Below, piece after piece: positions 1 to 64,000 of a stretch of 64,000 nucleotides of DNA (positions within the stretch are counted from its first letter, which is position 1; the number at the start of each line of letters is the position of its first letter). Source of the stretch: an uncultured Chloroflexia bacterium. GTDB lineage: Bacteria > Chloroflexota > Limnocylindria > QHBO01. The position numbers were made by a program, and so were the translations under genes. The stretch spans positions 261,701 to 325,700 of the forward strand of contig CAWCXQ010000019.1 in NCBI GenBank assembly GCA_963799675.1. Direction: 5' to 3'. Below the pieces are notes generated by a model, which saw only the letters and a program-made list of their open reading frames with translations, searched no databases and was not told the origin of the DNA.

Positions 1-806
1 TGATCCTGGTCGCCACGGTGGTCAATCTTCGTCTTCCCGCTCTACTACCTGGTCGTCACCTCACTGAAGACCAAGGCCGAGCTCTTCGCCGCCGTCCCGA
101 CGCTGATGCCGCAACATCCGACATTTGCGCCGTACTTCAGCGTGCTCGTGACGCGGGCCATGTCCGGCCTGCTGCTGAACAGCGTCATCGCCGGGGTGAG
201 CGCGACCGCGCTCGCGCTCGTGGTCGCGTTTGCCATCTGCTATCCGATCACCCGTCTGCCGGTCTCGCGCGGCCTGCGAACCGTTCGTCCTGAACTGGGC
301 GCTCTCGCTCCGCTTCCTGACCCCGATCGCGGTGGTCATTCCGTACTTCACGATCGTGCGCGCCATCGGGCTCTACAACCAGCTCCCTGCTCTGATCTTC
401 GTCTACGCCCTGTTCAACCTGCCGCTCGCGATCTGGATGCTGAAGGGATTCCTGGAGGAGATCCCGCTCGAGATCGAGGAGGCCGCCCTCGTCGACGGCG
501 CGAGCCGCTTCCACGCCTTCCGGACGGTGCTCCTGCCGCTGGCCAGCACCGGGCTGCTTGCCGCTGGCATCATCGTCTTCGCCTTCGACTGGGCCGAGTT
601 CCTGTTCGCCTTCATCCTCACCGCGACGCCGAAGGCGATGACCTTCCCGGTCGGCGTGCAGGGCCTCGTCACCCAGTTCGAGATCATCTGGAACGACATG
701 GCTGCCGGCGGCGTGATCGCCATCGTGCTGCCGCTCGCTGCTCATGCTCTTCGCCCGCCGCTACGTCATGACCGGCCTGACCTTCGGGGTGATCCGAGAG
801 AAGTGA
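1..806 (+). pseudogene. CUT1-type sugar ABC transporter permease (MalG-like); 5' end off-window, frame broken twice
   Basis: Reads FVFPLYYLVVTSLKTKAELF... The EAA-loop region is 'EEIPLEIEEAALVDGASRFHAFRTVLLPLA'. The protein continues across three frames (switches near 275 and near 745). It ends ...LLMLFARRYVMTGLTFGVIREK* with TGA at 804-806. Confidence 0.8.
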
Positions 807-1628
807 TAGCGCCGCACGCCCTGTTACCTGAACGGCGCCACGATCATGACCACGCCAACGGATCCGGCAGATCGAGATCGCGAGGGCGACCGGCTTCGAC
901 GGGGTCGAGGTGCGCGCCGAGCGGCTGCTGGACGCGAGCGAGGAGCTGCGCGCCGCCGCCGGCGTCGTGCGGCCCGGCGAGGTGTGGAGCCTGAACGGCC
1001 TGCAGCTCCAGCTTGCCCGCGATGGTGCGCTCGACCACACGCGGCTCGAGGCGGAGCTCCCCCGCGGCTCGAGATCTGCCGGAGGCTCGGCGCTGCCTAC
1101 CTGCTCGTCGTGCCGCCGCGATCGCCGCAGGCCGACCGGTCGAGAGCGGTCGGCGGCCATGCGCGAGGGCGCTCGCGGCTGTGCGCGAGGCCTGCTGCGG
1201 CAGACCGGCATCGGCGTGGCGTTCGAGTTCCTGGGCTTCGCGGATTGCCCGATCGACTACGCCCGCGCTGGCGCGGAGAGGTCGTCGCGGGCGTGCCCGG
1301 GGGTCGATCTCGTCCTCGACTCGTGCCACTGGCACGCCAGCGGGTCGGGCGCGCTGGACGCCTTCCCGATCGATCGGCTGGCGATGGTGCACCTCAACGA
1401 CGCCCCGGCGCAAGCCGCCACGCGAGATCGAGGACGCGGATCGGCTGCTGCCCGGGGAGGGCGTGATCGCGCTGCCGGTCCTCGCCGAGGCCCTCCGGGC
1501 GCGCGGCTATAGCGGTCCGTGGAGCCTCGAGACGTTCAACCCGACCTACTGGGCGGCGGATCCTGGAGCAGGTCGCGAGCACCGGCCAACGGCTGCTCGG
1601 GAACCTTCTTGGGAGCACGCGCGGCTGA
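803..1628 (+). pseudogene. Xylose-isomerase-like TIM-barrel sugar phosphate isomerase/epimerase, multiple frame breaks
   Basis: Family-typical segments are scattered over all three + frames: 'YLNGATIMTTPT', 'IEIARATGFDGVEVRAERLL', 'GIGVAFEFLGFADCPI', 'LDSCHWHASGSG..IDRLAMVHLNDAP', 'EIEDADRLLPGEGVIALPVLAEALRARGYSGPWSLETFNPTYW'. The last segment ends ...LLGSTRG* near 1626-1628. At least four frame switches by eye. Confidence 0.65.
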
Positions 1629-1707
1629 TCTCGCCCGCGAGCCCCGGGCGCCGTTGCCCGCCGCCGCCGACGCCCGGACCGCGCGCGAGAAGCGAGAAGC
1701 GGAAGCT

Positions 1708-2268
1708 TCAGCCCTCGGGCCAGCGCTCCCCGAAGACGACCTGCTCGCGCGGGAGGCGTCCCCGCCCCGGCGCGGATTTCGGGCGGCGAGCCGCATCGGT
1801 CGGGTGGCCGACTGCCATCACTGTCCGCACCAACCAGTCCGGCGGGAGGTGCAGGATCTCGCGCACCGCCTCGCGAACGTCGGTGCGGATCCAGGCGATC
1901 CCCGCGCCGAGCCCGAGCATCGACGCCGCGATCAGCATCCGTTCCGCGGCCCGGCCATCGTCATAGGCGAGCGAGGTGGCCGCCTGGGGATCGTCGGGGA
2001 GCGCGATCGCGATGGCAGCCTGAGCCGTGGGCAGAGACCTCGTCTGTGGCAAGCCTGCGAGGGCGATGCGCGAGATCGTCTCGGGCTCGGTGATCACGAT
2101 GAAGCGCCATGGCTGCGAGTTGCGACTGCTCCCGGACCAGCGCGCGACATCGGTGATGGCCTCCAGATCCCCGGGCCCGAGGCCCTCCGTGGTGAACTCT
2201 CGGAACTGGCGCACTCGGACGAGGGGTCGGACGCGGTCCAAGGCGGGCGTGGGCGGCGTATCGGCCAT
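1708..2268 (-). CDS. Nitroreductase family protein
   Basis: Intact 186-aa ORF. Motifs 'RVRQFREF', 'ARWSGSSRNSQPWRFIVI' and 'AAERMLIAASMLGLGAGIAW' are typical of the NADH/FMN nitroreductase fold. Confidence 0.8.
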   Translation of the reverse strand: MADTPPTPALDRVRPLVRVRQFREFTTEGLGPGDLEAITDVARWSGSSRNSQPWRFIVITEPETISRIALAGLPQTRSLPTAQAAIAIALPDDPQAATSLAYDDGRAAERMLIAASMLGLGAGIAWIRTDVREAVREILHLPPDWLVRTVMAVGHPTDAARRPKSAPGRGRLPREQVVFGERWPEG

Positions 2269-2355
2269 GCAGATTCAGGCTAGCACGCCGACTCCGACTC
2301 GCCCGGCGCTGCGCTGGACGGAACGGGTACCGTTGCACGACCCGACTTCTGACCG

Positions 2356-3159
2356 ATGCACGGAGGGCAGACGGTGGCCACCGATCCTGCGGGCGCGTAC
2401 CCGCGCTATGACCTGACCGGCCAGACGGCGCTGGTGACCGGCGCCTCGCGTGGGCTGGGCCGCGCGATCTCGCTGGCCCTGGCGAACGCCGGAGCCGATG
2501 TCGCGCTCGGCCTGCGGGAGGTCGACTCCGCGCCCGACCTGGTCGAGGCCATCGCCGCCATGGGGCGGCGTGCGCTGCCGCTCCAGATGGATGTCCGCAG
2601 GCACGAGCAGATCGAGGCAGCCATCGCAGAGGTGGTCGATCAGTGGGGCCGGCTCGACATCGTGGTGAACAACGCCGGGCTTGGCCCCAGCGCGCCAGCC
2701 GAGGAGGTCACCGAGGAGAACTTCGATCTCACCATCGACGTGAACGTCAAGGGGCTCTTCTTCGTCAGCCAGGCTGCCGGGCGGGTCATGATCCGCCAGG
2801 GGTATGGCCGGATCATCAGCCTCAGCTCGCAGGCCGGCTTCGTGGCGCTGCCCACCGAATCGGTCTACTGCATGAGCAAGGCGGCGGTCGCGCACCTCAC
2901 GAAATGCCTGGCCGTGGAGTGGGGGAGGCACGGGATCACCGTCAACGCCGTCGCTCCCACCTTCATCCGCACGCCGGGAACGGAGGCCGATCTCGCCGAC
3001 CCGAGCTTCGAGGCCGAGGTCCGGGAGCGGATCGCGGGGCTGCACCGCATCGGCGACCCGATGGATGTTGCCGGGGGCGTGGTCTTCCTCGCCTCGCCCG
3101 CCGCCTCGCTCATCACCGGCGTGACCCTCCTGATCGACGGAGGCTGGACGGCTCGCTAG
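2356..3159 (+). CDS. SDR family oxidoreductase (short-chain dehydrogenase/reductase)
   Basis: Intact 267-aa ORF. Rossmann motif 'ALVTGASRGLGRAISLALA', 'NNAG', catalytic 'YCMSKAAV', and C-terminal 'ITGVTLLIDGGW'. Confidence 0.9.
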   Translation: MHGGQTVATDPAGAYPRYDLTGQTALVTGASRGLGRAISLALANAGADVALGLREVDSAPDLVEAIAAMGRRALPLQMDVRRHEQIEAAIAEVVDQWGRLDIVVNNAGLGPSAPAEEVTEENFDLTIDVNVKGLFFVSQAAGRVMIRQGYGRIISLSSQAGFVALPTESVYCMSKAAVAHLTKCLAVEWGRHGITVNAVAPTFIRTPGTEADLADPSFEAEVRERIAGLHRIGDPMDVAGGVVFLASPAASLITGVTLLIDGGWTAR

Positions 3160-3215
3160 AGAAACGCGGGGAAAGGTCTTCACACCGGTAGGGCATTGCG
3201 CTATCGTCCTCGCGG

Positions 3216-4463
3216 ATGGCTTTCTATCAGAAAGAAAGACCCTCACCGGTCCGCCACGCGACCATGCTCGAGGTCAACGAGTTCCTCGTGCTCGACTACG
3301 TCAGGGACCACGATCCCACCTCCCAGACCGACGTCGCCAGGGCCCTCGGCCTGTCGGCAGCATCGGTCAGCCGCATGGTCGCGCGGCTTCGAGCCGACGG
3401 CCTGGTGGTCGACGCCGGCACGCAGCCGTCCGGCGGAGGCCGGCCGCGGGCCCTCGTTTCCTTCCGTCGGGACGCGGGTGCGGTCGTGGCCGTCGACCTG
3501 GGAGGTACGCGCTGCCATGCCGCGCTCGCAGACCTCGCCGGGACGATCCTCGCGGAGGAGGTGCGCCCGACGCACTCGGGGGGCGATGCGTTCCGGACGC
3601 TCGTCGGGGGCATTGACGCGATGCGCACGGAAGCGCAGAAGCGTGGCGTGCCGGTCGTGGCACTGGCGGTCGGCGTGCCCGGCATCCTCGACCCGGAATC
3701 GGGCCGCGCCCGCGACGCGCCATATGTGGGCTGGGACGACTTTCCCGTGGTCGAGCGCCTGGCGCGCGCGGTCGAAATGCCGTTCGTCGTCGACAACGAC
3801 GTCAATCTCGCTGCGCTGGCCCATGCCTGGCGCGGGGACGGCCGAAGGGTGGACAGCTTCGTGACTCTTTCGGTGGGGACCGGCACGGGGGCCGCGATCG
3901 TGTCGGGTGGCCGGCTCCTGCAGGGCCACCACAACGCGGCGGGCGAGGTTGGCTACCTGGTCGTGCGCCGCGAGCTGCTCGGCCAGCCGATCACCGGAGG
4001 TCTCGGGGCCTTCGAGTCGCGCGCGTCAGGCCCTGGCCTCGAGGCGCGCGCCCGGGAGCTCATCGCCTCTGGAGCGACGTCGAGCCTGGCACTGGACGAG
4101 ATCACGCCTGAAGCGGTCCTGAGCGCAGCCGCCGATGGCGATGCCCTGGCGCGCTCGGTGCTCGATGAGCTGGTCGACGACCTCGCGATGGCGATCATCG
4201 CGCTCATTTCGACGGTCGATCCTGAGCTCGTGATCCTCGACGGTGGCGTCGGCCGCTCGCTCGGGCCATCCCTCGAATCACTCGTGGCGCGGATCACGCC
4301 GAGCGTCCCGTCGGTTCCCCGGATCGCGATCTCCAGCCTGGACCGTGACGCAACGGTCATCGGAGCGGTCGCCGCCGCGCTCGAGCTCGCCCGCCGTCGG
4401 GCGGCGCCGGCGTCGGTCCTTGGCGCATTCAGCCTGAGCGGGGTGGCCAGCCATGCCGACTGA
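3216..4463 (+). CDS. ROK family transcriptional regulator (N-terminal wHTH plus ROK sugar-kinase-like domain)
   Basis: Intact 415-aa ORF. HTH segment 'SQTDVARALGLSAASVSRMVARLRADGLV', then 'VAVDLGGT', 'VDNDVNLAAL', 'GTGTGAAIV', 'HHNAAGEVGY'. Confidence 0.85.
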   Translation: MAFYQKERPSPVRHATMLEVNEFLVLDYVRDHDPTSQTDVARALGLSAASVSRMVARLRADGLVVDAGTQPSGGGRPRALVSFRRDAGAVVAVDLGGTRCHAALADLAGTILAEEVRPTHSGGDAFRTLVGGIDAMRTEAQKRGVPVVALAVGVPGILDPESGRARDAPYVGWDDFPVVERLARAVEMPFVVDNDVNLAALAHAWRGDGRRVDSFVTLSVGTGTGAAIVSGGRLLQGHHNAAGEVGYLVVRRELLGQPITGGLGAFESRASGPGLEARARELIASGATSSLALDEITPEAVLSAAADGDALARSVLDELVDDLAMAIIALISTVDPELVILDGGVGRSLGPSLESLVARITPSVPSVPRIAISSLDRDATVIGAVAAALELARRRAAPASVLGAFSLSGVASHAD

Positions 4464-5457
4464 CACCCTCGCGATCGACGTCGGCGGCACCCGGTCCCGG
4501 ATCGCGATCGTGCGCGACGGTCGCATCGGCAGACGCTGGGAGGGTTCCACCGCGGAGCTGGCCGCACCCGGACGCGGTGTGGCCGACGGCCTGGTCCGAG
4601 CCGCAGTCGCCCTTGCCGAGAAGGACGGCCAGACGCCGATCGGCGCCGTCGGGGTCGGCCTGGCGGCCGCGGTCGACGAGAGTGGCAACGTGCTGCAGCC
4701 GCGCGACTTCGGCATTCCGGCCGGTCCGCTGCTCCGTGACGCGATCGCGGGTGGGTTGGGTCTCCCCGTCGTTATCGACAACGATGCCAACCTCGCAGCC
4801 GTGGCCGAGCATCGCCTCGGTGCCGCACGCGACTGCGCGAACGTGGCGGTCATGACCCTGGGGACCAACATCGGCGTCGGCCTCATCCTGGACGGGCGCC
4901 TGCATCGCGGTGCACACGGAGCAGCCGGGGAGGCTGGCCTGCTGCTGATTCCGGTTGACGCGACCGACGCGCGCTCGGGCACGCGCCCGATCGTCGATGC
5001 CGGTCCGCTCGGACGGGGCTCGACGGGCGCACCGGCCGGCTATGCCTGGATCGAGGACCTGGTCGGGGGTGGGGCGCTCGCGGCCGCCGCCGTGGCGGCC
5101 GGTGCATCGGGTCCGGAGGGGTCGCGGCCTCGGGTCTTCGGCGCAGCCGAGAGTGCCGATCCGCTCATCCAGGGGCTGGTGAGCCGGGCACTCGAGGGCT
5201 GGGCCCTCATCGTGGCGGACCTCACTGTCGTGCTCGACCTCGATGCGGTCGTGCTCACCGGTGGGGTGGCGCAGGATGCGGCCCGCCTGCTCGGTGCTCT
5301 TCAACGGCGAGTTGCCGAGCTCGTCGCCATCGCTCCCGAGATCCGGCTGGGCAGCCTCGGCCCGGACGCGGAGCTGCTCGGGGCCGACCTTTTGGCCCAT
5401 GCCGCCATCGACTCGTCGGCGGCCAACCATGCCCGAGCCGGGCTTTCGGCTCAGTGA
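4453..5457 (+). CDS. ROK family protein (putative sugar kinase)
   Basis: Intact 334-aa ORF overlapping the upstream stop. Motifs 'LAIDVGGTRSRIAIV', 'IDNDANLAAVAE', 'GTNIGVGLILDGRLHRGAHGAAGEAG'. No HTH. Confidence 0.8.
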   Translation: MPTDTLAIDVGGTRSRIAIVRDGRIGRRWEGSTAELAAPGRGVADGLVRAAVALAEKDGQTPIGAVGVGLAAAVDESGNVLQPRDFGIPAGPLLRDAIAGGLGLPVVIDNDANLAAVAEHRLGAARDCANVAVMTLGTNIGVGLILDGRLHRGAHGAAGEAGLLLIPVDATDARSGTRPIVDAGPLGRGSTGAPAGYAWIEDLVGGGALAAAAVAAGASGPEGSRPRVFGAAESADPLIQGLVSRALEGWALIVADLTVVLDLDAVVLTGGVAQDAARLLGALQRRVAELVAIAPEIRLGSLGPDAELLGADLLAHAAIDSSAANHARAGLSAQ

Positions 5458-6779
5458 AGCAGGAGGAACTTCAGATGAGGCACACGCAACGGGGGGCGAG
5501 CGCGATGCGCTCCGTGGCGGCCCTGATGGCCGGGCTGGTAGTCGTCCTCGCCGCGTGCGGCGGCGCGAGCAGCACCAGCTCCAGCGGCACGTCCGGCGGC
5601 ACGGTCACCCTCAACACGATCTTCATGAAGCAGGCCGCCTACAGCGAGGATGACGTGAAGGCAATGACCGATGCCTTCATGGCCGAGAACCCGAATATCA
5701 AGGTCAATCTCGAGTTCGTGGCCTACGAGGCGCTGCACGACAAGATCGTGACCGACCAGGCCGGCGGCGCGGGCCAGTACGACACTGTCCTTGTCGACAC
5801 GCCGTGGCCGGCCGAGTTCGCCGACGCGAAGATCATCCAGGACATCACGGACAAGATCCCCGCCGAGTTCAAGAGCGGAGTCTTCGACACCGCCTGGACG
5901 TCGGCCGGATACAAGGGCAAGTACTGGGGGGTGCCGTGGATCAACGACACGAAGTTCTTCTTCTACAACAAGAAGATGCTGGCCGACGCAGGTATCACGA
6001 GCGTGCCCAAGACCTGGGACGAGGTGATCACTGCGGCCAAGGCGATCAAGCAGAAGGGCATCGTCGAGTTCCCGCTGGTGTGGAGCTGGACGCAGGCCGA
6101 GGCCGTGATCTGCGATTGGGCCGAGCTTGCCGGGTCGATGGGCGGCGCCGACTTCGTCGATGACTCGGGCAACGCGAAGTTCAACACGGGCGGCGGCCTT
6201 GCCGCGCTCGAGTTCATGAAGAAGTCGATCGATGACGGGCTCACGAACCCGGCATCGCTCGGCTTCATCGAGGATGACGTCAACAAGACGGTGGGCGCCG
6301 GTCAGGCAGCCATGGCCCTGAACTGGACCTACGGCCTCTCGGTTCTGAACGATCCCGCCAAATCGACGGTGGCCGGCCAGATCGCGGTCGCTGCCGCCCC
6401 GGGCACGGCCGAAACGGCGACCGCCGGTGTGAACGGCGGCATGAGCATCGCGCTGACCACCAGCACGAAGCACCCCGACGAGGCCCTGAAGTTCGCCCTC
6501 TGGATGGCGAGCCAGAAGATGCAGGAGAAGTACGACGCCAATACCCTTCCGGAGTGGAAGGCCTCCTTCGACGATCCCGCGGTGACGAAGGCGGCGCCGG
6601 AGCTCTTCGCGGCGGCAAAGGAGCAGTTCGCGGCCCTGGTCACGCGGCCGGTGGTCCCGTACTACACCAAGCTGTCGAGCGCGCTGCAGGTTGCCATCCA
6701 GGAGGCCCTGAAGGGGACCAAGACGCCAAAGGAGGCGCTCGATGAAGTGGCAGCCAAGCTGCCCGACCTGCAGAAGTAA
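5454..6779 (+). CDS. ABC transporter substrate-binding lipoprotein (CUT1 sugar family)
   Basis: Intact 441-aa ORF. Lipobox 'LAACGG' after a hydrophobic N-terminus; the start is more likely the MRHTQRG... Met at 5475. Body typical of extracellular solute-binding family 1. Confidence 0.85.
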   Translation: MKQEELQMRHTQRGASAMRSVAALMAGLVVVLAACGGASSTSSSGTSGGTVTLNTIFMKQAAYSEDDVKAMTDAFMAENPNIKVNLEFVAYEALHDKIVTDQAGGAGQYDTVLVDTPWPAEFADAKIIQDITDKIPAEFKSGVFDTAWTSAGYKGKYWGVPWINDTKFFFYNKKMLADAGITSVPKTWDEVITAAKAIKQKGIVEFPLVWSWTQAEAVICDWAELAGSMGGADFVDDSGNAKFNTGGGLAALEFMKKSIDDGLTNPASLGFIEDDVNKTVGAGQAAMALNWTYGLSVLNDPAKSTVAGQIAVAAAPGTAETATAGVNGGMSIALTTSTKHPDEALKFALWMASQKMQEKYDANTLPEWKASFDDPAVTKAAPELFAAAKEQFAALVTRPVVPYYTKLSSALQVAIQEALKGTKTPKEALDEVAAKLPDLQK

Positions 6780-6811
6780 TGGCGGAGCGGATGCCGCTTT
6801 GACCGTGTGCG

Positions 6812-7729
6812 ATGGCCGTTCTCGCCCGCGCGCGTAGCGCGCGATCGGAGCGGCCGTGGCCTGAGACGTGGGTGGCGGCGGCCTTCGTGGCCCCCGCCGC
6901 CCTCGTCATTCTGCTGATCGTGGTGGTGCCACTCGGGCGCGCCCTCTGGATGAGCCTCTTCGACATCCAGCTCACGCGCCCCGGCGTGGAGCCCTTCGTC
7001 GGGCTTGGGAACTACATCGACCAGCTGACCAGCGGCGAGTTCTGGGGATCGACCGGCCGGGCGCTCTGGTTCACGGTCGTCTCGACCGCGCTCGAGCTGG
7101 CCCTCGGGCTGGGCCTCGCGCTCCTCATGGACCAGCCGCTGCGCATGCGCTGGCTGCTGCGCTCAATCGTCATCCTGCCCTGGGCCTTGCCGACCATCGT
7201 CAATGCCCTGATGTGGCGCTGGATCGACAACGCCGAATACGGTGCGCTCAACGCGGTGCTCTCCCAGACCGGAGTCCTGCACCGCTATCAGCCATGGCTC
7301 TCTGACAGCGACCTCGCGATGTGGATGGTGATCGGGGCCGATGTCTGGAAGATCACGCCCCTGGTCGCGATCCTCCTCCTGGCCGGGCTGCAGACCATCG
7401 ATCGCGAGGTGGTGGAGGTTGCACGCGTGGATGGGGCCGGCCCGATGGCCCTCTTCCGCCACATCATCTTGCCGCTGCTGACGCCGGTGATCCTGATCGT
7501 GCTGGTGCTGCGCACGATGGAGGCGTTCAAGGTCTTCGACATCATCTGGATCATGACCCACGGAGGCCCTGCCAACTCGACCCAGACGATCGCGATCTAT
7601 GCCTACCAGACCGCCTACCAGGGCTTCGACTTCGGCCGTGGCGCAGCGCTCGGCTACATGATCGCGCTTGTCATCATGGTCCTGGCGGCCGTCTACCTGC
7701 GGCTCCTGGGCCGGACTGGTCGGACCTGA
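6812..7729 (+). CDS. Sugar ABC transporter permease (MalF-like)
   Basis: Intact 305-aa ORF with multiple TM segments. EAA loop 'EVARVDGAGPMALFRHIILPLL'. Confidence 0.85.
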   Translation: MAVLARARSARSERPWPETWVAAAFVAPAALVILLIVVVPLGRALWMSLFDIQLTRPGVEPFVGLGNYIDQLTSGEFWGSTGRALWFTVVSTALELALGLGLALLMDQPLRMRWLLRSIVILPWALPTIVNALMWRWIDNAEYGALNAVLSQTGVLHRYQPWLSDSDLAMWMVIGADVWKITPLVAILLLAGLQTIDREVVEVARVDGAGPMALFRHIILPLLTPVILIVLVLRTMEAFKVFDIIWIMTHGGPANSTQTIAIYAYQTAYQGFDFGRGAALGYMIALVIMVLAAVYLRLLGRTGRT

Positions 7730-7732
7730 CCA

Positions 7733-8616
7733 ATGAGCGCTCTCCAGCAACCACGCGGTCGTCCGACCGCTCGGCGGCTTCTTCGACGGGTGTTCCTGTA
7801 TCTCGGCATGGCGCTCGCGCTGCTTGTGGTCCTGGCGCCGTTTGCCTGGCTCCTCATCTCGAGCGTGGCGGAGCCAGTGGACCTGCTCCGTCGTCCGCTG
7901 CGCTGGATTCCAGAGCACATCGCGTTCGACCGGTTCGCCGCGCTCACGTTCGGAAGCTCGGCCGACTCGACCGCGCTCGGTTTCCGGGCGGCGCTGCTGA
8001 ACAGCACGATCATCGCCACGACCGTGACGGTCGTGTCGCTGGTGGTGGGCACGCTGGCCGCGTACGCCTTCGCGCGCCTGCGCTTTCCCGGACGCAGCTG
8101 GCTGATCCTCGCCTTCATGGCGACCTACATGCTGCCGCCGATTGCGCTGATCCTGCCGCTCTACCAGATCATGAGCGCGTTGCACCTGCGCGACACGCCG
8201 CTCGCCCTGATCATCATCTACGCGTCGTTCGTGACGCCCTTCGTGATCTGGATCATGCGCGGCTACATAGCCTCGATCTCGTCCGAGCTCGACGACGCCG
8301 CTCGTATCGACGGCTGCTCCGACTCGCCCTCCTCTGGCGGGTGATCGTTCCGGTCGCCCTGCCCGGCCTCGTCTCGACCGGCCTGCTCGCCTTCCTGATG
8401 GCGTGGGATGAGTTCCTGTACGCGTTGATCATGACCCAGACGAACGCCTCGAAGACGCTGCCGGTTGCCCTGAACGACTTCATCGGCCGCTTCGGTCTCG
8501 ACTTCGGTCTGCTCGCCAGCGGCGGCGTCATCGCCGCGCTGCCGCCGGTCATCATCGCGTTCGTCTTCCAGCGCTACATCGTCGCCGGGCTCGCGTCGGG
8601 GGGCGTCAAGGGATGA
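7733..8616 (+). pseudogene. Sugar ABC transporter permease (MalG-like), one frame break near 8310
   Basis: ORF 7733-8344 carries the N-terminal TMs and 'ELDDAARIDGCS'. The remainder 'ALLWRVIVPVALPGLVSTGLLAFLMAWDEFLYALIM...FQRYIVAGLASGGVKG*' continues in another frame to 8616. Confidence 0.8.
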
Positions 8617-9642
8617 TCCTCGATGCCACGCCCGACGAGATGGCTCGCGAGCTGGGGCAGGGGCCGGAGGCCGTCGAGTCGACCCTTCGCGAGGCGCGCC
8701 GCCAGCGCGCGGAGCTCGACGCGCTGATCGCCCGGGCGGGGCGCATCGTGCTCGTCGGCACCGGTGCGTCCCTCGCCATGGCCCGGGCGGCGGCGCCGCT
8801 CTGGCGCGCCGGATCGGGCGCGATGTGCTCGTGCGTGAGTCGTCGGAGATGGCGCTGGGCGAGCTCGACGGAGACCGAACGAGGGTCTCCGACCTCCTGA
8901 TCGCGCTCTCCCAATCGGGCACCAGCCCCGAGACACTGGCCGCGGTTCGCCTGGCGACCGACGTCGGCGCGCCTGTCCTTGCAATCACTGCCCACCGCGA
9001 TGCGCCACTCGCGGCTCGGGCCGTAATGACGGTGGCCGTGCAGAGCGGCGACGAGCACGGCGCTGCGACCAAATCCGCGCTTGCCACGCTGGCCGCCCTG
9101 TTCGCCATCGGCGGCGTGCTGGCCTTGGATCCCGGAGAAGGCAGCGCGCCTTGCGCGCCGGCTTCGCACCGTCGTCGTCTCCGGAGAGGACCGTGCAGCC
9201 GCGGCAAGCCCGCTCGTCCGCGCCCGCCGGACCTGGTTCGCGGGATTCGGGGTCGGACTCGGCCTGGCCCAGGCGGGCGTGCTCCTCTGGCACGAGAAGG
9301 TGATTCGCCAGGCGATGGCGACCACGCCGAGTGAGCTACGACACGGCCCCATCGAGGCGGTAGGGCCAGGTGACGCGGTGGTGCTGATCGACGTCGATCA
9401 GGCTGAATCGGGCCAGCAGGCCTACCTGGATCTTCTCCGCGCGGAGCTCGCCGAGCTCGGGGCGGCGGTGGTCGAGCTGCCGATCGCGTTCGACGGTGAA
9501 CCGGCGAGCAGGGCCCTGGCCGCACTGCTCCAGGTCCAGCAGCTGGCTCATGCGACGGCGGTCGGCGCCGGGACCTATCGCGATGGCTTCGCCGTGCTCC
9601 GTCACGTCGTCACAGCGGCCGATCGCGCTCTTCGCGCGCTAG
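8613..9642 (+). pseudogene. SIS-domain sugar isomerase/deglycase-like protein, two to three frame breaks
   Basis: Segments 'GRIVLVGTGASLAMA' (frame of 8613), 'LLIALSQSGTSPETLAAVRLATDVGAPVLAITA' (frame of 8825) and 'ELRHGPIEAV..VVLID' (frame of 9081). The 3' end is uncertain because the last frame runs on into the convergent gene. Confidence 0.6.
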
Positions 9643-10136
9643 GCGACGCGGAACTCGTCGACGCGCTTCAGGTTGACGATGAGCGTCTCGAACGCCGACG
9701 GCGACTCGCCGCCCTCCTTCACGAGCGTCGCGTCCGTGAGCGGCAGGAATTGGCGGGTCGAGCGCAGGTAGGGGTCGTACTCCTCGCCCGGCATGAGGTG
9801 CGCCGTTCCGGACACGACCCACCCGCCAATCCTGATCATGACCTCGTGCCGCTGGCGCTGAAGGCGCCGCTCGGGTGGACTGACGTGCGCCGGCGGGACG
9901 ACGAGGAGGAGCTCGGCGGGGTCGATCGAGACCCACTGAGCGGCCGTCGCGCCGGCCGGCAGGAACGGCAGCGGCTTCCCGCGCTGCAGCAGGTCGCTCA
10001 CGCGCTCATCGCCGGGCTCCACCCAGCCCTTGACGACCCGATCGGCCAGGATGAGGGCGATCGGCTTGCGGTCCTCAGTGGGGGGCTGGGGCTCGGAAGG
10101 CTCGATACTCCGCGGGAACAGTGAGGACAGCTTCAC
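9639..10136 (-). CDS. Hypothetical protein
   Basis: Intact 165-aa ORF with coding-like composition, convergent with the SIS gene. No motif I recognise. Confidence 0.5.
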   Translation of the reverse strand: MKLSSLFPRSIEPSEPQPPTEDRKPIALILADRVVKGWVEPGDERVSDLLQRGKPLPFLPAGATAAQWVSIDPAELLLVVPPAHVSPPERRLQRQRHEVMIRIGGWVVSGTAHLMPGEEYDPYLRSTRQFLPLTDATLVKEGGESPSAFETLIVNLKRVDEFRVA

Positions 10137-10288
10137 TGAGGATCTCCGGTGGCAACTGCCGCCAGCCTAGCCGCGAGGGCGGTCCCGGTGTCAATGGGAC
10201 TCCCGTTGTCAGTGCCAGGCGGAGACCAGCACCGCCACGATGAGCAGGCCAAGGAGATGGTAGGCGCCGGTGATCGCGAACCAGGTCC

Positions 10289-10729
10289 ATGGCCTTTGAG
10301 TCTGCGCCTAGTCGAGCCGCGTGTTCGGACTACCCTGCGCATGGATCAGCATTGGGGCATCCGTCAGACCGATGGACAGAGGCATCGCGACCCCGCACCG
10401 GTGGCGGCAACCGCTTGCTGGCCGTCGTCGCGATCACCCTCGGCCTGGCGATCGCGTGGGTCGACTCTCGGCCGGGCTGGGACGACACGGGCATCACCGC
10501 GGTGAGCCTGGTCGTGGTCGGTGCTGTCATCGCCGCCCTGTCCGGCCACCGCCCGCTGCTGTGGGCCGTGCTGATCGGCGTCTGGACCCCGCTCCTCGAG
10601 ATCCCCGCCTCGGGCGACCCGGCTCCCCTGATCGCGCTCGGGTTTGCATTCGCCGGGTCACTGCTCGGCTACGGGCTCGCCCGGCTCAGCTCTCGTTCAG
10701 GAGCACAGCCACCAGCTGGTCCGCGATGA
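10289..10729 (+). CDS. Hypothetical integral membrane protein
   Basis: Four hydrophobic segments (LLAVVAITLGLAIAW, ITAVSLVVVGAVIAAL, LLWAVLIGVWTPLL, LIALGFAFAGSLLGYGL). The start codon is uncertain. Confidence 0.5.
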   Translation: MAFESAPSRAACSDYPAHGSALGHPSDRWTEASRPRTGGGNRLLAVVAITLGLAIAWVDSRPGWDDTGITAVSLVVVGAVIAALSGHRPLLWAVLIGVWTPLLEIPASGDPAPLIALGFAFAGSLLGYGLARLSSRSGAQPPAGPR

Positions 10730-10765
10730 GCCGGTGGAGCGCGTCGCGTCCCGGGAGCTCGCGGA

Positions 10766-11698
10766 TCAGCGGCCGGCAAGCCGCTCCATCACCGGCCTCA
10801 GCGGCTCGAGGTGCTCCGGCCGCATCGCCACGTAGCTGATCCCCCAGCGCTCGCGCCGAGCGACGAGCTGTTCGGTCATCTCGTCGGGGTCTCCGGTCAG
10901 GTAGTGCGGGCTCCGCGGCAGATCTTCCTCCGTGATCCGGTGGCTGCGCGCGGGCGGCGGCCCGCGGCGGCGCCGGAACTCCGGATCGACCCCGAAGAGC
11001 ACGACGTTGATCTCGAGTCGCGCCCATCGCTCACCTGCCGCCTCGCGAACCCAACCGAGCTTGCGGTCGACATCCGACTCGCGAATGTCCGCCGTGTCCA
11101 GGCCACCAGCCGGCTTCGAGCGCGGGTTCAGCGCGACGATGTCGGCCTCGCGTGCCGCGAAGCCGAGCAGGCGGGGACCGCCGCCGCCCACCAGCAGAGG
11201 CGGATGCGGGCGTTGGACGGAGCGGGGCAGCGGCTCGAGCCGCATCTCCGGGTACGCGGCCGAGGCCGGGATCTCAATCCGGCCGTCGCGCATCGCCTGC
11301 CTCAGGACTTCGACCGTCTGCTCCATGCGCGCCAGGCGAATCCCGGGCGGATCGAACCCGATGCCTGCCGCCTCGTACTCGGGGCGCGCCCAGCCGGCCC
11401 CGAGTCCGATCTCGAGGCGGCCGTCGGTGACGAGGTCGATCGTGGCGAGCTCCTGGGCGAGCACGACGGGGTTTCGCAGGTCGTTGTTGAGGACGAAGGT
11501 GCCGATCCGCAGGTCGGTGGCCGCGGCGGCCGCCTGCAGCAGGGGGAGCGATGCCCATCGGCCGAGGTGATCGGTGCCCAGCAGGATCGAGATGCCGCTG
11601 GCCGCGGCATCCTGCGCAAGCGTGAGCAGCGCCTGGCGGGTGGTCTGACGCGTGTCGATCATCAGCCCGAACCGGAAGGGCCGCTGCTCGGGCGTCAT
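10766..11698 (-). CDS. LLM-class (luciferase-like) F420-dependent oxidoreductase
   Basis: Intact 310-aa ORF. 'FRFGL', 'LGTDHL', 'RIGTFVLNNDLRNPVVLAQELATIDLVTDGRLEIGLGAGW' match the luciferase-like monooxygenase fold. Confidence 0.8.
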   Translation of the reverse strand: MTPEQRPFRFGLMIDTRQTTRQALLTLAQDAAASGISILLGTDHLGRWASLPLLQAAAAATDLRIGTFVLNNDLRNPVVLAQELATIDLVTDGRLEIGLGAGWARPEYEAAGIGFDPPGIRLARMEQTVEVLRQAMRDGRIEIPASAAYPEMRLEPLPRSVQRPHPPLLVGGGGPRLLGFAAREADIVALNPRSKPAGGLDTADIRESDVDRKLGWVREAAGERWARLEINVVLFGVDPEFRRRRGPPPARSHRITEEDLPRSPHYLTGDPDEMTEQLVARRERWGISYVAMRPEHLEPLRPVMERLAGR

Positions 11699-11722
11699 GA
11701 CCTCAGGGTAGTGGGAGGAGCC

Positions 11723-13729
11723 TCAGCCTGCCCGTGGCGCGATCGCGCCCTTTCCGTTTCCGTTGCCCGTCGGCTGGGCCGGAACCATCGACTCCGGCGA
11801 GAGGGGCGCGACGCTGCTGCCGTGCATCTCGAGCCGGATGAGGTGCATCACGGCGTTGATCAGCGCCAGATGGGTGAACGCCTGCGGGAAGTTGCCCATG
11901 TGCCGGCCGGAGGCGGTATCGATCTCCTCGCCGTACAGGCCGAGCGGGCTCGCATGCGAGAGGAGCTTTTCGCAGAGCCGCCGCGCACGGGCCGCGCTCG
12001 CCGATCTCGACCAGCGCCGAGACGAGCCAGAAGGAGCAGATCGTGAACGTCCCCTCGTTGCCGCTCAGGCCGTCGTCGGTCTCTTCCGGGCGGTAGCGGA
12101 GGACCAGGCCGTCGACCGTCAGCTCGTCCGCGATCGCGAGCACGGTGCGGCGGATCCGCTCGTCGTCGGGCGGCAGGAAGCGCATGAGCGGCATGAGCAG
12201 GACCGAGGCATCCAGCGCATCGGTGTCGTAGTGCTGCGTGAAGACGCCGCGCTCGTCGACCGCGTTGGCGAGGATGTCGGCATGGATCTCGTCGGCTCCC
12301 GCCTGCCACCGCTTCGCCAGTCCGTCGTCCTCGCGGAGGCGGGCGAGTCGCGCGCCACGGTCGGCGGCGACCCAGCACATCATCTTCGATGAGGTGAAGT
12401 GCCGGGGCTCCCCGCGCACCTCCCACAGGCCGCGGTCCGGCTCACGCCAATGGGTGAGAGCGGCCTCGACCTGTCGGACCAGCATCGGCCAGATGCGCTC
12501 GTCGAGGTGGTCCCGGGACTTGGTATGCAGATACACCGAGTCGAGAACGGCCCCCCACACGTCGTGCTGCTTCTGGTTGTAGGCGCCGTTGCCGACCCGT
12601 ACCGGGCGAGCTCCCTCGTAGCCATCGAGGTGATCCAGGATTCGCTCGGTGAGCACCCGCTCGCCGTCGATCCCGTACATCACCTGCAGATCCTCCTCGC
12701 CGCTGGCGGCATCGGCCACGAAGTACAGGAAGTCGTTCGCCTCCCAGTCGAAGCCGAGCGTGTAGAGGCCCCAGAGGGCGAACGTCGAGTCGCGAATCCA
12801 CGAGTACCGATAATCCCAGTTCCGCTCGCCGCCGGGCGTCTCGGGCAGGGAGGTCGTTGGCGCCGCGATCACGGCACCACTCGGCTCGTAGGTGAGACCG
12901 CGCAGCGTCAGCGCGGAGCGCTCCAGATAGGAACGCCACGGATGGTCGGGGAATCGGCCGCGGGCAAGCCAGTGCTGCCAGTGGTGGGCTGTCCAGACCA
13001 ACCGCTTGTAGGCGTCGTCGAATGCTCGCGGTGGCTCGCGCTGTCCCCAGGAGAGGGCGCAGAAGCGCGACTCGCCTTCCTTGACGCAGCGTTCGCGCGA
13101 TCGCCCGCGGGCCTTCGAAGCCGATGTTCATGTCACTCGTCAGGGTGAGCGCGATCTCTCCATCCGCGCGGCAGATTCCCTGGTGGTAGCCGGACTCGCG
13201 TGTACTCCCACTGGCCGATCTTCAAGCCGTAGTCGAAGACCGGCTCGCAATCGACCGAGAGCTGCACCTCGCCGTTCACGCAGCGAACGGTGCGGAGCAG
13301 GATGTGCTCGGCGTCGTAATCGGTCGGAGCGCGGCGGTGCGTGCGCGAGCGTTCCTTCTCATGCGCCCAGGGGCCGATCAGCAGCACGTCGCGAACGATC
13401 ACCCAGCCGGTGGCGGTCGTCCAGCTCGTCTCGAGGACCATGGTGCCGGGCAGGTAGCGGCGGGCGGCGGGCACGCTGACGTCAGCAGGGCCGAACCGGA
13501 AGCCGCCAGCGTCGCGATCCAGGATTGCGCCGAACACGCTCGGCGAGTCCATGCGCGGGAGGCACAGCCATTCGACATTGCCGCTCGGCGCGACGAGCGC
13601 GGTCGCCTCGCAGTCGGAGAGGAAGGCGTAGTCGGCAATGGGGGGAAACGGCGAGGCGCCATGGCGAGCCGCTCGCGAATGCCCGAGCTCCCCCATCAGA
13701 CCGTCCGTGTGCATCGCCGCCTCCGGCAA
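11723..13729 (-). pseudogene. Glycoside hydrolase family 15 (glucoamylase/trehalase-like), about four frame breaks
   Basis: N-terminal part in ORF 13133-13729 ('IADYAFLSDCEATALVAPSGNVEWLCLPRMDSPSVF'). Core in ORF 11703-13001 ('ERNWDYRYSWIRDSTFALWGL', 'GNGAYNQKQHDVWG'). The C-terminus '[35 protein letters not shown]' sits in another frame and ends at TGA (complement) 11723-11725. Confidence 0.75.
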
Positions 13730-13822
13730 AGGGGCGTCAGTCTGCCACCCCCCGAGGCGTTACGCCAGTCCTGCCGCCACGAGGACCTCAAGCGCGATTA
13801 AGCCGTGCGCTAGAGTACGGCC

Positions 13823-15244
13823 GTGCGCAGTACCCGACGGGTCGTCGTCGTCGACAACAGCGCCCTCGCCCGCCGGATCGGTGACCGGATCCGCCGAGCG
13901 CGGCTGCGAGCCCAGCTGACCCAGGCGCAGCTGGCAACGGGTCGGTATACGAGCGCCTATATCAGCGCGCTCGAGCGGGGGTTGGCCAAGCCCTCCATGG
14001 CGGCGCTCTCCTTCATCTCGGAGCGCCTGGGCCTGCCGGTCACCGAGTTTCTGGCGCAGGATCAGCCCGGGCCGAGCCGCCTCGAGGCTGACATTCAGCT
14101 CGCCTCCGGGAACTGGCAGGAGGCCCTCGACCGCTACGAGGCGCTCCTCGAGGTGGCCACTGACCGGCCCGCACGCGCGGAGGTGCTGCGCGGCATGGCT
14201 GAGGCGCTCTACCGCCTCGATCGCGGCCAGGAGGCGATCGCACCCGCATCCGAGTCGGCCGAGCTGTTCGGCGCCCTCGGTCAGCCAGCCGACGCGGCCT
14301 GGTCCAAGTACTGGCTCTCGTCGGCCCATTACGCGACCGAGACGCCGGCCGAGGCGCGTAGCCTCCTGCAGGAGCTTCTCGAGCAGCTGCGGGGCGGTTT
14401 GCAGGTGGCACCCGACTTTCGGTTCCGGGTCCTGACCGCGCTGGCGCACGTCGAGGCATCAGACGGCCGCACCGAGCGTGCGTTGAACTACATGGAGGAA
14501 GCGAAGGCGCTGACAGAGGGCGTGGACCTGCGTCAGCGGGCCGCCTTCATGTCGGGGCTCGCCGCGCACTACCGCGAGAGTGGAGATCTCGAACGCTCTC
14601 TCCGGGCCGGCATGGAGAGCCTCGGCCTGTATCGGGCGATGGAAGCCGGCCTCGAGCAGGCGGCGCTGGAGAACAACCTGGCGCTCACCTACCTTGGGCT
14701 TGGCAATCTCGCCCGTGCGATCGAGCACGCGCAGGACGCGCGCGACGAGGCGGAGCGCCACGGCGACAGATCGATGCTCGCGCATATCACCGAGACGGAG
14801 GCCCAGATTGCGTGGGCAGGCGGCGACGTGGACCGCGCCGAGGAGTACGTCACCCTCGCGCTGGCCGCCGCGGAGGCTGGCGGCTTCCATGCGGTCAGGA
14901 GCAGTGCATTCCTCACACGCGCCCGGATCGCACACGAGCGAAATGACGTGGATGCCGCTCGATTGGCGTATGAGTCTGCGCTCCAGGTGCTGCGCGCGCG
15001 AGGGCCGGGACCGCGGCTCCGGGAAGTCCTGGCCGAGTACGCGGCGATGCTCAGCGACCGTGGAGATCTGGTGGCGGCAAACCGGCTCTACGCCGAGGCC
15101 GTGAGGGCCAGGTCTCCGGAGCTGACTTCGCCGGGTGAGGGTTCGGCGGACGGCGAGCACATAGCCGAAACCTACGTAGGTCGCCGGAGGATCAGCGTGG
15201 GTACGGCGGCAGCGTGCCGTCGGCCAACGCTGTGGCGATGTTGA
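13823..15244 (+). CDS. XRE-family HTH transcriptional regulator with C-terminal TPR-like repeats
   Basis: Intact 473-aa ORF. HTH 'IRRARLRAQLTQAQLATGRYTSAYISALERGLAKPSMAALSFISERLGL', followed by about 350 aa of Ala/Leu-rich helical repeats. Confidence 0.8.
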   Translation: MRSTRRVVVVDNSALARRIGDRIRRARLRAQLTQAQLATGRYTSAYISALERGLAKPSMAALSFISERLGLPVTEFLAQDQPGPSRLEADIQLASGNWQEALDRYEALLEVATDRPARAEVLRGMAEALYRLDRGQEAIAPASESAELFGALGQPADAAWSKYWLSSAHYATETPAEARSLLQELLEQLRGGLQVAPDFRFRVLTALAHVEASDGRTERALNYMEEAKALTEGVDLRQRAAFMSGLAAHYRESGDLERSLRAGMESLGLYRAMEAGLEQAALENNLALTYLGLGNLARAIEHAQDARDEAERHGDRSMLAHITETEAQIAWAGGDVDRAEEYVTLALAAAEAGGFHAVRSSAFLTRARIAHERNDVDAARLAYESALQVLRARGPGPRLREVLAEYAAMLSDRGDLVAANRLYAEAVRARSPELTSPGEGSADGEHIAETYVGRRRISVGTAAACRRPTLWRC

Positions 15245-15454
15245 TCAGCAGCAGAGTTGCAGCGAGCGCCAGCGAGACGATTGTTGAGCGGAGTCGAGTC
15301 ATCGGGGTTGCTCCCTTCCGCTCGCCGGAGCCACCGGTTCCCCACCCGACGGGGGCCGATAGTACTAGTCATGGAGGGCCACGACAACTATTATCAAGGT
15401 GCAAATGGTCGGCGGAAGCCGGGGGGTCTGCCGACCGGCGGGGTCAGGGGCGGG

Positions 15455-15827
15455 TCATCGGCTCTTGCGTGGTGGCTTTGGCGGCAGCGACCGCCCGTAG
15501 GCAGCCGCTCGCTCGACCCACGACCGTACGGCCTCCGGATCCGCGGCGACCGCTGCAGGAAGGGCGAGGTATTCGCGCATTGGCCTGCCCGGCATCGGTG
15601 AGAAGGTCTGCCAGCCCTGTTCCGCGAGGGACAATCGCTCGTCTGCGCCGAGGCGCACGATCCAGCTGTCCTGGTGAAGGCCGGTCACCATAGTTGCCGC
15701 GCATGAACGCGGCGGGGTAGCCGAACATCTGTCGCTGCTCCAGGCCCTCGACGCCGGCCACCGCCGCGGCAAACCGGTCGATCAGCTCTGGCGGGGCCTT
15801 GCGCCAGGCCCCCGGCTTCTCCGTCAT
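15455..15827 (-). pseudogene. TfoX/Sxy N-terminal-domain family protein, one frame break
   Basis: 'LEQRQMFGYPAAFMRGN' (ORF 15444-15827) continues as 'MVTGLHQDSWIVRLGADERLSL..FSPMPGRPMREYLALP' in ORF 15455-15772. Confidence 0.6.
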
Positions 15828-16538
15828 GGTGGGGATCTCCTCTCGATCTGTCGCATCGCCTCGCGCTTGCTGAGGCCGCTCAGGGCGGCCTCATTCTCGG
15901 ACACGTAGCGCCGAACAGCCCCCGGATCGGTCTTGGCGTACTCCCGCAGCGCCCAACCGATTGCCTTGCGCAGGAAGAATTCGCTGGAGGCCATCGACGG
16001 GCCGATGCAGTCGAACAGGAGCTGCCAATCGGTGCGGTCCTTGAATCGTAGCTGGCTGATGATGCTCGCTCTTCGCTTCCAGAGATCGTCGGACCGGCTC
16101 CAGGACCGCATAGCCGGGGCAAGCTCGGCGGGATGCGCGAGGAGGATCGGCCCGATCCGGCGGCTGGCGACCTCGTCGACGTAGTCCCACCATGCGCCCG
16201 TGACGATCAGCTCCTCGTAGAGCGGCAGCTGGTCCGGAGTCTGAAACGCCCGCGCCCGGCGATCGCCGGCGAGGATCAGCGCCGCATACCGCTCTTCGCG
16301 GAAGCCCGCGCCGCGCCAGAGCTCCAGCGACGTGGCGGCGCCAGGCGGCAACGGTGGGCAGGTGCAGATCGCGGAAGATGGCGCGCGCCACGACTGTGAG
16401 CGCCGGGCTCGGCACGCCGTGATACGGCATCGCCGACTTCATGTACGCCCGCATCCGAGCCGCCTTCTCGGCGTCGGCAACTCGCATCAGCTCCACTCGG
16501 AGGAGCCGCAGGAGAGGCGTCGCCGGCGTTCTCGTCAT
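15824..16538 (-). pseudogene. DNA alkylation repair protein (AlkD-like HEAT-repeat), one frame break near 16340
   Basis: N-terminus 'ADAEKAARMRAYMKSAMPYHGVPSP' (ORF 15891-16616, probable Met at 16538). C-terminal 175 aa in ORF 15824-16351 ('LWKRRASIISQL', 'FFLRKAIGWALREYAK'). Confidence 0.7.
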
Positions 16539-16609
16539 CCTCCGAGTATCGTTCAGGGCCGGAGGATCGCTTGGCACAGGACGATCGATACGCCCGCCTC
16601 GCCCACGGC

Positions 16610-17864
16610 ATGGCAACGATGGCTGATCAGCGGTGGACGCGGCGTCGCTTCCTCCGCGTCACCGGCCTCGGGGTCGTCACTTTCCTGGCGGCGTGCGCGG
16701 CCCGGTCAGTGACAAGGACGTCGAGCGCCGTGCCGAGCGCCTCACCAACCCCCGTCGCGTCTGCGACGCCCAGCTCGGCGCCAACGGCAACCCCCTCACC
16801 TGCGCCGACGCCCACGGCCACCCCCAAGCCCGACCTGCGGACCAGGATCGGGCAGATGCTGCTGGTCGGCTTCCGTGGCCTCACCGTCGACGACCGATCC
16901 CCGATCGTGCAGGACATCCGCGACCGGGGACTCGGTGGCGTGGTCCTCTTCGACTTCGACACCCCTACCAACACTCCCGTTCGGAACGTCGAGTCGCCCG
17001 CGCAGGTCAAGGCGCTCGTCGCGGCGCTCAAGGCGGCCGCCGGAGCGGATTCGCTGCTCGTCAGCATCGACGAGGAGGGCGGCCTCGTCGCCAGGCTGGA
17101 CCAGCGCCATGGCTTTCCCGCCACCCAATCAGCCGCCTCACTCGGTGCTCGCGACGATGCCGCGTATACGCAGCAGCGCTCGGCGGCGATGGGCGCAACC
17201 CTCGCGTCGGTCGGGGTGAACCTCAACCTCGCGCCGGTCGTCGACCTCAACGTGAATCCATCGAACCCGATCATCGGCGCACTCGATCGCAGCTTCTCCA
17301 GCGGATCCCAGCCTGGTAACAAGGCAGGCGCTCGCGTTCATCGCAGGCCAGCACCAGGCCGGGATCCAGACGACGCTGAAGCACTTCCCCGGACATGGGA
17401 GCTCGACGGGCGATACCCACCTGGGTGTCGTCGACGTCACCTCCACCTGGACGGATGCCGAGCTCGAGCCATTCGCCTCGATCGTGGCCCAGGGTGCCGC
17501 AGACGCGATCCTGACCGCCCACGTCTTCAACGCGAACCTGGACCCGAGCTACCCGGCCACGCTGTCGAAGGCAACCGTGACCGGCATCCTCCGCGAGCGG
17601 CTCGGCTACGACGGCGTCGTGATCAGCGACGACCTGCAGATGGGTGCCATTCGCCAGGCCTTCGGCTACCCCGAAGCGGTGGCCCTGGCGATCGATGCCG
17701 GGGTCGATATCCTCACGATCGCGAACCAGCAGGTGTTCGAGGACGGCATCGTCGCCGCCACGATCGAGATCATCGTCGGCCACGTCGCCTCCGGGCGTCT
17801 GACGGAAAGCCGCATCGATGAGTCGTGGCGCCGAATCTCCCTGCTGAAGGCCCGGATGCGCTAA
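16610..17864 (+). pseudogene. Glycoside hydrolase family 3 (NagZ-like beta-N-acetylhexosaminidase) with Tat-type signal, two frame breaks
   Basis: Twin-arginine 'QRWTRRRFLRVTGLG..LAAC'. 'IGQMLLVGF', 'SIDEEGGLVARL', 'NLAPVVDLN', then 'LKHFPGHGSSTGDTHLG' and 'VVISDDLQMGAI' in other frames (switches near 17300 and 17470). Confidence 0.75.
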
Positions 17865-17961
17865 AGGTGGGTCCTCTGCGGTCCGGGAGGGTGCGGTGGG
17901 GTATGGTCGAGTACGGTTCGGTGCGGTTGCGTAATCGGCCGAATAGGGTTCTCATTGGAAC

Positions 17962-18648
17962 GTGGACCGACGCGACAGTGCCTCGCGCCCGCCCGACGAC
18001 GTGCCCGATCTCAGTGGAGCTTTCTCCGTCGCCGTGCACCGCGTTCGGCAGGGCGAGGACGTGCTGACCCTGATCGACCCGGCCGCGGTGCGCCGTGATC
18101 CCGCGCATTTCAGCGCCTGGCTCAGCGCACGCCTGAGCGTGGGCGAGCTGCAGCGGTTGATGCTGCCGCCATGCGATGAGCGCTGTCGATCGATACGCCA
18201 TCGTGCGGACGCATATGTCGTCCTCGCCGACCTGGCCCTGGATCCCGCGCAGCCCCGCAGGACCTCGCGCTGGGAAGGCTGGAACGCTACCCTCGATCGG
18301 CAGCATCAGTCAGGCCGCCTCCTGTTCGCGGGAACGCCGGCCAACGCGGCGACCCGGCCGGACCGACGGCTGAAGCGCGGGACGCTCCTCACGCGCATCA
18401 CGTCGACGGATCCGTTCTGGGTGCACTACGACGCCGTCCCGCGCGAAACCCTGTTTCGGATCGCGAGTGGCAGGCACGAGGGCGATACGCTGATCGCGGT
18501 GACCTTCGGCTCCTCGCCGCTGCTGCCCGGGCTCGCCGGAGCGCTGATCGTTCCGGACCACCCTCCGGTTCACGACGCGATGGTCGCCAATCGCTTTCTG
18601 GCGGCCGGCTGGGCCGCTGTCGAGCGTGGCCTGCCCCACGAGGAGTAG
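17962..18648 (+). CDS. Hypothetical protein
   Basis: Intact 228-aa ORF with no recognisable motif. The start is uncertain. Confidence 0.45.
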   Translation: MDRRDSASRPPDDVPDLSGAFSVAVHRVRQGEDVLTLIDPAAVRRDPAHFSAWLSARLSVGELQRLMLPPCDERCRSIRHRADAYVVLADLALDPAQPRRTSRWEGWNATLDRQHQSGRLLFAGTPANAATRPDRRLKRGTLLTRITSTDPFWVHYDAVPRETLFRIASGRHEGDTLIAVTFGSSPLLPGLAGALIVPDHPPVHDAMVANRFLAAGWAAVERGLPHEE

Positions 18649-18650
18649 GA

Positions 18651-18986
18651 CTAGAGCTTCGCTCCGGATCGATCCTTCGGAGGTCGGCGCGCCGGCGGCT
18701 CAGGCGGAAGATCGACTCGCATCCCATCGAGCGTCAGCTGGGTGCGCTGCGAATGCTGCTCCAGGGTCTCCTGGATGGGCGTTCGGTGCAGGATCTTCTG
18801 CTCCAGCCCGACCAGGAAGGCGCCGACCGATTTGATGTTTGGGAGCGGCGTGCGCGAGGTGGCCATGGCCCCACTCTCGCCGCGCGAGCCCGGGCTGTCA
18901 ATCGGGGCCACGTAGGGCCTCCGCACGGCGTTCACAGTCTGCACACAACCGGTCGCCAGGCTGATGGTCATCGATCGTTGAATCAC
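18651..18986 (-). CDS. Hypothetical small protein (likely starts at the internal Met at 18866)
   Basis: 111-aa ORF. The internal start 'MATSRTPLPNIK...' is preceded by a purine-rich stretch. No known motif. Confidence 0.35.
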   Translation of the reverse strand: MIQRSMTISLATGCVQTVNAVRRPYVAPIDSPGSRGESGAMATSRTPLPNIKSVGAFLVGLEQKILHRTPIQETLEQHSQRTQLTLDGMRVDLPPEPPARRPPKDRSGAKL

Positions 18987-19000
18987 AAGGAGACCATCCC

Positions 19001-19342
19001 ATGTCCGGAAGTGCTCTCGTTCGAGCCCTCGTCGCGCTGGCGCTCATCGGCGTTGTCGTCCTCATCGGCGTCAACGTGTATGACGCCGGGGTTGCGCAGG
19101 GGATCGCCGATGCCGGCCGCACCGCGGTCAGCTCGGGCCAGCCTGTACCGGTCGTCTACTATCCAGGCCCGCATTGGGGCTACGGCGGCTTCGGCTTCTT
19201 CTGGCCGATCCTGTGGATCTTCGGCATCTTCCTGCTCTTCGGCCTGCTTCGCGGTGGCCGGGGCCGATGGGGCGGCCACCACGACCGCCTCGAGGACTGG
19301 CACCGTCGCGCTCACAACGAGACGCCGGAGCGACCCGCCTGA
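19001..19342 (+). CDS. Hypothetical membrane protein upstream of the two-component system
   Basis: 113-aa ORF. N-terminal TM 'LVALALIGVVVLIGV', second TM 'FFWPILWIFGIFLLFGLL', and a basic His/Arg-rich tail. Confidence 0.55.
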   Translation: MSGSALVRALVALALIGVVVLIGVNVYDAGVAQGIADAGRTAVSSGQPVPVVYYPGPHWGYGGFGFFWPILWIFGIFLLFGLLRGGRGRWGGHHDRLEDWHRRAHNETPERPA

Positions 19343-19399
19343 GGCTTCTGGCCGGGTGGCGACCGCGCCGCCCGGCCCCGCTACGATCGGCGCGACCAC

Positions 19400-20071
<672 letters not shown>

Positions 20072-20079
<8 letters not shown>

Positions 20080-21203
20080 GCGTCGAGGCCGCTGGCACGG
20101 CCGACGACATGGGCCTCCCTGGTGGCCCGAGGGAGAGGCCTGGCCTCCGCGCGGGACCGCCGGAGCCGAGGGCTGGCGGCGAATGCGCAGCCGGATGTTC
20201 TGGCGGATCGGCTTCGCCCTTGCCTTTCTGCTGATCTTCGGCGTGGGGGTCGGCACGCTGCTGGTCTGGGCCCTCTCTCAGTCGTGGATCGGCGCGCGTG
20301 GTCGCGGTGGTCGTCCTGGTCGGTGTGTTCGTGGTGGTTGGCTCGCTGCGCCGCGCGGCGGCTCCGGCCGCCGACCTGGTTGCGGCCGCGGCACGCGTCG
20401 AGGCGGGCGACTACTCGGGACGCCTCGCCGAGCTTGGGCCACGAGAGATCCGCGCCGTGACGCGCGCATTCAATGCGATGAATGCCCGCCTTGAAGAGTC
20501 AGACGAGCAGCGCCGTCGGCTCCTGGCCGACCTGTCGCATGAGCTGCGCACACCGTTGAGCGTGATCCAGGGCAATCTCGAGGGACTGATGGATGGCGTC
20601 TACCCCGCGGATGCCGCTCACCTCGCGCCGATCCTCGAGGAGACCCACGTCCTCGAGCGGCTGATCGAGGATCTTCGGACCCTGGCCCTGGCTGAGGCCG
20701 GCCAGCTCCGACTGCGGCGCGAGCCGACCGACCTCGGATCGCTGCTCCATGACATCGCGGCCGCGTTCGCGGCGCCTGCGCGGGCCGCCGGCGTAGAGCT
20801 CGCGGTCGACGTCTCCGGTGACCTGGGCTCGATGGAGCTCGATCCTGCGCGCATCCGCGAGGTGACGGCCAACCTCTTGACGAACGCCCTGCGCCACACT
20901 CCGCGGGGCGGTCGGATCGAGATCGTGGCGCAGGGTGCCGCGGGTGGCGCATCGGTCTCTGTCACCGATACCGGAAGCGGGATCGCACCCGACGTGCTGC
21001 CGCACGTCTTCGACCGCTTCTACCGGGCCGGCGCCGCCGCAGGCAGCGGCCTCGGACTCCCGATCGCGCGCAGCCTCGTTGCAGCGCACGGCGGGGTGAT
21101 GAGCGCCTCGAGCGGTCCAGCCGGCGGGGCGAGCGTCGTTTTCACCGTTCCGCGTGGATTGGCTGTGGACGAAGGGCCGAAGGCTCCGGAAACTCGGGGA
21201 TAA
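20072..21203 (+). pseudogene. Sensor histidine kinase (TM-HAMP-HisKA-HATPase), one frame break near 20290
   Basis: The ATG overlaps the regulator stop. The N-terminal TM 'FWRIGFALAFLLIFGVGVGTLLVW' is in ORF 20054-. H-box 'LADLSHELRTPLSVI', N-box 'LLTNALRHTP' and G-boxes 'DTGSGI', 'GSGLGLPIA' are in ORF 20298-21203. Confidence 0.8.
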
Positions 21204-21361
21204 AGGGCCTTGTGGGCCGCGAGCGCTGCCCCGTACCCTGTGGTCGTCCCGGAGGGGCAGCGAATACCGGTTCAGGAGATTGCATCAAGCGTTCCGGTAC
21301 CGATACGGTGGCTTCGGTCATCGCGTCGGACGCCGTTCCTTCGGGACACTGCTGCGTCCCG

Positions 21362-22258
21362 TCACGGAAGCAGCGCGAGCTGGATCGGCTCCGGCTCCGG
21401 GGTGAGGCGGATGCGGCGACGGTCGCGGATCCCGGAGCCCCCACGCAAGGCCGTCAGCCTCCGCTCGAGCGGGCCTGCATCGGCCGGTCGCAGGTAGCCG
21501 GCGCCGGCGTACAGGGTCTCGTACCTTGCCAGCTGCTCCGGCCATTCTCGGGCAAGCGCCGCGGTGAAGTATTCCCGCGTTCCTGGCCGCAGGTTGAGCA
21601 GGTTCCACCACAGGTGGGTCGCACCCGCCTCGCGAGCGGCGCGCATCACCGCGGCAAGCTGGGCGGGCGCATCGGTCAGGCCCGGCAGGACCGGCGCCAG
21701 CGCGACACCGGCGTGGATCCCCGCGTCGGTCAGCAGGCGCACGGCGCGGAGCCGCTGCCGCGGTGGGGCGACACCGGGCTCCAGCCTGGCCGCGAGCGCC
21801 GCGTCGACCGTCGCGACCGACACGCTGACACGCACTTCCGCGCGGCGGGAAGCGTGACTCAGGACGTCGCGATCGCGGACCACCAACGGCCCGCGAGTGA
21901 TGATCGAGAACGGTGTGCGCGCAGCAGCGAAGGCCTCGATGCACCCCCGGGTCAGTCGGTAGCGCCCTTCGGCCGGCTGATAGGGATCCGTGGCCGCGCC
22001 GACTGCCACTACTTCCCGGCGCCAGCCGCGTGCCGCGAGCTCGCGGCGGAGCGTCTCGACCACGTTCACCTTGACCCGGATCGAGGTCCCGTATCGCTCA
22101 TCCCACGGCCGATCCGCGCGGCGTTCGAATCCGCGGACGTAACAGAAAGTGCACCGATGCGCGCAGCCCATGTACGGGTTGAGGCTCCATTTGAAACTCA
22201 TGCCGGCGACCCGGTTGAGGGCGCGCGCGCATGGCTCCTCACGGTATTCGGTGCGCAT
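21362..22258 (-). CDS. Radical SAM protein (Rv2578c/SPL-like DNA-repair-photolyase family)
   Basis: Intact 298-aa ORF with the 'NPYMGCAHRCTFCY' CxxxCxxC cluster and family-typical downstream blocks. Confidence 0.8.
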   Translation of the reverse strand: MRTEYREEPCARALNRVAGMSFKWSLNPYMGCAHRCTFCYVRGFERRADRPWDERYGTSIRVKVNVVETLRRELAARGWRREVVAVGAATDPYQPAEGRYRLTRGCIEAFAAARTPFSIITRGPLVVRDRDVLSHASRRAEVRVSVSVATVDAALAARLEPGVAPPRQRLRAVRLLTDAGIHAGVALAPVLPGLTDAPAQLAAVMRAAREAGATHLWWNLLNLRPGTREYFTAALAREWPEQLARYETLYAGAGYLRPADAGPLERRLTALRGGSGIRDRRRIRLTPEPEPIQLALLP

Positions 22259-22315
22259 CTCGGCGCTAGTATAGAACAGACGTTCTAAAGAGCAACACTC
22301 GGGCTCCGCGAGAGC

Positions 22316-22948
22316 TCAGCGCCAGGGGATGATGCTCGGCAAGGTCCCCGGGCCACTCCGGCCGCCGCGCGCAATGTTGAATGCGAACGCAACGATCGCT
22401 CCGATGGCGATCAGCCAGAGGCCGACGCTCACGCTCGCGGTGGCGTAGCCGAACGCCTGTCGGTCGAATGCGCTGGCGGCGGCGCCAACCCGCCCAAGAT
22501 TGATCCAGAAGACGAGCAGCGCGACGAGGCTCAGCAGGCCGACCGCCACACGATTGAACTCACTGGCGCCTTCCCGACCGATGACCGCCAGCGCACCGAT
22601 GCCGAGGCCGAGCACGAGCGTGATCCAACCGTCGCCCCCGCCCTGGACCCCGCTGAAGGCCTGCCAGCTGCCATCGACCGAGCTGACGGTGAGCCACGGC
22701 AGGAGCGACCCGAGCACGATCAGCGCGGCGCCGCCGACCACCGACCTCACCGCACGGGGAACGGATCGATACCACGCAAATGACTCCGTCGTGCCCGATG
22801 GCGTCGAGGGTGCCGCGGCCGCGACCGCTTCGCGTCCGGCGGCCGCGCCCCAGAAATCGTGGGCGCACGCCGCACAGAACCGGATGGGCCCGTCCTTTGC
22901 GGCACCGCAGCTGGGGCAGTAGGCGATAGGTGGTACGCGAGCGGCCAT
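22316..22948 (-). CDS. Zinc-ribbon domain membrane protein
   Basis: Intact 210-aa ORF. N-terminal 'CPSCGAAKDGPIRFCAACAHDF' zinc ribbon followed by four predicted TM helices. Confidence 0.65.
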   Translation of the reverse strand: MAARVPPIAYCPSCGAAKDGPIRFCAACAHDFWGAAAGREAVAAAAPSTPSGTTESFAWYRSVPRAVRSVVGGAALIVLGSLLPWLTVSSVDGSWQAFSGVQGGGDGWITLVLGLGIGALAVIGREGASEFNRVAVGLLSLVALLVFWINLGRVGAAASAFDRQAFGYATASVSVGLWLIAIGAIVAFAFNIARGGRSGPGTLPSIIPWR

Positions 22949-23055
22949 GACGTGAGGCTACGCTTCGTCGCCCACCTGGCGAGTGGCCCGATGGGACTAT
23001 CTCGCCCGGGCCAGAAGCCGCACCTGGCCGCCGGTGTTGACTGCACGCGTCTACG

Positions 23056-24238
23056 ATGCGAGGCAGCGTGACCCGGCATCGTCCTGGCACCGAAGCTGGC
23101 TTCTTCCGGCTGGGGGTGAACTACTGGCCGGCTCGCACCGCCATGTACTGGTGGGACGATGTCAGACCTGCAGAGACCGATCGCGACATGGCCCGCATCG
23201 CGGACCTTGGGCTGGAGGAGGTCCGTATCTTCTTACTCTGGGAAGCCTTCCAGCCGCGGCCGGACCGCGTGTCGGACGAGGCGCTCCTCTCGCTCGAGAC
23301 GGTCCTAGGGTCAGCGGAGCGGCATGGCGTCGTCCTCGTCCTGAGCCTCTTTTGCGGCCACATGAGCGGGGCCAACTGGCTTCCTGCTTGGGTCATCGAC
23401 CCGACGGCATCGTCGATCTTTCGCACCTTGAGCCGTGGCCGCGTGGTGCCTGGTGCCGCGCGTGACATCTACGCGGATGCAGAGCTCCTCGATGCCCAGC
23501 TCTTCTTCGCCGAGCGGCTCGCGTCGAGGTTCGCCGGGCACCCGGCGCTCGCGGGCTGGGACCTTGGCAACGAGTTCTCGAATCTGCGCTGGCCCGCCGA
23601 TTCCGACCAGATCGCCCGATGGAGCACGCTTCTGACGGCGGCGCTGGCGCCGGCCGGGGTCCCGGTCACTGGCGGCCTCCACTCCCAGGACCTCGAGGAG
23701 GATCGGCGCATCCGACTCAGCTCGATTGCCGGCCCGTGGCACGAGGTGGCGATGCACGGGTACCCGCTCTACAGCTCGGCCGCCACTGCGGCGGACGACC
23801 CCGACTGGGTGCCCTTCCTCACTGCTACGGCCGCCCGCATGGCCGGCAAGCGGGTGGAGGCCCAGGAGTTCGGTCTTCCTGATCACGAGCTCGGGGAGGA
23901 CCGCGTGGCTCGCTACGCGGACCGCGTTCTGCGGAGGCTGTGGCGCACTGGCGCGACAGGGGCAGCATGGTGGTGCTTCAGCGACTACGAACCTGCATTG
24001 GCAAGGTTGCCGCCCGTTCGACCGTGCGGCGCACGAGCTGCACTTTGGCCTCGTCCGGGCCGATGGCAGGCCCAAGCCGGTTGCCGATGTGTGGCGTCGC
24101 TTCGGTCGGCGAGCCGCGATCATTTCGCCCGGCTTCGACGGCCCTGACGAGCCGACGTGGTACCAAGGGCTTCCTCGGACGCTCCACGAGGCGTACGCCA
24201 CCTGGCGGGCGACCGCGGACGACCGATTGCTGGCTTGA
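23056..24238 (+). pseudogene. GH5-like (cellulase/mannanase-type TIM barrel) glycoside hydrolase, one frame break near 24010
   Basis: 'LGVNYWP', 'DMARIADLGLEEVRIFLLWEAFQP', 'GWDLGNEFSN' (catalytic NE). The tail 'FDRAAHELHFGLVRADGRPKPVADVW...' continues in ORF 23726-24238. Confidence 0.65.
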
Positions 24239-24276
24239 CGAGAGGGGGATCATGTAGCCCCGAGCCACACTTCAAA

Positions 24277-24300
24277 CCGCGGTGGAATGGAACACCGCGG
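24277..24300 (+). terminator. Perfect 8-bp stem hairpin (CCGCGGTG-N8-CACCGCGG) 39 nt after the GH5-like stop; possible T-tract-less terminator
   Basis: The inverted repeat was read directly. A second 6-bp stem (GTGCCC-cgcga-GGGCAC) lies near 24361-24378. No U-tract, so function is uncertain. Confidence 0.25.
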
Positions 24301-24430
24301 AGATGGAGGCCCCTGTGGCCATCGATGCCGGCCTGGCGCTCCCGCCCGAGAACCGCCGCCGTGCCCCGCGAGGGCACGGGTGCCAGCCGTGGGCGCAATG
24401 ACAGCGGTCAAACCGGGAAGAGGTAAGCAG

Positions 24431-25754
24431 ATGTCTCGTACGTGGCTCCGACTTGGCAATCTGGCAGTCGCCCTGATCCTGGTGCTCGCTGCCTGCACCT
24501 CCGGAGGCAGCAGCGGAGCCCCGGCCGGCAGCGCAGCCGCGGCCAAGGGCCCGATCAAGATCTGGTACTCGAACAACGCGGAGGAGGTCGCCTGGGGCAA
24601 GGCGATGGTCGCGGCCTGGAACGCGGCCCACGCCGACGAGAAGGTCACCGGCGCAGGAGATCCCGGCCGGCAAGAGCTCCGAGGAGGTCATCGGCGCGGC
24701 GATCACCGCCGGCAACGCGCCGTGCCTGGTCTTCAACACCGCGCCGGCCGCGGTGCCGCAGTTCCAGAAGCAGGGCGGCCTGGTCGCGCTCGACGACTTC
24801 GCCGACGGCGGCGAGCTACATCAAGGACGCGCACCGGCGACCGCGCCGACCAGTACAAGTCGCCGGACGGCAAGTTCTACCAGATGCCGTGGAAGTCGAA
24901 CCCGGTGATGATCTTCTACAACAAGGACCTGTTCACGAAGGCCGGCCTCGACCCGGACAACCCGCCGCTGGCGACCTACGACGAGTTCCTCGCGACCGCG
25001 CAAGAAGCTCGTCGCCAAGGGCGGCGCGCAGGCGGCCATCTGGCCCGCGCCGACGCAGCGAGTTCTTCCAGTCCTGGTTCGACTTCTACCCGCTCTACGC
25101 CGCGCAGACCGGCGGCAAGCAGCTGGTCGAGGACGGCAAGGCCACGTTCAACGACCCGAGGCCGGCAGGCGGTCGGCGAACTTCTGGAAGCAGCATGTAC
25201 GACGACGAAGCTGGCACCGCAAGGAGGCGTACCAGCGGTGACTCGTTCGCCGACAGGAAGGCGGCCATGGCGATCGTCGGCCCGTGGGCCATCGCGGTCT
25301 ACAAGGGCAAGGTCGAACTGGGGCGCCGTCCCGGTGCCGACCAAGGACGGCATGGACCGCGAGCAGACGTCCACACCTTCACCGACGCGAAGAACGATCG
25401 GCATGTACTCGCGCCTGCAAGAACCAGGGGACCGCCTGGGACGTCCTGAAGTTCGCCACCAGCAAGGAGCAGGACGGCACAGCTGCTCGACGCTGACCGG
25501 CCAGATGCCGATGCGCACGGACCTGCCGACCGACCTACCCGGACTACTTCACAGAAGAACCCGGAGTACCAGCTGTTCGCCGACCAGGCCGCGCCGCACC
25601 GTCGAGGTGCCGAACGTGCCCGAACTCGGTCGAGATCTGGCAGACCTTCCGCGACCGCGTACACGCGAGTCGGTGATCTTCGGCAAGACGCCGATCGACG
25701 ACGGCCTTCAAGGACGCGCCGACAAGATCAACGACGCTCGTCAGCGGGAGCTGA
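24431..25754 (+). pseudogene. CUT1 ABC substrate-binding lipoprotein, more than 20 frame switches
   Basis: Starts 'MSRTWLRLGNLAVALILVLAACTSGG' (lipobox). Recognisable SBP peptides ('SPDGKFYQMPWKSNPVMIFYNKDLFTKAGLDPDNPP', 'EFFQSWFDFYPLYAAQTGGKQLVEDGKATFNDP', 'GDSFADRKAAMAIVGPWAIAVYKGKV', 'ACKNQGTAWDVLKFATSKEQDG') hop between all three frames. Ends '...LVSGS*' with TGA at 25752-25754. Confidence 0.75.
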
Positions 25755-25757
25755 TCG

Positions 25758-26679
25758 ATGGCCGGTCGCTGCCGCCGGACGCGCGGCGGCGCGGATGCGC
25801 AGGCCTGATCGGGCGCGCAGCCGCTCGGCTACTGCTTCGTCGCCGCCCGTACGTCGTCTTCCTCGCGGCGTCTTCGCCTACCCGCTGCGGCTGCGCGGTC
25901 TAGATCTCGCTTCCACGACTACTTCTTCGCCGCGCCGGGCGCGATGGTGGACCGGCCGTTCGTCGGGCTGCGACAACTACACAGCCGTCCTCGACCGACC
26001 CGGCCGTCCAGCGGTCGTTCCTCAACGTCGGCGACTTCCTGGTCATCAACGTGCCGCTGACCGTGGTGCTCTCGCTGGTGCTGGCCACCGCGCTGAACGC
26101 CGCGCTCCCGTTCCGGACGTTCTTCCGGGTCGCCTACTACGTGCCCGTACGTGACGGCGAGCGTCGCCGTGGTCGGCGTCTGGCTGTTCCTGTTCAGCGC
26201 GACGGGCTGGTCAACAGCGTGCTCGGCCCGCTCGCGCCGAACCCGTCCTGGCTGGTCAACAGCATCTGGCGATGCCGATCATCGCGCTGTTCGTGACCTG
26301 GAAGCAGCTCGGCTTCTTCATCCTGCTCTACCTCGCCGCGCTGCAGAACATGCCGAAGGAGCTCTACGAGTCGGCGGCGGTCGACGGCGCCGGGCGTCGT
26401 GCAGTCGCTTCCTGGACGTCACCGTGCCGGGGGTGCGGCCGGCGACCACGCTGGTCGTGATCCTGGCCACCATCACCGGCGCCAACCTGTTCACCGAGCC
26501 CTACCTGCTGACCGGCGGCGGCGGCCCGAACGGCGCGTCGACGTCGCCGGTGCTGCTGATGTACCAGCAGGGCATCGAGCAGGGCACGCCGGCTATCGCC
26601 TCCGCGATCGGCGTGATGCTGGTGATCGGGGTGCATGGTCATCTCGCTGGTCAACCGCTTCGTGCTGGAGAGGGAGTAA
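25758..26679 (+). pseudogene. Sugar ABC permease (MalF-like), many frame switches
   Basis: Fragments 'FLVINVPLTVVLSLVLATALNAALPFRTFFRVAYYVP', 'MPIIALFVTWKQLGFFILLYLAALQNMPKELYESAAVDGAG', 'RPATTLVVILATITGANLFTEPYLLTGGGGPNGASTSPVLLMYQQGIEQG' are spread over three frames. TAA at 26677-26679. Confidence 0.7.
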
Positions 26680-26681
26680 CC

Positions 26682-27583
26682 ATGGCCACGTCCGTCGCCA
26701 AGGAACGAGCGTCGGCCGGGATCAGCCGACGCGACCCGCGCCGATCGCTTCTCGTGGGGCCGGCTGGCGGGCCTCGCCGTGCTGGTGCTCGGCGCGCTCG
26801 TCTTCCTGTTCCCCTTCTACTACATGGTGGTCGGCTCGCTGCAGCGCGAACCCGACACCGACGTCACGGGCGCGTTCCCGAACCCGGCCAACCTGACGCT
26901 CGCACAACTACGGCGACATCAACGCCGCAGGTCGACCTGGTGCGCATCGCTGCTCAACTCGGGCATCTTCACCGGCGGCGTCCTGCTGGCACGGTGGTCT
27001 TCGGCGTGCTGGCCGGCTACGCGCTGGCGCGGCTGCACTTCCGCGGCCGCGGCACCTGTTCGCCGCGATGCTGCTGGTCCTGGTCGTGCCGTTCCAGCTG
27101 CTGATGATCCCGCTCTACGTGCTGATCGTGCGCACTACGGGCTGGCCGACACCTACCTCGGGATGATCCTGCCGTTCGCGATCAACTCCACCGCGGTCTT
27201 CATCTTCCGGCAGTTCTTCCTGCAGCTGCCGCGACGAGCTGTTCGAGGCCGCCCGCATCGACGGCGCCGGCGAGCTGCGCGATCCTGTGGTCGGATCGCC
27301 CTGCCGCTGGTCGCGGCCGGCGCTGCTCACCGCCGTGCTGCTGACCTTCATCGGGCCGTGGAACGAGTTCCTGTGGCCGTTCCTGGTCACCAAGCAGCAC
27401 GATCTGCAGCCGCTCGCGGTGGCGCTGGCCAACTACATCTCCACCGTCGCCGTCCGGGCGGCCAACCCGTTCGGCGCGATCCTGGCCGGCGCCGTCGTGC
27501 TGGCCATCCCGGCCGTCGTCCTCTTCGTCGTCTTCCAGCGGCAGTTCATCGAGTCGAACCTCGGCTCCGGGGTGAAGGGGTAA
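26682..27583 (+). pseudogene. Sugar ABC permease (MalG-like), many frame switches
   Basis: 'LVLGALVFLFPFYYMVVGSLQREPD', 'YLGMILPFAINSTAVFIFRQFFLQLP', 'LLTAVLLTFIGPWNEFLWPFLVTKQHDLQPLAVALANY...FQRQFIESNLGSGVKG*'. Only the last ~270 nt are in one uninterrupted frame. Confidence 0.7.
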
Positions 27584-27610
27584 GGCGGCGGCGGGCTGCC
27601 CGCGACGCAG

Positions 27611-28720
27611 ATGACCGCGATCGACCGAGGAGATGCCCGGGCGGTCGCCGCACCCCCGTTCGTCCTGGAGCGGCTCGGGATCGTCATGTCGCCGCTCGCC
27701 GACGAGCCGAGCGAGGCCGGCGGTGTGCTCAATCCCGCATCGGCGCATCGAGATGGCGAGGCCTACCTCTTCCCCCGCCTGGTGGCCGAGGGCAACTACT
27801 CGCGGATCGGGCGGGCGCGGATCGTCTTCGACCAGGCGGGGACGCCGGTCGACGTCGAGCGCCTGGGAGTCGTGCTCGAGCCGGACGAGCCTTGGGAGCT
27901 GCACGCCGGAGGCGGAGGGGTAGAGGACCCGCGGATCACGTACCTGCCTCGGCTTGAGCGGTGGGTGATGACGTACACCGCCTTCGGGCCGCTCGGGCCG
28001 CGCATCTGCCTCGCAGCGTCGGCCGATCTCGAGCGCTGGGATCGGCTCGGGCCTGCCTCCTTTGGCTACGAGCCGGAGCTGGCGACCGACCTGAACCTGT
28101 ATCCCAACAAGGACGCGATCCTCTTCCCGGAGCCTGTGACCGACCCGAGCGGGGACCGCGCCTACGCGATGCTCCATCGTCCCATGTGGGATCTCGCGTT
28201 GGCCCGACCCGGCGAGGGCGAGCCACTCCCGGCCGGCCTCGCCGATCCGCGCCCGGGAATCTGGGTCAGCTTCGTCGACGCGCGCCGCGTGGAGGCGGAC
28301 GCGCGGTCGCTGACGCGGCTCGAACGGCACCGTCTCGTCGCACTCCCTGAGCAGCCCTGGGAGAGCCTAAAGATCGGTGCCGGCGCTCCGCCGGTGCGCG
28401 TCGCAGAGGGCTGGCTGCTCGTCTATCACGGTGTCTCGGGCACGCCCAGCCGAGACTTGGTCGCGCAGCCGGACGTCCGCTACAGCGCGGGCGCGCTGAT
28501 CCTGGACGCCGACGACGTCACAAGGGTCGTGGCTCGATCGTCGGAGCCGATCCTCGAGCCCGGTCTCGCCGAAGAGCTGACGGGCATCGTGCCGAACGTC
28601 GTCTTTCCGACCGCCATCGAGCCTGCACGGTCGGGAGGGGACGATCACGACGTCTACTACGGCATGGCCGATGCGCGCATCGGCGTGGCCCGCCTGCGGC
28701 GGACCGGGCCGGCGCAATGA
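27611..28720 (+). CDS. Glycoside hydrolase family 130-like (beta-mannoside phosphorylase/DUF377 fold)
   Basis: Intact 369-aa ORF. 'GVLNPA', 'GGVEDPRITYL', 'MTYTAFG', 'NKDAILFPE', 'IGAGAPPVRV..GWLLVYHGV', 'YSAGALILD', 'VVFPT', 'VYYGMAD' blocks are typical of the five-bladed GH130 propeller. Confidence 0.7.
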   Translation: MTAIDRGDARAVAAPPFVLERLGIVMSPLADEPSEAGGVLNPASAHRDGEAYLFPRLVAEGNYSRIGRARIVFDQAGTPVDVERLGVVLEPDEPWELHAGGGGVEDPRITYLPRLERWVMTYTAFGPLGPRICLAASADLERWDRLGPASFGYEPELATDLNLYPNKDAILFPEPVTDPSGDRAYAMLHRPMWDLALARPGEGEPLPAGLADPRPGIWVSFVDARRVEADARSLTRLERHRLVALPEQPWESLKIGAGAPPVRVAEGWLLVYHGVSGTPSRDLVAQPDVRYSAGALILDADDVTRVVARSSEPILEPGLAEELTGIVPNVVFPTAIEPARSGGDDHDVYYGMADARIGVARLRRTGPAQ

Positions 28721-29949
28721 CCGGGTCCACGCCCGCCCCGCTCGGGCTGGGACTCGTCGGTTGCGGACGCTTCGGCAGCTTCTGCCTCGCGGCGGCGGCC
28801 GATCTTCCCGGCACAGCGGTCATTGCGGTCACCGACGTCGATCCAGAGCGCGCCGCGAGCGTCGCTGCCGCGCACGAGGCTCGCGCAGTCGCCGACGTCG
28901 CGGCCCTGCTGGCCGAGGCCGGGATCGATCTCGTCATCATCGCCACGCCCCCGGTGGCGCATGGCCCGATCGCCCGCGCCGCCGCCGAAGCCGGCAAGCA
29001 CGTGTTCTGCGAGAAGCCGCTGGCCACCGATCTGGCCGCCGCGAGGGAAGTGCTCGAGGCCACCGAGCGCGGAGGAGTGCTGCTCTCGGTGGACTACGTC
29101 ATGCGCTGGAACCCGCTGTACTGGCTGGTTCATCGGCTCCAGGGGCTGCGACGGAGGGCTGGTGGCGCGCTGTTCGGGCCGTTGCAGCGGTTCGCGCTGG
29201 AGAACCTTGCCGGCGACGAGCAGGTGCCGGCCGGCCACTGGTTCTGGGATCGCAGCCTGAGCGGAGGGATCTTCGTCGAGCACGGCGTCCATTTCTTTGA
29301 CGCCGCGGCATGGCTGTTCGGCAGCCACCCCCGCCTCGTCCAGGCGCTGCAGCTGGATGACGCGGACAACCCGACCGACACGGTGATTGCCAATGCTGTG
29401 CATCCCGGCGGCGGAACCGCCAGCTACTACCACGCCTTCACCCATCCAGACGCGGCCGAGTTCCAGACGACGCTCCTCGACTGGGGCTTTGCGCACGGGG
29501 TGCTGCGCGGCTGGATCCCGGTCGAGCTCGCGCTCGAGGCCTGGACCGATGCCGAAGGCGTCGCGCTCCTCGAGACGTGCCTCGCAGACTCCGCGGCCGC
29601 CCTTGCGGTCCCGCACGTGCGCCCGTCCGGGCGCGAATCAATCGAGGTGCGCGTGACCGAGGTCGCCCAGGCTGGGACGTGGCGCGCCCGCGACGGGGCG
29701 CGCGAGGTGACGCACCGCGTGGAGGTGGGTGCCACGCTGGGCGGACCCGCCGCGAAGATAGCGATCTACCGCGAGAGCGTGCGCGCCGGCGTGGCGGACC
29801 TGGTCGAAGCGGTGCGCACCGGGGCGGCGCCGGCAATCGGCTTCGCAGACATCTACGGGAGCCTTGCCGCGGCCCTCGCGGCCCAGCAGGCCGCCGACGC
29901 GGGCAGCGCTCGTGAGCCCGAGCAACTTGAGGAGAGGACCTTCGCATGA
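28717..29949 (+). CDS. Gfo/Idh/MocA family oxidoreductase
   Basis: Intact 410-aa ORF whose start overlaps the upstream stop by 4 nt. 'LGLVGCGRFG', 'DLVIIATPPVAHGPIARAAAEAGKHVFCEKPLA'. Confidence 0.8.
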   Translation: MTGSTPAPLGLGLVGCGRFGSFCLAAAADLPGTAVIAVTDVDPERAASVAAAHEARAVADVAALLAEAGIDLVIIATPPVAHGPIARAAAEAGKHVFCEKPLATDLAAAREVLEATERGGVLLSVDYVMRWNPLYWLVHRLQGLRRRAGGALFGPLQRFALENLAGDEQVPAGHWFWDRSLSGGIFVEHGVHFFDAAAWLFGSHPRLVQALQLDDADNPTDTVIANAVHPGGGTASYYHAFTHPDAAEFQTTLLDWGFAHGVLRGWIPVELALEAWTDAEGVALLETCLADSAAALAVPHVRPSGRESIEVRVTEVAQAGTWRARDGAREVTHRVEVGATLGGPAAKIAIYRESVRAGVADLVEAVRTGAAPAIGFADIYGSLAAALAAQQAADAGSAREPEQLEERTFA

Positions 29950-32003
29950 CCACCCGATCTGTCGATCACCGCGCGCTGGCGGCGCTCGCCACGTTCTCAC
30001 TGCTGCTGGGTCTCGTCTCGGTGGGGCCCGTGCGGGCCGTACCGACACCACTCACGAACCTCGCCCACCTCGATTTCCTGGGCGACGCGGTCACGCCGCC
30101 ATCCCAGGCCGACCACACGACCTACCGCCTCGCCGAGGAGCCGAGCCTCCGCGTCCTGTGGACGTATGCCGAGCCGGACTCGACGGCTGTTGGCGGCTAT
30201 CGCCGCCTCGGCGGCGGGACCTACGACCCCGACACGAACACCTATGGCCAGGGCGCCTTCAACACCGACGACCTCACGAGGGCATCGGTGGTCTACCTCC
30301 GCCACTGGCGCCTCTTCGATGACGCCCACAGCCGCGACGCCGCTTATGGCCTGCTCCGCGCGGTGACCTACATGCAGACCATCAGTGCCGACGCGCGGAA
30401 CGGAAACTTCGTCCTCTGGATGCAGCCGGACGGCACCCTCAACCGCAGCGCGATCCCCGAGGAGAACCCCCACCCATCGGACTCGGGACCGTCGTACTGG
30501 CTGGCGCGGGGCATCTGGGCGCTGGGTGAGGGCTACGAGGCGTTTCGTGACGCGCCCGGCTTCGCCGACTTCGCCGCCTTCCTGCACGACCGCCTGGACC
30601 TCGCGCTTGACGCCCTGGATCGCCAGGTGCTCGTGAACTATGGATCGCACCGGCTGCTCGACGGCGCGCAGATGCCGGCCTGGTTGGTCGTCGACGGCGC
30701 AGATGCGAGCTCCGAGGCGGTCTACGGCCTGTCCGCCCTGGTTCGTGCCACGCCGACCGATGCGCGCGCTCGCCTCGACCTCGCGCACCTGGCCGAAGGG
30801 CTGGCCCAGATGCGCCTCTCCGACGATGCGTCGAACTGGCCGTTTGGGGCGATCCTGCCCTGGGCCGGGTCGCGATCGGACTGGCACGCCTGGGGAGACC
30901 AGATGGCCGGCGCACTTGCGACCGCCGGTGCTGCGCTCGAGGATCAGAGCTTCGTCCAGACGGCCGTGGCCGAGGTAGCGAGCTTCACGCCGCACCTCAT
31001 CGCGCAGGGTGGCGCGGAGCAGGGCTGGCTGCCGGCGCCGGCGGAGCGGGCGCAGATTGCCTACGGTGCCGATGCCACTCTCCAGAACCTGCTGCGCACC
31101 GCCGATGCCAGCGGGCTCGACGGCTTCCGCCAGCTGGCGGCCGTGCAGGCCGCGTGGTACTTCGGCAACAACCGCTCGGGCGTGTCGATGTATGACCCCG
31201 CGACCGGGGCGACGTTCGATGGCCTCGAGGCGGATGGACGGATCAACCACAACAGCGGCGCGGAGAGCACGATCCACGGGCTCCTCTCGATGCTGGCCCT
31301 GGATGCGCGCCCGGACGTGGCCATGGCCGCGACCGCGCGCAACGAACGGGTCGAGCAGCTGAGCTGGACGCTGCTCGAGGCGGAGGCCGGCGCCCTTCGT
31401 GGTGCCGCGCGGGTCGTCACCCCGGCGAGCGCATGGACCGGCGAGAGCCTGTGGAGCAACGGCAACTACGTGGAGCTGCTGCCCGGTGGCCGCGTCACGA
31501 ATTCGGCGACAGTGGCGGAGGCTGGCCGCTATCGGCTCCTGCCGGTCTTCGATCACCAGGAGGCCGCGACCCGGTCCATCGGCACCCGCCATCGCTTCGG
31601 CAACGTGCCGCTCGGGATCCTCTGGCACGGCGGCGCGGGCGCCCCGGGCGCATCGCCGACCAGCGGCTACCTCGACATCGGCAATGTTGGCTCGGATCGC
31701 ATCCTTGCCGCGGGGCCTGTGGCCATCGAATCGGCATACGTTGGCGAGGGCCCCCCGGTACGGCTCGATGCGCTCCTGCTGCAACCCGAGATCGAGCGGC
31801 TGATGCTCGCCGGGGGCGGTGGCAGCCAGGGTCTGCTGCGGAGCTGGGCGACGCAGCGGCGGCTGGCGACGGTGGCTGCCGGCGTGGGCATGACGGCCTA
31901 TGCGTACGACGCTGGTGGCCACCTCGTCGAGACCGTCACTGGTTCCGGCAGCCTTGCAGTGCCGGTCGAGCCCTACGGCTTCACCTATCTCTCGGGTTCC
32001 TGA
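29946..32003 (+). CDS. Secreted protein of unknown function, possibly (alpha/alpha)6-barrel glycoside-hydrolase-like
   Basis: Intact 685-aa ORF with a 4-nt overlap on the upstream gene. Signal peptide 'LAALATFSLLLGLVSVGPVRA'. Helix-rich core with 'SYWLARGIWALGEGY' and 'NSGAESTIHGLLSML'. The fold assignment is only an impression. Confidence 0.6.
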   Translation: MTTRSVDHRALAALATFSLLLGLVSVGPVRAVPTPLTNLAHLDFLGDAVTPPSQADHTTYRLAEEPSLRVLWTYAEPDSTAVGGYRRLGGGTYDPDTNTYGQGAFNTDDLTRASVVYLRHWRLFDDAHSRDAAYGLLRAVTYMQTISADARNGNFVLWMQPDGTLNRSAIPEENPHPSDSGPSYWLARGIWALGEGYEAFRDAPGFADFAAFLHDRLDLALDALDRQVLVNYGSHRLLDGAQMPAWLVVDGADASSEAVYGLSALVRATPTDARARLDLAHLAEGLAQMRLSDDASNWPFGAILPWAGSRSDWHAWGDQMAGALATAGAALEDQSFVQTAVAEVASFTPHLIAQGGAEQGWLPAPAERAQIAYGADATLQNLLRTADASGLDGFRQLAAVQAAWYFGNNRSGVSMYDPATGATFDGLEADGRINHNSGAESTIHGLLSMLALDARPDVAMAATARNERVEQLSWTLLEAEAGALRGAARVVTPASAWTGESLWSNGNYVELLPGGRVTNSATVAEAGRYRLLPVFDHQEAATRSIGTRHRFGNVPLGILWHGGAGAPGASPTSGYLDIGNVGSDRILAAGPVAIESAYVGEGPPVRLDALLLQPEIERLMLAGGGGSQGLLRSWATQRRLATVAAGVGMTAYAYDAGGHLVETVTGSGSLAVPVEPYGFTYLSGS

Positions 32004-32040
32004 GACGATCCCGAACGCGAGATGCACCCCCGGGACGGGC

Positions 32041-32442
32041 TCAGCCCTGGCGCTTGAGCTTTCGCCACCCACCGGCTCGGTTGTTGGCGATGATCTCCCG
32101 GAACATCTGCGTCAGCGCCGGCGCGTTGATCGGCTCGCCCTGTCGAAACGCGATCATTCGGGCTGTCTTGTTGTCGTGCCCGGCGGTGATGATGCCGTCG
32201 GGATCCGGAACCATGGCACCGTCGTACAGGAACACGTTGACATGGTCCTTGGCTGCCAGCAGCGCGCAGATGTTGCCGTCGAGGACGAAATAGGGCTGGG
32301 TCGTGCGTTTGATCGTCTCGGCAACCTCGGGGTCCGCGGCATGCACGAGGTCTCGTACCCGGCGGCAGATCTCCTGCTGCCACTCCGGAAGCGCAGTGAT
32401 ATAGGCGTCGACTCGCGGATCGGCCCGGTAGGGAGGCGGCAT
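32041..32442 (-). CDS. DUF1801 (YdhG-like) domain protein
   Basis: Intact 133-aa ORF. 'VDAYITALPEWQQEICRRVRDLV', 'ETIKRTTQPYFVLDGNICALLAAKDHVNVFLYDG'. Confidence 0.65.
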   Translation of the reverse strand: MPPPYRADPRVDAYITALPEWQQEICRRVRDLVHAADPEVAETIKRTTQPYFVLDGNICALLAAKDHVNVFLYDGAMVPDPDGIITAGHDNKTARMIAFRQGEPINAPALTQMFREIIANNRAGGWRKLKRQG

Positions 32443-32464
32443 GGTGCGGACGGCGCGGAGCGGC

Positions 32465-33145
32465 CTAGACCTGCTGCATCGGCGTCACGCCCGCCGCTAC
32501 CCCGAGCCCAATCGGGCAGGCGACGCCGGTCGAGTGGTCCGGGCAGTAGCCGCGCGGGTTCTTGGCGAGGTACTGCTGGTGGTAATCCTCGGCGAAGTAG
32601 AAGTCGGGGGCGGGCCGAATCTCGGTCGTGATCTCCCCGTACCCCGCCTTCGTGAGCTCGGCCTGGTAGGCGGCGCGGGACGCCTCGGCGGCCGCCTGCT
32701 GCGCATCGGTATGCGTATAGATCGCGGATCGGTATTGCGTCCCCATGTCATTTCCCTGCCGCATTCCCTGGGTCGGGTCGTGGCTCTCCCAGAAGATGCG
32801 GAGCAGCTGCTCGTACGAGATGAGCCGCGGGTCGAAGACGACGCGGACCGCTTCAGCGTGGCCCGTCTTGCCTGAGCAGACCTCCTCGTAGGTCGGGTTC
32901 GGCGTGAGGCCTCCCTCGTAGCCCGCCGCGGAGACGATCACGCCGGGCGTCTGCCAGAAGGTCTTCTCGGCGCCCCAGAAGCAGCCCAGGGCGAAATCCG
33001 CGATCTCGGCGCCCTCCGGATACGGGCCGCTGAGCGGGGTGCCGTTCACGAAGTGACGCTCAGCTGTGGGGATCGGGTCGGGGCGGCCGGCGAGTGCGGA
33101 CGCGGAGTCGGGGAGCTTCGTCTTGGTCGAATTGAAGGGCCACAT
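32465..33145 (-). CDS. msrA: Peptide-methionine (S)-S-oxide reductase
   Basis: Intact 226-aa ORF. Signature '[11 protein letters not shown]', '[32 protein letters not shown]', '[21 protein letters not shown]'. Confidence 0.9.
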
Positions 33146-33240
33146 GCATGAAGTCTAGCGCGATCTCATCACGACGGCGGCATCGGGTGTTGGTGGTGCC
33201 GGCGGTCAACGGTTCCTTTCTCGAGGCGGCCTGATCGCGT

Positions 33241-33269
33241 TTGACGCGTCCGACGCCACGGCGCAGAAT
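33241..33269 (+). promoter_or_regulatory. Candidate sigma70-type promoter for the first giant surface-protein gene (TTGACG-17 nt-CAGAAT)
   Basis: Hexamers and a 17-nt spacer were read directly in the msrA / gene A divergent intergenic region. No experimental support. Confidence 0.25.
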
Positions 33270-33290
33270 GGCAGTTGCCGCTCCAGCCAA

Positions 33291-36200
33291 ATGTACTGGG
33301 TCGGTACCAATACGTGCCCGCACCGCCTTTATCTGTACTCATTGGTGTCCTCGTTGCCCAGTGCCCGGGCTGTAGCCGTGCCTCACGGTCGGTCGTTATC
33401 TGCGCCGCGTCCATCCTTCACCGCCGCGACCCTGCTCGTGTCCGCCGGAGTCGTCATGGCCTCGCTGGCCACGCCGCTACCTGTAAGCGCGGCCACGCTC
33501 ACCTTTGCGCCGATGCAGGACGCGTACGTCTCGGCAGCCGCGAAGACCACGAACTTCGGGACCGCGACGACGCTGCAGGTGGGCAACACATCGGCCGCCC
33601 AGAAGCGCACCTACCTGATGTTCGACGTCCAAGGGCTGACCGGTGCCCCGACGAGCGCCACGCTCCAGCTGTGGGGGGTGAGCACGAGCGGAGCCGCATC
33701 GACACGGACGCTCGCCGACCCCCGGACAGCCTGGGGGGAGACGTCCATCACCAATTCCAATGCGCCCACCCTCGTCGGAGCGAATGTCACCACAGTCAAC
33801 CCAGTCGTGGCTGGCGCGTACAACACTTGGAACGTGTTGAGCTTCGTGGCCGGGAACGGGAGCTTCACGCTCGCGATCACGACCGCGGACCTGACCGGCT
33901 CCACCTTCTCGAGCCGCGAGGACGCGGCCCATCCACCCCTGCTCACGGTCGTCGGGCCCGCCGGGTCGACGGTTCCGGGTGCTCCCACGGGGGCGAGCGC
34001 CGTCGCCGGCAACACGCAGGCCACTGTCAGCTGGACGATTCCGGCGAGCGATGGCGGTAGCGCCATCACGGGCTACACGGTGACGTCCTCGCCCGGCGGC
34101 TTTACGGGTACGGCGTCTGGTCCGACCGCCACCTCCGCCACGGTCTCCGGCCTGACGAATAGCACCAGCTATACGTTCACTGTCCACGCCACCAACGGGG
34201 TTGGTCCGGGCCCCGAATCGGCTGCGTCGAACGCAGTCACACCAAGCGCGCCGACAGTGCCCGGCGCACCCACCAACGCCAGCGCCGTGGCCGGCAATAT
34301 GCAGGCGACCGTCAATTGGACCATCCCCGCCAGCAACGGCGGTAGCGCGATCACTGGCTACACGGTCACCTCCATACCGGAAGGGCACACCGGCACCGCC
34401 TCGGGCCCCACCGCCACCTCCGCAATCGTCGCCGGCATGACCAATGGCACCAGCTACACGTTTACCGTGCATGCAACCAACGGGATTGGTTCGGGTCCCG
34501 AGTCGCCCCCCTCGAACGCGGTGGTGCCCAGCACTATCACGGTTCCCGGTGCACCGACCAATGTTGGCGCGGCGCCGGGCAACGCACAGGCAACCGTCAA
34601 CTGGACGATCCCTGCCAGCGATGGCGGTAGCGCGATCACCAGCTATACCGCAACCTCCACGCCCGGGGCAAAAACGGGCATCGTGTCCGGCGCCGCTGCC
34701 ACTTCCGTGACCGTCGCCGGCCTGACCAATGGCACCAGCTACACGTTCACCGTGCACGCGACGAACGGGATCGGCAGCAGCGTGGAATCGGCTGCCTCGA
34801 GTGCGGTCACCCCCAGCACGACATTGCCCGTGATCCGACGATACCCATATCTGACCGATACGACCACGACGTCGACCTTGGTGAATTTCGCGACGTCCGC
34901 GTCCTCGCCATTGCCGACCGTGCGCTGGGGCCTCGCCTCGGGGGACTGCGTCAGTCCACCCAACACAGCGACCGCGAGCCTCGTGGCAACCCTGACCGGG
35001 ATGCCCGCCGGCACCGACACCCAATTCAAGACCAGCGTCGTCGGATTGACTGCCGCCACGGCGTACTGCTACCGCGTCTACCAATCGGGGGCGGACCTCA
35101 CCGGTGTTGCGACAACCTTCCGCACCGCCCTCGCGGCCGGCAGCAACACGCCGTTCAAGTTCGCGGTCATCGGCGACTGGGGCCAGGGGACGACGGACCA
35201 GGCGAACGTTGCCGCCCAGATCGGAGCTGCCCACCCGGACCTCCTGATCAGCACCGGCGACAACGACTATCCCAATGGAAGCCAGGCGGAGTACGGCGAT
35301 CTGACCGGCGGCACGGTCTTCCCAGCCCAGTATCTGCCCGCGATGGGCAGGGGCCTCCCGATGTTCATGGTCCAGGGAAACCACGGCTTCACGACAAACA
35401 CGCCCTACATCCAGAACTTTCCCCAGGACGTCGTCACGGCAGCGTCGGGCGGCAAGTTCGTGGCCGAGGCGTACTCCAATATCCCCGGATCATCCAATGC
35501 GACGTACGCCAGCGCGTGGTTCGCGTTCACGTGGGGGCGGGCGCGGTTCTACGTGCTCGAGGCCGCATGGGCGGATGCCAATGGCGCATACAGCGGGGAC
35601 TATCAGGCGCACTGGAACACGGGCAACATGGGCTGCACGCCCGCCTGTGGGGCCGAGATGACGTGGCTGCAGAACGACCTCGCGGCCAACGCGTCGGTCC
35701 CGCTGAAGTTCGCCTTCTTCCATTACCCTCTGCACGTCGATAGTCCGAGCGAGGTCTCCGACACCAACCTGAGCGGGCCATCGCCCAAGCTCGAGGGCGT
35801 GCTCGCGGCGGCCAAAGTGGCAATCGTCTTCAACGGTCACGCCCACCAGTACCAGCGGAACTTCGCGCAGATCGCCGGGTCCCCTATGGTCAGCTACGTC
35901 ACGGGCGGGGGCGGAGCGTCCCTCGGCTCTATCGGTACGTGCACCGTGGTAGTAGACGCCTATGGGATCGCTCCCGGCAAGGCCTGCGGCACCGCGTCCG
36001 TGCCGCCGAACAACACCTATGTCTTCCATTACCTGCTCGTATCGGTGAATGGGAACCAGGTAACGGTGACTCCCACCGATGAGATGGGACGCACGTTCGA
36101 CGTGCAGACCTACACCATCGGACCGCTGGCACCCACCGGGCTGAGCGCCACCGCCGGCGACAACTCGGTCGCGCTGAGCTGGACCGCGTCGGCGGGTGCC

Positions 36201-38501
36201 ACCAGCTACAACGTCAAGCGCGCCACCCTCAGTGGTGGCCCATACACCACCATCAGCACTCCGGGCGCGGTGACCGGCACCACCTATACCGATAGCACCG
36301 CCACCAACGGGACGACCTACTACTACGTGGTCAGCGCGGTCGGCGACGGAGGTGAGGGCGCCGACTCGACCCAGGTCTCCGCGACGCCTCAGCCGCCGGC
36401 ACCTGGCGCCCCGACCAACCTCACCCCAACCGCCGGCGACAACTCGGTCGCGCTGAGCTGGACCGCGTCGGCGGGTGCCACCAGCTACAACGTCAAGCGC
36501 GCCACCCTCAGTGGTGGCCCATACACCACCATCAGCACTCCGGGCGCGGTGACCGGCACCACCTATACCGATAGCACCGCCACCAACGGGACGACCTACT
36601 ACTACGTGGTCAGCGCGGTCGGCGACGGAGGTGAGGGCGCCGACTCGACCCAGGTCTCCGCGACGCCTCAGCCGCCGGCACCTGGCGCCCCGACCAACCT
36701 CACCCCAACCGCCGGCGACAACTCGGTCGCGCTGAGCTGGACCGCGTCGGCGGGTGCCACCAGCTACAACGTCAAGCGCGCCACCCTCAGTGGTGGCCCA
36801 TACACCACCATCAGCACTCCGGGCGCGGTGACCGGCACCACCTATACCGATAGCACCGCCACCAACGGGACGACCTACTACTACGTGGTCAGCGCGGTCG
36901 GCGACGGAGGTGAGGGCGCCGACTCGACCCAGGTCTCCGCGACGCCTCAGCCGCCGGCACCTGGCGCCCCGACCAACCTCACCCCAACCGCCGGCGACAA
37001 CTCGGTCGCGCTGAGCTGGACCGCGTCGGCGGGTGCCACCAGCTACAACGTCAAGCGCGCCACCCTCAGTGGTGGCCCATACACCACCATCAGCACTCCG
37101 GGCGCGGTGACCGGCACCACCTATACCGATAGCACCGCCACCAACGGGACGACCTACTACTACGTGGTCAGCGCGGTCGGCGACGGAGGTGAGGGCGCCG
37201 ACTCGACCCAGGTCTCCGCGACGCCTCAGCCGCCGGCACCTGGCGCCCCGACCAACCTCACCCCAACCGCCGGCGACAACTCGGTCGCGCTGAGCTGGAC
37301 CGCGTCGGCGGGTGCCACCAGCTACAACGTCAAGCGCGCCACCCTCAGTGGTGGCCCATACACCACCATCAGCACTCCGGGCGCGGTGACCGGCACCACC
37401 TATACCGATAGCACCGCCACCAACGGGACGACCTACTACTACGTGGTCAGCGCGGTCGGCGACGGAGGTGAGGGCGCCGACTCGACCCAGGTCTCCGCGA
37501 CGCCTCAGCCGCCGGCACCTGGCGCCCCGACCAACCTCACCCCAACCGCCGGCGACAACTCGGTCGCGCTGAGCTGGACCGCGTCGGCGGGTGCCACCAG
37601 CTACAACGTCAAGCGCGCCACCCTCAGTGGTGGCCCATACACCACCATCAGCACTCCGGGCGCGGTGACCGGCACCACCTATACCGATAGCACCGCCACC
37701 AACGGGACGACCTACTACTACGTGGTCAGCGCGGTCGGCGACGGAGGTGAGGGCGCCGACTCGACCCAGGTCTCCGCGACGCCGCTGTCCGCCGCCGCCC
37801 CGGTCTCCTATCCGGCGGTCATCCGCAACTCGGTCTGGTACCTGCGCGACAGCAACACCAGCGCGCCGGGCACGATCACCAGCTTCGCCTACGGCAACCC
37901 GACCGACACCCCGATCTTCGGCGACTGGAATAACGACGGCGTGGCGACGCCGGGTGTGGTGCGGGTGACCGGCGGCTCGCTGACCTGGTACCTGCGCAAC
38001 ACCAATAGCGCCGGCGCACCCGACACCATCTTCGCCTGGGGCGCGGCCACCGACAAGCCGCTGGTCGGCGACTGGGACGGCAACGGCACTGACACGCCGG
38101 GCCTGCTGCGCGCCAGCAACCACTGGATCCTGTCCAACTCGGGCGACGGCACGAGCGGGATCGTCGACTTCTTCTGGGGCAGCGGCGCCGCCAACGAGAA
38201 GCCGATCGTGGGCGACTGGGACGGGAACGGCAGCGACACCCCCGGCTTGGTGCGGGCCGGCAACTGGTGGATCCTCAAAACCAGCAACGACGCGAGCAGC
38301 ACCGTCACCGACTTCTTCTGGGGCACCACCAGCGAGACCGCCTGGGTGGTGGGCGACTGGAACGGCGACGGCAGCGACAACCCCGGCATCCTGCGTGGCA
38401 ACTGGTGGCTGCTGCGCGACTCCAACACCGGCGGCGGGGCCACCGACCGCGACTTCTTCTTCGGCCTCAACAGCGACACCTTCCGCGTGTGGGCCAAGTG
38501 A
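33291..38501 (+). CDS. Giant secreted surface protein A: signal peptide, DNRLRE-like domain, 3 FN3, purple-acid-phosphatase-like metallophosphoesterase, 6 identical FN3, shared C-terminal 5-repeat module
   Basis: Uninterrupted 1736-aa ORF; the likelier start is GTG 33378, giving signal 'LLVSAGVVMASLATPLPVSA|ATL'. 'FAPMQDAYV..KRTYLMFDV..SATLQLW..AWGETSITNSNAP' (DNRLRE-like). 'FAVIGDWGQG', 'STGDNDYP', 'QGNHGF', 'NGHAHQYQRN' (metallophosphoesterase). FN3 'SWTASAGATSYNVKRAT..GTTYYYVVSAV'. Confidence 0.9.
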   Translation: MYWVGTNTCPHRLYLYSLVSSLPSARAVAVPHGRSLSAPRPSFTAATLLVSAGVVMASLATPLPVSAATLTFAPMQDAYVSAAAKTTNFGTATTLQVGNTSAAQKRTYLMFDVQGLTGAPTSATLQLWGVSTSGAASTRTLADPRTAWGETSITNSNAPTLVGANVTTVNPVVAGAYNTWNVLSFVAGNGSFTLAITTADLTGSTFSSREDAAHPPLLTVVGPAGSTVPGAPTGASAVAGNTQATVSWTIPASDGGSAITGYTVTSSPGGFTGTASGPTATSATVSGLTNSTSYTFTVHATNGVGPGPESAASNAVTPSAPTVPGAPTNASAVAGNMQATVNWTIPASNGGSAITGYTVTSIPEGHTGTASGPTATSAIVAGMTNGTSYTFTVHATNGIGSGPESPPSNAVVPSTITVPGAPTNVGAAPGNAQATVNWTIPASDGGSAITSYTATSTPGAKTGIVSGAAATSVTVAGLTNGTSYTFTVHATNGIGSSVESAASSAVTPSTTLPVIRRYPYLTDTTTTSTLVNFATSASSPLPTVRWGLASGDCVSPPNTATASLVATLTGMPAGTDTQFKTSVVGLTAATAYCYRVYQSGADLTGVATTFRTALAAGSNTPFKFAVIGDWGQGTTDQANVAAQIGAAHPDLLISTGDNDYPNGSQAEYGDLTGGTVFPAQYLPAMGRGLPMFMVQGNHGFTTNTPYIQNFPQDVVTAASGGKFVAEAYSNIPGSSNATYASAWFAFTWGRARFYVLEAAWADANGAYSGDYQAHWNTGNMGCTPACGAEMTWLQNDLAANASVPLKFAFFHYPLHVDSPSEVSDTNLSGPSPKLEGVLAAAKVAIVFNGHAHQYQRNFAQIAGSPMVSYVTGGGGASLGSIGTCTVVVDAYGIAPGKACGTASVPPNNTYVFHYLLVSVNGNQVTVTPTDEMGRTFDVQTYTIGPLAPTGLSATAGDNSVALSWTASAGATSYNVKRATLSGGPYTTISTPGAVTGTTYTDSTATNGTTYYYVVSAVGDGGEGADSTQVSATPQPPAPGAPTNLTPTAGDNSVALSWTASAGATSYNVKRATLSGGPYTTISTPGAVTGTTYTDSTATNGTTYYYVVSAVGDGGEGADSTQVSATPQPPAPGAPTNLTPTAGDNSVALSWTASAGATSYNVKRATLSGGPYTTISTPGAVTGTTYTDSTATNGTTYYYVVSAVGDGGEGADSTQVSATPQPPAPGAPTNLTPTAGDNSVALSWTASAGATSYNVKRATLSGGPYTTISTPGAVTGTTYTDSTATNGTTYYYVVSAVGDGGEGADSTQVSATPQPPAPGAPTNLTPTAGDNSVALSWTASAGATSYNVKRATLSGGPYTTISTPGAVTGTTYTDSTATNGTTYYYVVSAVGDGGEGADSTQVSATPQPPAPGAPTNLTPTAGDNSVALSWTASAGATSYNVKRATLSGGPYTTISTPGAVTGTTYTDSTATNGTTYYYVVSAVGDGGEGADSTQVSATPLSAAAPVSYPAVIRNSVWYLRDSNTSAPGTITSFAYGNPTDTPIFGDWNNDGVATPGVVRVTGGSLTWYLRNTNSAGAPDTIFAWGAATDKPLVGDWDGNGTDTPGLLRASNHWILSNSGDGTSGIVDFFWGSGAANEKPIVGDWDGNGSDTPGLVRAGNWWILKTSNDASSTVTDFFWGTTSETAWVVGDWNGDGSDNPGILRGNWWLLRDSNTGGGATDRDFFFGLNSDTFRVWAK
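36124..37784 (+). repeat. Tandem coding repeat, ~6 copies x 279 bp (93 aa FN3 units)
   Basis: The anchor string gccggcgacaactcggtc recurs at 36153, 36432, 36711 (all checked, spacing exactly 279), and by the same period at 36990, 37269, 37548. Copies 1 and 2 were compared base by base and are identical from ~36150. Translated copies 2-6 are identical. Confidence 0.9.
37785..38501 (+). repeat. Shared C-terminal cassette, copy 1 (ends ...RVWAK*)
   Basis: 717 bp from 'ctgtccgccgccgccccggtctcc' to the stop. It reads identically to the copies at 42287, 44896, 52575 and (from tggtacctgcgcgac) 50664. Confidence 0.9.
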
Positions 38502-39014
38502 GCGTGCAGGTCGATCTCGGGACTCGCGGACGAGGCAACCTTGTGATTCCGAGCGAGCCACGCGGCGACGCACGGAGCGGGTGCGGGTTATCGCCCTGCC
38601 CCCCGGGGTGCCGCACCGTTGCTCTAATGCAACGGTATGGTGAAATAGACTCTAGTGCTTTTGGCATGAGTCTGATATGGTTCGGTGCTCAAAAGTGCGC
38701 GGAGCGTGGTGGCGCGCAGTGCCCAGTGGCCACCGCGACGGCCGGGACTGGATGCCTGATGACGGTCTCCTCTCGACCTCGTGTTCAGGAGTCCGGGATG
38801 TGCCCAGCCGGTCGCCATTCATTGCTACGCGTCGCCCTGCTCGCTGACACTCGAAGTGTCTTAGCAATTCGGCCACGGTCTTGGCCGGGCCCTGCGCCTC
38901 TCGCGCGGGGCGAGGGCACGAACTTCCACATGCCGTCCCAACGAGACTGATTGCGAGCCAGGGCTGGTCGAGTCGGTCTCTTTTTTCTGTCCTCAACCAT
39001 CCGAGGCTAAAGAA

Positions 39015-42000
39015 ATGATCTCCCGCCAACTGGGTGCCGCGCAGAGAGCGGGGACCTTCGTCGCGATAGGCGCACTTCTCGCAACAACGGCGGCCGCCGT
39101 TGCCCCTGGGCGGGTGCTTGCAGCAGCCCCAAATCCTCCCACGGTCAATGCGCCAACTAATGGAGCGACTGGCCAAAGCACTTCCCCGACCCTCAGCGTG
39201 CACGTCTCGGACCCAGACAACAATTCGATGACGGTCACATTTTCGGCCGCCCATACCTCAGCGGCGTGTTCGTCCAGATCGCCCAAAAAACGAGCGTCGC
39301 GTCGAATTCGAATACGACGGCCACATGGTCCACCTTGGGCGCTGGTCAACTGCACCAGTGGTACGTCACCGTCTCCGACGGCACGTCCACAATCACAGGG
39401 CCGACGTGGACATTCCGCACAACGGCGAGCGCCGATCCGGTATTTGTCGGAGTCGGCGACATCGCAGCGTGCACCAACACGAATGACACGGACACAGGCA
39501 ACGTCATCAGCGGCGTCGACGGCAATATCTTTACTGTCGGCGATAACGTCTACCCGGACGGAACGGCGGCTGACTTCACGAACTGCTACGCGCCGACCCC
39601 ATGGGGTAGCAGTGCCATCAAGTCGCGGACCCGCCCGATTCCCGGCAACCACGATTGGAACACCGGCAATCTGAACGGGTACACCGGATATTTCGGCGCC
39701 AATGCGACCGATGCGAATGGCAAGAGTTACTACAGCTACAACATCGCTGGCAGCAACTGGCACGTCGTTAATCTTGATAGCGAATGCGCACTCGTCCCAG
39801 GTGGGTGTGCGGCCGGTTCCCCACAGGAGATCTGGCTCAAGGCAGACCTGCAGGCGAATCTGTCCAAGAACGTAATCGCTTTGTTCCACAAGCCTCGGTT
39901 CAGCAGCGCTGGCACCAACCTCACCGACCTTCAGGCGTTCGTGGACGACATGTATACGGCGCGCGTGGACATCGCGATGGACGGTCATGACCACGTGTAT
40001 GAACGGATTGCGCAGCTAAATGCCACCGGAACCCCGGATCCGGGCCGTGGGATCCGCTACTTCACAGTTGGAATGGGTGGCGACAGCCACCAGGGATTCG
40101 GGACACCGATCGCCGGCAGCGAGGTTCGCGACGCAAGTTCCTACGGGATTCTGAAGCTGACACTTCACGCCACAACGTATGATTGGAAGTACCTACCGGT
40201 CGCCGGCAGCACATTTACCGACTCAGGTACCGCATCCGTCGTCGCCGCCGGCGTCAACCAGGCGCCGGTCGCGGTCGCCGACAGCTACAGCACGCCGCTC
40301 AACACGGCCAAGGTCGTGGCGGCGCCCGGCGTCCTCGCCAACGACACCGATGCCGACGGCAATCCGCTGACCGCGATCCTTAACGCCAACGTGACCCACG
40401 GCAGCCTGAGCCTGGCCGCCAATGGTGGTTTCACCTATACCCCGACATCCGGCTACACCGGGCCGGACTCGTTTACCTACCACGCCAACGACGGCACCCT
40501 CAACTCGAACACCGTGACGGTCAGCCTGACGGTCGGCGGAGCGGTCACCAATCAGGCCCTCCAGCTCAACGGCTCGAGCCAGTACGCGACCCTGGGTTCC
40601 ACCAGCCAGCTGCGCAGCGCGACCTTCACCGTCGAACTGTGGTTCAAGCGGACCGGGGCCGGGGTCGGCACCAACACCGGCACCGGCGGCATCCCCGATG
40701 CCATCCCGCTCATCACCAAGGGCCGAGCGGAGGGCGAGACCCCGGCTGCCGATATCAACTACTTCCTGGGCATCGACGCCAGCAGCGGCCAGCTGGTGGC
40801 CGACTTCGAGGAGGGCGCGGGCGGCGCGAGCCCCAGCCTCAACCACCCGATCACGGCGGCCACCGTGGTGACCCTGAACGTGTGGCACCACGCCGCGGCG
40901 ACCTATGACGGCTCGACCTGGAACCTCTATCTCGACGGGGTGCTCGACGGCACCCTGGCCGTCGGGGTCACCCATCCGGCCAACGCCGCGACGGCCGTCC
41001 TGACCACGGTCGGCACCGCCGATAACACGGCCGGCGTGGTCGACGGCTTCTTCGCCGGCGTGGTCGACGAGGCCCGCATCTGGAGCGTGGCCCGGACGGC
41101 AACCCAGATCAACGCCACCCGGAACGTTCAGGTCACCACCGCCCAGACCAACCTGCTGGGCGTCTGGAACATGAACGAGGGCAGCGGCACGACCCTCGCC
41201 GACAACTCGGGCAACGGCATCACCGGCACGGCCGTCGGGGCGCCGACCTGGGTGGCCGGCTTCCCGCTGTCCGGCAACCAGGCGCCGGTCGCGGTCGCCG
41301 ACAGCTACAGCACGCCGCTCAACACGGCCAAGGTCGTGGCGGCGCCCGGCGTCCTCGCCAACGACACCGATGCCGACGGCAATCCGCTGACCGCGATCCT
41401 TAACGCCAACGTGACCCACGGCAGCCTGAGCCTGGCCGCCAATGGTGGTTTCACCTATACCCCGACATCCGGCTACACCGGGCCGGACTCGTTTACCTAC
41501 CACGCCAACGACGGCACCCTCAACTCGAACACCGTGACGGTCAGCCTGACGGTCGGCGGAGCGGTCACCAATCAGGCCCTCCAGCTCAACGGCTCGAGCC
41601 AGTACGCGACCCTGGGTTCCACCAGCCAGCTGCGCAGCGCGACCTTCACCGTCGAACTGTGGTTCAAGCGGACCGGGGCCGGGGTCGGCACCAACACCGG
41701 CACCGGCGGCATCCCCGATGCCATCCCGCTCATCACCAAGGGCCGAGCGGAGGGCGAGACCCCGGCTGCCGATATCAACTACTTCCTGGGCATCGACGCC
41801 AGCAGCGGCCAGCTGGTGGCCGACTTCGAGGAGGGCGCGGGCGGCGCGAGCCCCAGCCTCAACCACCCGATCACGGCGGCCACCGTGGTGACCCTGAACG
41901 TGTGGCACCACGCCGCGGCGACCTATGACGGCTCGACCTGGAACCTCTATCTCGACGGGGTGCTCGACGGCACCCTGGCCGTCGGGGTCACCCATCCGGC

Positions 42001-43003
42001 CAACGCCGCGACGGCCGTCCTGACCACGGTCGGCACCGCCGATAACACGGCCGGCGTGGTCGACGGCTTCTTCGCCGGCGTGGTCGACGAGGCCCGCATC
42101 TGGAGCGTGGCCCGGACGGCAACCCAGATCAACGCCACCCGGAACGTTCAGGTCACCACCGCCCAGACCAACCTGCTGGGCGTCTGGAACATGAACGAGG
42201 GCAGCGGCACGACCCTCGCCGACAACTCGGGCAACGGCATCACCGGCACGGCCGTCGGGGCGCCGACCTGGGTGGCCGGCTTCCCGCTGTCCGCCGCCGC
42301 CCCGGTCTCCTATCCGGCGGTCATCCGCAACTCGGTCTGGTACCTGCGCGACAGCAACACCAGCGCGCCGGGCACGATCACCAGCTTCGCCTACGGCAAC
42401 CCGACCGACACCCCGATCTTCGGCGACTGGAATAACGACGGCGTGGCGACGCCGGGTGTGGTGCGGGTGACCGGCGGCTCGCTGACCTGGTACCTGCGCA
42501 ACACCAATAGCGCCGGCGCACCCGACACCATCTTCGCCTGGGGCGCGGCCACCGACAAGCCGCTGGTCGGCGACTGGGACGGCAACGGCACTGACACGCC
42601 GGGCCTGCTGCGCGCCAGCAACCACTGGATCCTGTCCAACTCGGGCGACGGCACGAGCGGGATCGTCGACTTCTTCTGGGGCAGCGGCGCCGCCAACGAG
42701 AAGCCGATCGTGGGCGACTGGGACGGGAACGGCAGCGACACCCCCGGCTTGGTGCGGGCCGGCAACTGGTGGATCCTCAAAACCAGCAACGACGCGAGCA
42801 GCACCGTCACCGACTTCTTCTGGGGCACCACCAGCGAGACCGCCTGGGTGGTGGGCGACTGGAACGGCGACGGCAGCGACAACCCCGGCATCCTGCGTGG
42901 CAACTGGTGGCTGCTGCGCGACTCCAACACCGGCGGCGGGGCCACCGACCGCGACTTCTTCTTCGGCCTCAACAGCGACACCTTCCGCGTGTGGGCGCAG
43001 TGA
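39015..43003 (+). CDS. Giant secreted surface protein B: signal peptide, Ig-like domain, calcineurin-like metallophosphoesterase, 2 x (cadherin-like + LamG), shared C-terminal module; single frame break in a T-run at 39240-39243
   Basis: RBS GAGG before ATG 39015. Signal 'FVAIGALLATTAAAVAPGRVLAA'. 'PTLSVHVSDPDNNSMTVTF' continues as 'GRPYLSGVFVQIAQ..QWYVTVSDGTSTITGPTWTFRT' in the -1 frame (ORF 39266-43003, 1245 aa). 'GVGDIAAC', 'GDNVYPDG', 'PGNHDW', 'DGHDHVYER'. Confidence 0.85.
40255..42292 (+). repeat. Tandem coding repeat, 2 x 1020 bp (340 aa: cadherin-like domain + LamG domain)
   Basis: 'ggcgccggtcgcggtcgccgacagc' occurs at 40261 and 41281. The two 340-aa translations are identical. Confidence 0.9.
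42287..43003 (+). repeat. Shared C-terminal cassette, copy 2 (ends ...RVWAQ*)
   Basis: Same 717-bp sequence as 37785-38501 except for the last two sense codons (gcg cag versus gcc aag). Confidence 0.9.
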
Positions 43004-43032
43004 GCAATAACAATCAAGAGGGAGGCACTGTG

Positions 43033-45612
43033 ATGTTCGTCGGCAGTCGTTCTCGCCGCACGGACGCGGCGATGCGGGGGAGCACGCTTGCCGTGACCCT
43101 CGCGTTGTTGGCCACTCTGCTTGCGGTTGTCGCGCCAACCGCCGTCTCGGCCGCCGGCCAGCAGGCCCTCCAGCTCAACGGCTCGAGCCAGTACGCGACC
43201 CTGGGTTCCACCAGCCAGCTGCGCAGCGCGACCTTCACCGTCGAACTGTGGTTCAAGCGGACCGGGGCCGGGGTCGGCACCAACACCGGCACCGGCGGCA
43301 TCCCCGATGCCATCCCGCTCATCACCAAGGGCCGAGCGGAGGGCGAGACCCCGGCTGCCGATATCAACTACTTCCTGGGCATCGACGCCAGCAGCGGCCA
43401 GCTGGTGGCCGACTTCGAGGAGGGCGCGGGCGGCGCGAGCCCCAGCCTCAACCACCCGATCACGGCGGCCACCGTGGTGACCCTGAACGTGTGGCACCAC
43501 GCCGCGGCGACCTATGACGGCTCGACCTGGAACCTCTATCTCGACGGGGTGCTCGACGGCACCCTGGCCGTCGGGGTCACCCATCCGGCCAACGCCGCGA
43601 CGGCCGTCCTGACCACGGTCGGCACCGCCGATAACACGGCCGGCGTGGTCGACGGCTTCTTCGCCGGCGTGGTCGACGAGGCCCGCATCTGGAGCGTGGC
43701 CCGGACGGCAACCCAGATCAACGCCACCCGGAACGTTCAGGTCACCACCGCCCAGACCAACCTGCTGGGCGTCTGGAACATGAACGAGGGCAGCGGCACG
43801 ACCCTCGCCGACAACTCGGGCAACGGCATCACCGGCACGGCCGTCGGGGCGCCGACCTGGGTGGCCGGCTTCCCGCTGTCCGGCAACCAGGCGCCGGTCG
43901 CGGTCGCCGACAGCTACAGCACGCCGCTCAACACGGCCAAGGTCGTGGCGGCGCCCGGCGTCCTCGCCAACGACACCGATGCCGACGGCAATCCGCTGAC
44001 CGCGATCCTTAACGCCAACGTGACCCACGGCAGCCTGAGCCTGGCCGCCAATGGTGGTTTCACCTATACCCCGACATCCGGCTACACCGGGCCGGACTCG
44101 TTTACCTACCACGCCAACGACGGCACCCTCAACTCGAACACCGTGACGGTCAGCCTGACGGTCGGCGGAGCGGTCACCAATCAGGCCCTCCAGCTCAACG
44201 GCTCGAGCCAGTACGCGACCCTGGGTTCCACCAGCCAGCTGCGCAGCGCGACCTTCACCGTCGAACTGTGGTTCAAGCGGACCGGGGCCGGGGTCGGCAC
44301 CAACACCGGCACCGGCGGCATCCCCGATGCCATCCCGCTCATCACCAAGGGCCGAGCGGAGGGCGAGACCCCGGCTGCCGATATCAACTACTTCCTGGGC
44401 ATCGACGCCAGCAGCGGCCAGCTGGTGGCCGACTTCGAGGAGGGCGCGGGCGGCGCGAGCCCCAGCCTCAACCACCCGATCACGGCGGCCACCGTGGTGA
44501 CCCTGAACGTGTGGCACCACGCCGCGGCGACCTATGACGGCTCGACCTGGAACCTCTATCTCGACGGGGTGCTCGACGGCACCCTGGCCGTCGGGGTCAC
44601 CCATCCGGCCAACGCCGCGACGGCCGTCCTGACCACGGTCGGCACCGCCGATAACACGGCCGGCGTGGTCGACGGCTTCTTCGCCGGCGTGGTCGACGAG
44701 GCCCGCATCTGGAGCGTGGCCCGGACGGCAACCCAGATCAACGCCACCCGGAACGTTCAGGTCACCACCGCCCAGACCAACCTGCTGGGCGTCTGGAACA
44801 TGAACGAGGGCAGCGGCACGACCCTCGCCGACAACTCGGGCAACGGCATCACCGGCACGGCCGTCGGGGCGCCGACCTGGGTGGCCGGCTTCCCGCTGTC
44901 CGCCGCCGCCCCGGTCTCCTATCCGGCGGTCATCCGCAACTCGGTCTGGTACCTGCGCGACAGCAACACCAGCGCGCCGGGCACGATCACCAGCTTCGCC
45001 TACGGCAACCCGACCGACACCCCGATCTTCGGCGACTGGAATAACGACGGCGTGGCGACGCCGGGTGTGGTGCGGGTGACCGGCGGCTCGCTGACCTGGT
45101 ACCTGCGCAACACCAATAGCGCCGGCGCACCCGACACCATCTTCGCCTGGGGCGCGGCCACCGACAAGCCGCTGGTCGGCGACTGGGACGGCAACGGCAC
45201 TGACACGCCGGGCCTGCTGCGCGCCAGCAACCACTGGATCCTGTCCAACTCGGGCGACGGCACGAGCGGGATCGTCGACTTCTTCTGGGGCAGCGGCGCC
45301 GCCAACGAGAAGCCGATCGTGGGCGACTGGGACGGGAACGGCAGCGACACCCCCGGCTTGGTGCGGGCCGGCAACTGGTGGATCCTCAAAACCAGCAACG
45401 ACGCGAGCAGCACCGTCACCGACTTCTTCTGGGGCACCACCAGCGAGACCGCCTGGGTGGTGGGCGACTGGAACGGCGACGGCAGCGACAACCCCGGCAT
45501 CCTGCGTGGCAACTGGTGGCTGCTGCGCGACTCCAACACCGGCGGCGGGGCCACCGACCGCGACTTCTTCTTCGGCCTCAACAGCGACACCTTCCGCGTG
45601 TGGGCCAAGTGA
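43033..45612 (+). CDS. Secreted surface protein C: signal peptide, LamG, cadherin-like, LamG, shared C-terminal module
   Basis: RBS GAGGGAGG 8 nt before ATG 43033, which lies 29 nt after the gene B stop. Signal 'LAVTLALLATLLAVVAPTAVSAA'. 859 aa, uninterrupted. Confidence 0.9.
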   Translation: MFVGSRSRRTDAAMRGSTLAVTLALLATLLAVVAPTAVSAAGQQALQLNGSSQYATLGSTSQLRSATFTVELWFKRTGAGVGTNTGTGGIPDAIPLITKGRAEGETPAADINYFLGIDASSGQLVADFEEGAGGASPSLNHPITAATVVTLNVWHHAAATYDGSTWNLYLDGVLDGTLAVGVTHPANAATAVLTTVGTADNTAGVVDGFFAGVVDEARIWSVARTATQINATRNVQVTTAQTNLLGVWNMNEGSGTTLADNSGNGITGTAVGAPTWVAGFPLSGNQAPVAVADSYSTPLNTAKVVAAPGVLANDTDADGNPLTAILNANVTHGSLSLAANGGFTYTPTSGYTGPDSFTYHANDGTLNSNTVTVSLTVGGAVTNQALQLNGSSQYATLGSTSQLRSATFTVELWFKRTGAGVGTNTGTGGIPDAIPLITKGRAEGETPAADINYFLGIDASSGQLVADFEEGAGGASPSLNHPITAATVVTLNVWHHAAATYDGSTWNLYLDGVLDGTLAVGVTHPANAATAVLTTVGTADNTAGVVDGFFAGVVDEARIWSVARTATQINATRNVQVTTAQTNLLGVWNMNEGSGTTLADNSGNGITGTAVGAPTWVAGFPLSAAAPVSYPAVIRNSVWYLRDSNTSAPGTITSFAYGNPTDTPIFGDWNNDGVATPGVVRVTGGSLTWYLRNTNSAGAPDTIFAWGAATDKPLVGDWDGNGTDTPGLLRASNHWILSNSGDGTSGIVDFFWGSGAANEKPIVGDWDGNGSDTPGLVRAGNWWILKTSNDASSTVTDFFWGTTSETAWVVGDWNGDGSDNPGILRGNWWLLRDSNTGGGATDRDFFFGLNSDTFRVWAK
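43162..45612 (+). repeat. 2451-bp duplicate of 40553-43003 (LamG + cadherin-like + LamG + cassette)
   Basis: The offset is 2609 bp at both ends. The translations are identical apart from the terminal AK versus AQ. Confidence 0.85.
44896..45612 (+). repeat. Shared C-terminal cassette, copy 3 (ends ...RVWAK*)
   Basis: Same 717-bp sequence as copy 1, including gcc aag tga. Confidence 0.9.
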
Positions 45613-48600
45613 GAGACCGGAGAGATGGGCGGCGGGGCGGCGCTGCTCGCCGCCGTCCTCGGGCGGCTCGGGGCGGCGGTCGGACCAGCACCCGCGGAAG
45701 CAGTGGACCGAGCGGCAATATCGCGCTCTCGCTGCCGCCGGTTGTAAGGCGGGTGTCGTTTCTGTGATCGGAAACGGGACTCGTTTCGTCCGTCGATCGC
45801 TTGGAATCCCGCGACGTCGCCGCATATCGGGAAGGAGACTCTGATGTTCCTCCGCAGTCGTTGTCGCCGCGCGGGCGCGGCGATGCGGGGGGCCACGCTT
45901 GCCGTGAGCTTCGCGCTTGTGGCCACGTTGTTCTCCGGGGTCGCGGGCCGCCCGCTATTGGCCGCCGGCCAGCAGGCGCTCCAGCTGAACGGCTCGAGCC
46001 AGTACGCGACCCTCGGCAACACCAGTCAGCTGCGCAGCGCGACGTTCACGGTCGAGTTGTGGTTCAAGCGGACCGGGGCCGGGCTCGGGACGAGCACCGG
46101 TAGCGGCGGCATCGCGAGCGCGATCCCCTTGATCACGAAGGGTCGGGCAGACGGTGAGTCTCCGGCAGCCGATATCAACTACTTCCTGGGCATCGACGCG
46201 ACGAGCGGAAAGCTCGTGGGGGACTTCGAGGAGGGCGCCAGCGGGGCCACACCCAGCGCGAACCACCCCATCACCGGTACGGCCGTCATCGCCGTCGGTG
46301 CGACATGGCACCACGCGGCCGCGACCTATGATGGTTCGACCTGGAGCCTCTATCTCGATGGCGTCCTTGACGGCACCCTGGCCGTTGGCAGGCCAGCCAA
46401 CGCAGCGACAGCAACGCTCACGTCTCTGGGGAGTGCGCTCACCAATGCAGGTGTCGCGGCCGGCTTCTTCGCGGGCGCTGTCGACGAGGTCCGGATCTGG
46501 AGCGTCGCGCGCACCCTGGCCCAGATCAATGCGACCCGGAACACCGAGATCACGACTCCCCAGACCAACCTGCTGGGCGTTTGGAACCTCAACGAGGGCA
46601 GTGGCACGAGCCTTGCCGACAACTCGGGCAACGCCATCACCGGCACCGCGGTCGGTGTGCCGACCCCGCCGACCTGGACGCCGGGCTTCGATGCCAACCA
46701 GCCTCCGGTCGCCGTGGCCGACAGCTACACGACCGCACAGGACACGGCCAAAGTCGTGGCCGCGCCGGGCGTCCTTGCCAACGACACCGATGCGGAATCC
46801 AACCCGCTGACCGCCTTGCTGGTCGCAAACGTCACCCACGGGACCCTCAGTCTCGCCTCCAACGGCGGCTTCACGTACACGCCGACGACGACCTACAACG
46901 GGCCGGACTCGTTTACCTACAAGGCAAACGACGGCACCAGCGATTCGAATACGGTCACTGTCTCACTTGGCGTTGGGAACCTCGGCATGCAGCTGAACGG
47001 AACCAGCCAGTACGCCACCTTGGGGACGACAGCTCAACTGCGCAGTGCGACGTTCACCGTCGAGCTGTGGTTCAAGCGAACCGGTGCCGGGGTCGGCACG
47101 GGTACCGGGACCGGCGGAATCACTAGCGCGATTCCTTTGATCACGAAGGGACGAATGGAGGCCGAGACCGCCGCCGCAGACGTGAACTATTTCCTGGGCA
47201 TCGACGCCAGCAGCGGCAAGCTCGTGGCCGACTTCGAGGAAGGCCAGACCGGGGCCACCCCGAGCGCGAACCATCCGATCACCGCCACCACCGTGGTGAC
47301 GCAGAACGTCTGGCACCATGCCGCGGCGACGTATGACGGGACCACCTGGAACCTCTACCTTGACGGCATCCTCGACGGCACCCTCGCCGTCGGCGCCACC
47401 CATCCAGCCAATGCCGCGACCGCGGTGCTGACCACGGTCGGCAGCTCGCTCGACACCACCGGCACGCCCGCCGGCTTCTTCGCCGGCGCCGCCGACGAGG
47501 TCCGGATCTGGAGCGTCGCCCGCACGCTCAGCCAGATCAACGCCACCCGGACCGTCGAGGTCACCAGCGCCCAGGCCAACCTCCTCGGCGTCTGGAACCT
47601 CAACGAGGGCGGCGGCACCAGCCTGGCCGATAAGTCGGGCAACGGGATCACCGGGACCGCGGTCGGCTCGCCGATCCGGGTCGCAGGCTTCGTCGTGCCG
47701 GACAGCACGCCACCCGCGGCGCCCACTGGTCTGGTCGCGACGCCCACTCTCACCGGGATCGACCTGTCCTGGAACGCGAACTCCGAGTCCGATCTGGCGG
47801 GCTATAACATCTATCGCGGCACAACACCTGGCGTCGGGACGGGTGGCACACCCATAAATGGCGCTCTTCTCACCAGTCCCACGTACACCGACGGCTCCCT
47901 GGCTTCGAGCAGCCTGACCTCGGGCCAGACCTACTACTACGTCGTGACCGCGGTCGACACGTCCGCCAACAAGTCGGCTGCGTCCAACGAAGACTCCGCT
48001 GTCGCACCAGCGGTCAACCGTGGCCTTCAACTCAACGGCACAAGCCAATACGTGACGTTCGGCGCAGCGCCCGGCCTCGACGCTTCGAGCTTCACGATCG
48101 AGCTTTGGTTTTACCAGACTGGCGCCGGCACCCCTACCAGCACTGGCAGTACCGGTCTCAACGCCGTCCCGCTGGTGACAAAGGGGCGCGCTGAGGCCGA
48201 AGCCTCGAACGTCGACATGAACTGGTTCCTGGGGTCGATGCCGCGACGAACAAGCTCGCCGCGGACTTCGAGGAGGGCGCATCGGGGACCACGCCGGGCG
48301 CGAACCACCCGATCATCGGCAGCACGATCGTAACGATGAACGCGTGGCACCACGCTGCTGCAACGTATAACGGCACGGCCTGGAGGCTCTACCTCGATGG
48401 TGCTGCCGACGGGACCCTGACCGTCGGGGAGCCTGCCCGTTCTGACAGCATCCAGCACGCGGCGCTCGGCACGGCCATGACCTCCGCCGGCGCCGCCGCG
48501 GGCTTCTTCGCGGGGGTCGTCGATGAGGCGCGGGTCTGGAGCGTTGCCCGAACGCGCGCGCAGATCCAGGCGACCAAGAACACCGAGCTGACCGGCGCGC

Positions 48601-48732
48601 AGACGACCTGAGGGCCGCTGGGGCCTCAACGAGGGCAGCGGCACGATCGCGGCCGATACGTCCACGAACGGTCGAAACGGAACGGTGGTTGCCGCGCCAA
48701 CGCGCGTCGCGGGCTTCGTGCCGCCTCCTGCC

Positions 48733-50616
48733 GTCAACCAGGCGCCGGTCTGCTCGACGGTGGCCCTCAGCACGCCCGTCAACACCGCCGGTGATGCGGC
48801 ACCCTCGTGCACCGACGCCGAGAACGACACGCTCACCTACGCCATCGTCGCCCAGCCGACCCACGGACGGCCTCGGTCGTGGCCGGCCAGCTGCACTACG
48901 TGCCGGCCAGCGGCTACGAGGGTTCCGACAGCTTCACCTACAAGGCCAACGACGGCAGCCTCGACTCCAACACCGCCACCGTCAACGTGACGGTGACCCA
49001 CGTCAACCAGGCGCCGGTCTGCTCGACGGTGGCCCTCAGCACGCCCGTCAACACCGCCGGTGATGCGGCACCCTCGTGCACCGACGCCGAGAACGACACG
49101 CTCACCTACGCCATCGTCGCCCAGCCGACCCACGGCACGGCCTCGGTCGTGGCCGGCCAGCTGCACTACGTGCCGGCCAGCGGCTACGAGGGTTCCGACA
49201 GCTTCACCTACAAGGCCAACGACGGCAGCCTCGACTCCAACACCGCCACCGTCAACGTGACGGTGACCCACGTCAACCAGGCGCCGGTCTGCTCGACGGT
49301 GGCCCTCAGCACGCCCGTCAACACCGCCGGTGATGCGGCACCCTCGTGCACCGACGCCGAGAACGACACGCTCACCTACGCCATCGTCGCCCAGCCGACC
49401 ACGGCACGGCCTCGGTCGTGGCCGGCCAGCTGCACGACGTGCCGGCCAGCGGCTACGAGGGTTCCGACAGCTTCACCTACAAGGCCAACGACGGCAGCCT
49501 CGACTCCAACACCGCCACCGTCAACGTGACGGTGACCCACGTCAACCAGGCGCCGGTCTGCTCGACGGTGGCCCTCAGCACGCCCGTCAACACCGCCGGT
49601 GATGCGGCACCCCGTGCACCGACGCCGAGAACGACACGCTCACCTACGCCATCGTCGCCCAGCCGACCCACGGCACGGCCTCGGTCGTGGCCGGCCAGCT
49701 GCACTACGTGCCGGCCAGCGGCTACGAGGGTTCCGACAGCTTCACCTACAAGGCCAACGACGGCAGCCTCGACTCCAACACCGCCACCGTCAACGTGACG
49801 GTGACCCACGTCAACCAGGCGCCGGTCTGCTCGACGGTGGCCCTCAGCACGCCCGTCAACACCGCCGGTGATGCGGCACCCTCGTGCACCGACGCCGAGA
49901 ACGACACGCTCACCTACGCCATCGTCGCCCAGCCGACCCACGGCACGGCCTCGGTCGTGGCCGGCCAGCTGCACTACGTGCCGGCCAGCGGCTACGAGGG
50001 TTCCGACAGCTTCACCTACAAGGCCAACGACGGCAGCCTCGACTCCAACACCGCCACCGTCAACGTGACGGTGACCCACGTCAACCAGGCGCCGGTCTGC
50101 TCGACGGGGCCCTCAGCACGCCCGTCAACACCGCCGGTGATGCGGCACCCTCGTGCACCGACGCCGAGAACGACACGCTCACCTACGCCATCGTCGCCCA
50201 GCCGACCCACGGCACGGCCTCGGTCGTGGCCGGCCAGCTGCACTACGTGCCGGCCAGCGGCTACAAGGGTTCCGACAGCTTCACCTACAAGGCCAACGAC
50301 GGCAGCCTCGACTCCAACACCGCCACCGTCAACGTGACGGTGACCCACGTCAACCAGGCGCCGGTCTGCTCGACGGTGGCCCTCAGCACGCCCGTCAACA
50401 CCGCCGGTGATGCGGCACCCTCGTGCACCGACGCCGAGAACGACACGCTCACCTACGCCATCGTCGCCCAGCCGACCCACGGCACGGCCTCGGTCGTGGC
50501 CGGCCAGCTGCACTACGTGCCGGCCAGCGGCTACGAGGGTTCCGACAGCTTCACCTACAAGGCCAACGACGGCAGCCTCGACTCCAACACCGCCACCGTC
50601 AACGTGACGGTGACAG
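48733..50616 (+). repeat. Tandem coding repeat, 7 copies x 270 bp (90 aa cadherin-like unit with CS...SC cysteine pair)
   Basis: 'gtcaaccaggcgccggtctgctcgacgg' occurs at 48733, 49002, 49272, 49541, 49810, 50080, 50349. Spacings are 269/270/269/269/270/269, so four copies each lack one base at a different position. Confidence 0.9.
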
Positions 50617-50663
50617 CGCCCACCGAGCCCGTGAGCCTGCCGGCCGTGATCCGCGACGGGGCC

Positions 50664-51329
50664 TGGTACCTGCGCGACAGCAACACCAGCGCGCCGGGCA
50701 CGATCACCAGCTTCGCCTACGGCAACCCGACCGACACCCCGATCTTCGGCGACTGGAATAACGACGGCGTGGCGACGCCGGGTGTGGTGCGGGTGACCGG
50801 CGGCTCGCTGACCTGGTACCTGCGCAACACCAATAGCGCCGGCGCACCCGACACCATCTTCGCCTGGGGCGCGGCCACCGACAAGCCGCTGGTCGGCGAC
50901 TGGGACGGCAACGGCACTGACACGCCGGGCCTGCTGCGCGCCAGCAACCACTGGATCCTGTCCAACTCGGGCGACGGCACGAGCGGGATCGTCGACTTCT
51001 TCTGGGGCAGCGGCGCCGCCAACGAGAAGCCGATCGTGGGCGACTGGGACGGGAACGGCAGCGACACCCCCGGCTTGGTGCGGGCCGGCAACTGGTGGAT
51101 CCTCAAAACCAGCAACGACGCGAGCAGCACCGTCACCGACTTCTTCTGGGGCACCACCAGCGAGACCGCCTGGGTGGTGGGCGACTGGAACGGCGACGGC
51201 AGCGACAACCCCGGCATCCTGCGTGGCAACTGGTGGCTGCTGCGCGACTCCAACACCGGCGGCGGGGCCACCGACCGCGACTTCTTCTTCGGCCTCAACA
51301 GCGACACCTTCCGCGTGTGGGCGCAGTGA
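50664..51329 (+). repeat. Shared C-terminal cassette, copy 4 (5'-truncated identity; ends ...RVWAQ*)
   Basis: Identical to the other copies from 'tggtacctgcgcgacagc' onward. The preceding ~15 codons are diverged (APTEPVSLPAVIRDGA versus AAAPVSYPAVIRNSV). Confidence 0.85.
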
Positions 51330-51368
51330 GCGCGGTCGGCTGGAACTAACGAGACTCGGGAAGACTAG

Positions 51369-53285
51369 GTGAACTGGACGCCGCGTCTCCGCGCGCTGCG
51401 CCCCGCAAGTCGCGGGGCGACGCTGGTGTTGCTCGCCACCATGAGCGCCTCCATGCTCCTCAGCGTGCGACTTGGGGTGGCGCGGGCCGTAGAGACCGTC
51501 GCTCCACTTGCGCCACTGGCAGCGTCAACGACGACCGAGGATAAGCCGCAGTCGAAGCTGTGGACGTATGCCGGCAGCTGGTGGCTGGTCGCGCCGACGA
51601 CGACGGCGGCCACGCCAGCCGGCACCTGGATCTGGCGACTTGGTACCGACAAGGCGTGGCTTGCGGTGCTGCGGATCTCGACGCGAACGGACACGCACGC
51701 GGACGTGAAAGCCATCGGCAATGTCGCTCACATCCTGTTGTACGGACCCGTGCCCGAGCTCTACTCCGCGCAGTACAACGCGGCGAGCGGCAGCTATGAG
51801 CCATGGAGCACCCGGCCCACGGCCACCGCCATCACGCTGACCGACAGCGAGACGGCCAGTATCGACGTGGACTCCACTGGGCGCATGTGGTTGGCCACCG
51901 AGTCCGGTACGAACCTGAACGTCTTCCACAGCGCGTCCCCGTACACGACCTTCGCTGGCCCGATCACACTCGCCAACAACATCGCCTCGGACGACATTGG
52001 TGTCGTCAGCGCGCTGCCAAACAACACTATCGGTGTCCTCTGGTCGAACCAATCGACCCAGCGCTTTGGCTTCAAGACCCACGTCGATGGCGCGAACGTC
52101 GCAACTTGGACTGCGGACGAGGTGCCCGCCTCCCAATCCGCTCTGAACGTTGGTCTCGGGATGGCCGACGATCACCTGAATCTTGCCGTTGCATCGGACG
52201 GGACGCTGTACGCGGCGGTCAAGACGAGCTACGACACCGCCGGTTACCCGAAGATCGCGCTGCTCGTGCGGCGGCCAACGGGCACCTGGGACAACCTCTA
52301 CGAAGTGGACACAGCCGGGACACGGCCGCTCGTCGTCCTGAACGAACTGACCGGGAGCCTCCGTGTGGTCTACACCTCCTCGGAGGGCTTCAATCCGATC
52401 ATTTACAAGGAATCGGCACTCGCGCCTATCAGCTTCGGCCCCCGGCAGACCTTGCTGGGCGCGGCCTTCAACGATGCGTCGAGTACGAAGCAGAACTGGA
52501 CCGATAGCCTCGCCATCGTGGCGAGCAATGCATCCAACAGTATTGGTGGCGCCATCTTCGAGACACCGCCGCCCGCCGCCGCCCCGGTCTCCTATCCGGC
52601 GGTCATCCGCAACTCGGTCTGGTACCTGCGCGACAGCAACACCAGCGCGCCGGGCACGATCACCAGCTTCGCCTACGGCAACCCGACCGACACCCCGATC
52701 TTCGGCGACTGGAATAACGACGGCGTGGCGACGCCGGGTGTGGTGCGGGTGACCGGCGGCTCGCTGACCTGGTACCTGCGCAACACCAATAGCGCCGGCG
52801 CACCCGACACCATCTTCGCCTGGGGCGCGGCCACCGACAAGCCGCTGGTCGGCGACTGGGACGGCAACGGCACTGACACGCCGGGCCTGCTGCGCGCCAG
52901 CAACCACTGGATCCTGTCCAACTCGGGCGACGGCACGAGCGGGATCGTCGACTTCTTCTGGGGCAGCGGCGCCGCCAACGAGAAGCCGATCGTGGGCGAC
53001 TGGGACGGGAACGGCAGCGACACCCCCGGCTTGGTGCGGGCCGGCAACTGGTGGATCCTCAAAACCAGCAACGACGCGAGCAGCACCGTCACCGACTTCT
53101 TCTGGGGCACCACCAGCGAGACCGCCTGGGTGGTGGGCGACTGGAACGGCGACGGCAGCGACAACCCCGGCATCCTGCGTGGCAACTGGTGGCTGCTGCG
53201 CGACTCCAACACCGGCGGCGGGGCCACCGACCGCGACTTCTTCTTCGGCCTCAACAGCGACACCTTCCGCGTGTGGGCGCAGTGA
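51369..53285 (+). CDS. Secreted surface protein E: signal peptide, ~400-aa domain of unknown type (beta-propeller-like impression), shared C-terminal module
   Basis: Uninterrupted 638-aa ORF starting at GTG 51369. Signal 'ATLVLLATMSASMLLSVRLGVARA'. N-domain segments 'GRMWLATESGTNLNVFHS', 'IGVLWSNQSTQRFGFK', 'DGTLYAAVKTSYD', 'LRVVYTSSEG'. Confidence 0.85.
   Translation: MNWTPRLRALRPASRGATLVLLATMSASMLLSVRLGVARAVETVAPLAPLAASTTTEDKPQSKLWTYAGSWWLVAPTTTAATPAGTWIWRLGTDKAWLAVLRISTRTDTHADVKAIGNVAHILLYGPVPELYSAQYNAASGSYEPWSTRPTATAITLTDSETASIDVDSTGRMWLATESGTNLNVFHSASPYTTFAGPITLANNIASDDIGVVSALPNNTIGVLWSNQSTQRFGFKTHVDGANVATWTADEVPASQSALNVGLGMADDHLNLAVASDGTLYAAVKTSYDTAGYPKIALLVRRPTGTWDNLYEVDTAGTRPLVVLNELTGSLRVVYTSSEGFNPIIYKESALAPISFGPRQTLLGAAFNDASSTKQNWTDSLAIVASNASNSIGGAIFETPPPAAAPVSYPAVIRNSVWYLRDSNTSAPGTITSFAYGNPTDTPIFGDWNNDGVATPGVVRVTGGSLTWYLRNTNSAGAPDTIFAWGAATDKPLVGDWDGNGTDTPGLLRASNHWILSNSGDGTSGIVDFFWGSGAANEKPIVGDWDGNGSDTPGLVRAGNWWILKTSNDASSTVTDFFWGTTSETAWVVGDWNGDGSDNPGILRGNWWLLRDSNTGGGATDRDFFFGLNSDTFRVWAQ
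52575..53285 (+). repeat. Shared C-terminal cassette, copy 5 (ends ...RVWAQ*)
   Basis: Identical to copy 2 from 'gccgccgccccggtctcc' to the stop. Its 3' flank matches the flank of copy 1. Confidence 0.9.
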
Positions 53286-53371
53286 GCGTGCAGGTCGATC
53301 TCGGGACTCGCGGACGAGGCAACCTTGTGATTCAGGGCGAGCCACGCAGCAGTTCCGGGTGGTCTTTCTGG

Positions 53372-54010
53372 GTGAGACCGAAGCAGCGAGCCTGGCCATG
53401 GACGTATCGCCGGACCAAGCGAGGCGCTGATATCGCCTTGAGCGTGATTGCGATCGTGCTTCTCATGCCGCTCTTCATCGTCATCGCGCTTGCCGTCTGG
53501 CTTGACTCTGGCCTTCCGATTATCTATGGCTGCCAGCGTCTCGGCCTGGGTGGTCAGCCGATTAGGGTGCTGAAGTTCCGCACCATGACCAATGGCAGCC
53601 ATCACCAGCTTGCCGCGCTGCTAACCGCGAACGAGGAGCAACGCATTGAATATGCGGCGCGGCGCAAGCTACGCCGAGACCCGCGTCGCACGCGAGTCGG
53701 CCGCTTACTTCGTCGTGCATCTGTCGACGAGCTACCGCAGCTTCTGAACGTCTTGGCTGGAGACATGAGTCTCGTGGGGCCGCGGCCGTATCTTGTCGAG
53801 GAGCTCCAGCACCGGCCCGAGGCCAGCGAGCTACTTTCGGTTCGTCCAGGGATGTCCGGGCTCTGGCAGGTGAACGGTCGATCCGAGCGAACGTTCGAAG
53901 AGCGCATCGCACTAGATCTTCACTATGTGCGCTATCAAGGCTTCATTCTCGACGCTGCGATTGCCGGGCGGACGATGGGCGCCGTGCTCAGCGGCCGTGG
54001 AGCGTACTGA
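53372..54010 (+). CDS. Polyprenyl-phosphate sugar transferase (bacterial sugar transferase family, WbaP/WcaJ C-terminal type)
   Basis: '[29 protein letters not shown]', '[10 protein letters not shown]', 'KFRTM', '[32 protein letters not shown]', '[15 protein letters not shown]'. The start is uncertain (GTG at 53281, 53287, 53326 or 53372, all in frame). Confidence 0.8.
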
Positions 54011-54215
54011 GCGGCAATCTGCCGGCCACCGGCCGGCGACCCGCGACTCCGATCGGCCGCACCCTCCCTCGAGGCTGCGAGCCCCGAGTTGTCTGAGGGC
54101 CGGGTTACTTCTTCTTCTCTTTCTCTCTCTCGTGACGGACCGGTCACTCGCGCCTAGCGCTGTTGAACTGTCCGCAGCACTAATCGTCAACGGCTAGAGT
54201 ACGTCGACTCATCAA

Positions 54216-55730
54216 GTGCCCAGGAGGTGGACGGCAGCGCACGTGTCGACCACCAAGCAGCCACATAGAGTCGAATCGCGCCCGTTGTCGGTCCTGGCCG
54301 CTTGGAACGCCGGCAGTTGGTTGGCGTTGGCCCTCTACAACTTTGCTCTCACGGCGGCGGTCTACCGAGCGGTCGGTGCCGGTGAATACGGGGTTTGGGC
54401 GACGATCGTCGCCATACGCACCATCCTTCTGCTCGTCGACGGCGGCCTCACCCTTGGAGTTGTTCGCGATGCCGCACGCTCGAGCCGCAGCCGTCTGGCG
54501 GCCGACCGCGTCTTCGCGGCGCGCCGCCTCTTCCTGCTGCTTGGGGTCTGTGTGGCTGCAGTGGGCATCACTGGTGCCGGAGTACCGGCGTGGTTCCTGG
54601 AACTGAATGGATCGGCCGCCGCGTCCGCGACATTGGCGACTGCTTTGCTTGGACTCGAGGCTGCCGTCACATTGTGGGGCAGCCCCTATGCTGGCGAGTT
54701 ACGCGGCCATCAGCGCTACGACCTTGTAGTGCTCGGGTCGTCCACACTGTTGCTCGTGGGACTTCCCATGGCAATCATTGCCGCGCCCGCGTATGGCATC
54801 GTCGGGGTGGGAGTGGCGGCGCTGATTGGGCGGGTCTCCGCGTCCATCGTCGTGCGCCATGCAGCGCTACGAGGAGAACCCGCCCGGTCGCCCGCCGGGC
54901 AACCCTCAGGGCCGCTCGCACATGTATTCCGGTTCGCGGCGCCGATGTGGATTGTCGCCGCGGCGGGACAGCTCAGTTATGGCACAGATGTGCCCCTGGT
55001 GGGTGCGCTCTTTGGCGCACCGCAGGCAGGTGCCTACTCGTTAGGTGCGGTCCTGCCAGCCGCCGCTGTCGGCCTGCTCTACGTCCTTCTGGACGCGGGG
55101 TTTCCGCGCCTGGCGGCGGCGGGTGCCGGGCGCCAGGCGCTCGGGACGCGTCTCGCGTTCGTTGGATGTATGCTCGCCGCGCTCGGCTTCCTAACCCTGA
55201 TCGCCCATGCGAGCGCCCTACTCGTCTTCTGGGTCGGCGATGCGCCGCAGCTCGCGTTGACGGTCATGGCGATCTATGCGCTGGCGTGGTCACTCAACGT
55301 ACCAACTCACGTCCTGATCCTGATGGCACTGGCTCGTGGACAGCATGGGGTTCTCGCCCGAATCGCCATTGGAGAGGCGACGGCGAGCCTGATCATCGGT
55401 GTCGCGCTCGCGCTCCTCGTTGGCCCGGTCGGCCTCGCCATCGGAACGCTGGTGGCGTTGGCTGTATCCAATCTGGTTGTGACGCCTGCAGTCGTCCTGC
55501 CTCGCCTCGGCCTGGGCGGGAGGCGGCTGGCGAGGGCGGCCGGCACCGGATACTTGGCGGGAGCCGCCGCCGCCCTTCCCGCGGCGATCGTAACGAGGGC
55601 GGTTGAGATGTCGCCGACCGCAGAAGTCATCGCCGCAGCCGTTGGGCTGTTCGTGACGATTGCCCTCGGCCTATACGTCTCGCCGCTGTGGATGCGTGAC
55701 GCCCTGGCGCTACCCGTGCAGCAGGACTAG
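54216..55730 (+). CDS. Polysaccharide/oligosaccharide flippase (Wzx-like, MOP superfamily)
   Basis: Intact 504-aa ORF with about 12-14 hydrophobic helices. N-terminal 'FALTAAVYRAVGAGEYGVWATIVAI' is typical of polysaccharide biosynthesis (Polysacc_synt) proteins. Confidence 0.7.
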   Translation: MPRRWTAAHVSTTKQPHRVESRPLSVLAAWNAGSWLALALYNFALTAAVYRAVGAGEYGVWATIVAIRTILLLVDGGLTLGVVRDAARSSRSRLAADRVFAARRLFLLLGVCVAAVGITGAGVPAWFLELNGSAAASATLATALLGLEAAVTLWGSPYAGELRGHQRYDLVVLGSSTLLLVGLPMAIIAAPAYGIVGVGVAALIGRVSASIVVRHAALRGEPARSPAGQPSGPLAHVFRFAAPMWIVAAAGQLSYGTDVPLVGALFGAPQAGAYSLGAVLPAAAVGLLYVLLDAGFPRLAAAGAGRQALGTRLAFVGCMLAALGFLTLIAHASALLVFWVGDAPQLALTVMAIYALAWSLNVPTHVLILMALARGQHGVLARIAIGEATASLIIGVALALLVGPVGLAIGTLVALAVSNLVVTPAVVLPRLGLGGRRLARAAGTGYLAGAAAALPAAIVTRAVEMSPTAEVIAAAVGLFVTIALGLYVSPLWMRDALALPVQQD

Positions 55731-56253
55731 CTACGTCGTAGCACCACAACGGTGATCCGCCCGCGAGGCTTGAGGCAGTCGCCAAAAACTCGTGATCTGT
55801 ATGAGGTTGATGGTTCATTGTCACCTGAACGCGGTCTCCCGCCGACTGGGCCGAGGCGGACGACCTCATCGGGGTGGAGGCCGCCTTGGTGGAGCCGGCC
55901 TGCCTGATCCTCCAACATCAGCGGGCGCTGCTACCGCAACGTGCGGTCCGCGCGCCGCGAGGGTTTCGGGGCGCAGGATGTGCGGGTCGAACTCTCCAGA
56001 CCGACGACGCAGCGCCTACCGCTGCCGGACATCTCCCGGGTCGTGCGATGGCGGGCATGCTCGCAGCCGGCCCTATCGCGCACAGACGACTCGAGGTCTT
56101 GGCCAGCCCGCGGAGCCGCGACGGCTTGCGTGGATCGATGCCGTTACAATGACCGTCGCCCTCAAGTGCCCTCCAGGGAAGGACGCCGCCGACCCTCAGC
56201 CGGCGCTGAGCGCGTTGTAATGTCACCAATCTCGTGGGAGACATAACGAGCGG

Positions 56254-58053
56254 ATGCGGCTGTTCCAGCTCCTGAGCCAATGGAGGCTGATCCTCGCGGC
56301 CGACTGCGCGCTGCTGATCGTCGTCCTTGGGTGGCAACGCGTCATGCACCAGCCGCAGATCTTGCAGCTCGGAGCGGGAGTTCTGCTTCTTGGGGCATTC
56401 GGCTGGCTGGCCGTTGCGTGGTTCCGCGCAGCGGTAGCGATCGCGCTTCTCGAGCTGACGGTGGGCGGAGCCAGCGGGCATTGGGCGGTCTTTCCAGGCG
56501 GCCTAACTGGGAGGATGTTGGTCGACGGGATTGTCGTCGGCGGCGCCATTGGCGCGCTTGTCGGCGCACACCGACGCACGGGGCAGTGGCACCTGGGTCG
56601 CTACGGCCTACACGCCATTTTGATAGCCCTGGTGCTCCCAAGCGTCTGGATGACGCTCGGGCTGCTGAACGGAAATCGTCCGGCCAACGTGATTGGCGAT
56701 GGGAATGGACAGTTCGCCTTCCTCTTGACCCTGCCCCTTCTGGTGATGATCCGCGACGGCCAGGCGGACTGGATACGCCGCTGGCTCCTGATCGCATGTG
56801 CCGTCAACGCCATCGTCACCGCAGTGTTGATTGCCGTCAGCGTCCCGGGGTTCGTTAGCGCGTGGCCCACCCTCAATCGCGTCCTGCTCGAGGAACTCGG
56901 CATGGGTGGCGCGGTTGGCTACATGGCAAATGGCGCGTATCGGCTATACCTCGGAAGCGGGCTCTATCTGCAAGTCGGGCTGGCCCTAGTGACCTGGCAC
57001 CTCATGGAGCGCCGTTCGTCGACCGTCTGGCTCTGGCTGCTTTATGCGCTCATCTGGGCTGACATCATTGCCACTTACACGCGAGGCTTCTGGCTTGGCG
57101 CTACCTTTGCTGTAGTGGCTGTGGTTGCGCTGGCCGCGACCAACCTCCGCCGACCCGCCCAACTCCTGGGTGCGAGCGGAGGCCTGTTTGTTATCGGCTC
57201 CGCCGTTGGGGCGGCGGTCGGGTTCTCCTTGCCGGGCTATGTCTTTGGGCGCTTGAGTGGCTCTTTGAACCTGCCGAACTTTGGCCCCGGCGGCCCGCCA
57301 ATTGACATCCCTCCGCCAACTGCGCCCCTGCCACAGCCGTTCAACCTCGCGCTCAGTCCCGAGGCGGCCATCGTCGTCGCGTGGCTGGTGGTCGCGATCG
57401 TCGTCGCTCGCGCCCTGTTGCATGAGGCGGGCAGCGGCGGTGGACGGCGGATCGCAACCTGGATTGGCTCCAGTGCTCTCGCTCTCGCGATGATCGTGCT
57501 CCCGGTCGCGCTCCCGAACCGGGCGGCGGCAAGTGACCCAACCGTCACGCCAGCACCGACGGCTGACGGAACCCAGCCGAAGGACGACGTCGCCGACCAG
57601 ATCCGCGCCGTCCAGTTGCGGGTCCTGCTCCGCCAATTTATTGCGAAGCCGATCGTCGGCCACGGGTTCGGCGCCGTGGCACCGGACTACCCGTACAGCG
57701 ATTCGTACTCATACGAGCTGGGCTTCCTCGATATCGGGTACAAGACGGGCGCTGTTGGCCTCCTGCTGTTCCTGTCCTATCCGCTCCGATTAGTGTTCGA
57801 CGCAGTACGCGTTCGGTACTTTTCGAAACCGCCTCCCCGGGGTCTCGCACTACGCGGCACCGCCCCGGTGATCGCCGTGACGCTCGCAACGTTGCTCACG
57901 GGAGCCACGGATCCCTATGTCCTGGCCGCATTTGGACTCATGCCGATCCTGATCGGTATCGCCTGGCTGGAGCCCGAGCGGACTCCGGTTCTGGCGGTCG
58001 CCTCGCACCGACACCCGAATGATCCCGGAGCCGGCGAACGTCGTCCGTGCTGA
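56254..58053 (+). CDS. O-antigen ligase/polymerase-like membrane protein (Wzy_C domain)
   Basis: Intact 599-aa polytopic ORF. 'IIATYTRGFWLGATFAVVAVVAL' (Wzy_C core) and 'PIVGHGFGAV' after a large Pro-rich loop. Confidence 0.7.
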   Translation: MRLFQLLSQWRLILAADCALLIVVLGWQRVMHQPQILQLGAGVLLLGAFGWLAVAWFRAAVAIALLELTVGGASGHWAVFPGGLTGRMLVDGIVVGGAIGALVGAHRRTGQWHLGRYGLHAILIALVLPSVWMTLGLLNGNRPANVIGDGNGQFAFLLTLPLLVMIRDGQADWIRRWLLIACAVNAIVTAVLIAVSVPGFVSAWPTLNRVLLEELGMGGAVGYMANGAYRLYLGSGLYLQVGLALVTWHLMERRSSTVWLWLLYALIWADIIATYTRGFWLGATFAVVAVVALAATNLRRPAQLLGASGGLFVIGSAVGAAVGFSLPGYVFGRLSGSLNLPNFGPGGPPIDIPPPTAPLPQPFNLALSPEAAIVVAWLVVAIVVARALLHEAGSGGGRRIATWIGSSALALAMIVLPVALPNRAAASDPTVTPAPTADGTQPKDDVADQIRAVQLRVLLRQFIAKPIVGHGFGAVAPDYPYSDSYSYELGFLDIGYKTGAVGLLLFLSYPLRLVFDAVRVRYFSKPPPRGLALRGTAPVIAVTLATLLTGATDPYVLAAFGLMPILIGIAWLEPERTPVLAVASHRHPNDPGAGERRPC

Positions 58054-59051
58054 TCACCATATCTCTCGTCACATTCAACGGCATGCGCTGGCTGCCCGCC
58101 TGCCTCGAGGCCATTGCGGCTCAGACACATCGCGATGTTGAGGTGATTGTCCTTGACAATGCCTCGTCAGACGGATCGGTGACCATGCTCAGATCCCAAG
58201 CCGATGCCGGCCGGATCAAGCTTATCGAGTCAGACCGGAATCTGGGGTACGCCGCGGGACACAATCTCGTCATTCTGCAGTCCGCTGGCGAGCTAGTGTG
58301 TTTGCTGAATCAGGACGTCATCCTGGACCCGCGATTCCTCGCCGAGGCAGCCGTGGCATTCGAGACTTCGCCTCGCACCGGGGGGGTGCAAGGCCTCGTC
58401 TACCGCCTGGGCCCTGACGTGCGGCCCATGGCGATCGTCGACACGACGGGACTGCAGATCTTCCGCAACAGGCGGGTTGTGAGCCGCAGCCAGGGGACGC
58501 TCGACGGCGGCCCGAGGGAGGCCGGGCCAGTCTTTGGCGCCGACGGGCCGTGCCCGGTCTATCTGCGTACCGCCCTCGAGGATGCCGCCATCGCGGGTCT
58601 GCGCCAGGAAACCGAATACCTCGACGCGGACTTCTTCGCATACAAGGAGGACGTCGACCTTGCGTGGCGGCTTCAGCTGGCTGGTTGGCAAACGACCTAT
58701 CTTCCGAGCGCGGTCGCGTGGCACGCCCGGTCCGCAGCAGAACCGGCGCGCGCTACCTTGCGGGGCTGGATCGCCCACCGACGTGCGACCCCGGGCTGGA
58801 TTCGGCGCATTTCGTGGCGAAATCATCGCCTCATGCAGGTCAAGAACGAGGTCCCCTCGCTCTACCTTCGCGACATCGGCCCGATCGCGATCCGCGAACT
58901 TGCGTCGATGCTCATGCTGGCGCTGGTGGACGTTCGTGACCTCGTGGCGGTGGTCGACATGATCCGCCTCCTGCCGACTGCGCTTCGCAAACGCCGGATG
59001 CGGGCCAAGCACCCGGCCGATCGCGCCCGGCTGGCGCGTTGGCTGACGTGA
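58047..59051 (+). CDS. Family 2 glycosyltransferase
   Basis: Intact 334-aa ORF whose GTG start overlaps the upstream stop by 7 nt. 'ISLVTFNGMRWLPACLEAIAAQTHRDVEVIVLDNASSDGS', 'NLGYAAGHN', 'LLNQDV', 'EDVDLAWR'. Confidence 0.85.
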   Translation: MLITISLVTFNGMRWLPACLEAIAAQTHRDVEVIVLDNASSDGSVTMLRSQADAGRIKLIESDRNLGYAAGHNLVILQSAGELVCLLNQDVILDPRFLAEAAVAFETSPRTGGVQGLVYRLGPDVRPMAIVDTTGLQIFRNRRVVSRSQGTLDGGPREAGPVFGADGPCPVYLRTALEDAAIAGLRQETEYLDADFFAYKEDVDLAWRLQLAGWQTTYLPSAVAWHARSAAEPARATLRGWIAHRRATPGWIRRISWRNHRLMQVKNEVPSLYLRDIGPIAIRELASMLMLALVDVRDLVAVVDMIRLLPTALRKRRMRAKHPADRARLARWLT

Positions 59052-59443
59052 TAAGCACAGCGAACGCGACCCGCACTCGTAGGGACTATGCTTTACCACT
59101 CTTGACGGGCTCCTCTGTGATCGCTGGCGCAAGCCCGAGATCCAGCCAGACGTTCTCAAGAGCGACTCAGGAAAGTCGCGCCGCTCACTGGTCGACCTTG
59201 CCTGCCCAGATCGAGCGGTGCTCGAATCGCCACGAAGCGCTACCGCGGCGACAGGGGCCAGCTTGGAGCCACATCCCCGTCCCAACCTTACAAGGCAATC
59301 CGTACTCTCACCGAGCGCAAAGGGGCTGCCTCCTAGACACAAATCGGAGGCGCGGCTAAGGTCCGCCTCTCGACCGCCACCTGGACGGCGACGTGGACAG
59401 CACCAGCCAATGAACTCAAAAGCCGGGCGCGCGGAGTGGAAAA

Positions 59444-60454
59444 TTGGTAACTGGAGTCGCTCCCGACAGCGGGAATTCGGGACCCAGAGATCCGGCTCGA
59501 TCGGGAGCGGCGCCGGACGTGAGCGTCGTTGTGGTCCACTATCAGACACCGCAGCTTCTCGAACGTTGTCTTCGCTCACTCTGGGCCTCCGACGGTGTGA
59601 CACTTGAGGTCTTCGTCGTCGACAATGCCTCTCAGGAGTTCAGCGCAACCGAGTGCCGCAACGCATACCCCGGCGCAACGGTCATCGAAAACCGTACTAA
59701 CGTCGGTTTCGCCGCCGCGTCGAATCAGGCGCTTAGACTAGCGCGAGGGCGTCACAATCTTTTGCTGAATCCAGACGCTTGGGTTGAGCCGCGATCTCTG
59801 CGACTCATGGCTGAGTATCTGGACGAGCATCCCGATGTCGGATCGGTTACGTGCCGGGTTCAACTCGAAAACGGTCGCCTTGACGTAGCTTGCCGCCGGC
59901 TATTTCCGACGCCGGCGAGGTCGCTCTACCGCCTCACATTTTTATCGAGGATCTTTCCGCGGAGCGAACGGTTCGCGCAGTACAACCTCACCTATCTCGA
60001 CGAATGGCAACCAACCGAGATCGACCAACCTTGCGGCGCATTCATGATGGTTCGGTCCGAAGTTGTTGCGCAGATTGGCCTCCTTGATGAGCGGTACTTC
60101 CTCTATTTCGAGGACACCGACTGGGCGTACCGAATCAAACAAGCGGGGTGGAGAATCATGTATGTGCCGACGACTTCGATCGTGCACGTGAAACGGGCGA
60201 GCAGTCGTCAGGACCGCCGCGCCGCGATTCACCACTTCTATCACTCGATGCGAATTTTTTATAGCGAGTACTACCAGCCGATCTATCCTTGGCCTTTCAA
60301 CCTGACCATCTTTGCGATGATCGCCGTCAGGAAGCGCATCGAACTAGGGGCTAACCTGGTCGGGGATTACTCGAAGCAAATGCGACGAGTCGCTGGTCGA
60401 TTAGCCAATGCGCGCTCCAACCTGCCGACGGACCGTGATGCTTCTTCTTCCTGA
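59444..60454 (+). CDS. Family 2 glycosyltransferase
   Basis: Intact 336-aa ORF (alternative start GTG 59519). 'VSVVVVHYQTPQLLERCLRSL', 'VVDNASQ', 'NVGFAAASN', 'LLLNPDA', 'FEDTDWAYR'. Confidence 0.85.
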   Translation: MVTGVAPDSGNSGPRDPARSGAAPDVSVVVVHYQTPQLLERCLRSLWASDGVTLEVFVVDNASQEFSATECRNAYPGATVIENRTNVGFAAASNQALRLARGRHNLLLNPDAWVEPRSLRLMAEYLDEHPDVGSVTCRVQLENGRLDVACRRLFPTPARSLYRLTFLSRIFPRSERFAQYNLTYLDEWQPTEIDQPCGAFMMVRSEVVAQIGLLDERYFLYFEDTDWAYRIKQAGWRIMYVPTTSIVHVKRASSRQDRRAAIHHFYHSMRIFYSEYYQPIYPWPFNLTIFAMIAVRKRIELGANLVGDYSKQMRRVAGRLANARSNLPTDRDASSS

Positions 60455-60536
60455 TCGTTGACGCCGTGCAACACCTCTGATCTACGAGTACTTGCTCCTC
60501 CCTGACTTTATGCCTATGATGCGTTCCTGGTCGGCA

Positions 60537-61283
60537 CTCGCGGACCGGGGAAGGAACACGTTGAAGCATCGAAGTCGCTGGCTCGGCGGAATCGCCGCGG
60601 TTGCGTTCGCCCTGATGGGGGTCGCCACGGCGGCCGGCTACGCCGGAAGCGTGCCGGGTTCGGTCGAGATCACCGTCGGCAGCGTCAACTGCAACCAGCC
60701 GGTCGTGGTCACGGCCACCGTTCTCGATACCGCCGGACAGGCGATCCCCGGTCAGATGGTGGAATGGACGCTAACCTCCACGCCGTCCAGCGCCGATGCC
60801 ATCAGCCCGAGCTCGTCGACCACCGACGCGAGCGGCGTCGCGACCACGAGCCTCACGCTGTCATGCATCCCGGGGAACCGTCAGCTCCGCGCAACCGCGG
60901 ATCAGGTCAGCGGCACGGCGGTCATCGCCCTCCCGCAGGGAGGCACTCTGGGCAGTACCGGCGGCCCCGGACAGGGAGGCAATGGCCTTCCCAACACGAC
61001 GACCGCTCCCGCAGATGCGGCGCCGGGACCCGGCCTCTTCCTGGTCCTGCTTGCGATACTCGCAGTGCTGGTTGGCGCCGGCGTCACCGTGAGAAGGCTC
61101 GCCGCAGCTCGCCGCTGAGGGAGCGGCCAACCGAGGAGGCGCAGCCCGCGCGCCATCCGGGTAGGCTCAAGCCGTGACCGAGCCATCCCATAGCGGCCGT
61201 CGCCCCCGCCGTCGTCGTCGCGCTGCGTCATCCCGAGGCATGTTCGGCGGCACGCGCCTCCTCACCGCGCTGATCGGCATCGC
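60537..61283 (+). repeat. ~747-bp direct repeat, copy 1 (partner 62574-63320; offset 2037 bp)
   Basis: Read side by side there are only a handful of mismatches (e.g. cta/ctc, act/acg, three in the spacer after the stop, ccc/ctc). It covers the Ig-like substrate gene plus the first ~110 nt of the sortase gene. Confidence 0.85.
60561..61118 (+). CDS. Small secreted Ig-like (Big_1-type) protein with C-terminal LPNTT sorting signal, copy 1
   Basis: RBS GGAAGGA before TTG 60561. Signal 'MKHRSRWLGGIAAVAFALMGVATAAG'. 'VVVTATVLDTAGQAIPGQMVEWTL..TTDASGVATTSLT'. C-terminus 'LPNTTTAPADAAPGPG-LFLVLLAILAVLVGAGV-TVRRLAAARR'. Confidence 0.75.
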   Translation: MKHRSRWLGGIAAVAFALMGVATAAGYAGSVPGSVEITVGSVNCNQPVVVTATVLDTAGQAIPGQMVEWTLTSTPSSADAISPSSSTTDASGVATTSLTLSCIPGNRQLRATADQVSGTAVIALPQGGTLGSTGGPGQGGNGLPNTTTAPADAAPGPGLFLVLLAILAVLVGAGVTVRRLAAARR

Positions 61284-61410
61284 CGGCGGGGATCGTGGCC
61301 ATCGCATCGCGAGCGCAGGCCGCAGGCGTTGGCATGGATCGGCCGCGGCCGGGTCGACCTGCGAGCCGAAGCCGACGACGATCCAGATCCGGCGCGGCTC
61401 TCGGGCCTGA
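61174..61410 (+). pseudogene. 5' remnant of a sortase gene (duplicated fragment)
   Basis: The first ~37 codons (VTEPSHSGRRPRRRRRAASSRGMFGGTRLLTALIGIA) match the start of the 63211 sortase gene. The sequence then diverges, and no catalytic domain follows. Confidence 0.6.
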
Positions 61411-61856
61411 ATTGGTTCGGCTGACCGCTACGAATCCCGATCCAGGACTGGACCCACCAGCAGCGACGGCGTGATACGGCACCCCCCGCGTCGCTCGGCG
61501 CGGTGGTGGTGCAGGCTTGAACCAACGCAGCAGTCTCTACCGATCCGCGCTTGTCATCTCCCGGCAGTGTATGGCGGAGGCGGCCGAGACCCTTGCAGCG
61601 AACGTTGACGCGCTGCAACGCGGATGGGCCATACGTACTAGTAGTTGCCGGACGTTCGGGCTATGCTGCGTCTCATTGCTCAGTGTCCTGAGTTCATGAG
61701 GTTCTGTTGTCCGCCGACCCGGCCGATCTGCATTCATCCATCCATACCCTCCCAGTTCATCTGACCCGGAATCAAGCGAACACCCTGGAGCCGGTTAGCA
61801 GCGTCGCCACAGGGGACGGCCAGCTGCTCCACCTCCCGCTTGACCGAGCCATACCG

Positions 61857-62525
61857 ATGCTTCCGAGGAACGGTGGGGACGTGGGACGCTTCCCAGTGCC
61901 CCGATTCGTGCCCGAGTGGCGGCGCGATCTCGAGCTTGTAGTGAAGCGGCTGGTCGACATCATCGGCGCGCTGGTTGGTCTCGTTCTGCTCAGCCCGCTC
62001 CTCATCGCGATCGCACTGCTGGTGAGCGTGTTCGACGGATCGCCCGTTCTCTTCCGGCAGACCCGCGTTGGTCTACACGGGCGTCATTTCACCCTGTACA
62101 AGTTCCGCACCATGGTCTCGGACGCCGAGCAGCGGCTCGAGGCGGTCAAGCATCTCAATGAGCGGAATCGCGTTGCGTTCAAGGCTGCGAACGACCCCCG
62201 CATCACGCCTCTTGGCCGTTGGCTTCGGAAAACCTCGCTCGACGAGCTGCCGCAGCTCTGGAATGTTCTGGTCGGCTCGATGAGCCTCGTCGGGCCGCGG
62301 CCTCCCCTCACCCGAGAGGTCGTCGAGTACGAAACCTGGCACAGGCGCCGGCTCGTGATGAAGCCCGGCATCACCGGGCTCTGGCAGGTCGAGGCGCGTG
62401 CCGATCCGGACTTCGACCGATGGATCGCGCGCGACCTCGTGTACATCGATGGATGGTCGATCTGGCTCGACGTGAAGATCCTGGCCAGGACGATCCCAGC
62501 TGTCATCAAGTGCGAAGGGCGTTGA
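61857..62525 (+). CDS. Polyprenyl-phosphate sugar transferase (second copy of the bacterial sugar transferase family)
   Basis: 'VKRLVDIIGALVGLVLLSPLLIAIALLV', 'SPVLFRQTRVG', 'YKFRTM', '[31 protein letters not shown]', 'KPGITGLWQV'. The ORF is open from 61707; ATG 61857 was chosen as the start. Confidence 0.8.
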   Translation: MLPRNGGDVGRFPVPRFVPEWRRDLELVVKRLVDIIGALVGLVLLSPLLIAIALLVSVFDGSPVLFRQTRVGLHGRHFTLYKFRTMVSDAEQRLEAVKHLNERNRVAFKAANDPRITPLGRWLRKTSLDELPQLWNVLVGSMSLVGPRPPLTREVVEYETWHRRRLVMKPGITGLWQVEARADPDFDRWIARDLVYIDGWSIWLDVKILARTIPAVIKCEGR

Positions 62526-62573
62526 CCAATGGACAATTGCGCTGCCCGGTACCATGGCAGTTCACGCACAAGC

Positions 62574-63320
62574 CTCGCGGACCGGGGAAGGAACACGTTG
62601 AAGCATCGAAGTCGCTGGCTCGGCGGAATCGCCGCGGTTGCGTTCGCCCTGATGGGGGTCGCCACGGCGGCCGGCTACGCCGGAAGCGTGCCGGGTTCGG
62701 TCGAGATCACCGTCGGCAGCGTCAACTGCAACCAGCCGGTCGTGGTCACGGCCACCGTTCTCGATACCGCCGGACAGGCGATCCCCGGTCAGATGGTGGA
62801 ATGGACGCTCACCTCCACGCCGTCCAGCGCCGATGCCATCAGCCCGAGCTCGTCGACCACCGACGCGAGCGGCGTCGCGACCACGAGCCTCACGCTGTCA
62901 TGCATCCCGGGGAACCGTCAGCTCCGCGCAACCGCGGATCAGGTCAGCGGCACGGCGGTCATCGCCCTCCCGCAGGGAGGCACGCTGGGCAGTACCGGCG
63001 GCCCCGGACAGGGAGGCAATGGCCTTCCCAACACGACGACCGCTCCCGCAGATGCGGCGCCGGGACCCGGCCTCTTCCTGGTCCTGCTTGCGATACTCGC
63101 AGTGCTGGTTGGCGCCGGCGTCACCGTGAGAAGGCTCGCCGCAGCTCGCCGCTGAGGGAGCGGCGAACCGAGGAGGCGCGGCCCGCGCGCCGTCCGGGTA
63201 GGCTCAAGCCGTGACCGAGCCATCCCATAGCGGCCGTCGCCCCCGCCGTCGTCGTCGCGCTGCGTCATCTCGAGGCATGTTCGGCGGCACGCGCCTCCTC
63301 ACCGCGCTGATCGGCATCGC
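62574..63320 (+). repeat. ~747-bp direct repeat, copy 2
   Basis: See copy 1. Confidence 0.85.
62598..63155 (+). CDS. Small secreted Ig-like protein with LPNTT sorting signal, copy 2
   Basis: Protein identical to copy 1 from the TTG start, with only synonymous differences seen. Confidence 0.75.
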   Translation: MKHRSRWLGGIAAVAFALMGVATAAGYAGSVPGSVEITVGSVNCNQPVVVTATVLDTAGQAIPGQMVEWTLTSTPSSADAISPSSSTTDASGVATTSLTLSCIPGNRQLRATADQVSGTAVIALPQGGTLGSTGGPGQGGNGLPNTTTAPADAAPGPGLFLVLLAILAVLVGAGVTVRRLAAARR

Positions 63321-63883
63321 GGCGATCGTCGTGCTCGCCGCGGGCATCGCGGTCCTGGCGGGCGGAGGTCTGGGTGGATCGGGAGCGGCGCTTGCCTCGC
63401 GAACTCCGAGTGCAACTGCCGGCGCCAGCCTGCCGCCACCCGCAACGGGCTCGGCATCAGTGGCACCACCTCCAAGCGCTGGGAGCCGCGCTCGGGATCA
63501 AGGCCACGCAGATCCAGATCGCCCGCCTCGGAATCGATATGCCGATCGTGGAGGGCGACGGGATCGACGCCCCGCTGGGCAAGGCGGCCCATTTTCCCGG
63601 AACTGCATGGCCGGACGGCGCTTCGAACATCTACCTCTATGCGCACGCGCGGGACGAGATGTTCATCGGCCTGTGGCAGGCGAAGCCCGGGGACGAGGTG
63701 GTCCTTCAGCTTGTCGACGATACGCAGCGGACCTACGTCGTTAGCCAGATCCTTCCCAAGGTCGCATGGAATGCGATCCAGTACTTGGATCCGACGCCGA
63801 CCGAGCAGCTGACCCTCCAGACCTGCACCTCGGATCAGCCGACATCGCCGCGCTTCATCGTCATCGCCGTGCCCAAGGGATGA
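63211..63883 (+). pseudogene. Sortase (TLxTC family), one frame break near 63480-63495
   Basis: The N-terminal basic stretch plus TM 'LLTALIGIAAIVVLAAGIAVLAGG' is in the frame of GTG 63211. The catalytic domain is in ORF 63374-63883: 'IARLGIDMPIVEG', 'AAHFPGTAWP..NIYLYAHAR', 'QLTLQTCTS', 'RFIVIAV'. Confidence 0.75.
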
Positions 63884-64000
63884 GTAACGATGCCGGGGGC
63901 GGCCATGGCAAGCGCGTCACGCGTCGCCGCACATCTCGCCGAAGTCGATGGGCGGTCGGCGGGCTGGCGCTCGGCCTGTTGCTTCTGCTGGGCGTCGGGC
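63880..64000 (+). CDS. Start of a membrane or secreted protein (partial, runs off the window)
   Basis: The ATG overlaps the sortase TGA (ATGA). 'MSNDAGGGHGKRVTRRRTSRRSRWAVGGLALGLLLLLGVG' is a basic N-terminus followed by a hydrophobic helix. Confidence 0.45.
   Translation, partial: MSNDAGGGHGKRVTRRRTSRRSRWAVGGLALGLLLLLGVG

What the first reader, a model, noticed from the sequence alone, without database searches (positions are those of the whole stretch)
33291..53285. Five tandem, co-oriented giant secreted proteins end in the same nucleotide-identical ~0.7 kb C-terminal cassette
Genes at 33291-38501, 39015-43003, 43033-45612, 45844-51329 and 51369-53285 each have their own RBS and signal peptide, and their N-terminal architectures differ. 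The architectures are:
- A: DNRLRE-like, FN3 and a purple-acid-phosphatase-like domain.
- B: Ig-like domain, a second distinct metallophosphoesterase, and cadherin-like/LamG units.
- C: LamG and cadherin-like only.
- D: LamG, cadherin-like, FN3 and seven Cys-cadherin units.
- E: an unassignable ~400-aa domain.
All five finish with the same ~240-aa module. Read side by side, the cassettes (37785-38501, 42287-43003, 44896-45612, 50664-51329, 52575-53285) look base-for-base identical. The only difference is the last two sense codons: gcc aag (AK) in copies 1 and 3, and gcg cag (AQ) in copies 2, 4 and 5. A variable 'head' on a constant C-terminal 'tail' is the reverse of polymorphic-toxin logic. 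It resembles families that share an anchoring or docking module (SLH, CWB2, dockerin). I cannot match this tail to any named anchor family. Five direct repeats of 0.7 kb also make the locus a ready substrate for gene gain, loss and head swapping by homologous recombination.
Basis: partly seen in the sequence, partly recalled or inferred. Interest (0 to 1): 0.85.

Follow-up and report, generated by a model that had tools for sequence, protein, structure and literature searches.

The report
Shared lectin-propeller tail on five surface proteins
Five neighbouring secreted proteins of a probable Chloroflexia bacterium end in the same DNA-identical 240-residue module, a predicted five-bladed calcium-loop beta-propeller of the lectin type, which most likely holds them on a surface sugar polymer and is kept identical by gene conversion.

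Summary
The core observation holds. Five co-oriented genes end at 38501, 43003, 45612, 51329 and 53285 in cassettes that are base-for-base identical over 668-721 nt. The only differences are two bases in the last two sense codons. Two corrections apply. As assembled, gene B carries one frameshift (a T-run near 39240) and gene D at least five. Genes B and C share 2,444 identical nt, not just the tail.

The tail is not an orphan. It is a five-bladed FG-GAP/VCBS-type beta-propeller (AlphaFold pLDDT 95.7) with four Dx[DN]x[DN]G calcium-type loops. It is fold-related to GlcNAc-binding fungal lectins. The family has more than 10,000 clusters at 50% identity. Members occur alone or joined to peptidoglycan hydrolases, proteases and CAP domains.

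In this clade the tail genes sit next to a Wzx/Wzy-type polysaccharide cluster, in three independent assemblies.

Gene conversion is well supported. The C and D heads are 78% identical while their tails are 100% identical. D keeps a diverged stub at the start of its tail. A and E share a 65-nt flank after the stop codon.

Glycan-mediated surface retention is the best reading but is inferred, not shown. Polishing artefacts cannot be excluded without reads. I rate it a new variant of a known kind, of moderate interest.

The parts
33291..38501 (+). Gene A (1,736 aa, intact). It has a signal peptide, a DNRLRE/CBM96 domain, 3 fn3 domains, a purple-acid-phosphatase-like metallophosphoesterase, a perfect array of 5.9 x 279-nt fn3 repeats, and the tail.
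   Evidence: ORF; translation; Pfam and NCBIfam; fn3 array 36150-37783 at 100% matches.
37781..38501 (+). Tail copy 1, the five-bladed propeller cassette. It ends in AK.
   Evidence: Identity maps; AlphaFold model with 20 strands = 5 x 4, pLDDT 95.7; four Dx[DN]x[DN]G loops at residues 47, 96, 144 and 191.
39015..43003 (+). Gene B. It has a signal peptide, a metallophosphoesterase-like domain, two identical 1,020-nt LamG + cadherin-like units, and the tail. It is interrupted by one frameshift, a missing T in a T-run at about 39240.
   Evidence: internal repeat exact for at least 974 nt.
42283..43003 (+). Tail copy 2. It ends in AQ.
43033..45612 (+). Gene C (859 aa, intact). It has a signal peptide, two LamG/cadherin-like units and the tail. 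Positions 43162-45605 are identical to 40553-42996 of gene B.
   Evidence: The exact protein is on record as P0266 on a 455,522-nt NCBI/ENA contig.
44892..45612 (+). Tail copy 3. It ends in AK.
45844..51329 (+). Gene D. It has a signal peptide, LamG/cadherin-like units (78% nt identical to C), seven 270-nt Cys-containing cadherin/Big_9 units, and the tail. It is broken by at least five single-base deletions between about 48.3 and 50.1 kb.
50662..51329 (+). Tail copy 4, the identical part. It ends in AQ. The propeller domain itself begins at about 50628. Its first ~12 codons (PVSLPAVIRDGA) are homologous to the other copies but diverged, mostly at synonymous sites. This is the left edge of a conversion tract.
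51369..53285 (+). Gene E (638 aa, intact). It has a signal peptide, a seven-bladed beta-propeller head with no Pfam match (51489-52574), and the tail.
   Evidence: Head model pLDDT 92.6. Foldseek matches PLL/PHL lectins, GH145 BT3686 and sialidases. There are 723 homologues, many with a T9SS C-terminal domain in place of the tail. The exact protein is on record as P0265.
52572..53285 (+). Tail copy 5. It ends in AQ.
38502..38566 (+). A 65-nt flank after gene A's stop codon, 62/65 identical to 53286-53350. That second stretch is the start of the Bac_transf gene after gene E, so a remnant was copied along with the tail.
53288..62525 (+). Adjacent Wzx/Wzy-type polysaccharide cluster:
- Bac_transf, 53288-54010
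- Membrane protein with about 10 TM segments, Wzx-like, 54216-55730
- Wzy_C-like protein, 56254-58053
- GT2, 58047-59051
- GT2, 59444-60454
- Big_1 protein, 60492-61118
- Bac_transf, 61707-62525
   Evidence: Pfam; hydropathy; the same genes lie next to tails in L001 and L079.

Best explanation
The cassette encodes a self-contained C-terminal domain. It is a five-bladed beta-propeller built from ~47-residue FG-GAP/VCBS-type repeats. Four blades carry a Dx[DN]x[DN]G calcium-type loop. The N-terminal strand and the last strand (FRVWA) close the ring, which explains why the domain ends 1-2 residues before the stop codon.

I propose that it is a multivalent, probably Ca2+-dependent lectin. It would bind a cell-surface or matrix glycopolymer non-covalently. 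The candidate ligand is the product of the Wzx/Wzy-type cluster that starts 3 nt after gene E. In this way the tail would retain five different secreted heads on the producer's own surface or sheath. The heads are two phosphoesterases, LamG/cadherin adhesin-like proteins, and a seven-bladed propeller.

The five copies are kept identical by repeated gene conversion or unequal recombination among the tandem genes. If all tails must fit one lineage-specific ligand, selection would favour that homogenisation.

Shown here: the repeat identity, the predicted fold, the family size and domain partners, the synteny, and the recombination footprints.

Inferred: glycan binding, the identity of the ligand, self-anchoring, and the selective reason for homogenisation.
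For: Fold and family:
- AlphaFold gives pLDDT 95.7 and pTM 0.90, with 20 strands in 5 blades.
- Foldseek hits with probability 1.0 go to FG-GAP-type GlcNAc lectins AAL2 (4tqm), PVL (2bwr/2bwm) and PAL (5mb4), to ITFG2, and to the Photorhabdus lectins PLL and PHL. The biofilm-matrix protein Bap1 is a weaker hit at probability 0.89.
- 16 of 40 homologues match PF13517.
- There are four Dx[DN]x[DN]G loops. This motif and the sugar-pocket motifs define the VCBS supercluster (PMC8023676).

Use as an accessory module on secreted proteins:
- The homologues number 915, or 40,850 clusters at E<=1e-3 and 10,120 at E<=1e-30.
- Many are just a signal peptide plus the propeller.
- Others are fused to CHAP, M23, Amidase_2/3, SpoIID, transglycosylase and VanW domains, which are wall-active enzymes that classically carry wall-binding modules. 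Further partners are S8, trypsin and M10 proteases and CAP domains.

Positional equivalence:
- Homologues of the E head in Bacteroidota end in a T9SS sorting domain where E has the tail.

No other anchor:
- The proteins end 1-2 residues after the propeller. They have no LPXTG motif and no C-terminal TM segment.

Synteny:
- A tail followed by Wzy-like and GT2 genes occurs in the window, in the Chloroflexia MAG locus L001 and in the JGI contig L079.

Precedent:
- C-terminal beta-propeller lectins of Streptomyces UmbA, with Ca2+-type loops, bind wall teichuronic acid. Twelve five-bladed families are listed (PMC13274773).

Gene conversion:
- The C and D heads are 77.7% nt identical, with 35% of conserved codons differing synonymously. 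Their tails show 0 differences in 668 nt.
- D keeps a synonymously diverged stub at its tail start.
- The AK/AQ variants, the A/E flank and the B/C block form a mosaic.
- In the related MAG, at least 8 tails are 92-97% identical (aa) to each other but only ~64% identical to the window's tails.
- In other lineages, tails in the same locus are only 46-86% identical, apart from overlapping hits in L055.
Against: - No binding experiment exists for any member of this propeller subfamily, and none of its members has a solved structure.
- The window's tail scores below the Pfam cut-off: 16.9 against 26.9 bits.
- TM-scores to the lectins are only 0.44-0.51, because the targets have seven blades.
- No five-bladed FG-GAP structure or tachylectin-2 appeared among the top 50 matches.
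- The tail has no relative in 50,697 phage genomes and no BFVD structure match at E<=0.001 (best hit E=1.3e-03). It is therefore not a known endolysin wall-binding domain.
- The commonest form is the propeller alone, and CAP is the most frequent annotated partner. This fits a free lectin as well as an anchor.
- Relatives also occur in MAGs labelled Acidobacteriota and Myxococcota, which are diderm.
- The polysaccharide linkage is confined to one clade, with only weak GT2 hits elsewhere. The cluster could instead O-glycosylate the proteins, since Wzy_C domains also occur in O-oligosaccharyltransferases (own knowledge).
- The 100% identity rests on a single assembly that shows indel noise.
Confidence: 0.5

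Rival explanations
1. The tail is a targeting lectin for foreign glycans rather than a self-anchor. It would work like a carbohydrate-binding module or an UmbA-type receptor-binding domain. It would deliver secreted enzymes and adhesins to other microbes' walls, to organic particles or to polymeric substrates.
For: - The tail's fold resembles soluble lectins (PVL, AAL2, PLL/PHL).
- UmbA propellers target other species' teichuronic acids (PMC13274773).
- Trypsin + propeller architectures occur in the family.
- Propeller-only secreted proteins are the commonest form.
- Partners include proteases, GH43, CAP and M23, which could be weapons or scavenging enzymes.
- The family is present in diderm phyla.
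Against: - One invariant tail on five unrelated heads argues for one constant ligand. Offensive lectins are diversified, as in UmbA (41 families; PMC13274773). Here the tails are homogenised instead.
- Adjacency to the cell's own polysaccharide cluster is conserved in three assemblies.
- The heads are adhesin-like or phosphatase-like. They benefit from being cell-bound.
Confidence: 0.25
2. The tail is a protein-protein docking module in the manner of cohesin-dockerin. It would plug the five heads into a scaffold or S-layer protein.
For: - Beta-propellers are common protein-interaction platforms; ITFG2 in the KICSTOR complex is the top fold hit.
- The constant-tail, variable-head logic matches cellulosome dockerins (own knowledge).
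Against: - No candidate scaffold with repeated receptor domains lies in the window or in the related loci.
- There is no dockerin or cohesin match.
- The nearest functionally characterised folds are lectins.
- The repeat motifs conserved here are the metal and sugar-pocket motifs of the VCBS supercluster (PMC8023676).
Confidence: 0.07
3. The perfect nucleotide identity is partly an assembly or polishing artefact. The true copies would be similar (about 92-99%) but not identical, and the consensus was homogenised by reads from five paralogues.
For: - The assembly shows indel noise. There are at least five single-base deletions against about two substitutions in D's repeats, and a homopolymer deletion in B.
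- The related long-read-style MAG is heavily frameshifted in the same genes, and its tails differ by 1-8%.
- There are zero indels in 3.5 kb of tails but five in 1.9 kb of D. This would fit pooled coverage of the tails.
- No independent assembly of this species was found.
Against: - The two-base AK/AQ polymorphism is preserved, and its distribution (A, C vs B, D, E) disagrees with the flank pattern (A = E) and the head pattern (B = C). This mosaic is what real recombination produces.
- D has a sharp tract edge inside the domain.
- A 0.7-kb repeat is short relative to typical long reads anchored in unique heads (own knowledge).
- Gene A's 1.6-kb fn3 array is clean.
Confidence: 0.15
4. The identity reflects very recent segmental duplication followed by head replacement, rather than ongoing gene conversion of old paralogues.
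For: - B and C share 2,444 identical nt, including head units.
- The tail plus a 65-nt downstream flank was copied between A and E.
- Perfect internal repeats in A and B show active duplication at this locus.
Against: - C and D are old paralogues, with heads 78% identical, yet they have identical tails.
- D retains a diverged start to its tail, so an older tail was overwritten rather than newly attached.
- The related genome shows the same within-genome homogenisation across at least 8 genes.
Confidence: 0.15

Closest known systems
Fungal FG-GAP-type GlcNAc lectins PVL, PAL and AAL2 (PDB 2bwr, 5mb4, 4tqm) and the VCBS beta-propeller supercluster (PMC8023676)
   Same: The blades are four-stranded and ~45-50 residues long, with a DxDxDG-type metal loop. 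Foldseek gives probability 1.0 and E from 9e-05 to 8e-04. The proteins are secreted, and binding is multivalent, with a pocket for each blade interface.
   Different: The targets have seven blades and the tail has five, so TM-scores are only 0.47-0.51. Sequence identity is 11-15%. The fungal lectins are free-standing proteins, not C-terminal modules. No ligand is known for the tail.
C-terminal beta-propeller lectin domains of Streptomyces UmbA umbrella-toxin proteins (PMC13274773; bioRxiv 10.1101/2025.04.24.650519)
   Same: Both are C-terminal beta-propeller lectin modules with conserved Ca2+-type loops on secreted proteins of soil bacteria of the Terrabacteria group. UmbA propellers were shown experimentally to bind a cell-wall glycopolymer (teichuronic acid). 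Five-bladed families exist there (5BP1-12).
   Different: [quoted passage not shown] UmbA lectins are diversified to hit other species, whereas these tails are homogenised. A direct sequence relationship to any 5BP family was not tested.
Paralogous surface-protein families that share a non-covalent wall-binding module. Examples are the C. difficile Cwp proteins (CWB2), clustered beside the PSII polymer locus, and SLH-domain S-layer proteins with their pyruvylated wall polysaccharide (own knowledge).
   Same: Many different heads sit on one constant module. The genes are clustered in tandem. The cluster adjoins a surface-polysaccharide biosynthesis locus.
   Different: The module here has an unrelated fold and has no CWB2 or SLH match. 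It is always at the C-terminus. Binding has not been shown. Nucleotide-level identity among paralogues is not a described feature of those families.
Vibrio cholerae biofilm-matrix proteins Bap1 and RbmC (PDB 6mlt)
   Same: Both have an FG-GAP/VCBS-type propeller in a secreted protein that ties cells to an exopolysaccharide matrix. Bap1 is a fold hit at rank 16.
   Different: Bap1 has eight blades with an inserted beta-prism domain. It is a single protein, not a tail shared by a gene family. The organism is a diderm.
Concerted evolution of constant C-terminal anchor regions in outer-surface protein families. Examples are Helicobacter pylori babA/babB and other Hop genes, and the pneumococcal choline-binding proteins PspA and PspC (own knowledge).
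   Same: The 5' 'head' is variable and the 3' anchor-coding segment is near-identical among paralogues. Gene conversion maintains the identity, and conversion tract edges are visible.
   Different: The anchors there are beta-barrels or choline-binding repeats. Here the genes are tandem and co-oriented, and identity is exact over 0.7 kb in five copies.

Membership tests
FG-GAP-like / VCBS beta-propeller supercluster (Pfam PF13517 FG-GAP_3) | Tandem repeats of ~45-60 residues, each folding into a four-stranded blade of a closed propeller | tested here: met
   There are five repeats of ~47 aa. AlphaFold gives 20 strands in 5 blades, pLDDT 95.7, pTM 0.90.
FG-GAP-like / VCBS beta-propeller supercluster (Pfam PF13517 FG-GAP_3) | Aspartate-rich DxDxDG-type metal-binding loop between strands A and B | tested here: met
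   The motifs are DWNNDG, DWDGNG, DWDGNG and DWNGDG at residues 47, 96, 144 and 191. They are invariant or nearly invariant in 40 homologues. Metal binding itself was not tested.
FG-GAP-like / VCBS beta-propeller supercluster (Pfam PF13517 FG-GAP_3) | Profile match at Pfam's gathering threshold | tested here: inconclusive
   The window's tail scores 16.9 bits against a cut-off of 26.9, E=0.0097. Of 40 close homologues, 16 match with a best E of 8.7e-08. NCBIfam gives no match.
FG-GAP-like / VCBS beta-propeller supercluster (Pfam PF13517 FG-GAP_3) | Structural similarity to solved members (integrin-type propellers, PVL) | tested here: met
   Foldseek matches ITFG2, AAL2, PVL and PAL at probability 1.0 and E from 5e-05 to 8e-04. 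TMq is 0.44-0.51, limited by the 5-versus-7 blade difference.
Named non-covalent wall or scaffold anchors (SLH, CWB2, LysM, SH3b, CW_binding_1, GW, LGFP, PG_binding, dockerin) | Profile match to the family model | tested here: not met
   Neither Pfam-A nor NCBIfam returns any such hit for the tail or for the five whole proteins.
Covalent or sorting C-terminal signals (LPXTG-sortase, T9SS CTD, PEP-CTERM) | Short C-terminal motif plus TM segment, or a Por_Secre_tail domain | tested here: not met
   The proteins end ...FRVWAK or ...FRVWAQ directly after the last propeller strand. There is no PF18962 match, although homologues of the E head in Bacteroidota do have one.
Tachylectin-2-type five-bladed lectins | Five ~47-residue blades, and sequence or structure similarity to tachylectin-2 | tested here: inconclusive
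   The blade number and length match. There is no Pfam Tachylectin hit, and tachylectin-2 is not among the top 50 Foldseek matches. The tail has the Asp-rich loop, which tachylectin-like propellers lack (PMC8023676).
UmbA (umbrella-toxin lectin subunit) | N-terminal trypsin-like domain, and a locus with UmbB (ALF repeats) and the UmbC toxin | tested here: not met
   None of the five heads has a trypsin domain, and the flanks hold sugar-utilisation and polysaccharide genes. Some distant family members do have trypsin heads.
Lectin (functional class) | Demonstrated specific carbohydrate binding | not testable with these tools
   The only evidence is fold and motif resemblance and genomic context.

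The most novel reading that the evidence does not exclude
This five-bladed calcium-loop propeller may be a major, so far unrecognised cell-surface retention domain of Chloroflexota, Actinomycetota and allied soil lineages. It would be comparable in role to SLH or CWB2. It would bind a lineage-specific wall or sheath glycopolymer made by the adjacent Wzx/Wzy cluster. The need for every surface protein to fit that one polymer would drive the exact concerted evolution of the tails, so tail and polymer would co-evolve as a lock-and-key pair.
Probability: 0.25. Interest if true: 0.7.

Novelty: new variant of a known kind. Interest (0 to 1): 0.45.

Why it matters
- **Envelope biology.** Little is known about how Chloroflexota and many uncultured soil lineages display proteins on their envelopes. 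A shared lectin-propeller tail would give a testable answer, and a sequence signature for predicting their surface proteomes. The family exceeds 10,000 clusters and is mostly annotated as 'hypothetical'.
- **Concerted evolution.** The locus is a clean natural example of domain-limited concerted evolution. Heads 78% identical carry tails 100% identical, a conversion tract edge is preserved, and a neighbouring gene's start was copied along with the tail.
- **Practical uses.** The tail is a candidate module for surface display or glycan probes.
- **Annotation caution.** Repeat-rich surface genes in MAGs are fragmented by indels and are under-called by annotation pipelines. Only a 367-aa piece of gene D is on record.

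Tried and rejected
- NCBIfam on the tail gave nothing.
- PDB sequence searches with the tail and with the 40-sequence profile gave nothing. The E-head profile gave only a chance hit.
- tblastn of the tail against 50,697 phage genomes gave no match. A fold search against BFVD gave nothing at E<=0.001. The idea that the tail is a known endolysin wall-binding domain was therefore dropped.
- The look-up of encoding contigs for P0001 returned 'not on record', so the source contig could not be fetched and tails outside the window could not be counted. The search for homologous proteins listed only proteins of 417 aa or fewer, so it could not count them either.
- Scans of genome contigs and metagenome contigs found no relative closer than 63-66% aa identity. 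No independent assembly of this species exists to test per-copy identity.
- A GC3 frame-plot meant to measure assembly-wide frameshift rates was uninformative. These Thr/Gly/Asp-rich genes confuse strand calls. Pfam on the fragmented-looking 25.8-27.9 kb region found nothing.
- The promoter and terminator scan found nothing above shuffled expectation. The only notable site is a terminator-like hairpin at 38961-38979, before gene B.
- A secretion or sorting tag (T9SS CTD, LPXTG) was considered and rejected. The tail is a 240-aa folded propeller with no such motif.
- The long antisense ORFs inside each tail (for example 37889-38497) were considered and dismissed as high-GC artefacts.
- A general link between tails and polysaccharide genes in distant lineages was not found. 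Only weak GT2 hits appeared in a few of 85 large loci.

Full report
**1. The observation**

tblastn with the last 238 codons of gene A finds exactly five copies in the window, all on the + strand. They end at 38501, 43003, 45612, 51329 and 53285.

Aligned from the stop codons, the DNA is exactly identical leftwards for three lengths:
- 721 nt for A vs B/C
- 714 nt for E vs A/B/C
- 668 nt for D vs all others

The only internal differences are two adjacent bases in the last two sense codons. A and C read GCC AAG (AK). B, D and E read GCG CAG (AQ). The repeat finder reports the same five-copy family.

All five genes start with a signal-peptide-like sequence: a basic stretch, a hydrophobic stretch, then Ala-X-Ala. 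C, D and E have clear purine-rich ribosome-binding sequences upstream; the RBS of A and B is less obvious.

The head architectures were mostly reproduced:
- A: DNRLRE/CBM96, fn3, Pur_ac_phosph_N and Metallophos.
- B: Metallophos (just under threshold) plus LamG_3 and cadherin/Big_9 units.
- C: LamG_3 and cadherin/Big_9.
- D: the same, plus seven 90-residue Cys-containing cadherin/Big_9 units.
- E: no match.

**2. Corrections to the observation**

Gene B is not a single ORF. The reading frame changes at about 39240, where ACA TTT TCG GCC reads TVTF|GRPY only if one more T is present in the T-run.

Gene D changes frame at least five times between about 48.3 and 50.1 kb. Single bases are missing from different copies of its 270-nt repeat, giving periods of 269 or 270 nt. 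In D's array the deletions (at least five) outnumber substitutions (about two). That ratio suggests sequencing error rather than natural decay. However, gene A's 5.9 x 279-nt fn3 array is perfect, and the ROK and solute-binding genes elsewhere in the window are intact. The question is therefore open.

B and C share much more than the tail. Positions 40553-42996 equal 43162-45605, 2,444 nt. B also contains two copies of a 1,020-nt LamG-cadherin unit that are exact for at least 974 nt.

**3. What the tail is**

The sequence is five ~47-residue repeats of the form W-x-L-R-x-S-N...F-x-(Y/W)-G...P-(I/V)-x-G-D-W-[DN]-x-[DN]-G-x-D-T-P-G-(V/L)-x-R. Four Dx[DN]x[DN]G loops lie at residues 47, 96, 144 and 191.

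Profile and sequence searches gave little for the window copy:
- Pfam gives only a sub-threshold FG-GAP_3 match (16.9 against 26.9 bits).
- NCBIfam gives nothing.
- PDB sequence searches give nothing.
- However, 16 of 40 close homologues match FG-GAP_3.

With a 40-sequence alignment, AlphaFold2 gives a very confident model: pLDDT 95.7, pTM 0.90. It has 20 strands, that is five four-stranded blades. The first strand (PAVIRNS) and the last strand (FRVWAK) lie next to each other and close the ring.

Foldseek against the PDB returns these matches:
- ITFG2, an FG-GAP propeller
- the GlcNAc-binding fungal lectins AAL2, PVL and PAL
- the Photorhabdus lectins PLL and PHL
- the Vibrio biofilm protein Bap1

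The first three groups match at probability about 1.0. Bap1 is a weaker hit, at probability 0.89 and E 5.8e-03. TM-scores are 0.44-0.51 for the lectins and ITFG2, and 0.30 for Bap1. The values are limited because every target has seven or eight blades.

These features place the tail in the VCBS/FG-GAP supercluster of Pereira and Lupas (PMC8023676). That supercluster is defined by the Asp-rich metal loop and by Gly/Trp motifs that form sugar pockets in PVL and tachylectin-2. It contains uncharacterised secreted actinobacterial 'actinolectins'.

**4. How widespread it is, and with what partners**

The word-indexed search found 915 homologues. An exhaustive profile search found 40,850 clusters at 50% identity with E<=1e-3, and 10,120 with E<=1e-30.

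In GTDB representative genomes the relatives lie mostly in Actinomycetota (Acidimicrobiia, Microthrixaceae and cultured genera such as Georgenia, Cellulomonas, Occultella, Propioniciclava and Paractinoplanes). They also occur in Chloroflexota (Anaerolineae, Chloroflexia) and Saccharibacteria, and in some Acidobacteriota and Myxococcota MAGs.

The commonest form is a signal peptide plus the propeller alone, about 280 aa, ending ...PVVW. Fusion partners are:
- CAP (19 of the top 120)
- CHAP, M23, Amidase_2, SpoIID, transglycosylase, M10 and a beta-lactamase domain
- In a second sample of 70 proteins: M23 x5, S8 x3, SpoIID x2, trypsin x2, Amidase_3, VanW, M12, C1, GH43, GSDH and Metallophos

Many genomes carry several tail genes side by side, up to five in 12 kb.

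The tail has no relative in cultured-phage genomes and no BFVD structure match at E<=0.001.

**5. Context**

Upstream of gene A lie sugar-utilisation genes (a solute-binding protein, GH130 and a GFO/MocA oxidoreductase) and msrA.

Directly after gene E begins a polysaccharide cluster:
- an initiating phosphoglycosyl transferase (Bac_transf; GTG at 53288)
- a ~10-TM protein that looks like a Wzx flippase (54216-55730)
- a Wzy_C-like polytopic protein (56254-58053)
- two GT2 glycosyltransferases
- a Big_1 protein
- a second Bac_transf

The closest genome is a MAG labelled 'uncultured Chloroflexia bacterium MFD00032.bin.2.2'. In about 70 kb of one contig it carries at least eight tails. Homologues of the Wzy-like, GT2a, GT2b, Wzx-like and Bac_transf genes (43-67% aa identity) lie next to them. 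A JGI metagenome contig of the same clade (L079) again shows tail, then Wzy-like, then GT2a. This linkage is not seen in distant lineages.

The window's own genome is in NCBI/ENA. P0001, P0265 and P0266 are exact products of genes D (3' piece), E and C, on a 455,522-nt contig. It is not a GTDB representative, and it has no closer relative in the metagenome collection.

**6. The E head**

The 'unassignable' head of gene E has 723 homologues at 50-70% identity across phyla. In Bacteroidota (Pontibacter, Adhaeribacter, Chitinophagaceae) these end in a T9SS sorting domain. Elsewhere they carry CBM96, LamG or PKD modules.

Its model (pLDDT 92.6) is a seven-bladed propeller. It resembles the PLL/PHL lectins, the GH145 enzyme BT3686 and sialidases, with TMq 0.6-0.7.

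So the same head uses a cell-surface sorting domain in one phylum and the propeller tail here. This is circumstantial support for a localisation role of the tail.

**7. Why the copies are identical**

C and D are old paralogues. Over 623 aligned head codons they are 77.7% identical, and 35% of codons with the same amino acid differ synonymously. Their tails have no difference in 668 nt. At the head rate, about 220 conserved codons without a single synonymous change is essentially impossible.

D keeps a fossil. The first ~12 codons of its propeller (PVSLPAVIRDGA against PVSYPAVIRNSV) are homologous but differ at most synonymous sites, and exact identity begins abruptly at 50662. An older, diverged tail was therefore overwritten. 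This is the signature of gene conversion.

The variants form a mosaic:
- AK/AQ groups A with C.
- The 62/65-nt flank after the stop codon groups A with E. It is the copied start of the Bac_transf gene.
- The 2.4-kb block groups B with C.

Several separate events are needed to produce this pattern.

In the related MAG the tails are 92-97% identical (aa) to each other, with patchy shared differences. They are only ~64% identical to the window's tails. That is concerted evolution seen in an independent assembly.

In other lineages, tails in the same locus are 46-86% identical, apart from overlapping hits in L055. Extreme homogenisation is therefore peculiar to this clade.

**8. Artefact caveat**

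The related MAG is heavily frameshifted in these genes, and the window has indels in B and D. The absence of any indel in 3.5 kb of tails, against five in 1.9 kb of D, could mean that tail consensus benefited from pooled reads.

Against an artefact stand the preserved two-base polymorphism, the discordant mosaic and the tract edge in D. I estimate about 0.15 that the perfect identity is overstated. Near-identity (>95%) is safe.

**9. Mechanism proposed**

Shown:
- A constant, confidently predicted five-bladed propeller with Ca2+-type loops sits at the extreme C-terminus of five secreted proteins.
- The proteins have no other anchor motif.
- The family is a frequent accessory of wall-active hydrolases.
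- The nearest characterised folds are lectins.
- Synteny with a Wzx/Wzy cluster holds within the clade.
- Recombination footprints are present.

Inferred:
- The tail binds a glycan.
- The glycan is the cell's own surface or sheath polymer.
- This retains the heads on the cell.
- A single shared ligand explains selection for identical tails.

Experimental precedent for this kind of interaction comes from Streptomyces UmbA. Its C-terminal beta-propellers bind wall teichuronic acid at canonical blade pockets (PMC13274773; bioRxiv 10.1101/2025.04.24.650519).

The main rival is a free or targeting lectin. It is favoured by the abundance of propeller-only proteins, by CAP and protease partners, and by occurrence in diderm phyla.

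The neighbouring cluster could alternatively glycosylate the proteins, as S-layer glycosylation loci do (own knowledge).

**10. Comparison and novelty**

The logic (many heads, one wall-binding tail, genes clustered beside a polysaccharide locus) is that of the CWB2/Cwp and SLH systems. The concerted evolution of a constant 3' anchor segment is that of the H. pylori bab/hop genes or the pneumococcal choline-binding proteins (own knowledge).

The module itself has a different fold and fails every named-anchor model. It belongs to a described superfamily (VCBS/FG-GAP) but to a functionally unstudied branch, and no five-bladed member of that type appeared among solved structures.

I therefore rate it a new variant of a known kind. 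Interest is moderate (0.45). The locus is well defined and testable, but the function is unproven and the fold family is already catalogued.

Noticed in passing
window 51489-52574 (head of gene E): This ~360-aa domain has no Pfam or NCBIfam model, yet it is 50-70% identical across phyla (723 homologues). It is predicted as a seven-bladed propeller resembling PLL/PHL lectins, GH145 and sialidases. In Bacteroidota it is fused to a T9SS sorting domain. It looks like an unnamed, widely spread family of secreted glycan-active or lectin proteins.
   Followed up: partly
window 36150-37783 (gene A): This is a perfect tandem array of 5.9 x 279 nt (100% matches, no indels) encoding identical fn3 domains, each followed by a PQPPAPGAPTNLTP linker. 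The array was amplified very recently or is kept uniform by homogenisation.
   Followed up: partly
window 48732-50614 (gene D): This is a 7 x 270-nt array of 90-aa Cys-containing cadherin/Big_9 units. The copies are 99% identical but carry single-base deletions at different positions in different copies. The deletions break the gene into at least six frames. Indels outnumber substitutions, which suggests sequencing error, but a decaying pseudogene is not excluded.
   Followed up: partly
window 38502-38566 and 53286-53350: The first 65 nt after gene A's stop codon are 95% identical to the start of the Bac_transf gene that follows gene E. After gene A there is no glycosyltransferase gene, only this remnant and a 0.5-kb spacer.
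   Followed up: yes
window 53288-62525: A Wzx/Wzy-type surface-polysaccharide cluster starts 3 nt after gene E. It has two Bac_transf genes, a ~10-TM Wzx-like protein with no Pfam hit, a Wzy_C-like protein, two GT2 genes and a Big_1 protein. It is conserved next to tail genes in two related assemblies. The Wzy_C protein could equally be an O-oligosaccharyltransferase.
   Followed up: partly
L001, L002, L003, L008 (contig CAVOJY010000002.1, Chloroflexia MAG): The related MAG has at least 8 tail genes in about 70 kb, four of them within 12.7 kb in L002. Nearly all are fragmented: open frames of only 191-662 aa, some starting inside the propeller. One tail has a one-base deletion in a G-run. This points to heavy indel noise in that assembly.
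   Followed up: partly
window 29946-32003 and 25800-27600: A 685-aa ORF with one N-terminal hydrophobic segment lies just upstream of msrA and has no Pfam match. The stretch at 25.8-27.6 kb, after a solute-binding gene, has several overlapping ORFs in different frames and no Pfam hit where ABC permeases would be expected. These may be further frameshifts.
   Followed up: no
L050, L055, L068, L077, L078: Clusters of four or five propeller-tail genes within about 12 kb also occur in Acidobacteriota, Actinophytocola, Acidimicrobiia and Villigracilis (Anaerolineae) genomes. Paralogue identity there is only 46-86%. Tandem expansion of tail-bearing genes is therefore common, but exact homogenisation is not.
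   Followed up: partly

Follow-up and report, generated by a model that had tools for sequence, protein, structure and literature searches.

The stretch of DNA analysed here (the window) comprises 64,000 nucleotides from an uncultured Chloroflexia bacterium, and its entire 33-54 kb locus consists of near-identical cassettes. Within this locus, g1 (33291-38501, + strand) encodes a 1736-aa secreted protein with a signal-like N-terminus, a CBM96 domain, three FN3 domains, a purple-acid-phosphatase-like metallophosphoesterase and six near-identical FN3 domains, followed by a C-terminal tail. This tail, copy 1, spans 37785-38501 (+), corresponding to the C-terminal 238 aa of g1 counting the stop codon, and the translation of this segment matches the tail quoted in the initial annotation exactly, stop included. 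We observe five copies of the tail in the window, all on the + strand, each ending at a stop codon and sharing 98.8-100% DNA identity. Copy 2 (42287-43003, 99.7% DNA identity) ends g2 (39015-43003), which encodes a metallophosphoesterase, two cadherin-like/Big_9 domains and Laminin_G_3, and which has a frameshift near 39240. Copy 3 (44896-45612, 100%) ends g3 (about 43030-45612; Laminin_G_3 and Big_9), whose 3' 2452 bp are 99.9% identical to g2. Copy 4 (50640-51329, 98.8%) ends g4 (45844-51329), which contains Laminin_G_3 and seven tandem Big_9 units and is also frameshifted; protein P0001 is identical to positions 50226-51329, a part of g4. Copy 5 (52573-53285, 99.7%) ends g5 (51369-53285), in which the N-terminal 400 aa, a separate propeller without Pfam match, precede the tail. 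Of the five proteins announced earlier, g2 and g4 lack an intact reading frame, both being frameshifted in the present assembly.

The identity between copies starts sharply about 720 nt before the stop codon and stops at the last codon. Copies 5 and 1 also share about 65 nt of 3' flank, where a scan for terminators and promoters found nothing. Assembly collapse was considered as the source of the tail identity and rejected, because the copies lie in different unique contexts, their 5' boundaries are sharp and differ from each other, and their last codons differ. Given that the 33-54 kb locus is built of cassettes, recent duplication can explain the identity of the tails without active maintenance; of the two explanations first offered, recent origin suffices and active maintenance is not needed. 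Upstream, the window contains sugar-utilisation genes, namely GH130, solute-binding protein and GFO oxidoreductase genes. At a distance of 3 kb downstream of the tail genes, a Wzy-type glycan synthesis cluster (56254-62525, +) comprises a Wzy_C-like gene (56254-58053), two GT2 genes at 58047-59051 and 59444-60454, and a gene for a priming polyprenyl glycosylphosphotransferase (61707-62525), all on the + strand.

No LPXTG motif occurs near the C-termini of the tail proteins, which end in ...TFRVWA[KQ], and their sole hydrophobic segment is N-terminal and signal-like, in agreement with the initial annotation, which had noted the absence of LPXTG and transmembrane anchors. Its conclusion that the tail is the only candidate for surface retention does not follow, since these proteins also contain CBM96, Laminin_G_3, cadherin-like and FN3 domains. 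The CBM96 and Laminin_G_3 domains of the carriers could already account for glycan binding, with no need to invoke the tail.

The tail consists of five repeats of about 46 aa, with 31-54% pairwise identity in an in-register alignment. Repeat 1 (37827-37979, +, NSVWYLR...PGVVRVTGGS) has a Dx[DN]xDG-type loop, DWNNDG, at 37923-37949. Repeats 2 (37980-38117), 3 (38118-38261) and 4 (38262-38399), also on the + strand, have the calcium-blade loops DWDGNGTDT (38070-38096), DWDGNGSDT (38214-38240) and DWNGDGSDN (38355-38381), respectively, and repeat 5 (38400-38498, +) is truncated past strand A (TFRVWA) and lacks a calcium loop. Repeats 2/3 and 3/4 still match each other as DNA (75% over 237 nt, E 9e-22). 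The four different codings of GDWxGxG reported previously do differ, but mostly through an N/D amino-acid change, with one synonymous change only. The segment SYPAVIR (37806-37826, +), formerly described as a linker, belongs to the fold: in the register alignment it is the counterpart of the TPGVVR-type strands found in the other repeats, and it corresponds to the first strand (E8-14) of the AlphaFold2 model. As a closure strand of strand-B type, SYPAVIR would complete the blade to which the C-terminal TFRVWA contributes strand A.

In the AlphaFold2 model (pLDDT 96.1, pTM 0.91), the tail is a closed all-beta domain without helix, whose 20 strands form five groups of four, giving a toroid of four-stranded antiparallel blades. 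The five-repeat organization is thus real, and the modelling suggested at the outset predicts that the tail folds into a closed beta-propeller with five blades, of the FG-GAP/VCBS calcium-blade type. The Dx[DN]xDG A-B loop is found in four of the five blades (DWNNDG, DWDGNG, DWDGNG and DWNGDG). Among 113 distant homologues, the first Asp of this loop is conserved at 97-100%, D/N at position 3 at about 97%, D/N at position 5 at about 95%, G6 at 83-95% and T9 at 79-95%. The loop is a hallmark of the VCBS supercluster (PMC8023676), and it binds Ca2+ at the blade tips of integrin, PVL, RGL11 and PilY1 (PMC3123361); from the motif, the tail loops probably bind Ca2+ as well. The Pfam model FG-GAP_3 (PF13517) scores below its cut-off on the tail itself (E 0.0097, 16.9 bits against 26.9 bits), and it matches 28 of 121 relatives at E<=1e-3 (best 8.7e-8) and 12 of 88 relatives in a second sample at E<=1e-4, which, together with the four loops, supports the FG-GAP/VCBS-like character first proposed. 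No NCBIfam family matches the tail at E<=10, including the VCBS model TIGR01965 that had been put forward for comparison. The tail shares the register of PF13517 and integrin calcium blades (FG, strand A, DxDxDG, strand B), but these have an Asp at loop position 9 and seven or eight blades, whereas the tail has an acidic residue at position 8, a Thr at position 9 and five blades.

Foldseek matched the tail model to VCBS-type propellers with a probability of 1.0. The best PDB match is UmbA4 with bound teichuronic acid (9oee_A, E 3.6e-7, probability 1.0, TMq 0.55), followed by the GlcNAc lectins AAL2, PAL and PVL and the Photorhabdus lectins PLL/PHL, so that lectins form the majority of the best-scoring named structural neighbours. 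The structural search advised initially led to lectin propellers, with the wall-glycopolymer-binding UmbA4 at their head, but also to non-lectin propellers (ITFG2, DDB1, BBS9 and BamB). Because of the latter, and of TM-scores of only about 0.5 to solved lectins, the fold alone is no proof of sugar binding. A sequence search of all PDB chains returned nothing at E<=10 with the single tail sequence or at E<=1 with the family profile. Among predicted viral structures (BFVD) there was no tail match at E<=0.001, the best being an uncharacterised Edafosvirus protein at 1.1e-3.

The propeller of UmbA4, a component of Streptomyces coelicolor umbrella toxin particles, is a lectin that has Ca-type loops and binds teichuronic acid, a cell-wall glycopolymer, through canonical pockets between its blades, and the alternative lectin domains of UmbA proteins comprise 12 families of five-bladed propeller lectins as well as Laminin_G_3 (PMC13274773). 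Like the tail, UmbA4 carries its propeller at the C-terminus, and this propeller is built of degenerate repeats in which the Ca2+-type loops are conserved and the pocket positions vary. UmbA4 differs from the tail in having six blades, and the two share no HMMER-detectable sequence similarity. The lectin domain of UmbA, encoded with umbB/umbC, follows a trypsin-like domain, and no such domain was found in the window proteins scanned. Two of 88 family members have a trypsin domain, apparently active; a link to UmbA through these fusions was rejected, as two members are too few to equate the families.

The fungal GlcNAc lectins PVL, AAL2 and PAL (2bwr, 4tqj, 5mb4) resemble the tail in their VCBS/FG-GAP-like blades with Dx[DN]xDG loops (Foldseek probability 1.0, E 3e-4 to 1e-3, identity 10-14%), but they are seven-bladed lectins that occur on their own, either cytoplasmic or secreted. 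In PVL-type lectins, the sugar pockets lie between the blades (PMC8023676, PMC3123361). Their pocket motif is described as a GW in loop D-A', against F-x-[YW]-G in the tail; the family consensus, W.LRNSN..G.AD..F.YG, contains a conserved Gly and an aromatic-Gly pair, by sequence a candidate counterpart of the GW of PVL and tachylectin. Tachylectin-2 (1tl2), another member of the VCBS supercluster, has five blades of about 47 aa as the tail does, and it closes its ring by a Velcro arrangement and binds GlcNAc/GalNAc multivalently (PMC8023676, PMC4735018). Nevertheless, tachylectins lack the Asp-rich A-B loop (PMC8023676), which is present in the tail, and the top 50 Foldseek matches of the tail model do not include tachylectin-2.

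The FG-GAP propellers of integrin and ITFG2, the latter among the top structural matches, mediate protein contacts. With the conserved calcium loops, they raise the possibility that the tail functions like an integrin or dockerin, as a Ca2+-dependent domain for docking or adhesion between proteins, and attaches its carriers to a common protein scaffold, an S-layer or a partner cell; identical tails would suit a single common receptor. We consider this improbable, given the lectins that dominate the best-scoring named neighbours and the spread of the module over many phyla whose envelopes differ greatly, which speaks against a protein partner dedicated to it. Moreover, no recurrent neighbour gene was found within +/-3 kb in 80 loci, the largest cluster (11/80) being a low-complexity ORF. 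The dockerin resemblance noted at first is contradicted by the all-beta fold and by the absence of a dockerin or cohesin signal, the Pfam search of the tail giving no dockerin match (type I, PF00404) at E<=1.

The tail is one member of a very large uncharacterised family found at the ends of secreted enzymes, often cell-wall hydrolases. At E<=1e-3 the family comprises 17,427 clusters (50% identity), and with more than 17,000 clusters inside a described supercluster (PMC8023676), calling the domain novel was an overstatement. Members are widespread in Actinomycetota, Chloroflexota, Acidobacteriota and others, and relatives are present in a few archaeal MAGs. The closest relatives (64%) come from an uncultured Chloroflexia MAG. 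Tail identity is 99-100% within the window and 95% within a related Chloroflexia MAG, but 65% between these two genomes; the median amounts to 61% for tails within loci, as against 41% between genomes.

The module is C-terminal in 99 of 120, 71 of 86 and 103 of 137 proteins (75-83% in three samples), and this strong preference sets it apart from a generic internal propeller with no favoured position. Such a preference would also be expected of a secretion or sorting domain, comparable to a T9SS CTD or PEP-CTERM and read by an export or attachment machinery. In homologues of the g5 N-terminal domain, the C-terminal slot is taken by CBM96, Laminin_G_3, PKD or a T9SS sorting domain, the last of these in Bacteroidota. 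A role in sorting is nonetheless very improbable, since known sorting tags are much smaller than a full 231-aa propeller, 17-25% of the occurrences are N-terminal or internal, tandem arrays of two to eight modules exist, and the module is also found alone behind a signal peptide. The family further extends over phyla with unrelated secretion systems, including archaea, and no conserved machinery gene adjoins it.

Recurrent partners of the module include wall- and glycan-active enzymes, namely CHAP, M23, Amidase_2, M15_4, SpoIID, Rpf-like transglycosylase, polysaccharide deacetylase, GH44 and sulfatase. Many other partners fall outside the wall enzymes (S8 and M10 proteases, CAP, cytochromes, Kelch). 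LysM, SH3b, SLH, PG_binding_1, CW_binding, LGFP and GW modules are likewise built of repeats, usually C-terminal on CHAP, M23, amidase or SpoIID enzymes, and found in proteins devoid of LPXTG. These classical wall-binding modules have a different fold, and none of the Pfam families LysM, SH3b, SLH, PG_binding, CW_binding, LGFP and GW was detected in the tail or in the relatives scanned; the binding role of the tail is putative. The wall-binding domains of lysins often occur in phages. A tblastn search of 50,697 phage genomes with the tail and with a CHAP-fused relative gave no match; the module is thus set apart from classical Gram-positive wall-binding modules by its absence from phage lysins, and the idea of a phage-lysin binding domain was rejected. 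Archaea have no peptidoglycan. The partners that are not wall enzymes, the archaeal relatives and the absence from phages were counted against a wall or glycan role.

The peptidoglycan-hydrolase fusions and the lectin propellers among the structural neighbours fit, by analogy, a wall- or glycan-binding role. We favour, with some reservation, the reading in which the tail, a closed five-bladed FG-GAP/VCBS calcium-blade propeller, acts as a C-terminal carbohydrate-binding (lectin-type) targeting module. The carrier proteins would be exported by their N-terminal signal peptide, and their last ~231 residues would fold into five four-stranded blades, the ring being closed by pairing of SYPAVIR with TFRVWA. 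The four A-B loops (DW[DN]G[DN]G-x-D-T) would bind Ca2+ on one face, making the domain rigid, while the opposite face and the inter-blade grooves would bind sugar units at sites formed by the variable B-C and D-A' loops beside the aromatic residue conserved in F-x-[YW]-G. With as many as five such sites, similar to one another, the domain could gain avidity for a repeating glycopolymer, and the N-terminal enzyme or adhesin domains would thereby be held on a polysaccharide-rich surface. Since one identical tail is found on all five carriers, they presumably share the same ligand.

Sugar binding, the nature of this ligand and retention on the producer (cis), as opposed to the targeting of foreign glycans (trans), are what we infer from these comparisons. 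The most plausible ligand is a polysaccharide of the producer's own cell envelope or sheath, which the adjacent Wzy-type cluster may synthesise; the within-genome homogenisation of the tails and the downstream position of this cluster lend weak support to such a self-ligand. Alternatively, the tail may be CBM-like and aimed at environmental polysaccharides or other microbes' walls, concentrating secreted hydrolases, phosphatases and adhesins there, which is possible, if doubtful. UmbA4, the closest characterised analogue, recognises the wall glycopolymer of other species (PMC13274773). The partners include CHAP, M23 and amidase enzymes that might attack competitors, as well as GH44, sulfatase and deacetylases; the family has many stand-alone secreted propellers, and GH130, solute-binding protein and GFO oxidoreductase genes lie upstream. 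Nevertheless, identical tails on five carriers and homogenisation within the genome fit a single self-ligand better, and Umb lectins are diversified within a genome, not homogenised (PMC13274773), whereas the tails in the window are identical. The adjoining Wzy-type cluster and the absence of the module from phage lysins also speak against foreign targets.

Returning to the favoured lectin-type module with a self-ligand, a more specific and more speculative proposal, which we hold to be rather unlikely as a whole, is that it serves non-covalent surface display in Chloroflexota and Actinomycetota of the monoderm type, as a functional equivalent of SLH-SCWP or choline-binding systems. The tail lectin would recognise the lineage-specific envelope polysaccharide of its producer, made by the adjacent Wzy-type cluster, would be kept identical on all displayed proteins by gene conversion and would co-diverge with the glycan between lineages.

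The tail module opens no new category of biology, being a domain of a known kind. If the inferred function holds, it would represent a very common targeting domain of cell-wall hydrolases and other exo-enzymes that is un-annotated and structurally unsolved. Curated as a family of its own, it would allow better annotation of secreted proteins that are now called "hypothetical" by the thousands, and with its ligands defined, lysin engineering would gain a new scaffold for wall binding. It would also help to explain how large adhesins and phosphatases are retained at the surface of organisms without LPXTG-type anchors.

Translation of positions 37785-38501 on the forward strand reproduced exactly the five-repeat tail described in the initial annotation, ending in a stop codon. 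This copy forms the C-terminal end of a 1736-aa ORF at 33291-38501 (g1, the first of five tail-bearing genes), and its 717 bp are found again at the 3' ends of four other forward-strand ORFs, g2 to g5, at 42287-43003 (copy 2, 99.7% DNA identity to copy 1), 44896-45612 (copy 3, 100%), 50640-51329 (copy 4, 98.8%), and 52573-53285 (copy 5, 99.7%). A column-by-column comparison places a sharp onset of identity about 720 nt 5' of each stop codon, and the identity continues up to the final codon (K or Q). Copy 5 alone continues to match copy 1 over about 65 nt of 3' flank (38502-38566 and 53286-53350, identical), in which no terminator-like hairpin was found. Inside one tail, the five repeats share 31-54% protein identity and still match in DNA (75% over 237 nt, E 9e-22), whereas the copies are 98.8-100% identical in DNA; the repeats are therefore old and the copies young, as first proposed.

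The five genes, all on the forward strand, encode different domains ahead of the tail. More specifically, g1 contains CBM96, FN3, a purple-acid-phosphatase-like metallophosphoesterase, and six near-identical FN3 domains; g2 (39015-43003) a metallophosphoesterase and two cassettes of cadherin-like and Laminin_G_3 domains; g3 (about 43030-45612) Laminin_G_3 and Big_9; g4 (45844-51329) Laminin_G_3 and seven Big_9 units; and g5 (51369-53285) a separate propeller domain without a Pfam family. The LPXTG motif is absent from all five proteins and their only hydrophobic segment is N-terminal and signal-like, in agreement with the earlier statement that they lack an LPXTG or transmembrane anchor. Both g2 and g4 are split by frame changes. 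In g2 (39180-39330), a 1-nt shift at a TTTT run near 39240 is all that links the signal-peptide ORF (39015-) to the main ORF (39266-), and in g4 the break falls in the seven tandem Big_9 units, whose length switches between 269 and 270 nt, with one or two gaps each (48732-50614). Homopolymer or indel errors of long reads could account for these breaks, as could genuine pseudogenisation. The block of tail genes is flanked by ORFs at 29946-32003 (685 aa) and 54216-55730 (504 aa), neither of which matched Pfam or NCBIfam.

We observe that the whole region 33000-54000 is a mosaic of near-identical cassettes, including the six FN3 units (36150-37794; 279 bp each, 99.4-99.8% identity), a 1020-bp duplication of cadherin-like and Laminin_G_3 domains (40252-42293), a 2452-bp block common to g2 and g3 (99.9% identity), and the seven Big_9 units of about 270 bp in g4. 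The locus is evolving by duplication of segments, of very recent date, and by shuffling of domains, which suffice to explain the identical tails. Of the two origins first offered for this identity, recent or actively maintained, the former is supported by the mosaic and the latter is not required, even if gene conversion is possible. One contig of a related Chloroflexia MAG carries two tails that share 95% identity and match those of the window at 65%, and 11 within-locus pairs from other genomes show a median identity of 61%, compared to 41% between genomes, which is some evidence that tails may be homogenised per lineage more generally.

An AlphaFold2 model built from an alignment of 120 homologues (mean pLDDT 96.1, pTM 0.91) is all beta, with 20 strands arranged as five blades of four. 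The sequence follows the register P-x-V-G-D-W (strand A), D-W-[DN]-G-[DN]-G-x-D-T (loop A-B), T-x-G-V-x-R (strand B), W-x-L-R-N (strand C), S-N-x-x-G-x-A-D (loop C-D), and x-x-F-x-[YW]-G (strand D). Repeat 5 breaks off after strand A (TFRVWA), and the N-terminal SYPAVIR, with which the strands of the model begin, lines up with the strand-B segments TPGVVR, TPGLLR, TPGLVR, and NPGILR. This points to a Velcro closure: the C-terminal strand A would complete a blade with the N-terminal strands B to D. Many homologues terminate at the identical point (...PVVW-x, ...GDWDG), which supports a conserved domain boundary. Among others, P0014, P0015, P0027, P0038, P0088, and P0118 end at ...GDW[DN]G or ...xVVW-x, right after strand A, the boundary of TFRVWA[KQ] in the window tail. 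Other homologues end after strand B (...GVVR), and the differing end points suggest alternative circular permutations of the closure.

In four blades the A-B loop matches Dx[DN]xDG exactly, and no other feature of the family is better conserved: across 113 homologues with under 60% identity to the query, D1 is conserved at 97-100%, D/N at position 3 at about 97%, D/N at position 5 at about 95%, G6 at 83-95%, and T9 at 79-95%. This "calcium blade" is known from integrin, PVL, rhamnogalacturonan lyase, and PilY1 (PMC3123361), and the same loop typifies the VCBS supercluster defined by Pereira and Lupas, which includes PVL, TcB, AUDH, integrins, tachylectins, and several uncharacterised groups of prokaryotic secreted proteins (PMC8023676). 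Pfam FG-GAP_3 scores the window tail below its cut-off (E 0.0097; 16.9 bits against 26.9), and matches 28 of 121 relatives and 12 of 88 library representatives. The initial observation of the repeats is thus confirmed and its interpretation holds in part: the FG-GAP/VCBS likeness is supported by the matches of the relatives and by the conserved loops, even though NCBIfam, including the VCBS TIGRFAM, gave no match to the tail, whereas the dockerin likeness is not, since a Pfam search found no dockerin domain.

No solved structure was detectable by sequence with the tail. By Foldseek, the top PDB match is S. coelicolor UmbA4 with teichuronic acid of S. griseus (9oee_A, E 3.6e-7, TMq 0.55), followed by ITFG2 of KICSTOR and then by the fungal GlcNAc lectins AAL2, PAL, and PVL and the Photorhabdus lectins PLL and PHL, with the generic propellers DDB1, BBS9, and BamB lower than the lectins. 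As no TM-score exceeds about 0.55 and no PDB match exists at the sequence level, the five-bladed calcium-blade form is without a close experimental representative. The C-terminal domain of UmbA4 is a propeller lectin of six blades, compared to five here, in which the core and Ca2+-type loops are conserved from blade to blade, the pocket positions vary, and a cell-wall glycopolymer is held in canonical inter-blade sites (PMC13274773). Streptomyces UmbA lectin domains also include 12 five-bladed propeller lectin families and Laminin_G_3 (PMC13274773). Both the superfamily of the module and its probable functional kind, that of the beta-propeller lectin domains, are already known, and five-bladed lectin propellers carried by secreted proteins of actinobacteria have been catalogued before. 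Two homologues, P0144 and P0135, combine a trypsin domain bearing a GDSGG motif with two or three propeller modules, an architecture that recalls UmbA spokes, except that the protease is apparently active.

The full scan of 1.84 billion representatives returned 17,427 clusters at E<=1e-3, 10,607 at E<=1e-10, and 1,746 at E<=1e-30. In species-representative genomes, relatives occur mainly in Actinomycetota, notably Acidimicrobiia, and also in Chloroflexota, Acidobacteriota, Planctomycetota, Saccharimonadales, and a few archaeal MAGs, the closest (64%) being in an uncultured Chloroflexia MAG. Three loci (L072, L074, L080) on contigs assigned to Methanoperedenaceae, Methanoregula, and Woesearchaeota MAGs encode relatives at 39-41% identity. 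These archaeal occurrences stem either from horizontal transfer or from contamination in binning; should they be real, they argue against a ligand limited to peptidoglycan.

No more than 20 residues separate the module from the C-terminus in 99 of 120 best matches (11 more consist of the module alone), in 71 of 86 complete ORFs from genomic loci, and in 103 of 137 library representatives, where it is otherwise internal (19) or N-terminal (15); some proteins carry tandem arrays of 2-8 modules. This sets the module apart from a generic internal FG-GAP propeller without positional preference, the case that would have spoken against the initial annotation. The C-terminal preference might indicate a sorting signal, a reading which the N-terminal, internal, tandem, and stand-alone occurrences contradict and which we consider very improbable. 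Recurrent partners related to cell walls or glycans are CHAP, Peptidase_M23, Amidase_2, Peptidase_M15_4, SpoIID, an Rpf-like transglycosylase, polysaccharide deacetylase, GH44, and sulfatase; others are S8 and M10 proteases, CAP, PKD, DUF11, and cadherin-like domains. Position, arrays, and partners are together those of a promiscuous extracellular targeting or binding module. Its target could in principle be a protein, but no conserved partner gene was found beside the module-bearing genes in 80 loci, which makes a docking domain unlikely. A search of 50,697 phage genomes did not find the module, and BFVD gave no significant match (best E 1.1e-3); this absence, the non-wall partners, and the archaeal members disfavour a strictly peptidoglycan-specific role.

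The 400-aa N-terminal domain of g5 (51369-52568) is highly conserved, with 649 homologues at 50-70% identity across phyla, and matches no family in Pfam or NCBIfam. It is predicted to be a larger propeller (pLDDT 92.7), most similar to PLL/PHL lectins, GH145, PL42, and sialidase-type enzymes, and in it W, D, E, and P residues are invariant and H and R residues nearly so. Its homologues carry C-terminal CBM96, Laminin_G_3, or PKD in various phyla and a T9SS sorting domain in Bacteroidota, and only 1 of 119 carries the present module, so that in g5 the tail fills a slot taken in other lineages by carbohydrate-binding or surface-attachment modules.

A Wzy-type polysaccharide cluster (56254-62525) lies three kb 3' of the tail genes; it encodes a membrane protein weakly similar to Wzy_C, two GT2 glycosyltransferases, and a priming polyprenyl glycosylphosphotransferase (TIGR03025, E 1.8e-86). 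That the tail targets foreign glycans, as a CBM would, is a less likely reading: the five identical tails, their within-genome homogenisation, and this adjoining cluster favour binding to the producer's own envelope, and the product of the cluster could be the ligand. The curated resources queried do not contain this specific and very large family of five-bladed calcium-blade modules that recurs at the C-terminus of wall hydrolases. We propose that the tail is probably a multivalent lectin-type propeller, stabilised by Ca2+ through its calcium-blade loops, that would hold a repeating glycopolymer and thereby tether secreted enzymes and adhesins to it.

Follow-up and report, generated by a model that had tools for sequence, protein, structure and literature searches.

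Our results suggest that the 3' ends of five neighboring genes evolve in concert. The window, by which we mean the whole stretch of 64,000 nt analyzed here, includes five tandem genes on the same strand (A to E, Table 1), each ending in a common C-terminal tail of about 670 nt (roughly 225 aa). The tails are 99.6-100% identical to each other. We consider it quite probable that homologous recombination (gene conversion, possibly unequal crossing-over) keeps the tail DNA of all copies the same, that the tail of D was overwritten, and that the tail acts as a glycan anchor. Homogenization by homologous recombination is in itself well supported, and the data fit gene conversion and unequal crossing-over between tandem tails equally. 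We observed a step in identity, identity at synonymous sites, variable tract ends, and co-variation of the tails within genomes.

Table 1. Coordinates of the features discussed in the text (positions in the window).
Feature	Position	Strand	Remarks
Gene A	33291-38501	+	CBM96, FN3 x3, metallophosphatase, FN3 x6, tail
Tail of gene A	37782-38501	+	
3' flank of A (62 nt)	38502-38563	+	matches the flank of E (53286-53347) with 3 mismatches
Gene B	39015-43003	+	one frame break at a T-run near 39240
Tail of gene B	42284-43003	+	
Gene C	43030-45612	+	LamG, Big_9/cadherin, LamG, tail (44893-45612)
Gene D, as delimited in the preliminary description	45844-51329	+	
Body of D	45844-47706	+	diverged paralogue of gene C; 78.1% nt, 78.0% aa, dS 0.70
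G-run in third LamG of D	48233-48236	+	frame 0 to frame 2
Second frame break in third LamG of D	48600-48612	+	frame 2 to frame 0, near 48609
Big_9/cadherin-like tandem repeats of D	48732-50617	+	n=7, 270 nt, about 99.4% identical
Diverged tail start of D (APTEPVSLPAVIRDGA)	50616-50662	+	D's own, probable unconverted remnant; ~60% nt identity to other tails
Tail block of D	50663-51329	+	identical to B and E, 2 nt off A and C
Only polymorphism among the five tails	51323-51324	+	GC (B, D, E) versus CA (A, C)
Gene E	51369-53285	+	
Tail of gene E	52573-53285	+	
Polysaccharide-biosynthesis cluster	53051-60454	+	Bac_transf, Wzy_C-like, two GT2 genes; directly downstream

The step in identity is found in gene D. 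We made a codon alignment of gene C (43030-45612) with the body of D (45844-47706) plus its tail (50616-51329). The bodies show 78.1% nucleotide and 78.0% amino-acid identity (dS 0.70, dN 0.148). This fits the preliminary description, which took the start of D for a diverged paralogue of C with about three-quarters amino-acid identity and many synonymous differences, but the C-homologous part spans about 1.86 kb and not the ~2.3 kb given there. The 16-codon linker before the break, described as ~15 codons of diverged tail start, is indeed diverged between D and C (dS 0.82, dN 0.38), whereas the tail has a dS of 0.006. Identity in sliding windows of 90 nt ranges from 60 to 90% in the body and is 100% from 50676 onward, which is the step change that such a plot was expected to reveal. 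The longest identical run between D and C has 660 nt, whereas runs reached at most 87 in 10,000 shuffles and 32 within the body; with the match rate of the body, 660 matches in a row have a probability of about 1e-71. The last site that differs in D is 50662 and 'tggtacctgcgcgac' begins at 50664, where the abrupt start of identity had been placed. The codons directly upstream of the break have diverged between copies of what is one sequence (PVSLPAVIRDGA versus PVSYPAVIRNSV), and the structure model shows them as the beta-strand with which the tail domain starts (residues 7-13). Since this diverged tail start is homologous to the start of the other tails, D seems to have once had its own tail, which was partly overwritten. 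The evidence rules out that the gene as a whole was simply duplicated in recent times, and supports the concerted evolution of the tail that had been proposed instead.

Gene D encodes a signal peptide, LamG, Big_9/cadherin, LamG, FN3, a further LamG, seven Big_9 repeats, and the tail. The FN3, the third LamG, and the seven 270-nt Big_9/cadherin-like repeats lie in the ~3 kb that separate body from tail, a part that the preliminary description passed over. The gene had been presented as one reading frame, but as assembled it has six single-base frame breaks, and frame 0 meets a stop at 48331. Single-base deletions (at 48867, 49399, 49613, and 50108) shorten four of the seven Big_9 units to 269 nt, and the third LamG has two breaks (Table 1). 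Six single-base edits regain a clean single ORF of 1829 aa. All six breaks are probably sequencing errors, including the G-run in the third LamG, which is probably a homopolymer deletion. A GC3 frame plot of the whole window, made for the rate of frameshifts, was noisy on these low-complexity proteins.

As assembled, no site between offsets -666 and -7 relative to the stop differs among the five tails. The last 666 bp of D had been read as identical to those of the other four genes. This holds for B and E, but not for A and C, which differ at one dinucleotide (AQ* versus AK*). The latter is 5-6 nt away from the point where homology ends on the 3' side, too close for conversion tracts to reach it easily. 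It groups A with C, and B with D and E, at odds with the 3' flank common to A and E, which is a mosaic pattern. The 5' start of identity also varies by copy (37782 in A, 52573 in E, 50663 in D), as expected from independent recombination tracts and not from a site-specific cassette. An integron-like or shufflon-like cassette was rejected because the 5' boundaries differ and there is no recurring boundary motif. Homogenization of the 3' end, as previously described, applies to the tail of D, but it is not confined to the tail: 2.45 kb of B and C are included, with 99.9% identity across 2452 nt (40553-43004 versus 43162-45613). Internal repeats are also 99-100% identical in gene A (six 279-nt FN3 units) and in B and C together (four 1020-nt LamG-cadherin units). 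By eye, the N-termini of A to E resemble signal peptides. A scan for promoters and terminators gave no signal over background.

The closest genome, and the sole related one that we compared, is MFD00032.bin.2.2, a Nanopore Chloroflexia MAG made with Flye plus one round of Medaka. It has at least 11 tails on unrelated bodies, with 95-99% nucleotide identity to each other and ~76% nucleotide (64% amino-acid) identity to the tails of the window, a grouping by genome that is limited by the lack of one-to-one orthology between the gene bodies of the two genomes. The tails are near-identical inside each genome and differ between genomes, and therefore co-vary within genomes as the preliminary description had anticipated. 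Flanking orthologues have 41-65% amino-acid identity. In the four-gamete test, 192 of the 276 informative site pairs of the MAG tails fail. The PHI-type permutation on the same tails is not significant (p = 0.49), as incompatibility has reached saturation even at neighboring sites. Tails within other genomes are usually just 45-85% identical in amino acids, hence homogenization is specific to this clade. A protein search with the tail found no relative at identities between 68% and 100%, and a search of metagenome contigs with the tail motif as a degenerate DNA pattern gave no match.

These observations fit a scenario in which the five tandem genes, coding for secreted multidomain surface proteins, have one common C-terminal domain that would hold the proteins on cell-envelope glycan. 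Recombination between copies would homogenize the DNA of this domain. Gene D, an old paralogue of C, would have lost most of its own tail to a tail of the B/E type. The conversion tract would have ended inside the first strand of the tail, at 50663, leaving 47 nt of the ancestral tail start.

Other processes might produce identical tails. Purifying selection or codon bias could keep them so with no exchange of sequence; that the domain is conserved and well folded would fit this. Yet, the synonymous sites are identical too, as shown by the dS values above, and the same domain is only 64% identical in amino acids in the nearest genome and 45-85% among paralogues elsewhere. The identity at synonymous sites refutes selection alone, to which we give a virtually negligible probability. 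The tails might also differ in the organism and have been made identical by the consensus of a long-read metagenome, or by the collapse or copying of repeats. The indel errors are clear in this assembly: seven frame breaks across B and D, with single-base breaks at homopolymers and in tandem repeats that are typical of Nanopore consensus errors, and the closest genome is itself a Flye and Medaka product. However, reads of kilobase length span a 0.7-kb repeat inside unique flanks, and the assembly retained both the copy-specific dinucleotide and the differing 5' boundaries. The window assembly looks like the same kind of product as MFD00032.bin.2.2, which keeps differences of 1-5% among its 11 tails; tails are therefore not made identical by such a pipeline as a matter of course. 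Nor would one expect an artefact to leave the diverged tail start of D beside a perfect block. We thus regard an assembly or polishing artefact as very improbable.

Recent domain shuffling is another explanation. One tail-bearing gene would have given its 3' module to unrelated tail-less genes by illegitimate or flank-mediated recombination. The bodies of A and E are unrelated, and identity there begins at the linker or domain edge. The body of E is a widespread conserved domain without a Pfam model. Its homologues elsewhere end in other C-terminal modules (CBM96, LamG, T9SS CTD, PKD), and this tail is absent in the 120 best of them. A and E also have a common 62-nt 3' flank, as if tail and flank had moved together. 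Recent attachment of the tail to A and E is thus possible, given the start of identity at the domain edge and the tail-less homologues of the E body. As a general account, shuffling is nevertheless unlikely. The diverged tail start in D indicates that at least this gene had an earlier tail, and the many different tail-bearing bodies in the related genome suggest an old architecture. Furthermore, divergence is greater in the A/E flank, with 3 mismatches in 62 nt, than in the tail, which has none in 660 nt; hence the tail was homogenized after the duplication of the flank.

What the tail does can be approached from its predicted structure and its relatives. The AF2 model has a pLDDT of 96, a pTM of 0.91, and 19 strands, and the sequence has five repeats with a GDWDGDG-type loop motif in each putative blade; the tail models as a putative five-bladed FG-GAP-like beta-propeller. 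The best fold matches in Foldseek are FG-GAP propellers, seven-bladed in the top hits and with the GlcNAc lectins AAL2 and PVL among them, with probabilities up to 1.0, TM scores of only 0.42-0.52 normalized to the query, and 12-19% sequence identity. The Pfam model FG-GAP_3/VCBS (PF13517) scored 15.7 bits on the tail, below the cut-off of 26.9 (E = 0.024), and some homologues of the tail have a precomputed match to PF13517. The tail had no match in Pfam at E <= 0.01, nor in a sequence search of the PDB. The family has over 1,200 homologues and no Pfam model. Its members include fusions to CHAP, CAP, SpoIID, M23, amidase_2, GH25, and transglycosylase domains. Because relatives are fused to peptidoglycan hydrolases, the tail is probably an anchor to cell-surface glycans. 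A glycan-synthesis cluster adjoins the tail genes in the window, and the same arrangement of the polysaccharide cluster is found beside the tails of MFD00032.bin.2.2. Our search of the literature gave nothing specific on a role of this domain in wall binding. One could go further and propose that the tail is an undescribed anchor in monoderm Chloroflexia and Actinomycetota, a lectin-like propeller with five blades, that it binds the lineage-specific surface polysaccharide made by the adjacent syntenic cluster, and that anchor-ligand co-evolution, not just passive recombination, drives concerted evolution. We find this improbable. If true, the tails within a genome would stay identical since every surface protein must follow the changes of one glycan.

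Among outer-surface paralogues of bacteria, the Hop/Bab families of Helicobacter pylori are known to evolve in concert by gene conversion. The tails of the window resemble them in their near-zero synonymous divergence next to diverged segments, their sharp and variable tract ends, and their clustering by genome. They differ in that the homogenized segment is a discrete C-terminal domain on otherwise unrelated genes, in one tandem array of an uncultured Chloroflexia-like genome known here from sequence alone. Studies on release factors (PMC4530459) and on mtrA (PMC4632066) report gene conversion between prokaryotic paralogues as well. The identical tails are a clean but ordinary example of a phenomenon of known kind.

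Surface proteins of Gram-positive bacteria are anchored to the wall by modules such as choline-binding repeats, SLH domains, CWB2, and LysM. Similarly, the proteins of the window have variable bodies and one common C-terminal module, whose family is also fused to peptidoglycan hydrolases, and a glycan locus adjoins the tail genes as secondary cell-wall polymer genes accompany SLH domains. In contrast to these modules, the tail has a predicted five-bladed FG-GAP-like fold and no Pfam model above threshold. Its best structural matches are the FG-GAP/VCBS propeller lectins PVL (Psathyrella velutina), AAL2 (Agrocybe aegerita), PHL/PLL (Photorhabdus), and Bap1 (V. cholerae), which have seven or eight blades, unlike the five repeats of the tail, and low sequence identity to it. 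Adhesins such as alpha C/Rib and SasG/Aap have near-identical internal tandem repeats. This locus has them too, with 99-100% identity in A, B/C, and D, but the identity of the tails is between genes, not within one gene.

Overall, the window, from an uncultured lineage of soil, offers a clean case of concerted evolution at the level of a domain, and one that can be quantified. It became visible through long reads; short-read assemblies probably collapse or break at such repeats. Genes D and B, split by probable sequencing errors, would wrongly be called pseudogenes or fragments. Finally, these results draw attention to a large domain family without a Pfam model, which probably keeps proteins and wall hydrolases at the cell surface.

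Between 33 and 53 kb of the window, five genes lie on one strand (A to E), each closed by a common tail of ~0.7 kb, and a translated search found exactly five such tails in the window. When the genes were compared after anchoring at their stop codons, positions -666 to -7 showed zero differences among the five tails. The tails vary only in one dinucleotide (-6/-5), which reads CA in A and C, and GC in B, D and E. The preliminary description had the tail of D as identical to that of the other four genes, which holds up to this dinucleotide, where D (with B and E) differs from A and C. It also reported a sharp break within D, and we confirmed it: the final private difference of D is at 50662, and 'tggtacctgcgcgac' starts at 50664. 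In codon alignments of C and D, the front part of D is, as described, a diverged paralogue with about three-quarters amino-acid identity (78.0%, nucleotides 78.1%; dS 0.70, dN 0.148). The 16 codons just before the break are more diverged (about 60% nucleotide identity, dS 0.82, dN 0.38), fitting the reading of a diverged tail start, whereas the tail itself has dS 0.006 and dN 0.002. The step in identity at ~50664 is real and far above chance expectation: the identical run between C and D spans 660 nt. When the mismatch positions were shuffled 10,000 times, the longest run was 87, and the body contains none longer than 32.

Organization of the tail-gene array and neighbouring features in the window
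Feature	Position	Content
Gene A	33291-38501	CBM96, FN3 x3, metallophosphatase, FN3 x6, tail
FN3 repeats of A	36150-37794	six 279-nt tandem repeats, 99.4-99.8% identical
3' flank of A	38502-38563	62 nt right after the stop
Gene B	39015-43003	metallophosphatase, two Big_9/cadherin-LamG units, tail
Gene C	about 43030-45612	LamG, Big_9/cadherin, LamG, tail
Gene D	45844-51329	tail at 3' end
Gene E	51369-53285	body without Pfam match, tail
Body of E	51369-52565	~350-aa domain, highly conserved, without Pfam model
3' flank of E	53286-53347	62 nt right after the stop
Polysaccharide-biosynthesis cluster	53051-60454	Bac_transf, Wzy_C-like, two GT2, unknown 504-aa protein
Direct repeat	60537-61288, 62574-63324	752 nt, 99% identity, spanning two 208-aa ORFs
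Scanned ORF of the repeat	60492-61118	Big_1 Ig-like domain

The identity of the tails might be thought to result from whole-gene duplication or from selection, but the difference in synonymous divergence between body and tail rules out both. Four observations favour recombination, either conversion or unequal crossing-over, in support of the earlier preference for gene conversion over simple recent duplication. In D, PVSLPAVIRDGA is a diverged homologue of PVSYPAVIRNSV in the other genes. It fits the 'PGxxR...W' strand that recurs in the repeat, and in the structure model it falls within a strand (residues 7-13); D therefore once had its own tail, overwritten in part only. The 5' start of tail identity varies by copy (A 37782, D 50663, E 52573). 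The surviving polymorphism lies 5-6 nt from the homology edge and has a mosaic pattern, since the last two codons of A agree with C, not E, despite the flank that A and E have in common. Finally, A and E differ at 3 of 62 nt in this flank but at none of 660 nt in the tail, and homogenization is therefore later than flank duplication. A and E may have acquired the tail recently; homologues of the E body in other genomes carry other C-terminal modules. The phenomenon is of a known kind.

Homogenization was described for the tail, where it stands, but the tail is not its limit, since B and C are alike over 2452 nt (99.9% identity). The LamG-cadherin unit of 1020 nt occurs in four whole or partial copies of ~100% identity (starts 40252, 41272, 43162 and 43881), and internal repeats in A and D are 99-100% identical. 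The B/C repeats (40252-45613) reflect bodies that were duplicated or converted very recently, or else an uncertain repeat copy number in the assembly.

D had been delimited as a single gene, but as assembled it is not an open reading frame: frame 0 stops at 48331 and six frame changes follow. Two breaks affect the third LamG domain (a G-run at 48233-48236, and near 48609), and single-base deletions cut four of the seven Big_9 repeats from 270 to 269 nt. B has one more break, in a T-run near 39240 (within 39015-39270). These are probably long-read consensus errors rather than pseudogenization, because six single-base edits are enough to give D a clean 1829-aa ORF with no further damage, and because the closest genome, the MAG MFD00032.bin.2.2 of the Microflora Danica project, was assembled with Flye/Medaka from Nanopore data only.

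For the tail, Pfam gave nothing above threshold (FG-GAP_3, 15.7 bits for a cut-off of 26.9) and a PDB sequence search zero relatives. AlphaFold2 (105-sequence alignment) predicted an all-beta fold of five repeats (pLDDT 96, pTM 0.91), for which Foldseek ranked FG-GAP propellers highest, among them the GlcNAc lectins AAL2 and PVL (TM 0.42-0.52). Many of the 1,260 tail homologues are joined to CHAP, CAP, SpoIID, M23, amidase_2 or GH25 domains, and the polysaccharide cluster lies immediately downstream of the array, an arrangement repeated in the related MAG MFD00032.bin.2.2 (L002, 11057-18680). We infer that the tail is a putative glycan-binding module keeping these proteins on the cell surface. 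The E body has 646 homologues across phyla (50-70% identity); in other proteins this domain is joined to CBM96, LamG, PKD or T9SS C-terminal sorting domains. One homologue (P0131, 683 aa) ends in a different FG-GAP-like array (PVPADYDGDGDADIAVFRNGHWYVQGQPPYPQIWGQAGD) with three consecutive, perfectly identical units, another case of homogenized repeats in this protein class.

The related MAG, also an uncultured Chloroflexia, carries 11 tails or more within 73 kb, borne by differing bodies. In one locus (L001, CAVOJY010000002.1 131366-152076) these are unrelated (LamG/cadherin/metallophosphatase, Reprolysin_3/PPC, unknown domains), and several genes are called in pieces, such as AMP-binding in two, consistent with Nanopore indels. 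Tails co-vary within a genome and differ between genomes, as far as one related genome tells: they are 95-99% identical in nucleotides within the MAG, against ~76% (64% in amino acids) to those of the window. Neighbouring orthologues (Bac_transf, Wzy-like, GT2) have 41-65% amino-acid identity. Among the MAG tails, 192 of 276 informative site pairs fail the four-gamete test, and a polymorphic dinucleotide is likewise retained at their very 3' end (columns 696-697 of the alignment). In other genomes, within-genome tail identity is typically only 45-85% in amino acids, a range that may be biased low in short-read MAGs: in several of these (L005, L012, L014, L032) the tail match falls at the very end of a short contig, the outcome to expect if such assemblies break at high-identity tail repeats. 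Strong homogenization thus characterizes the tandem arrays of this clade.
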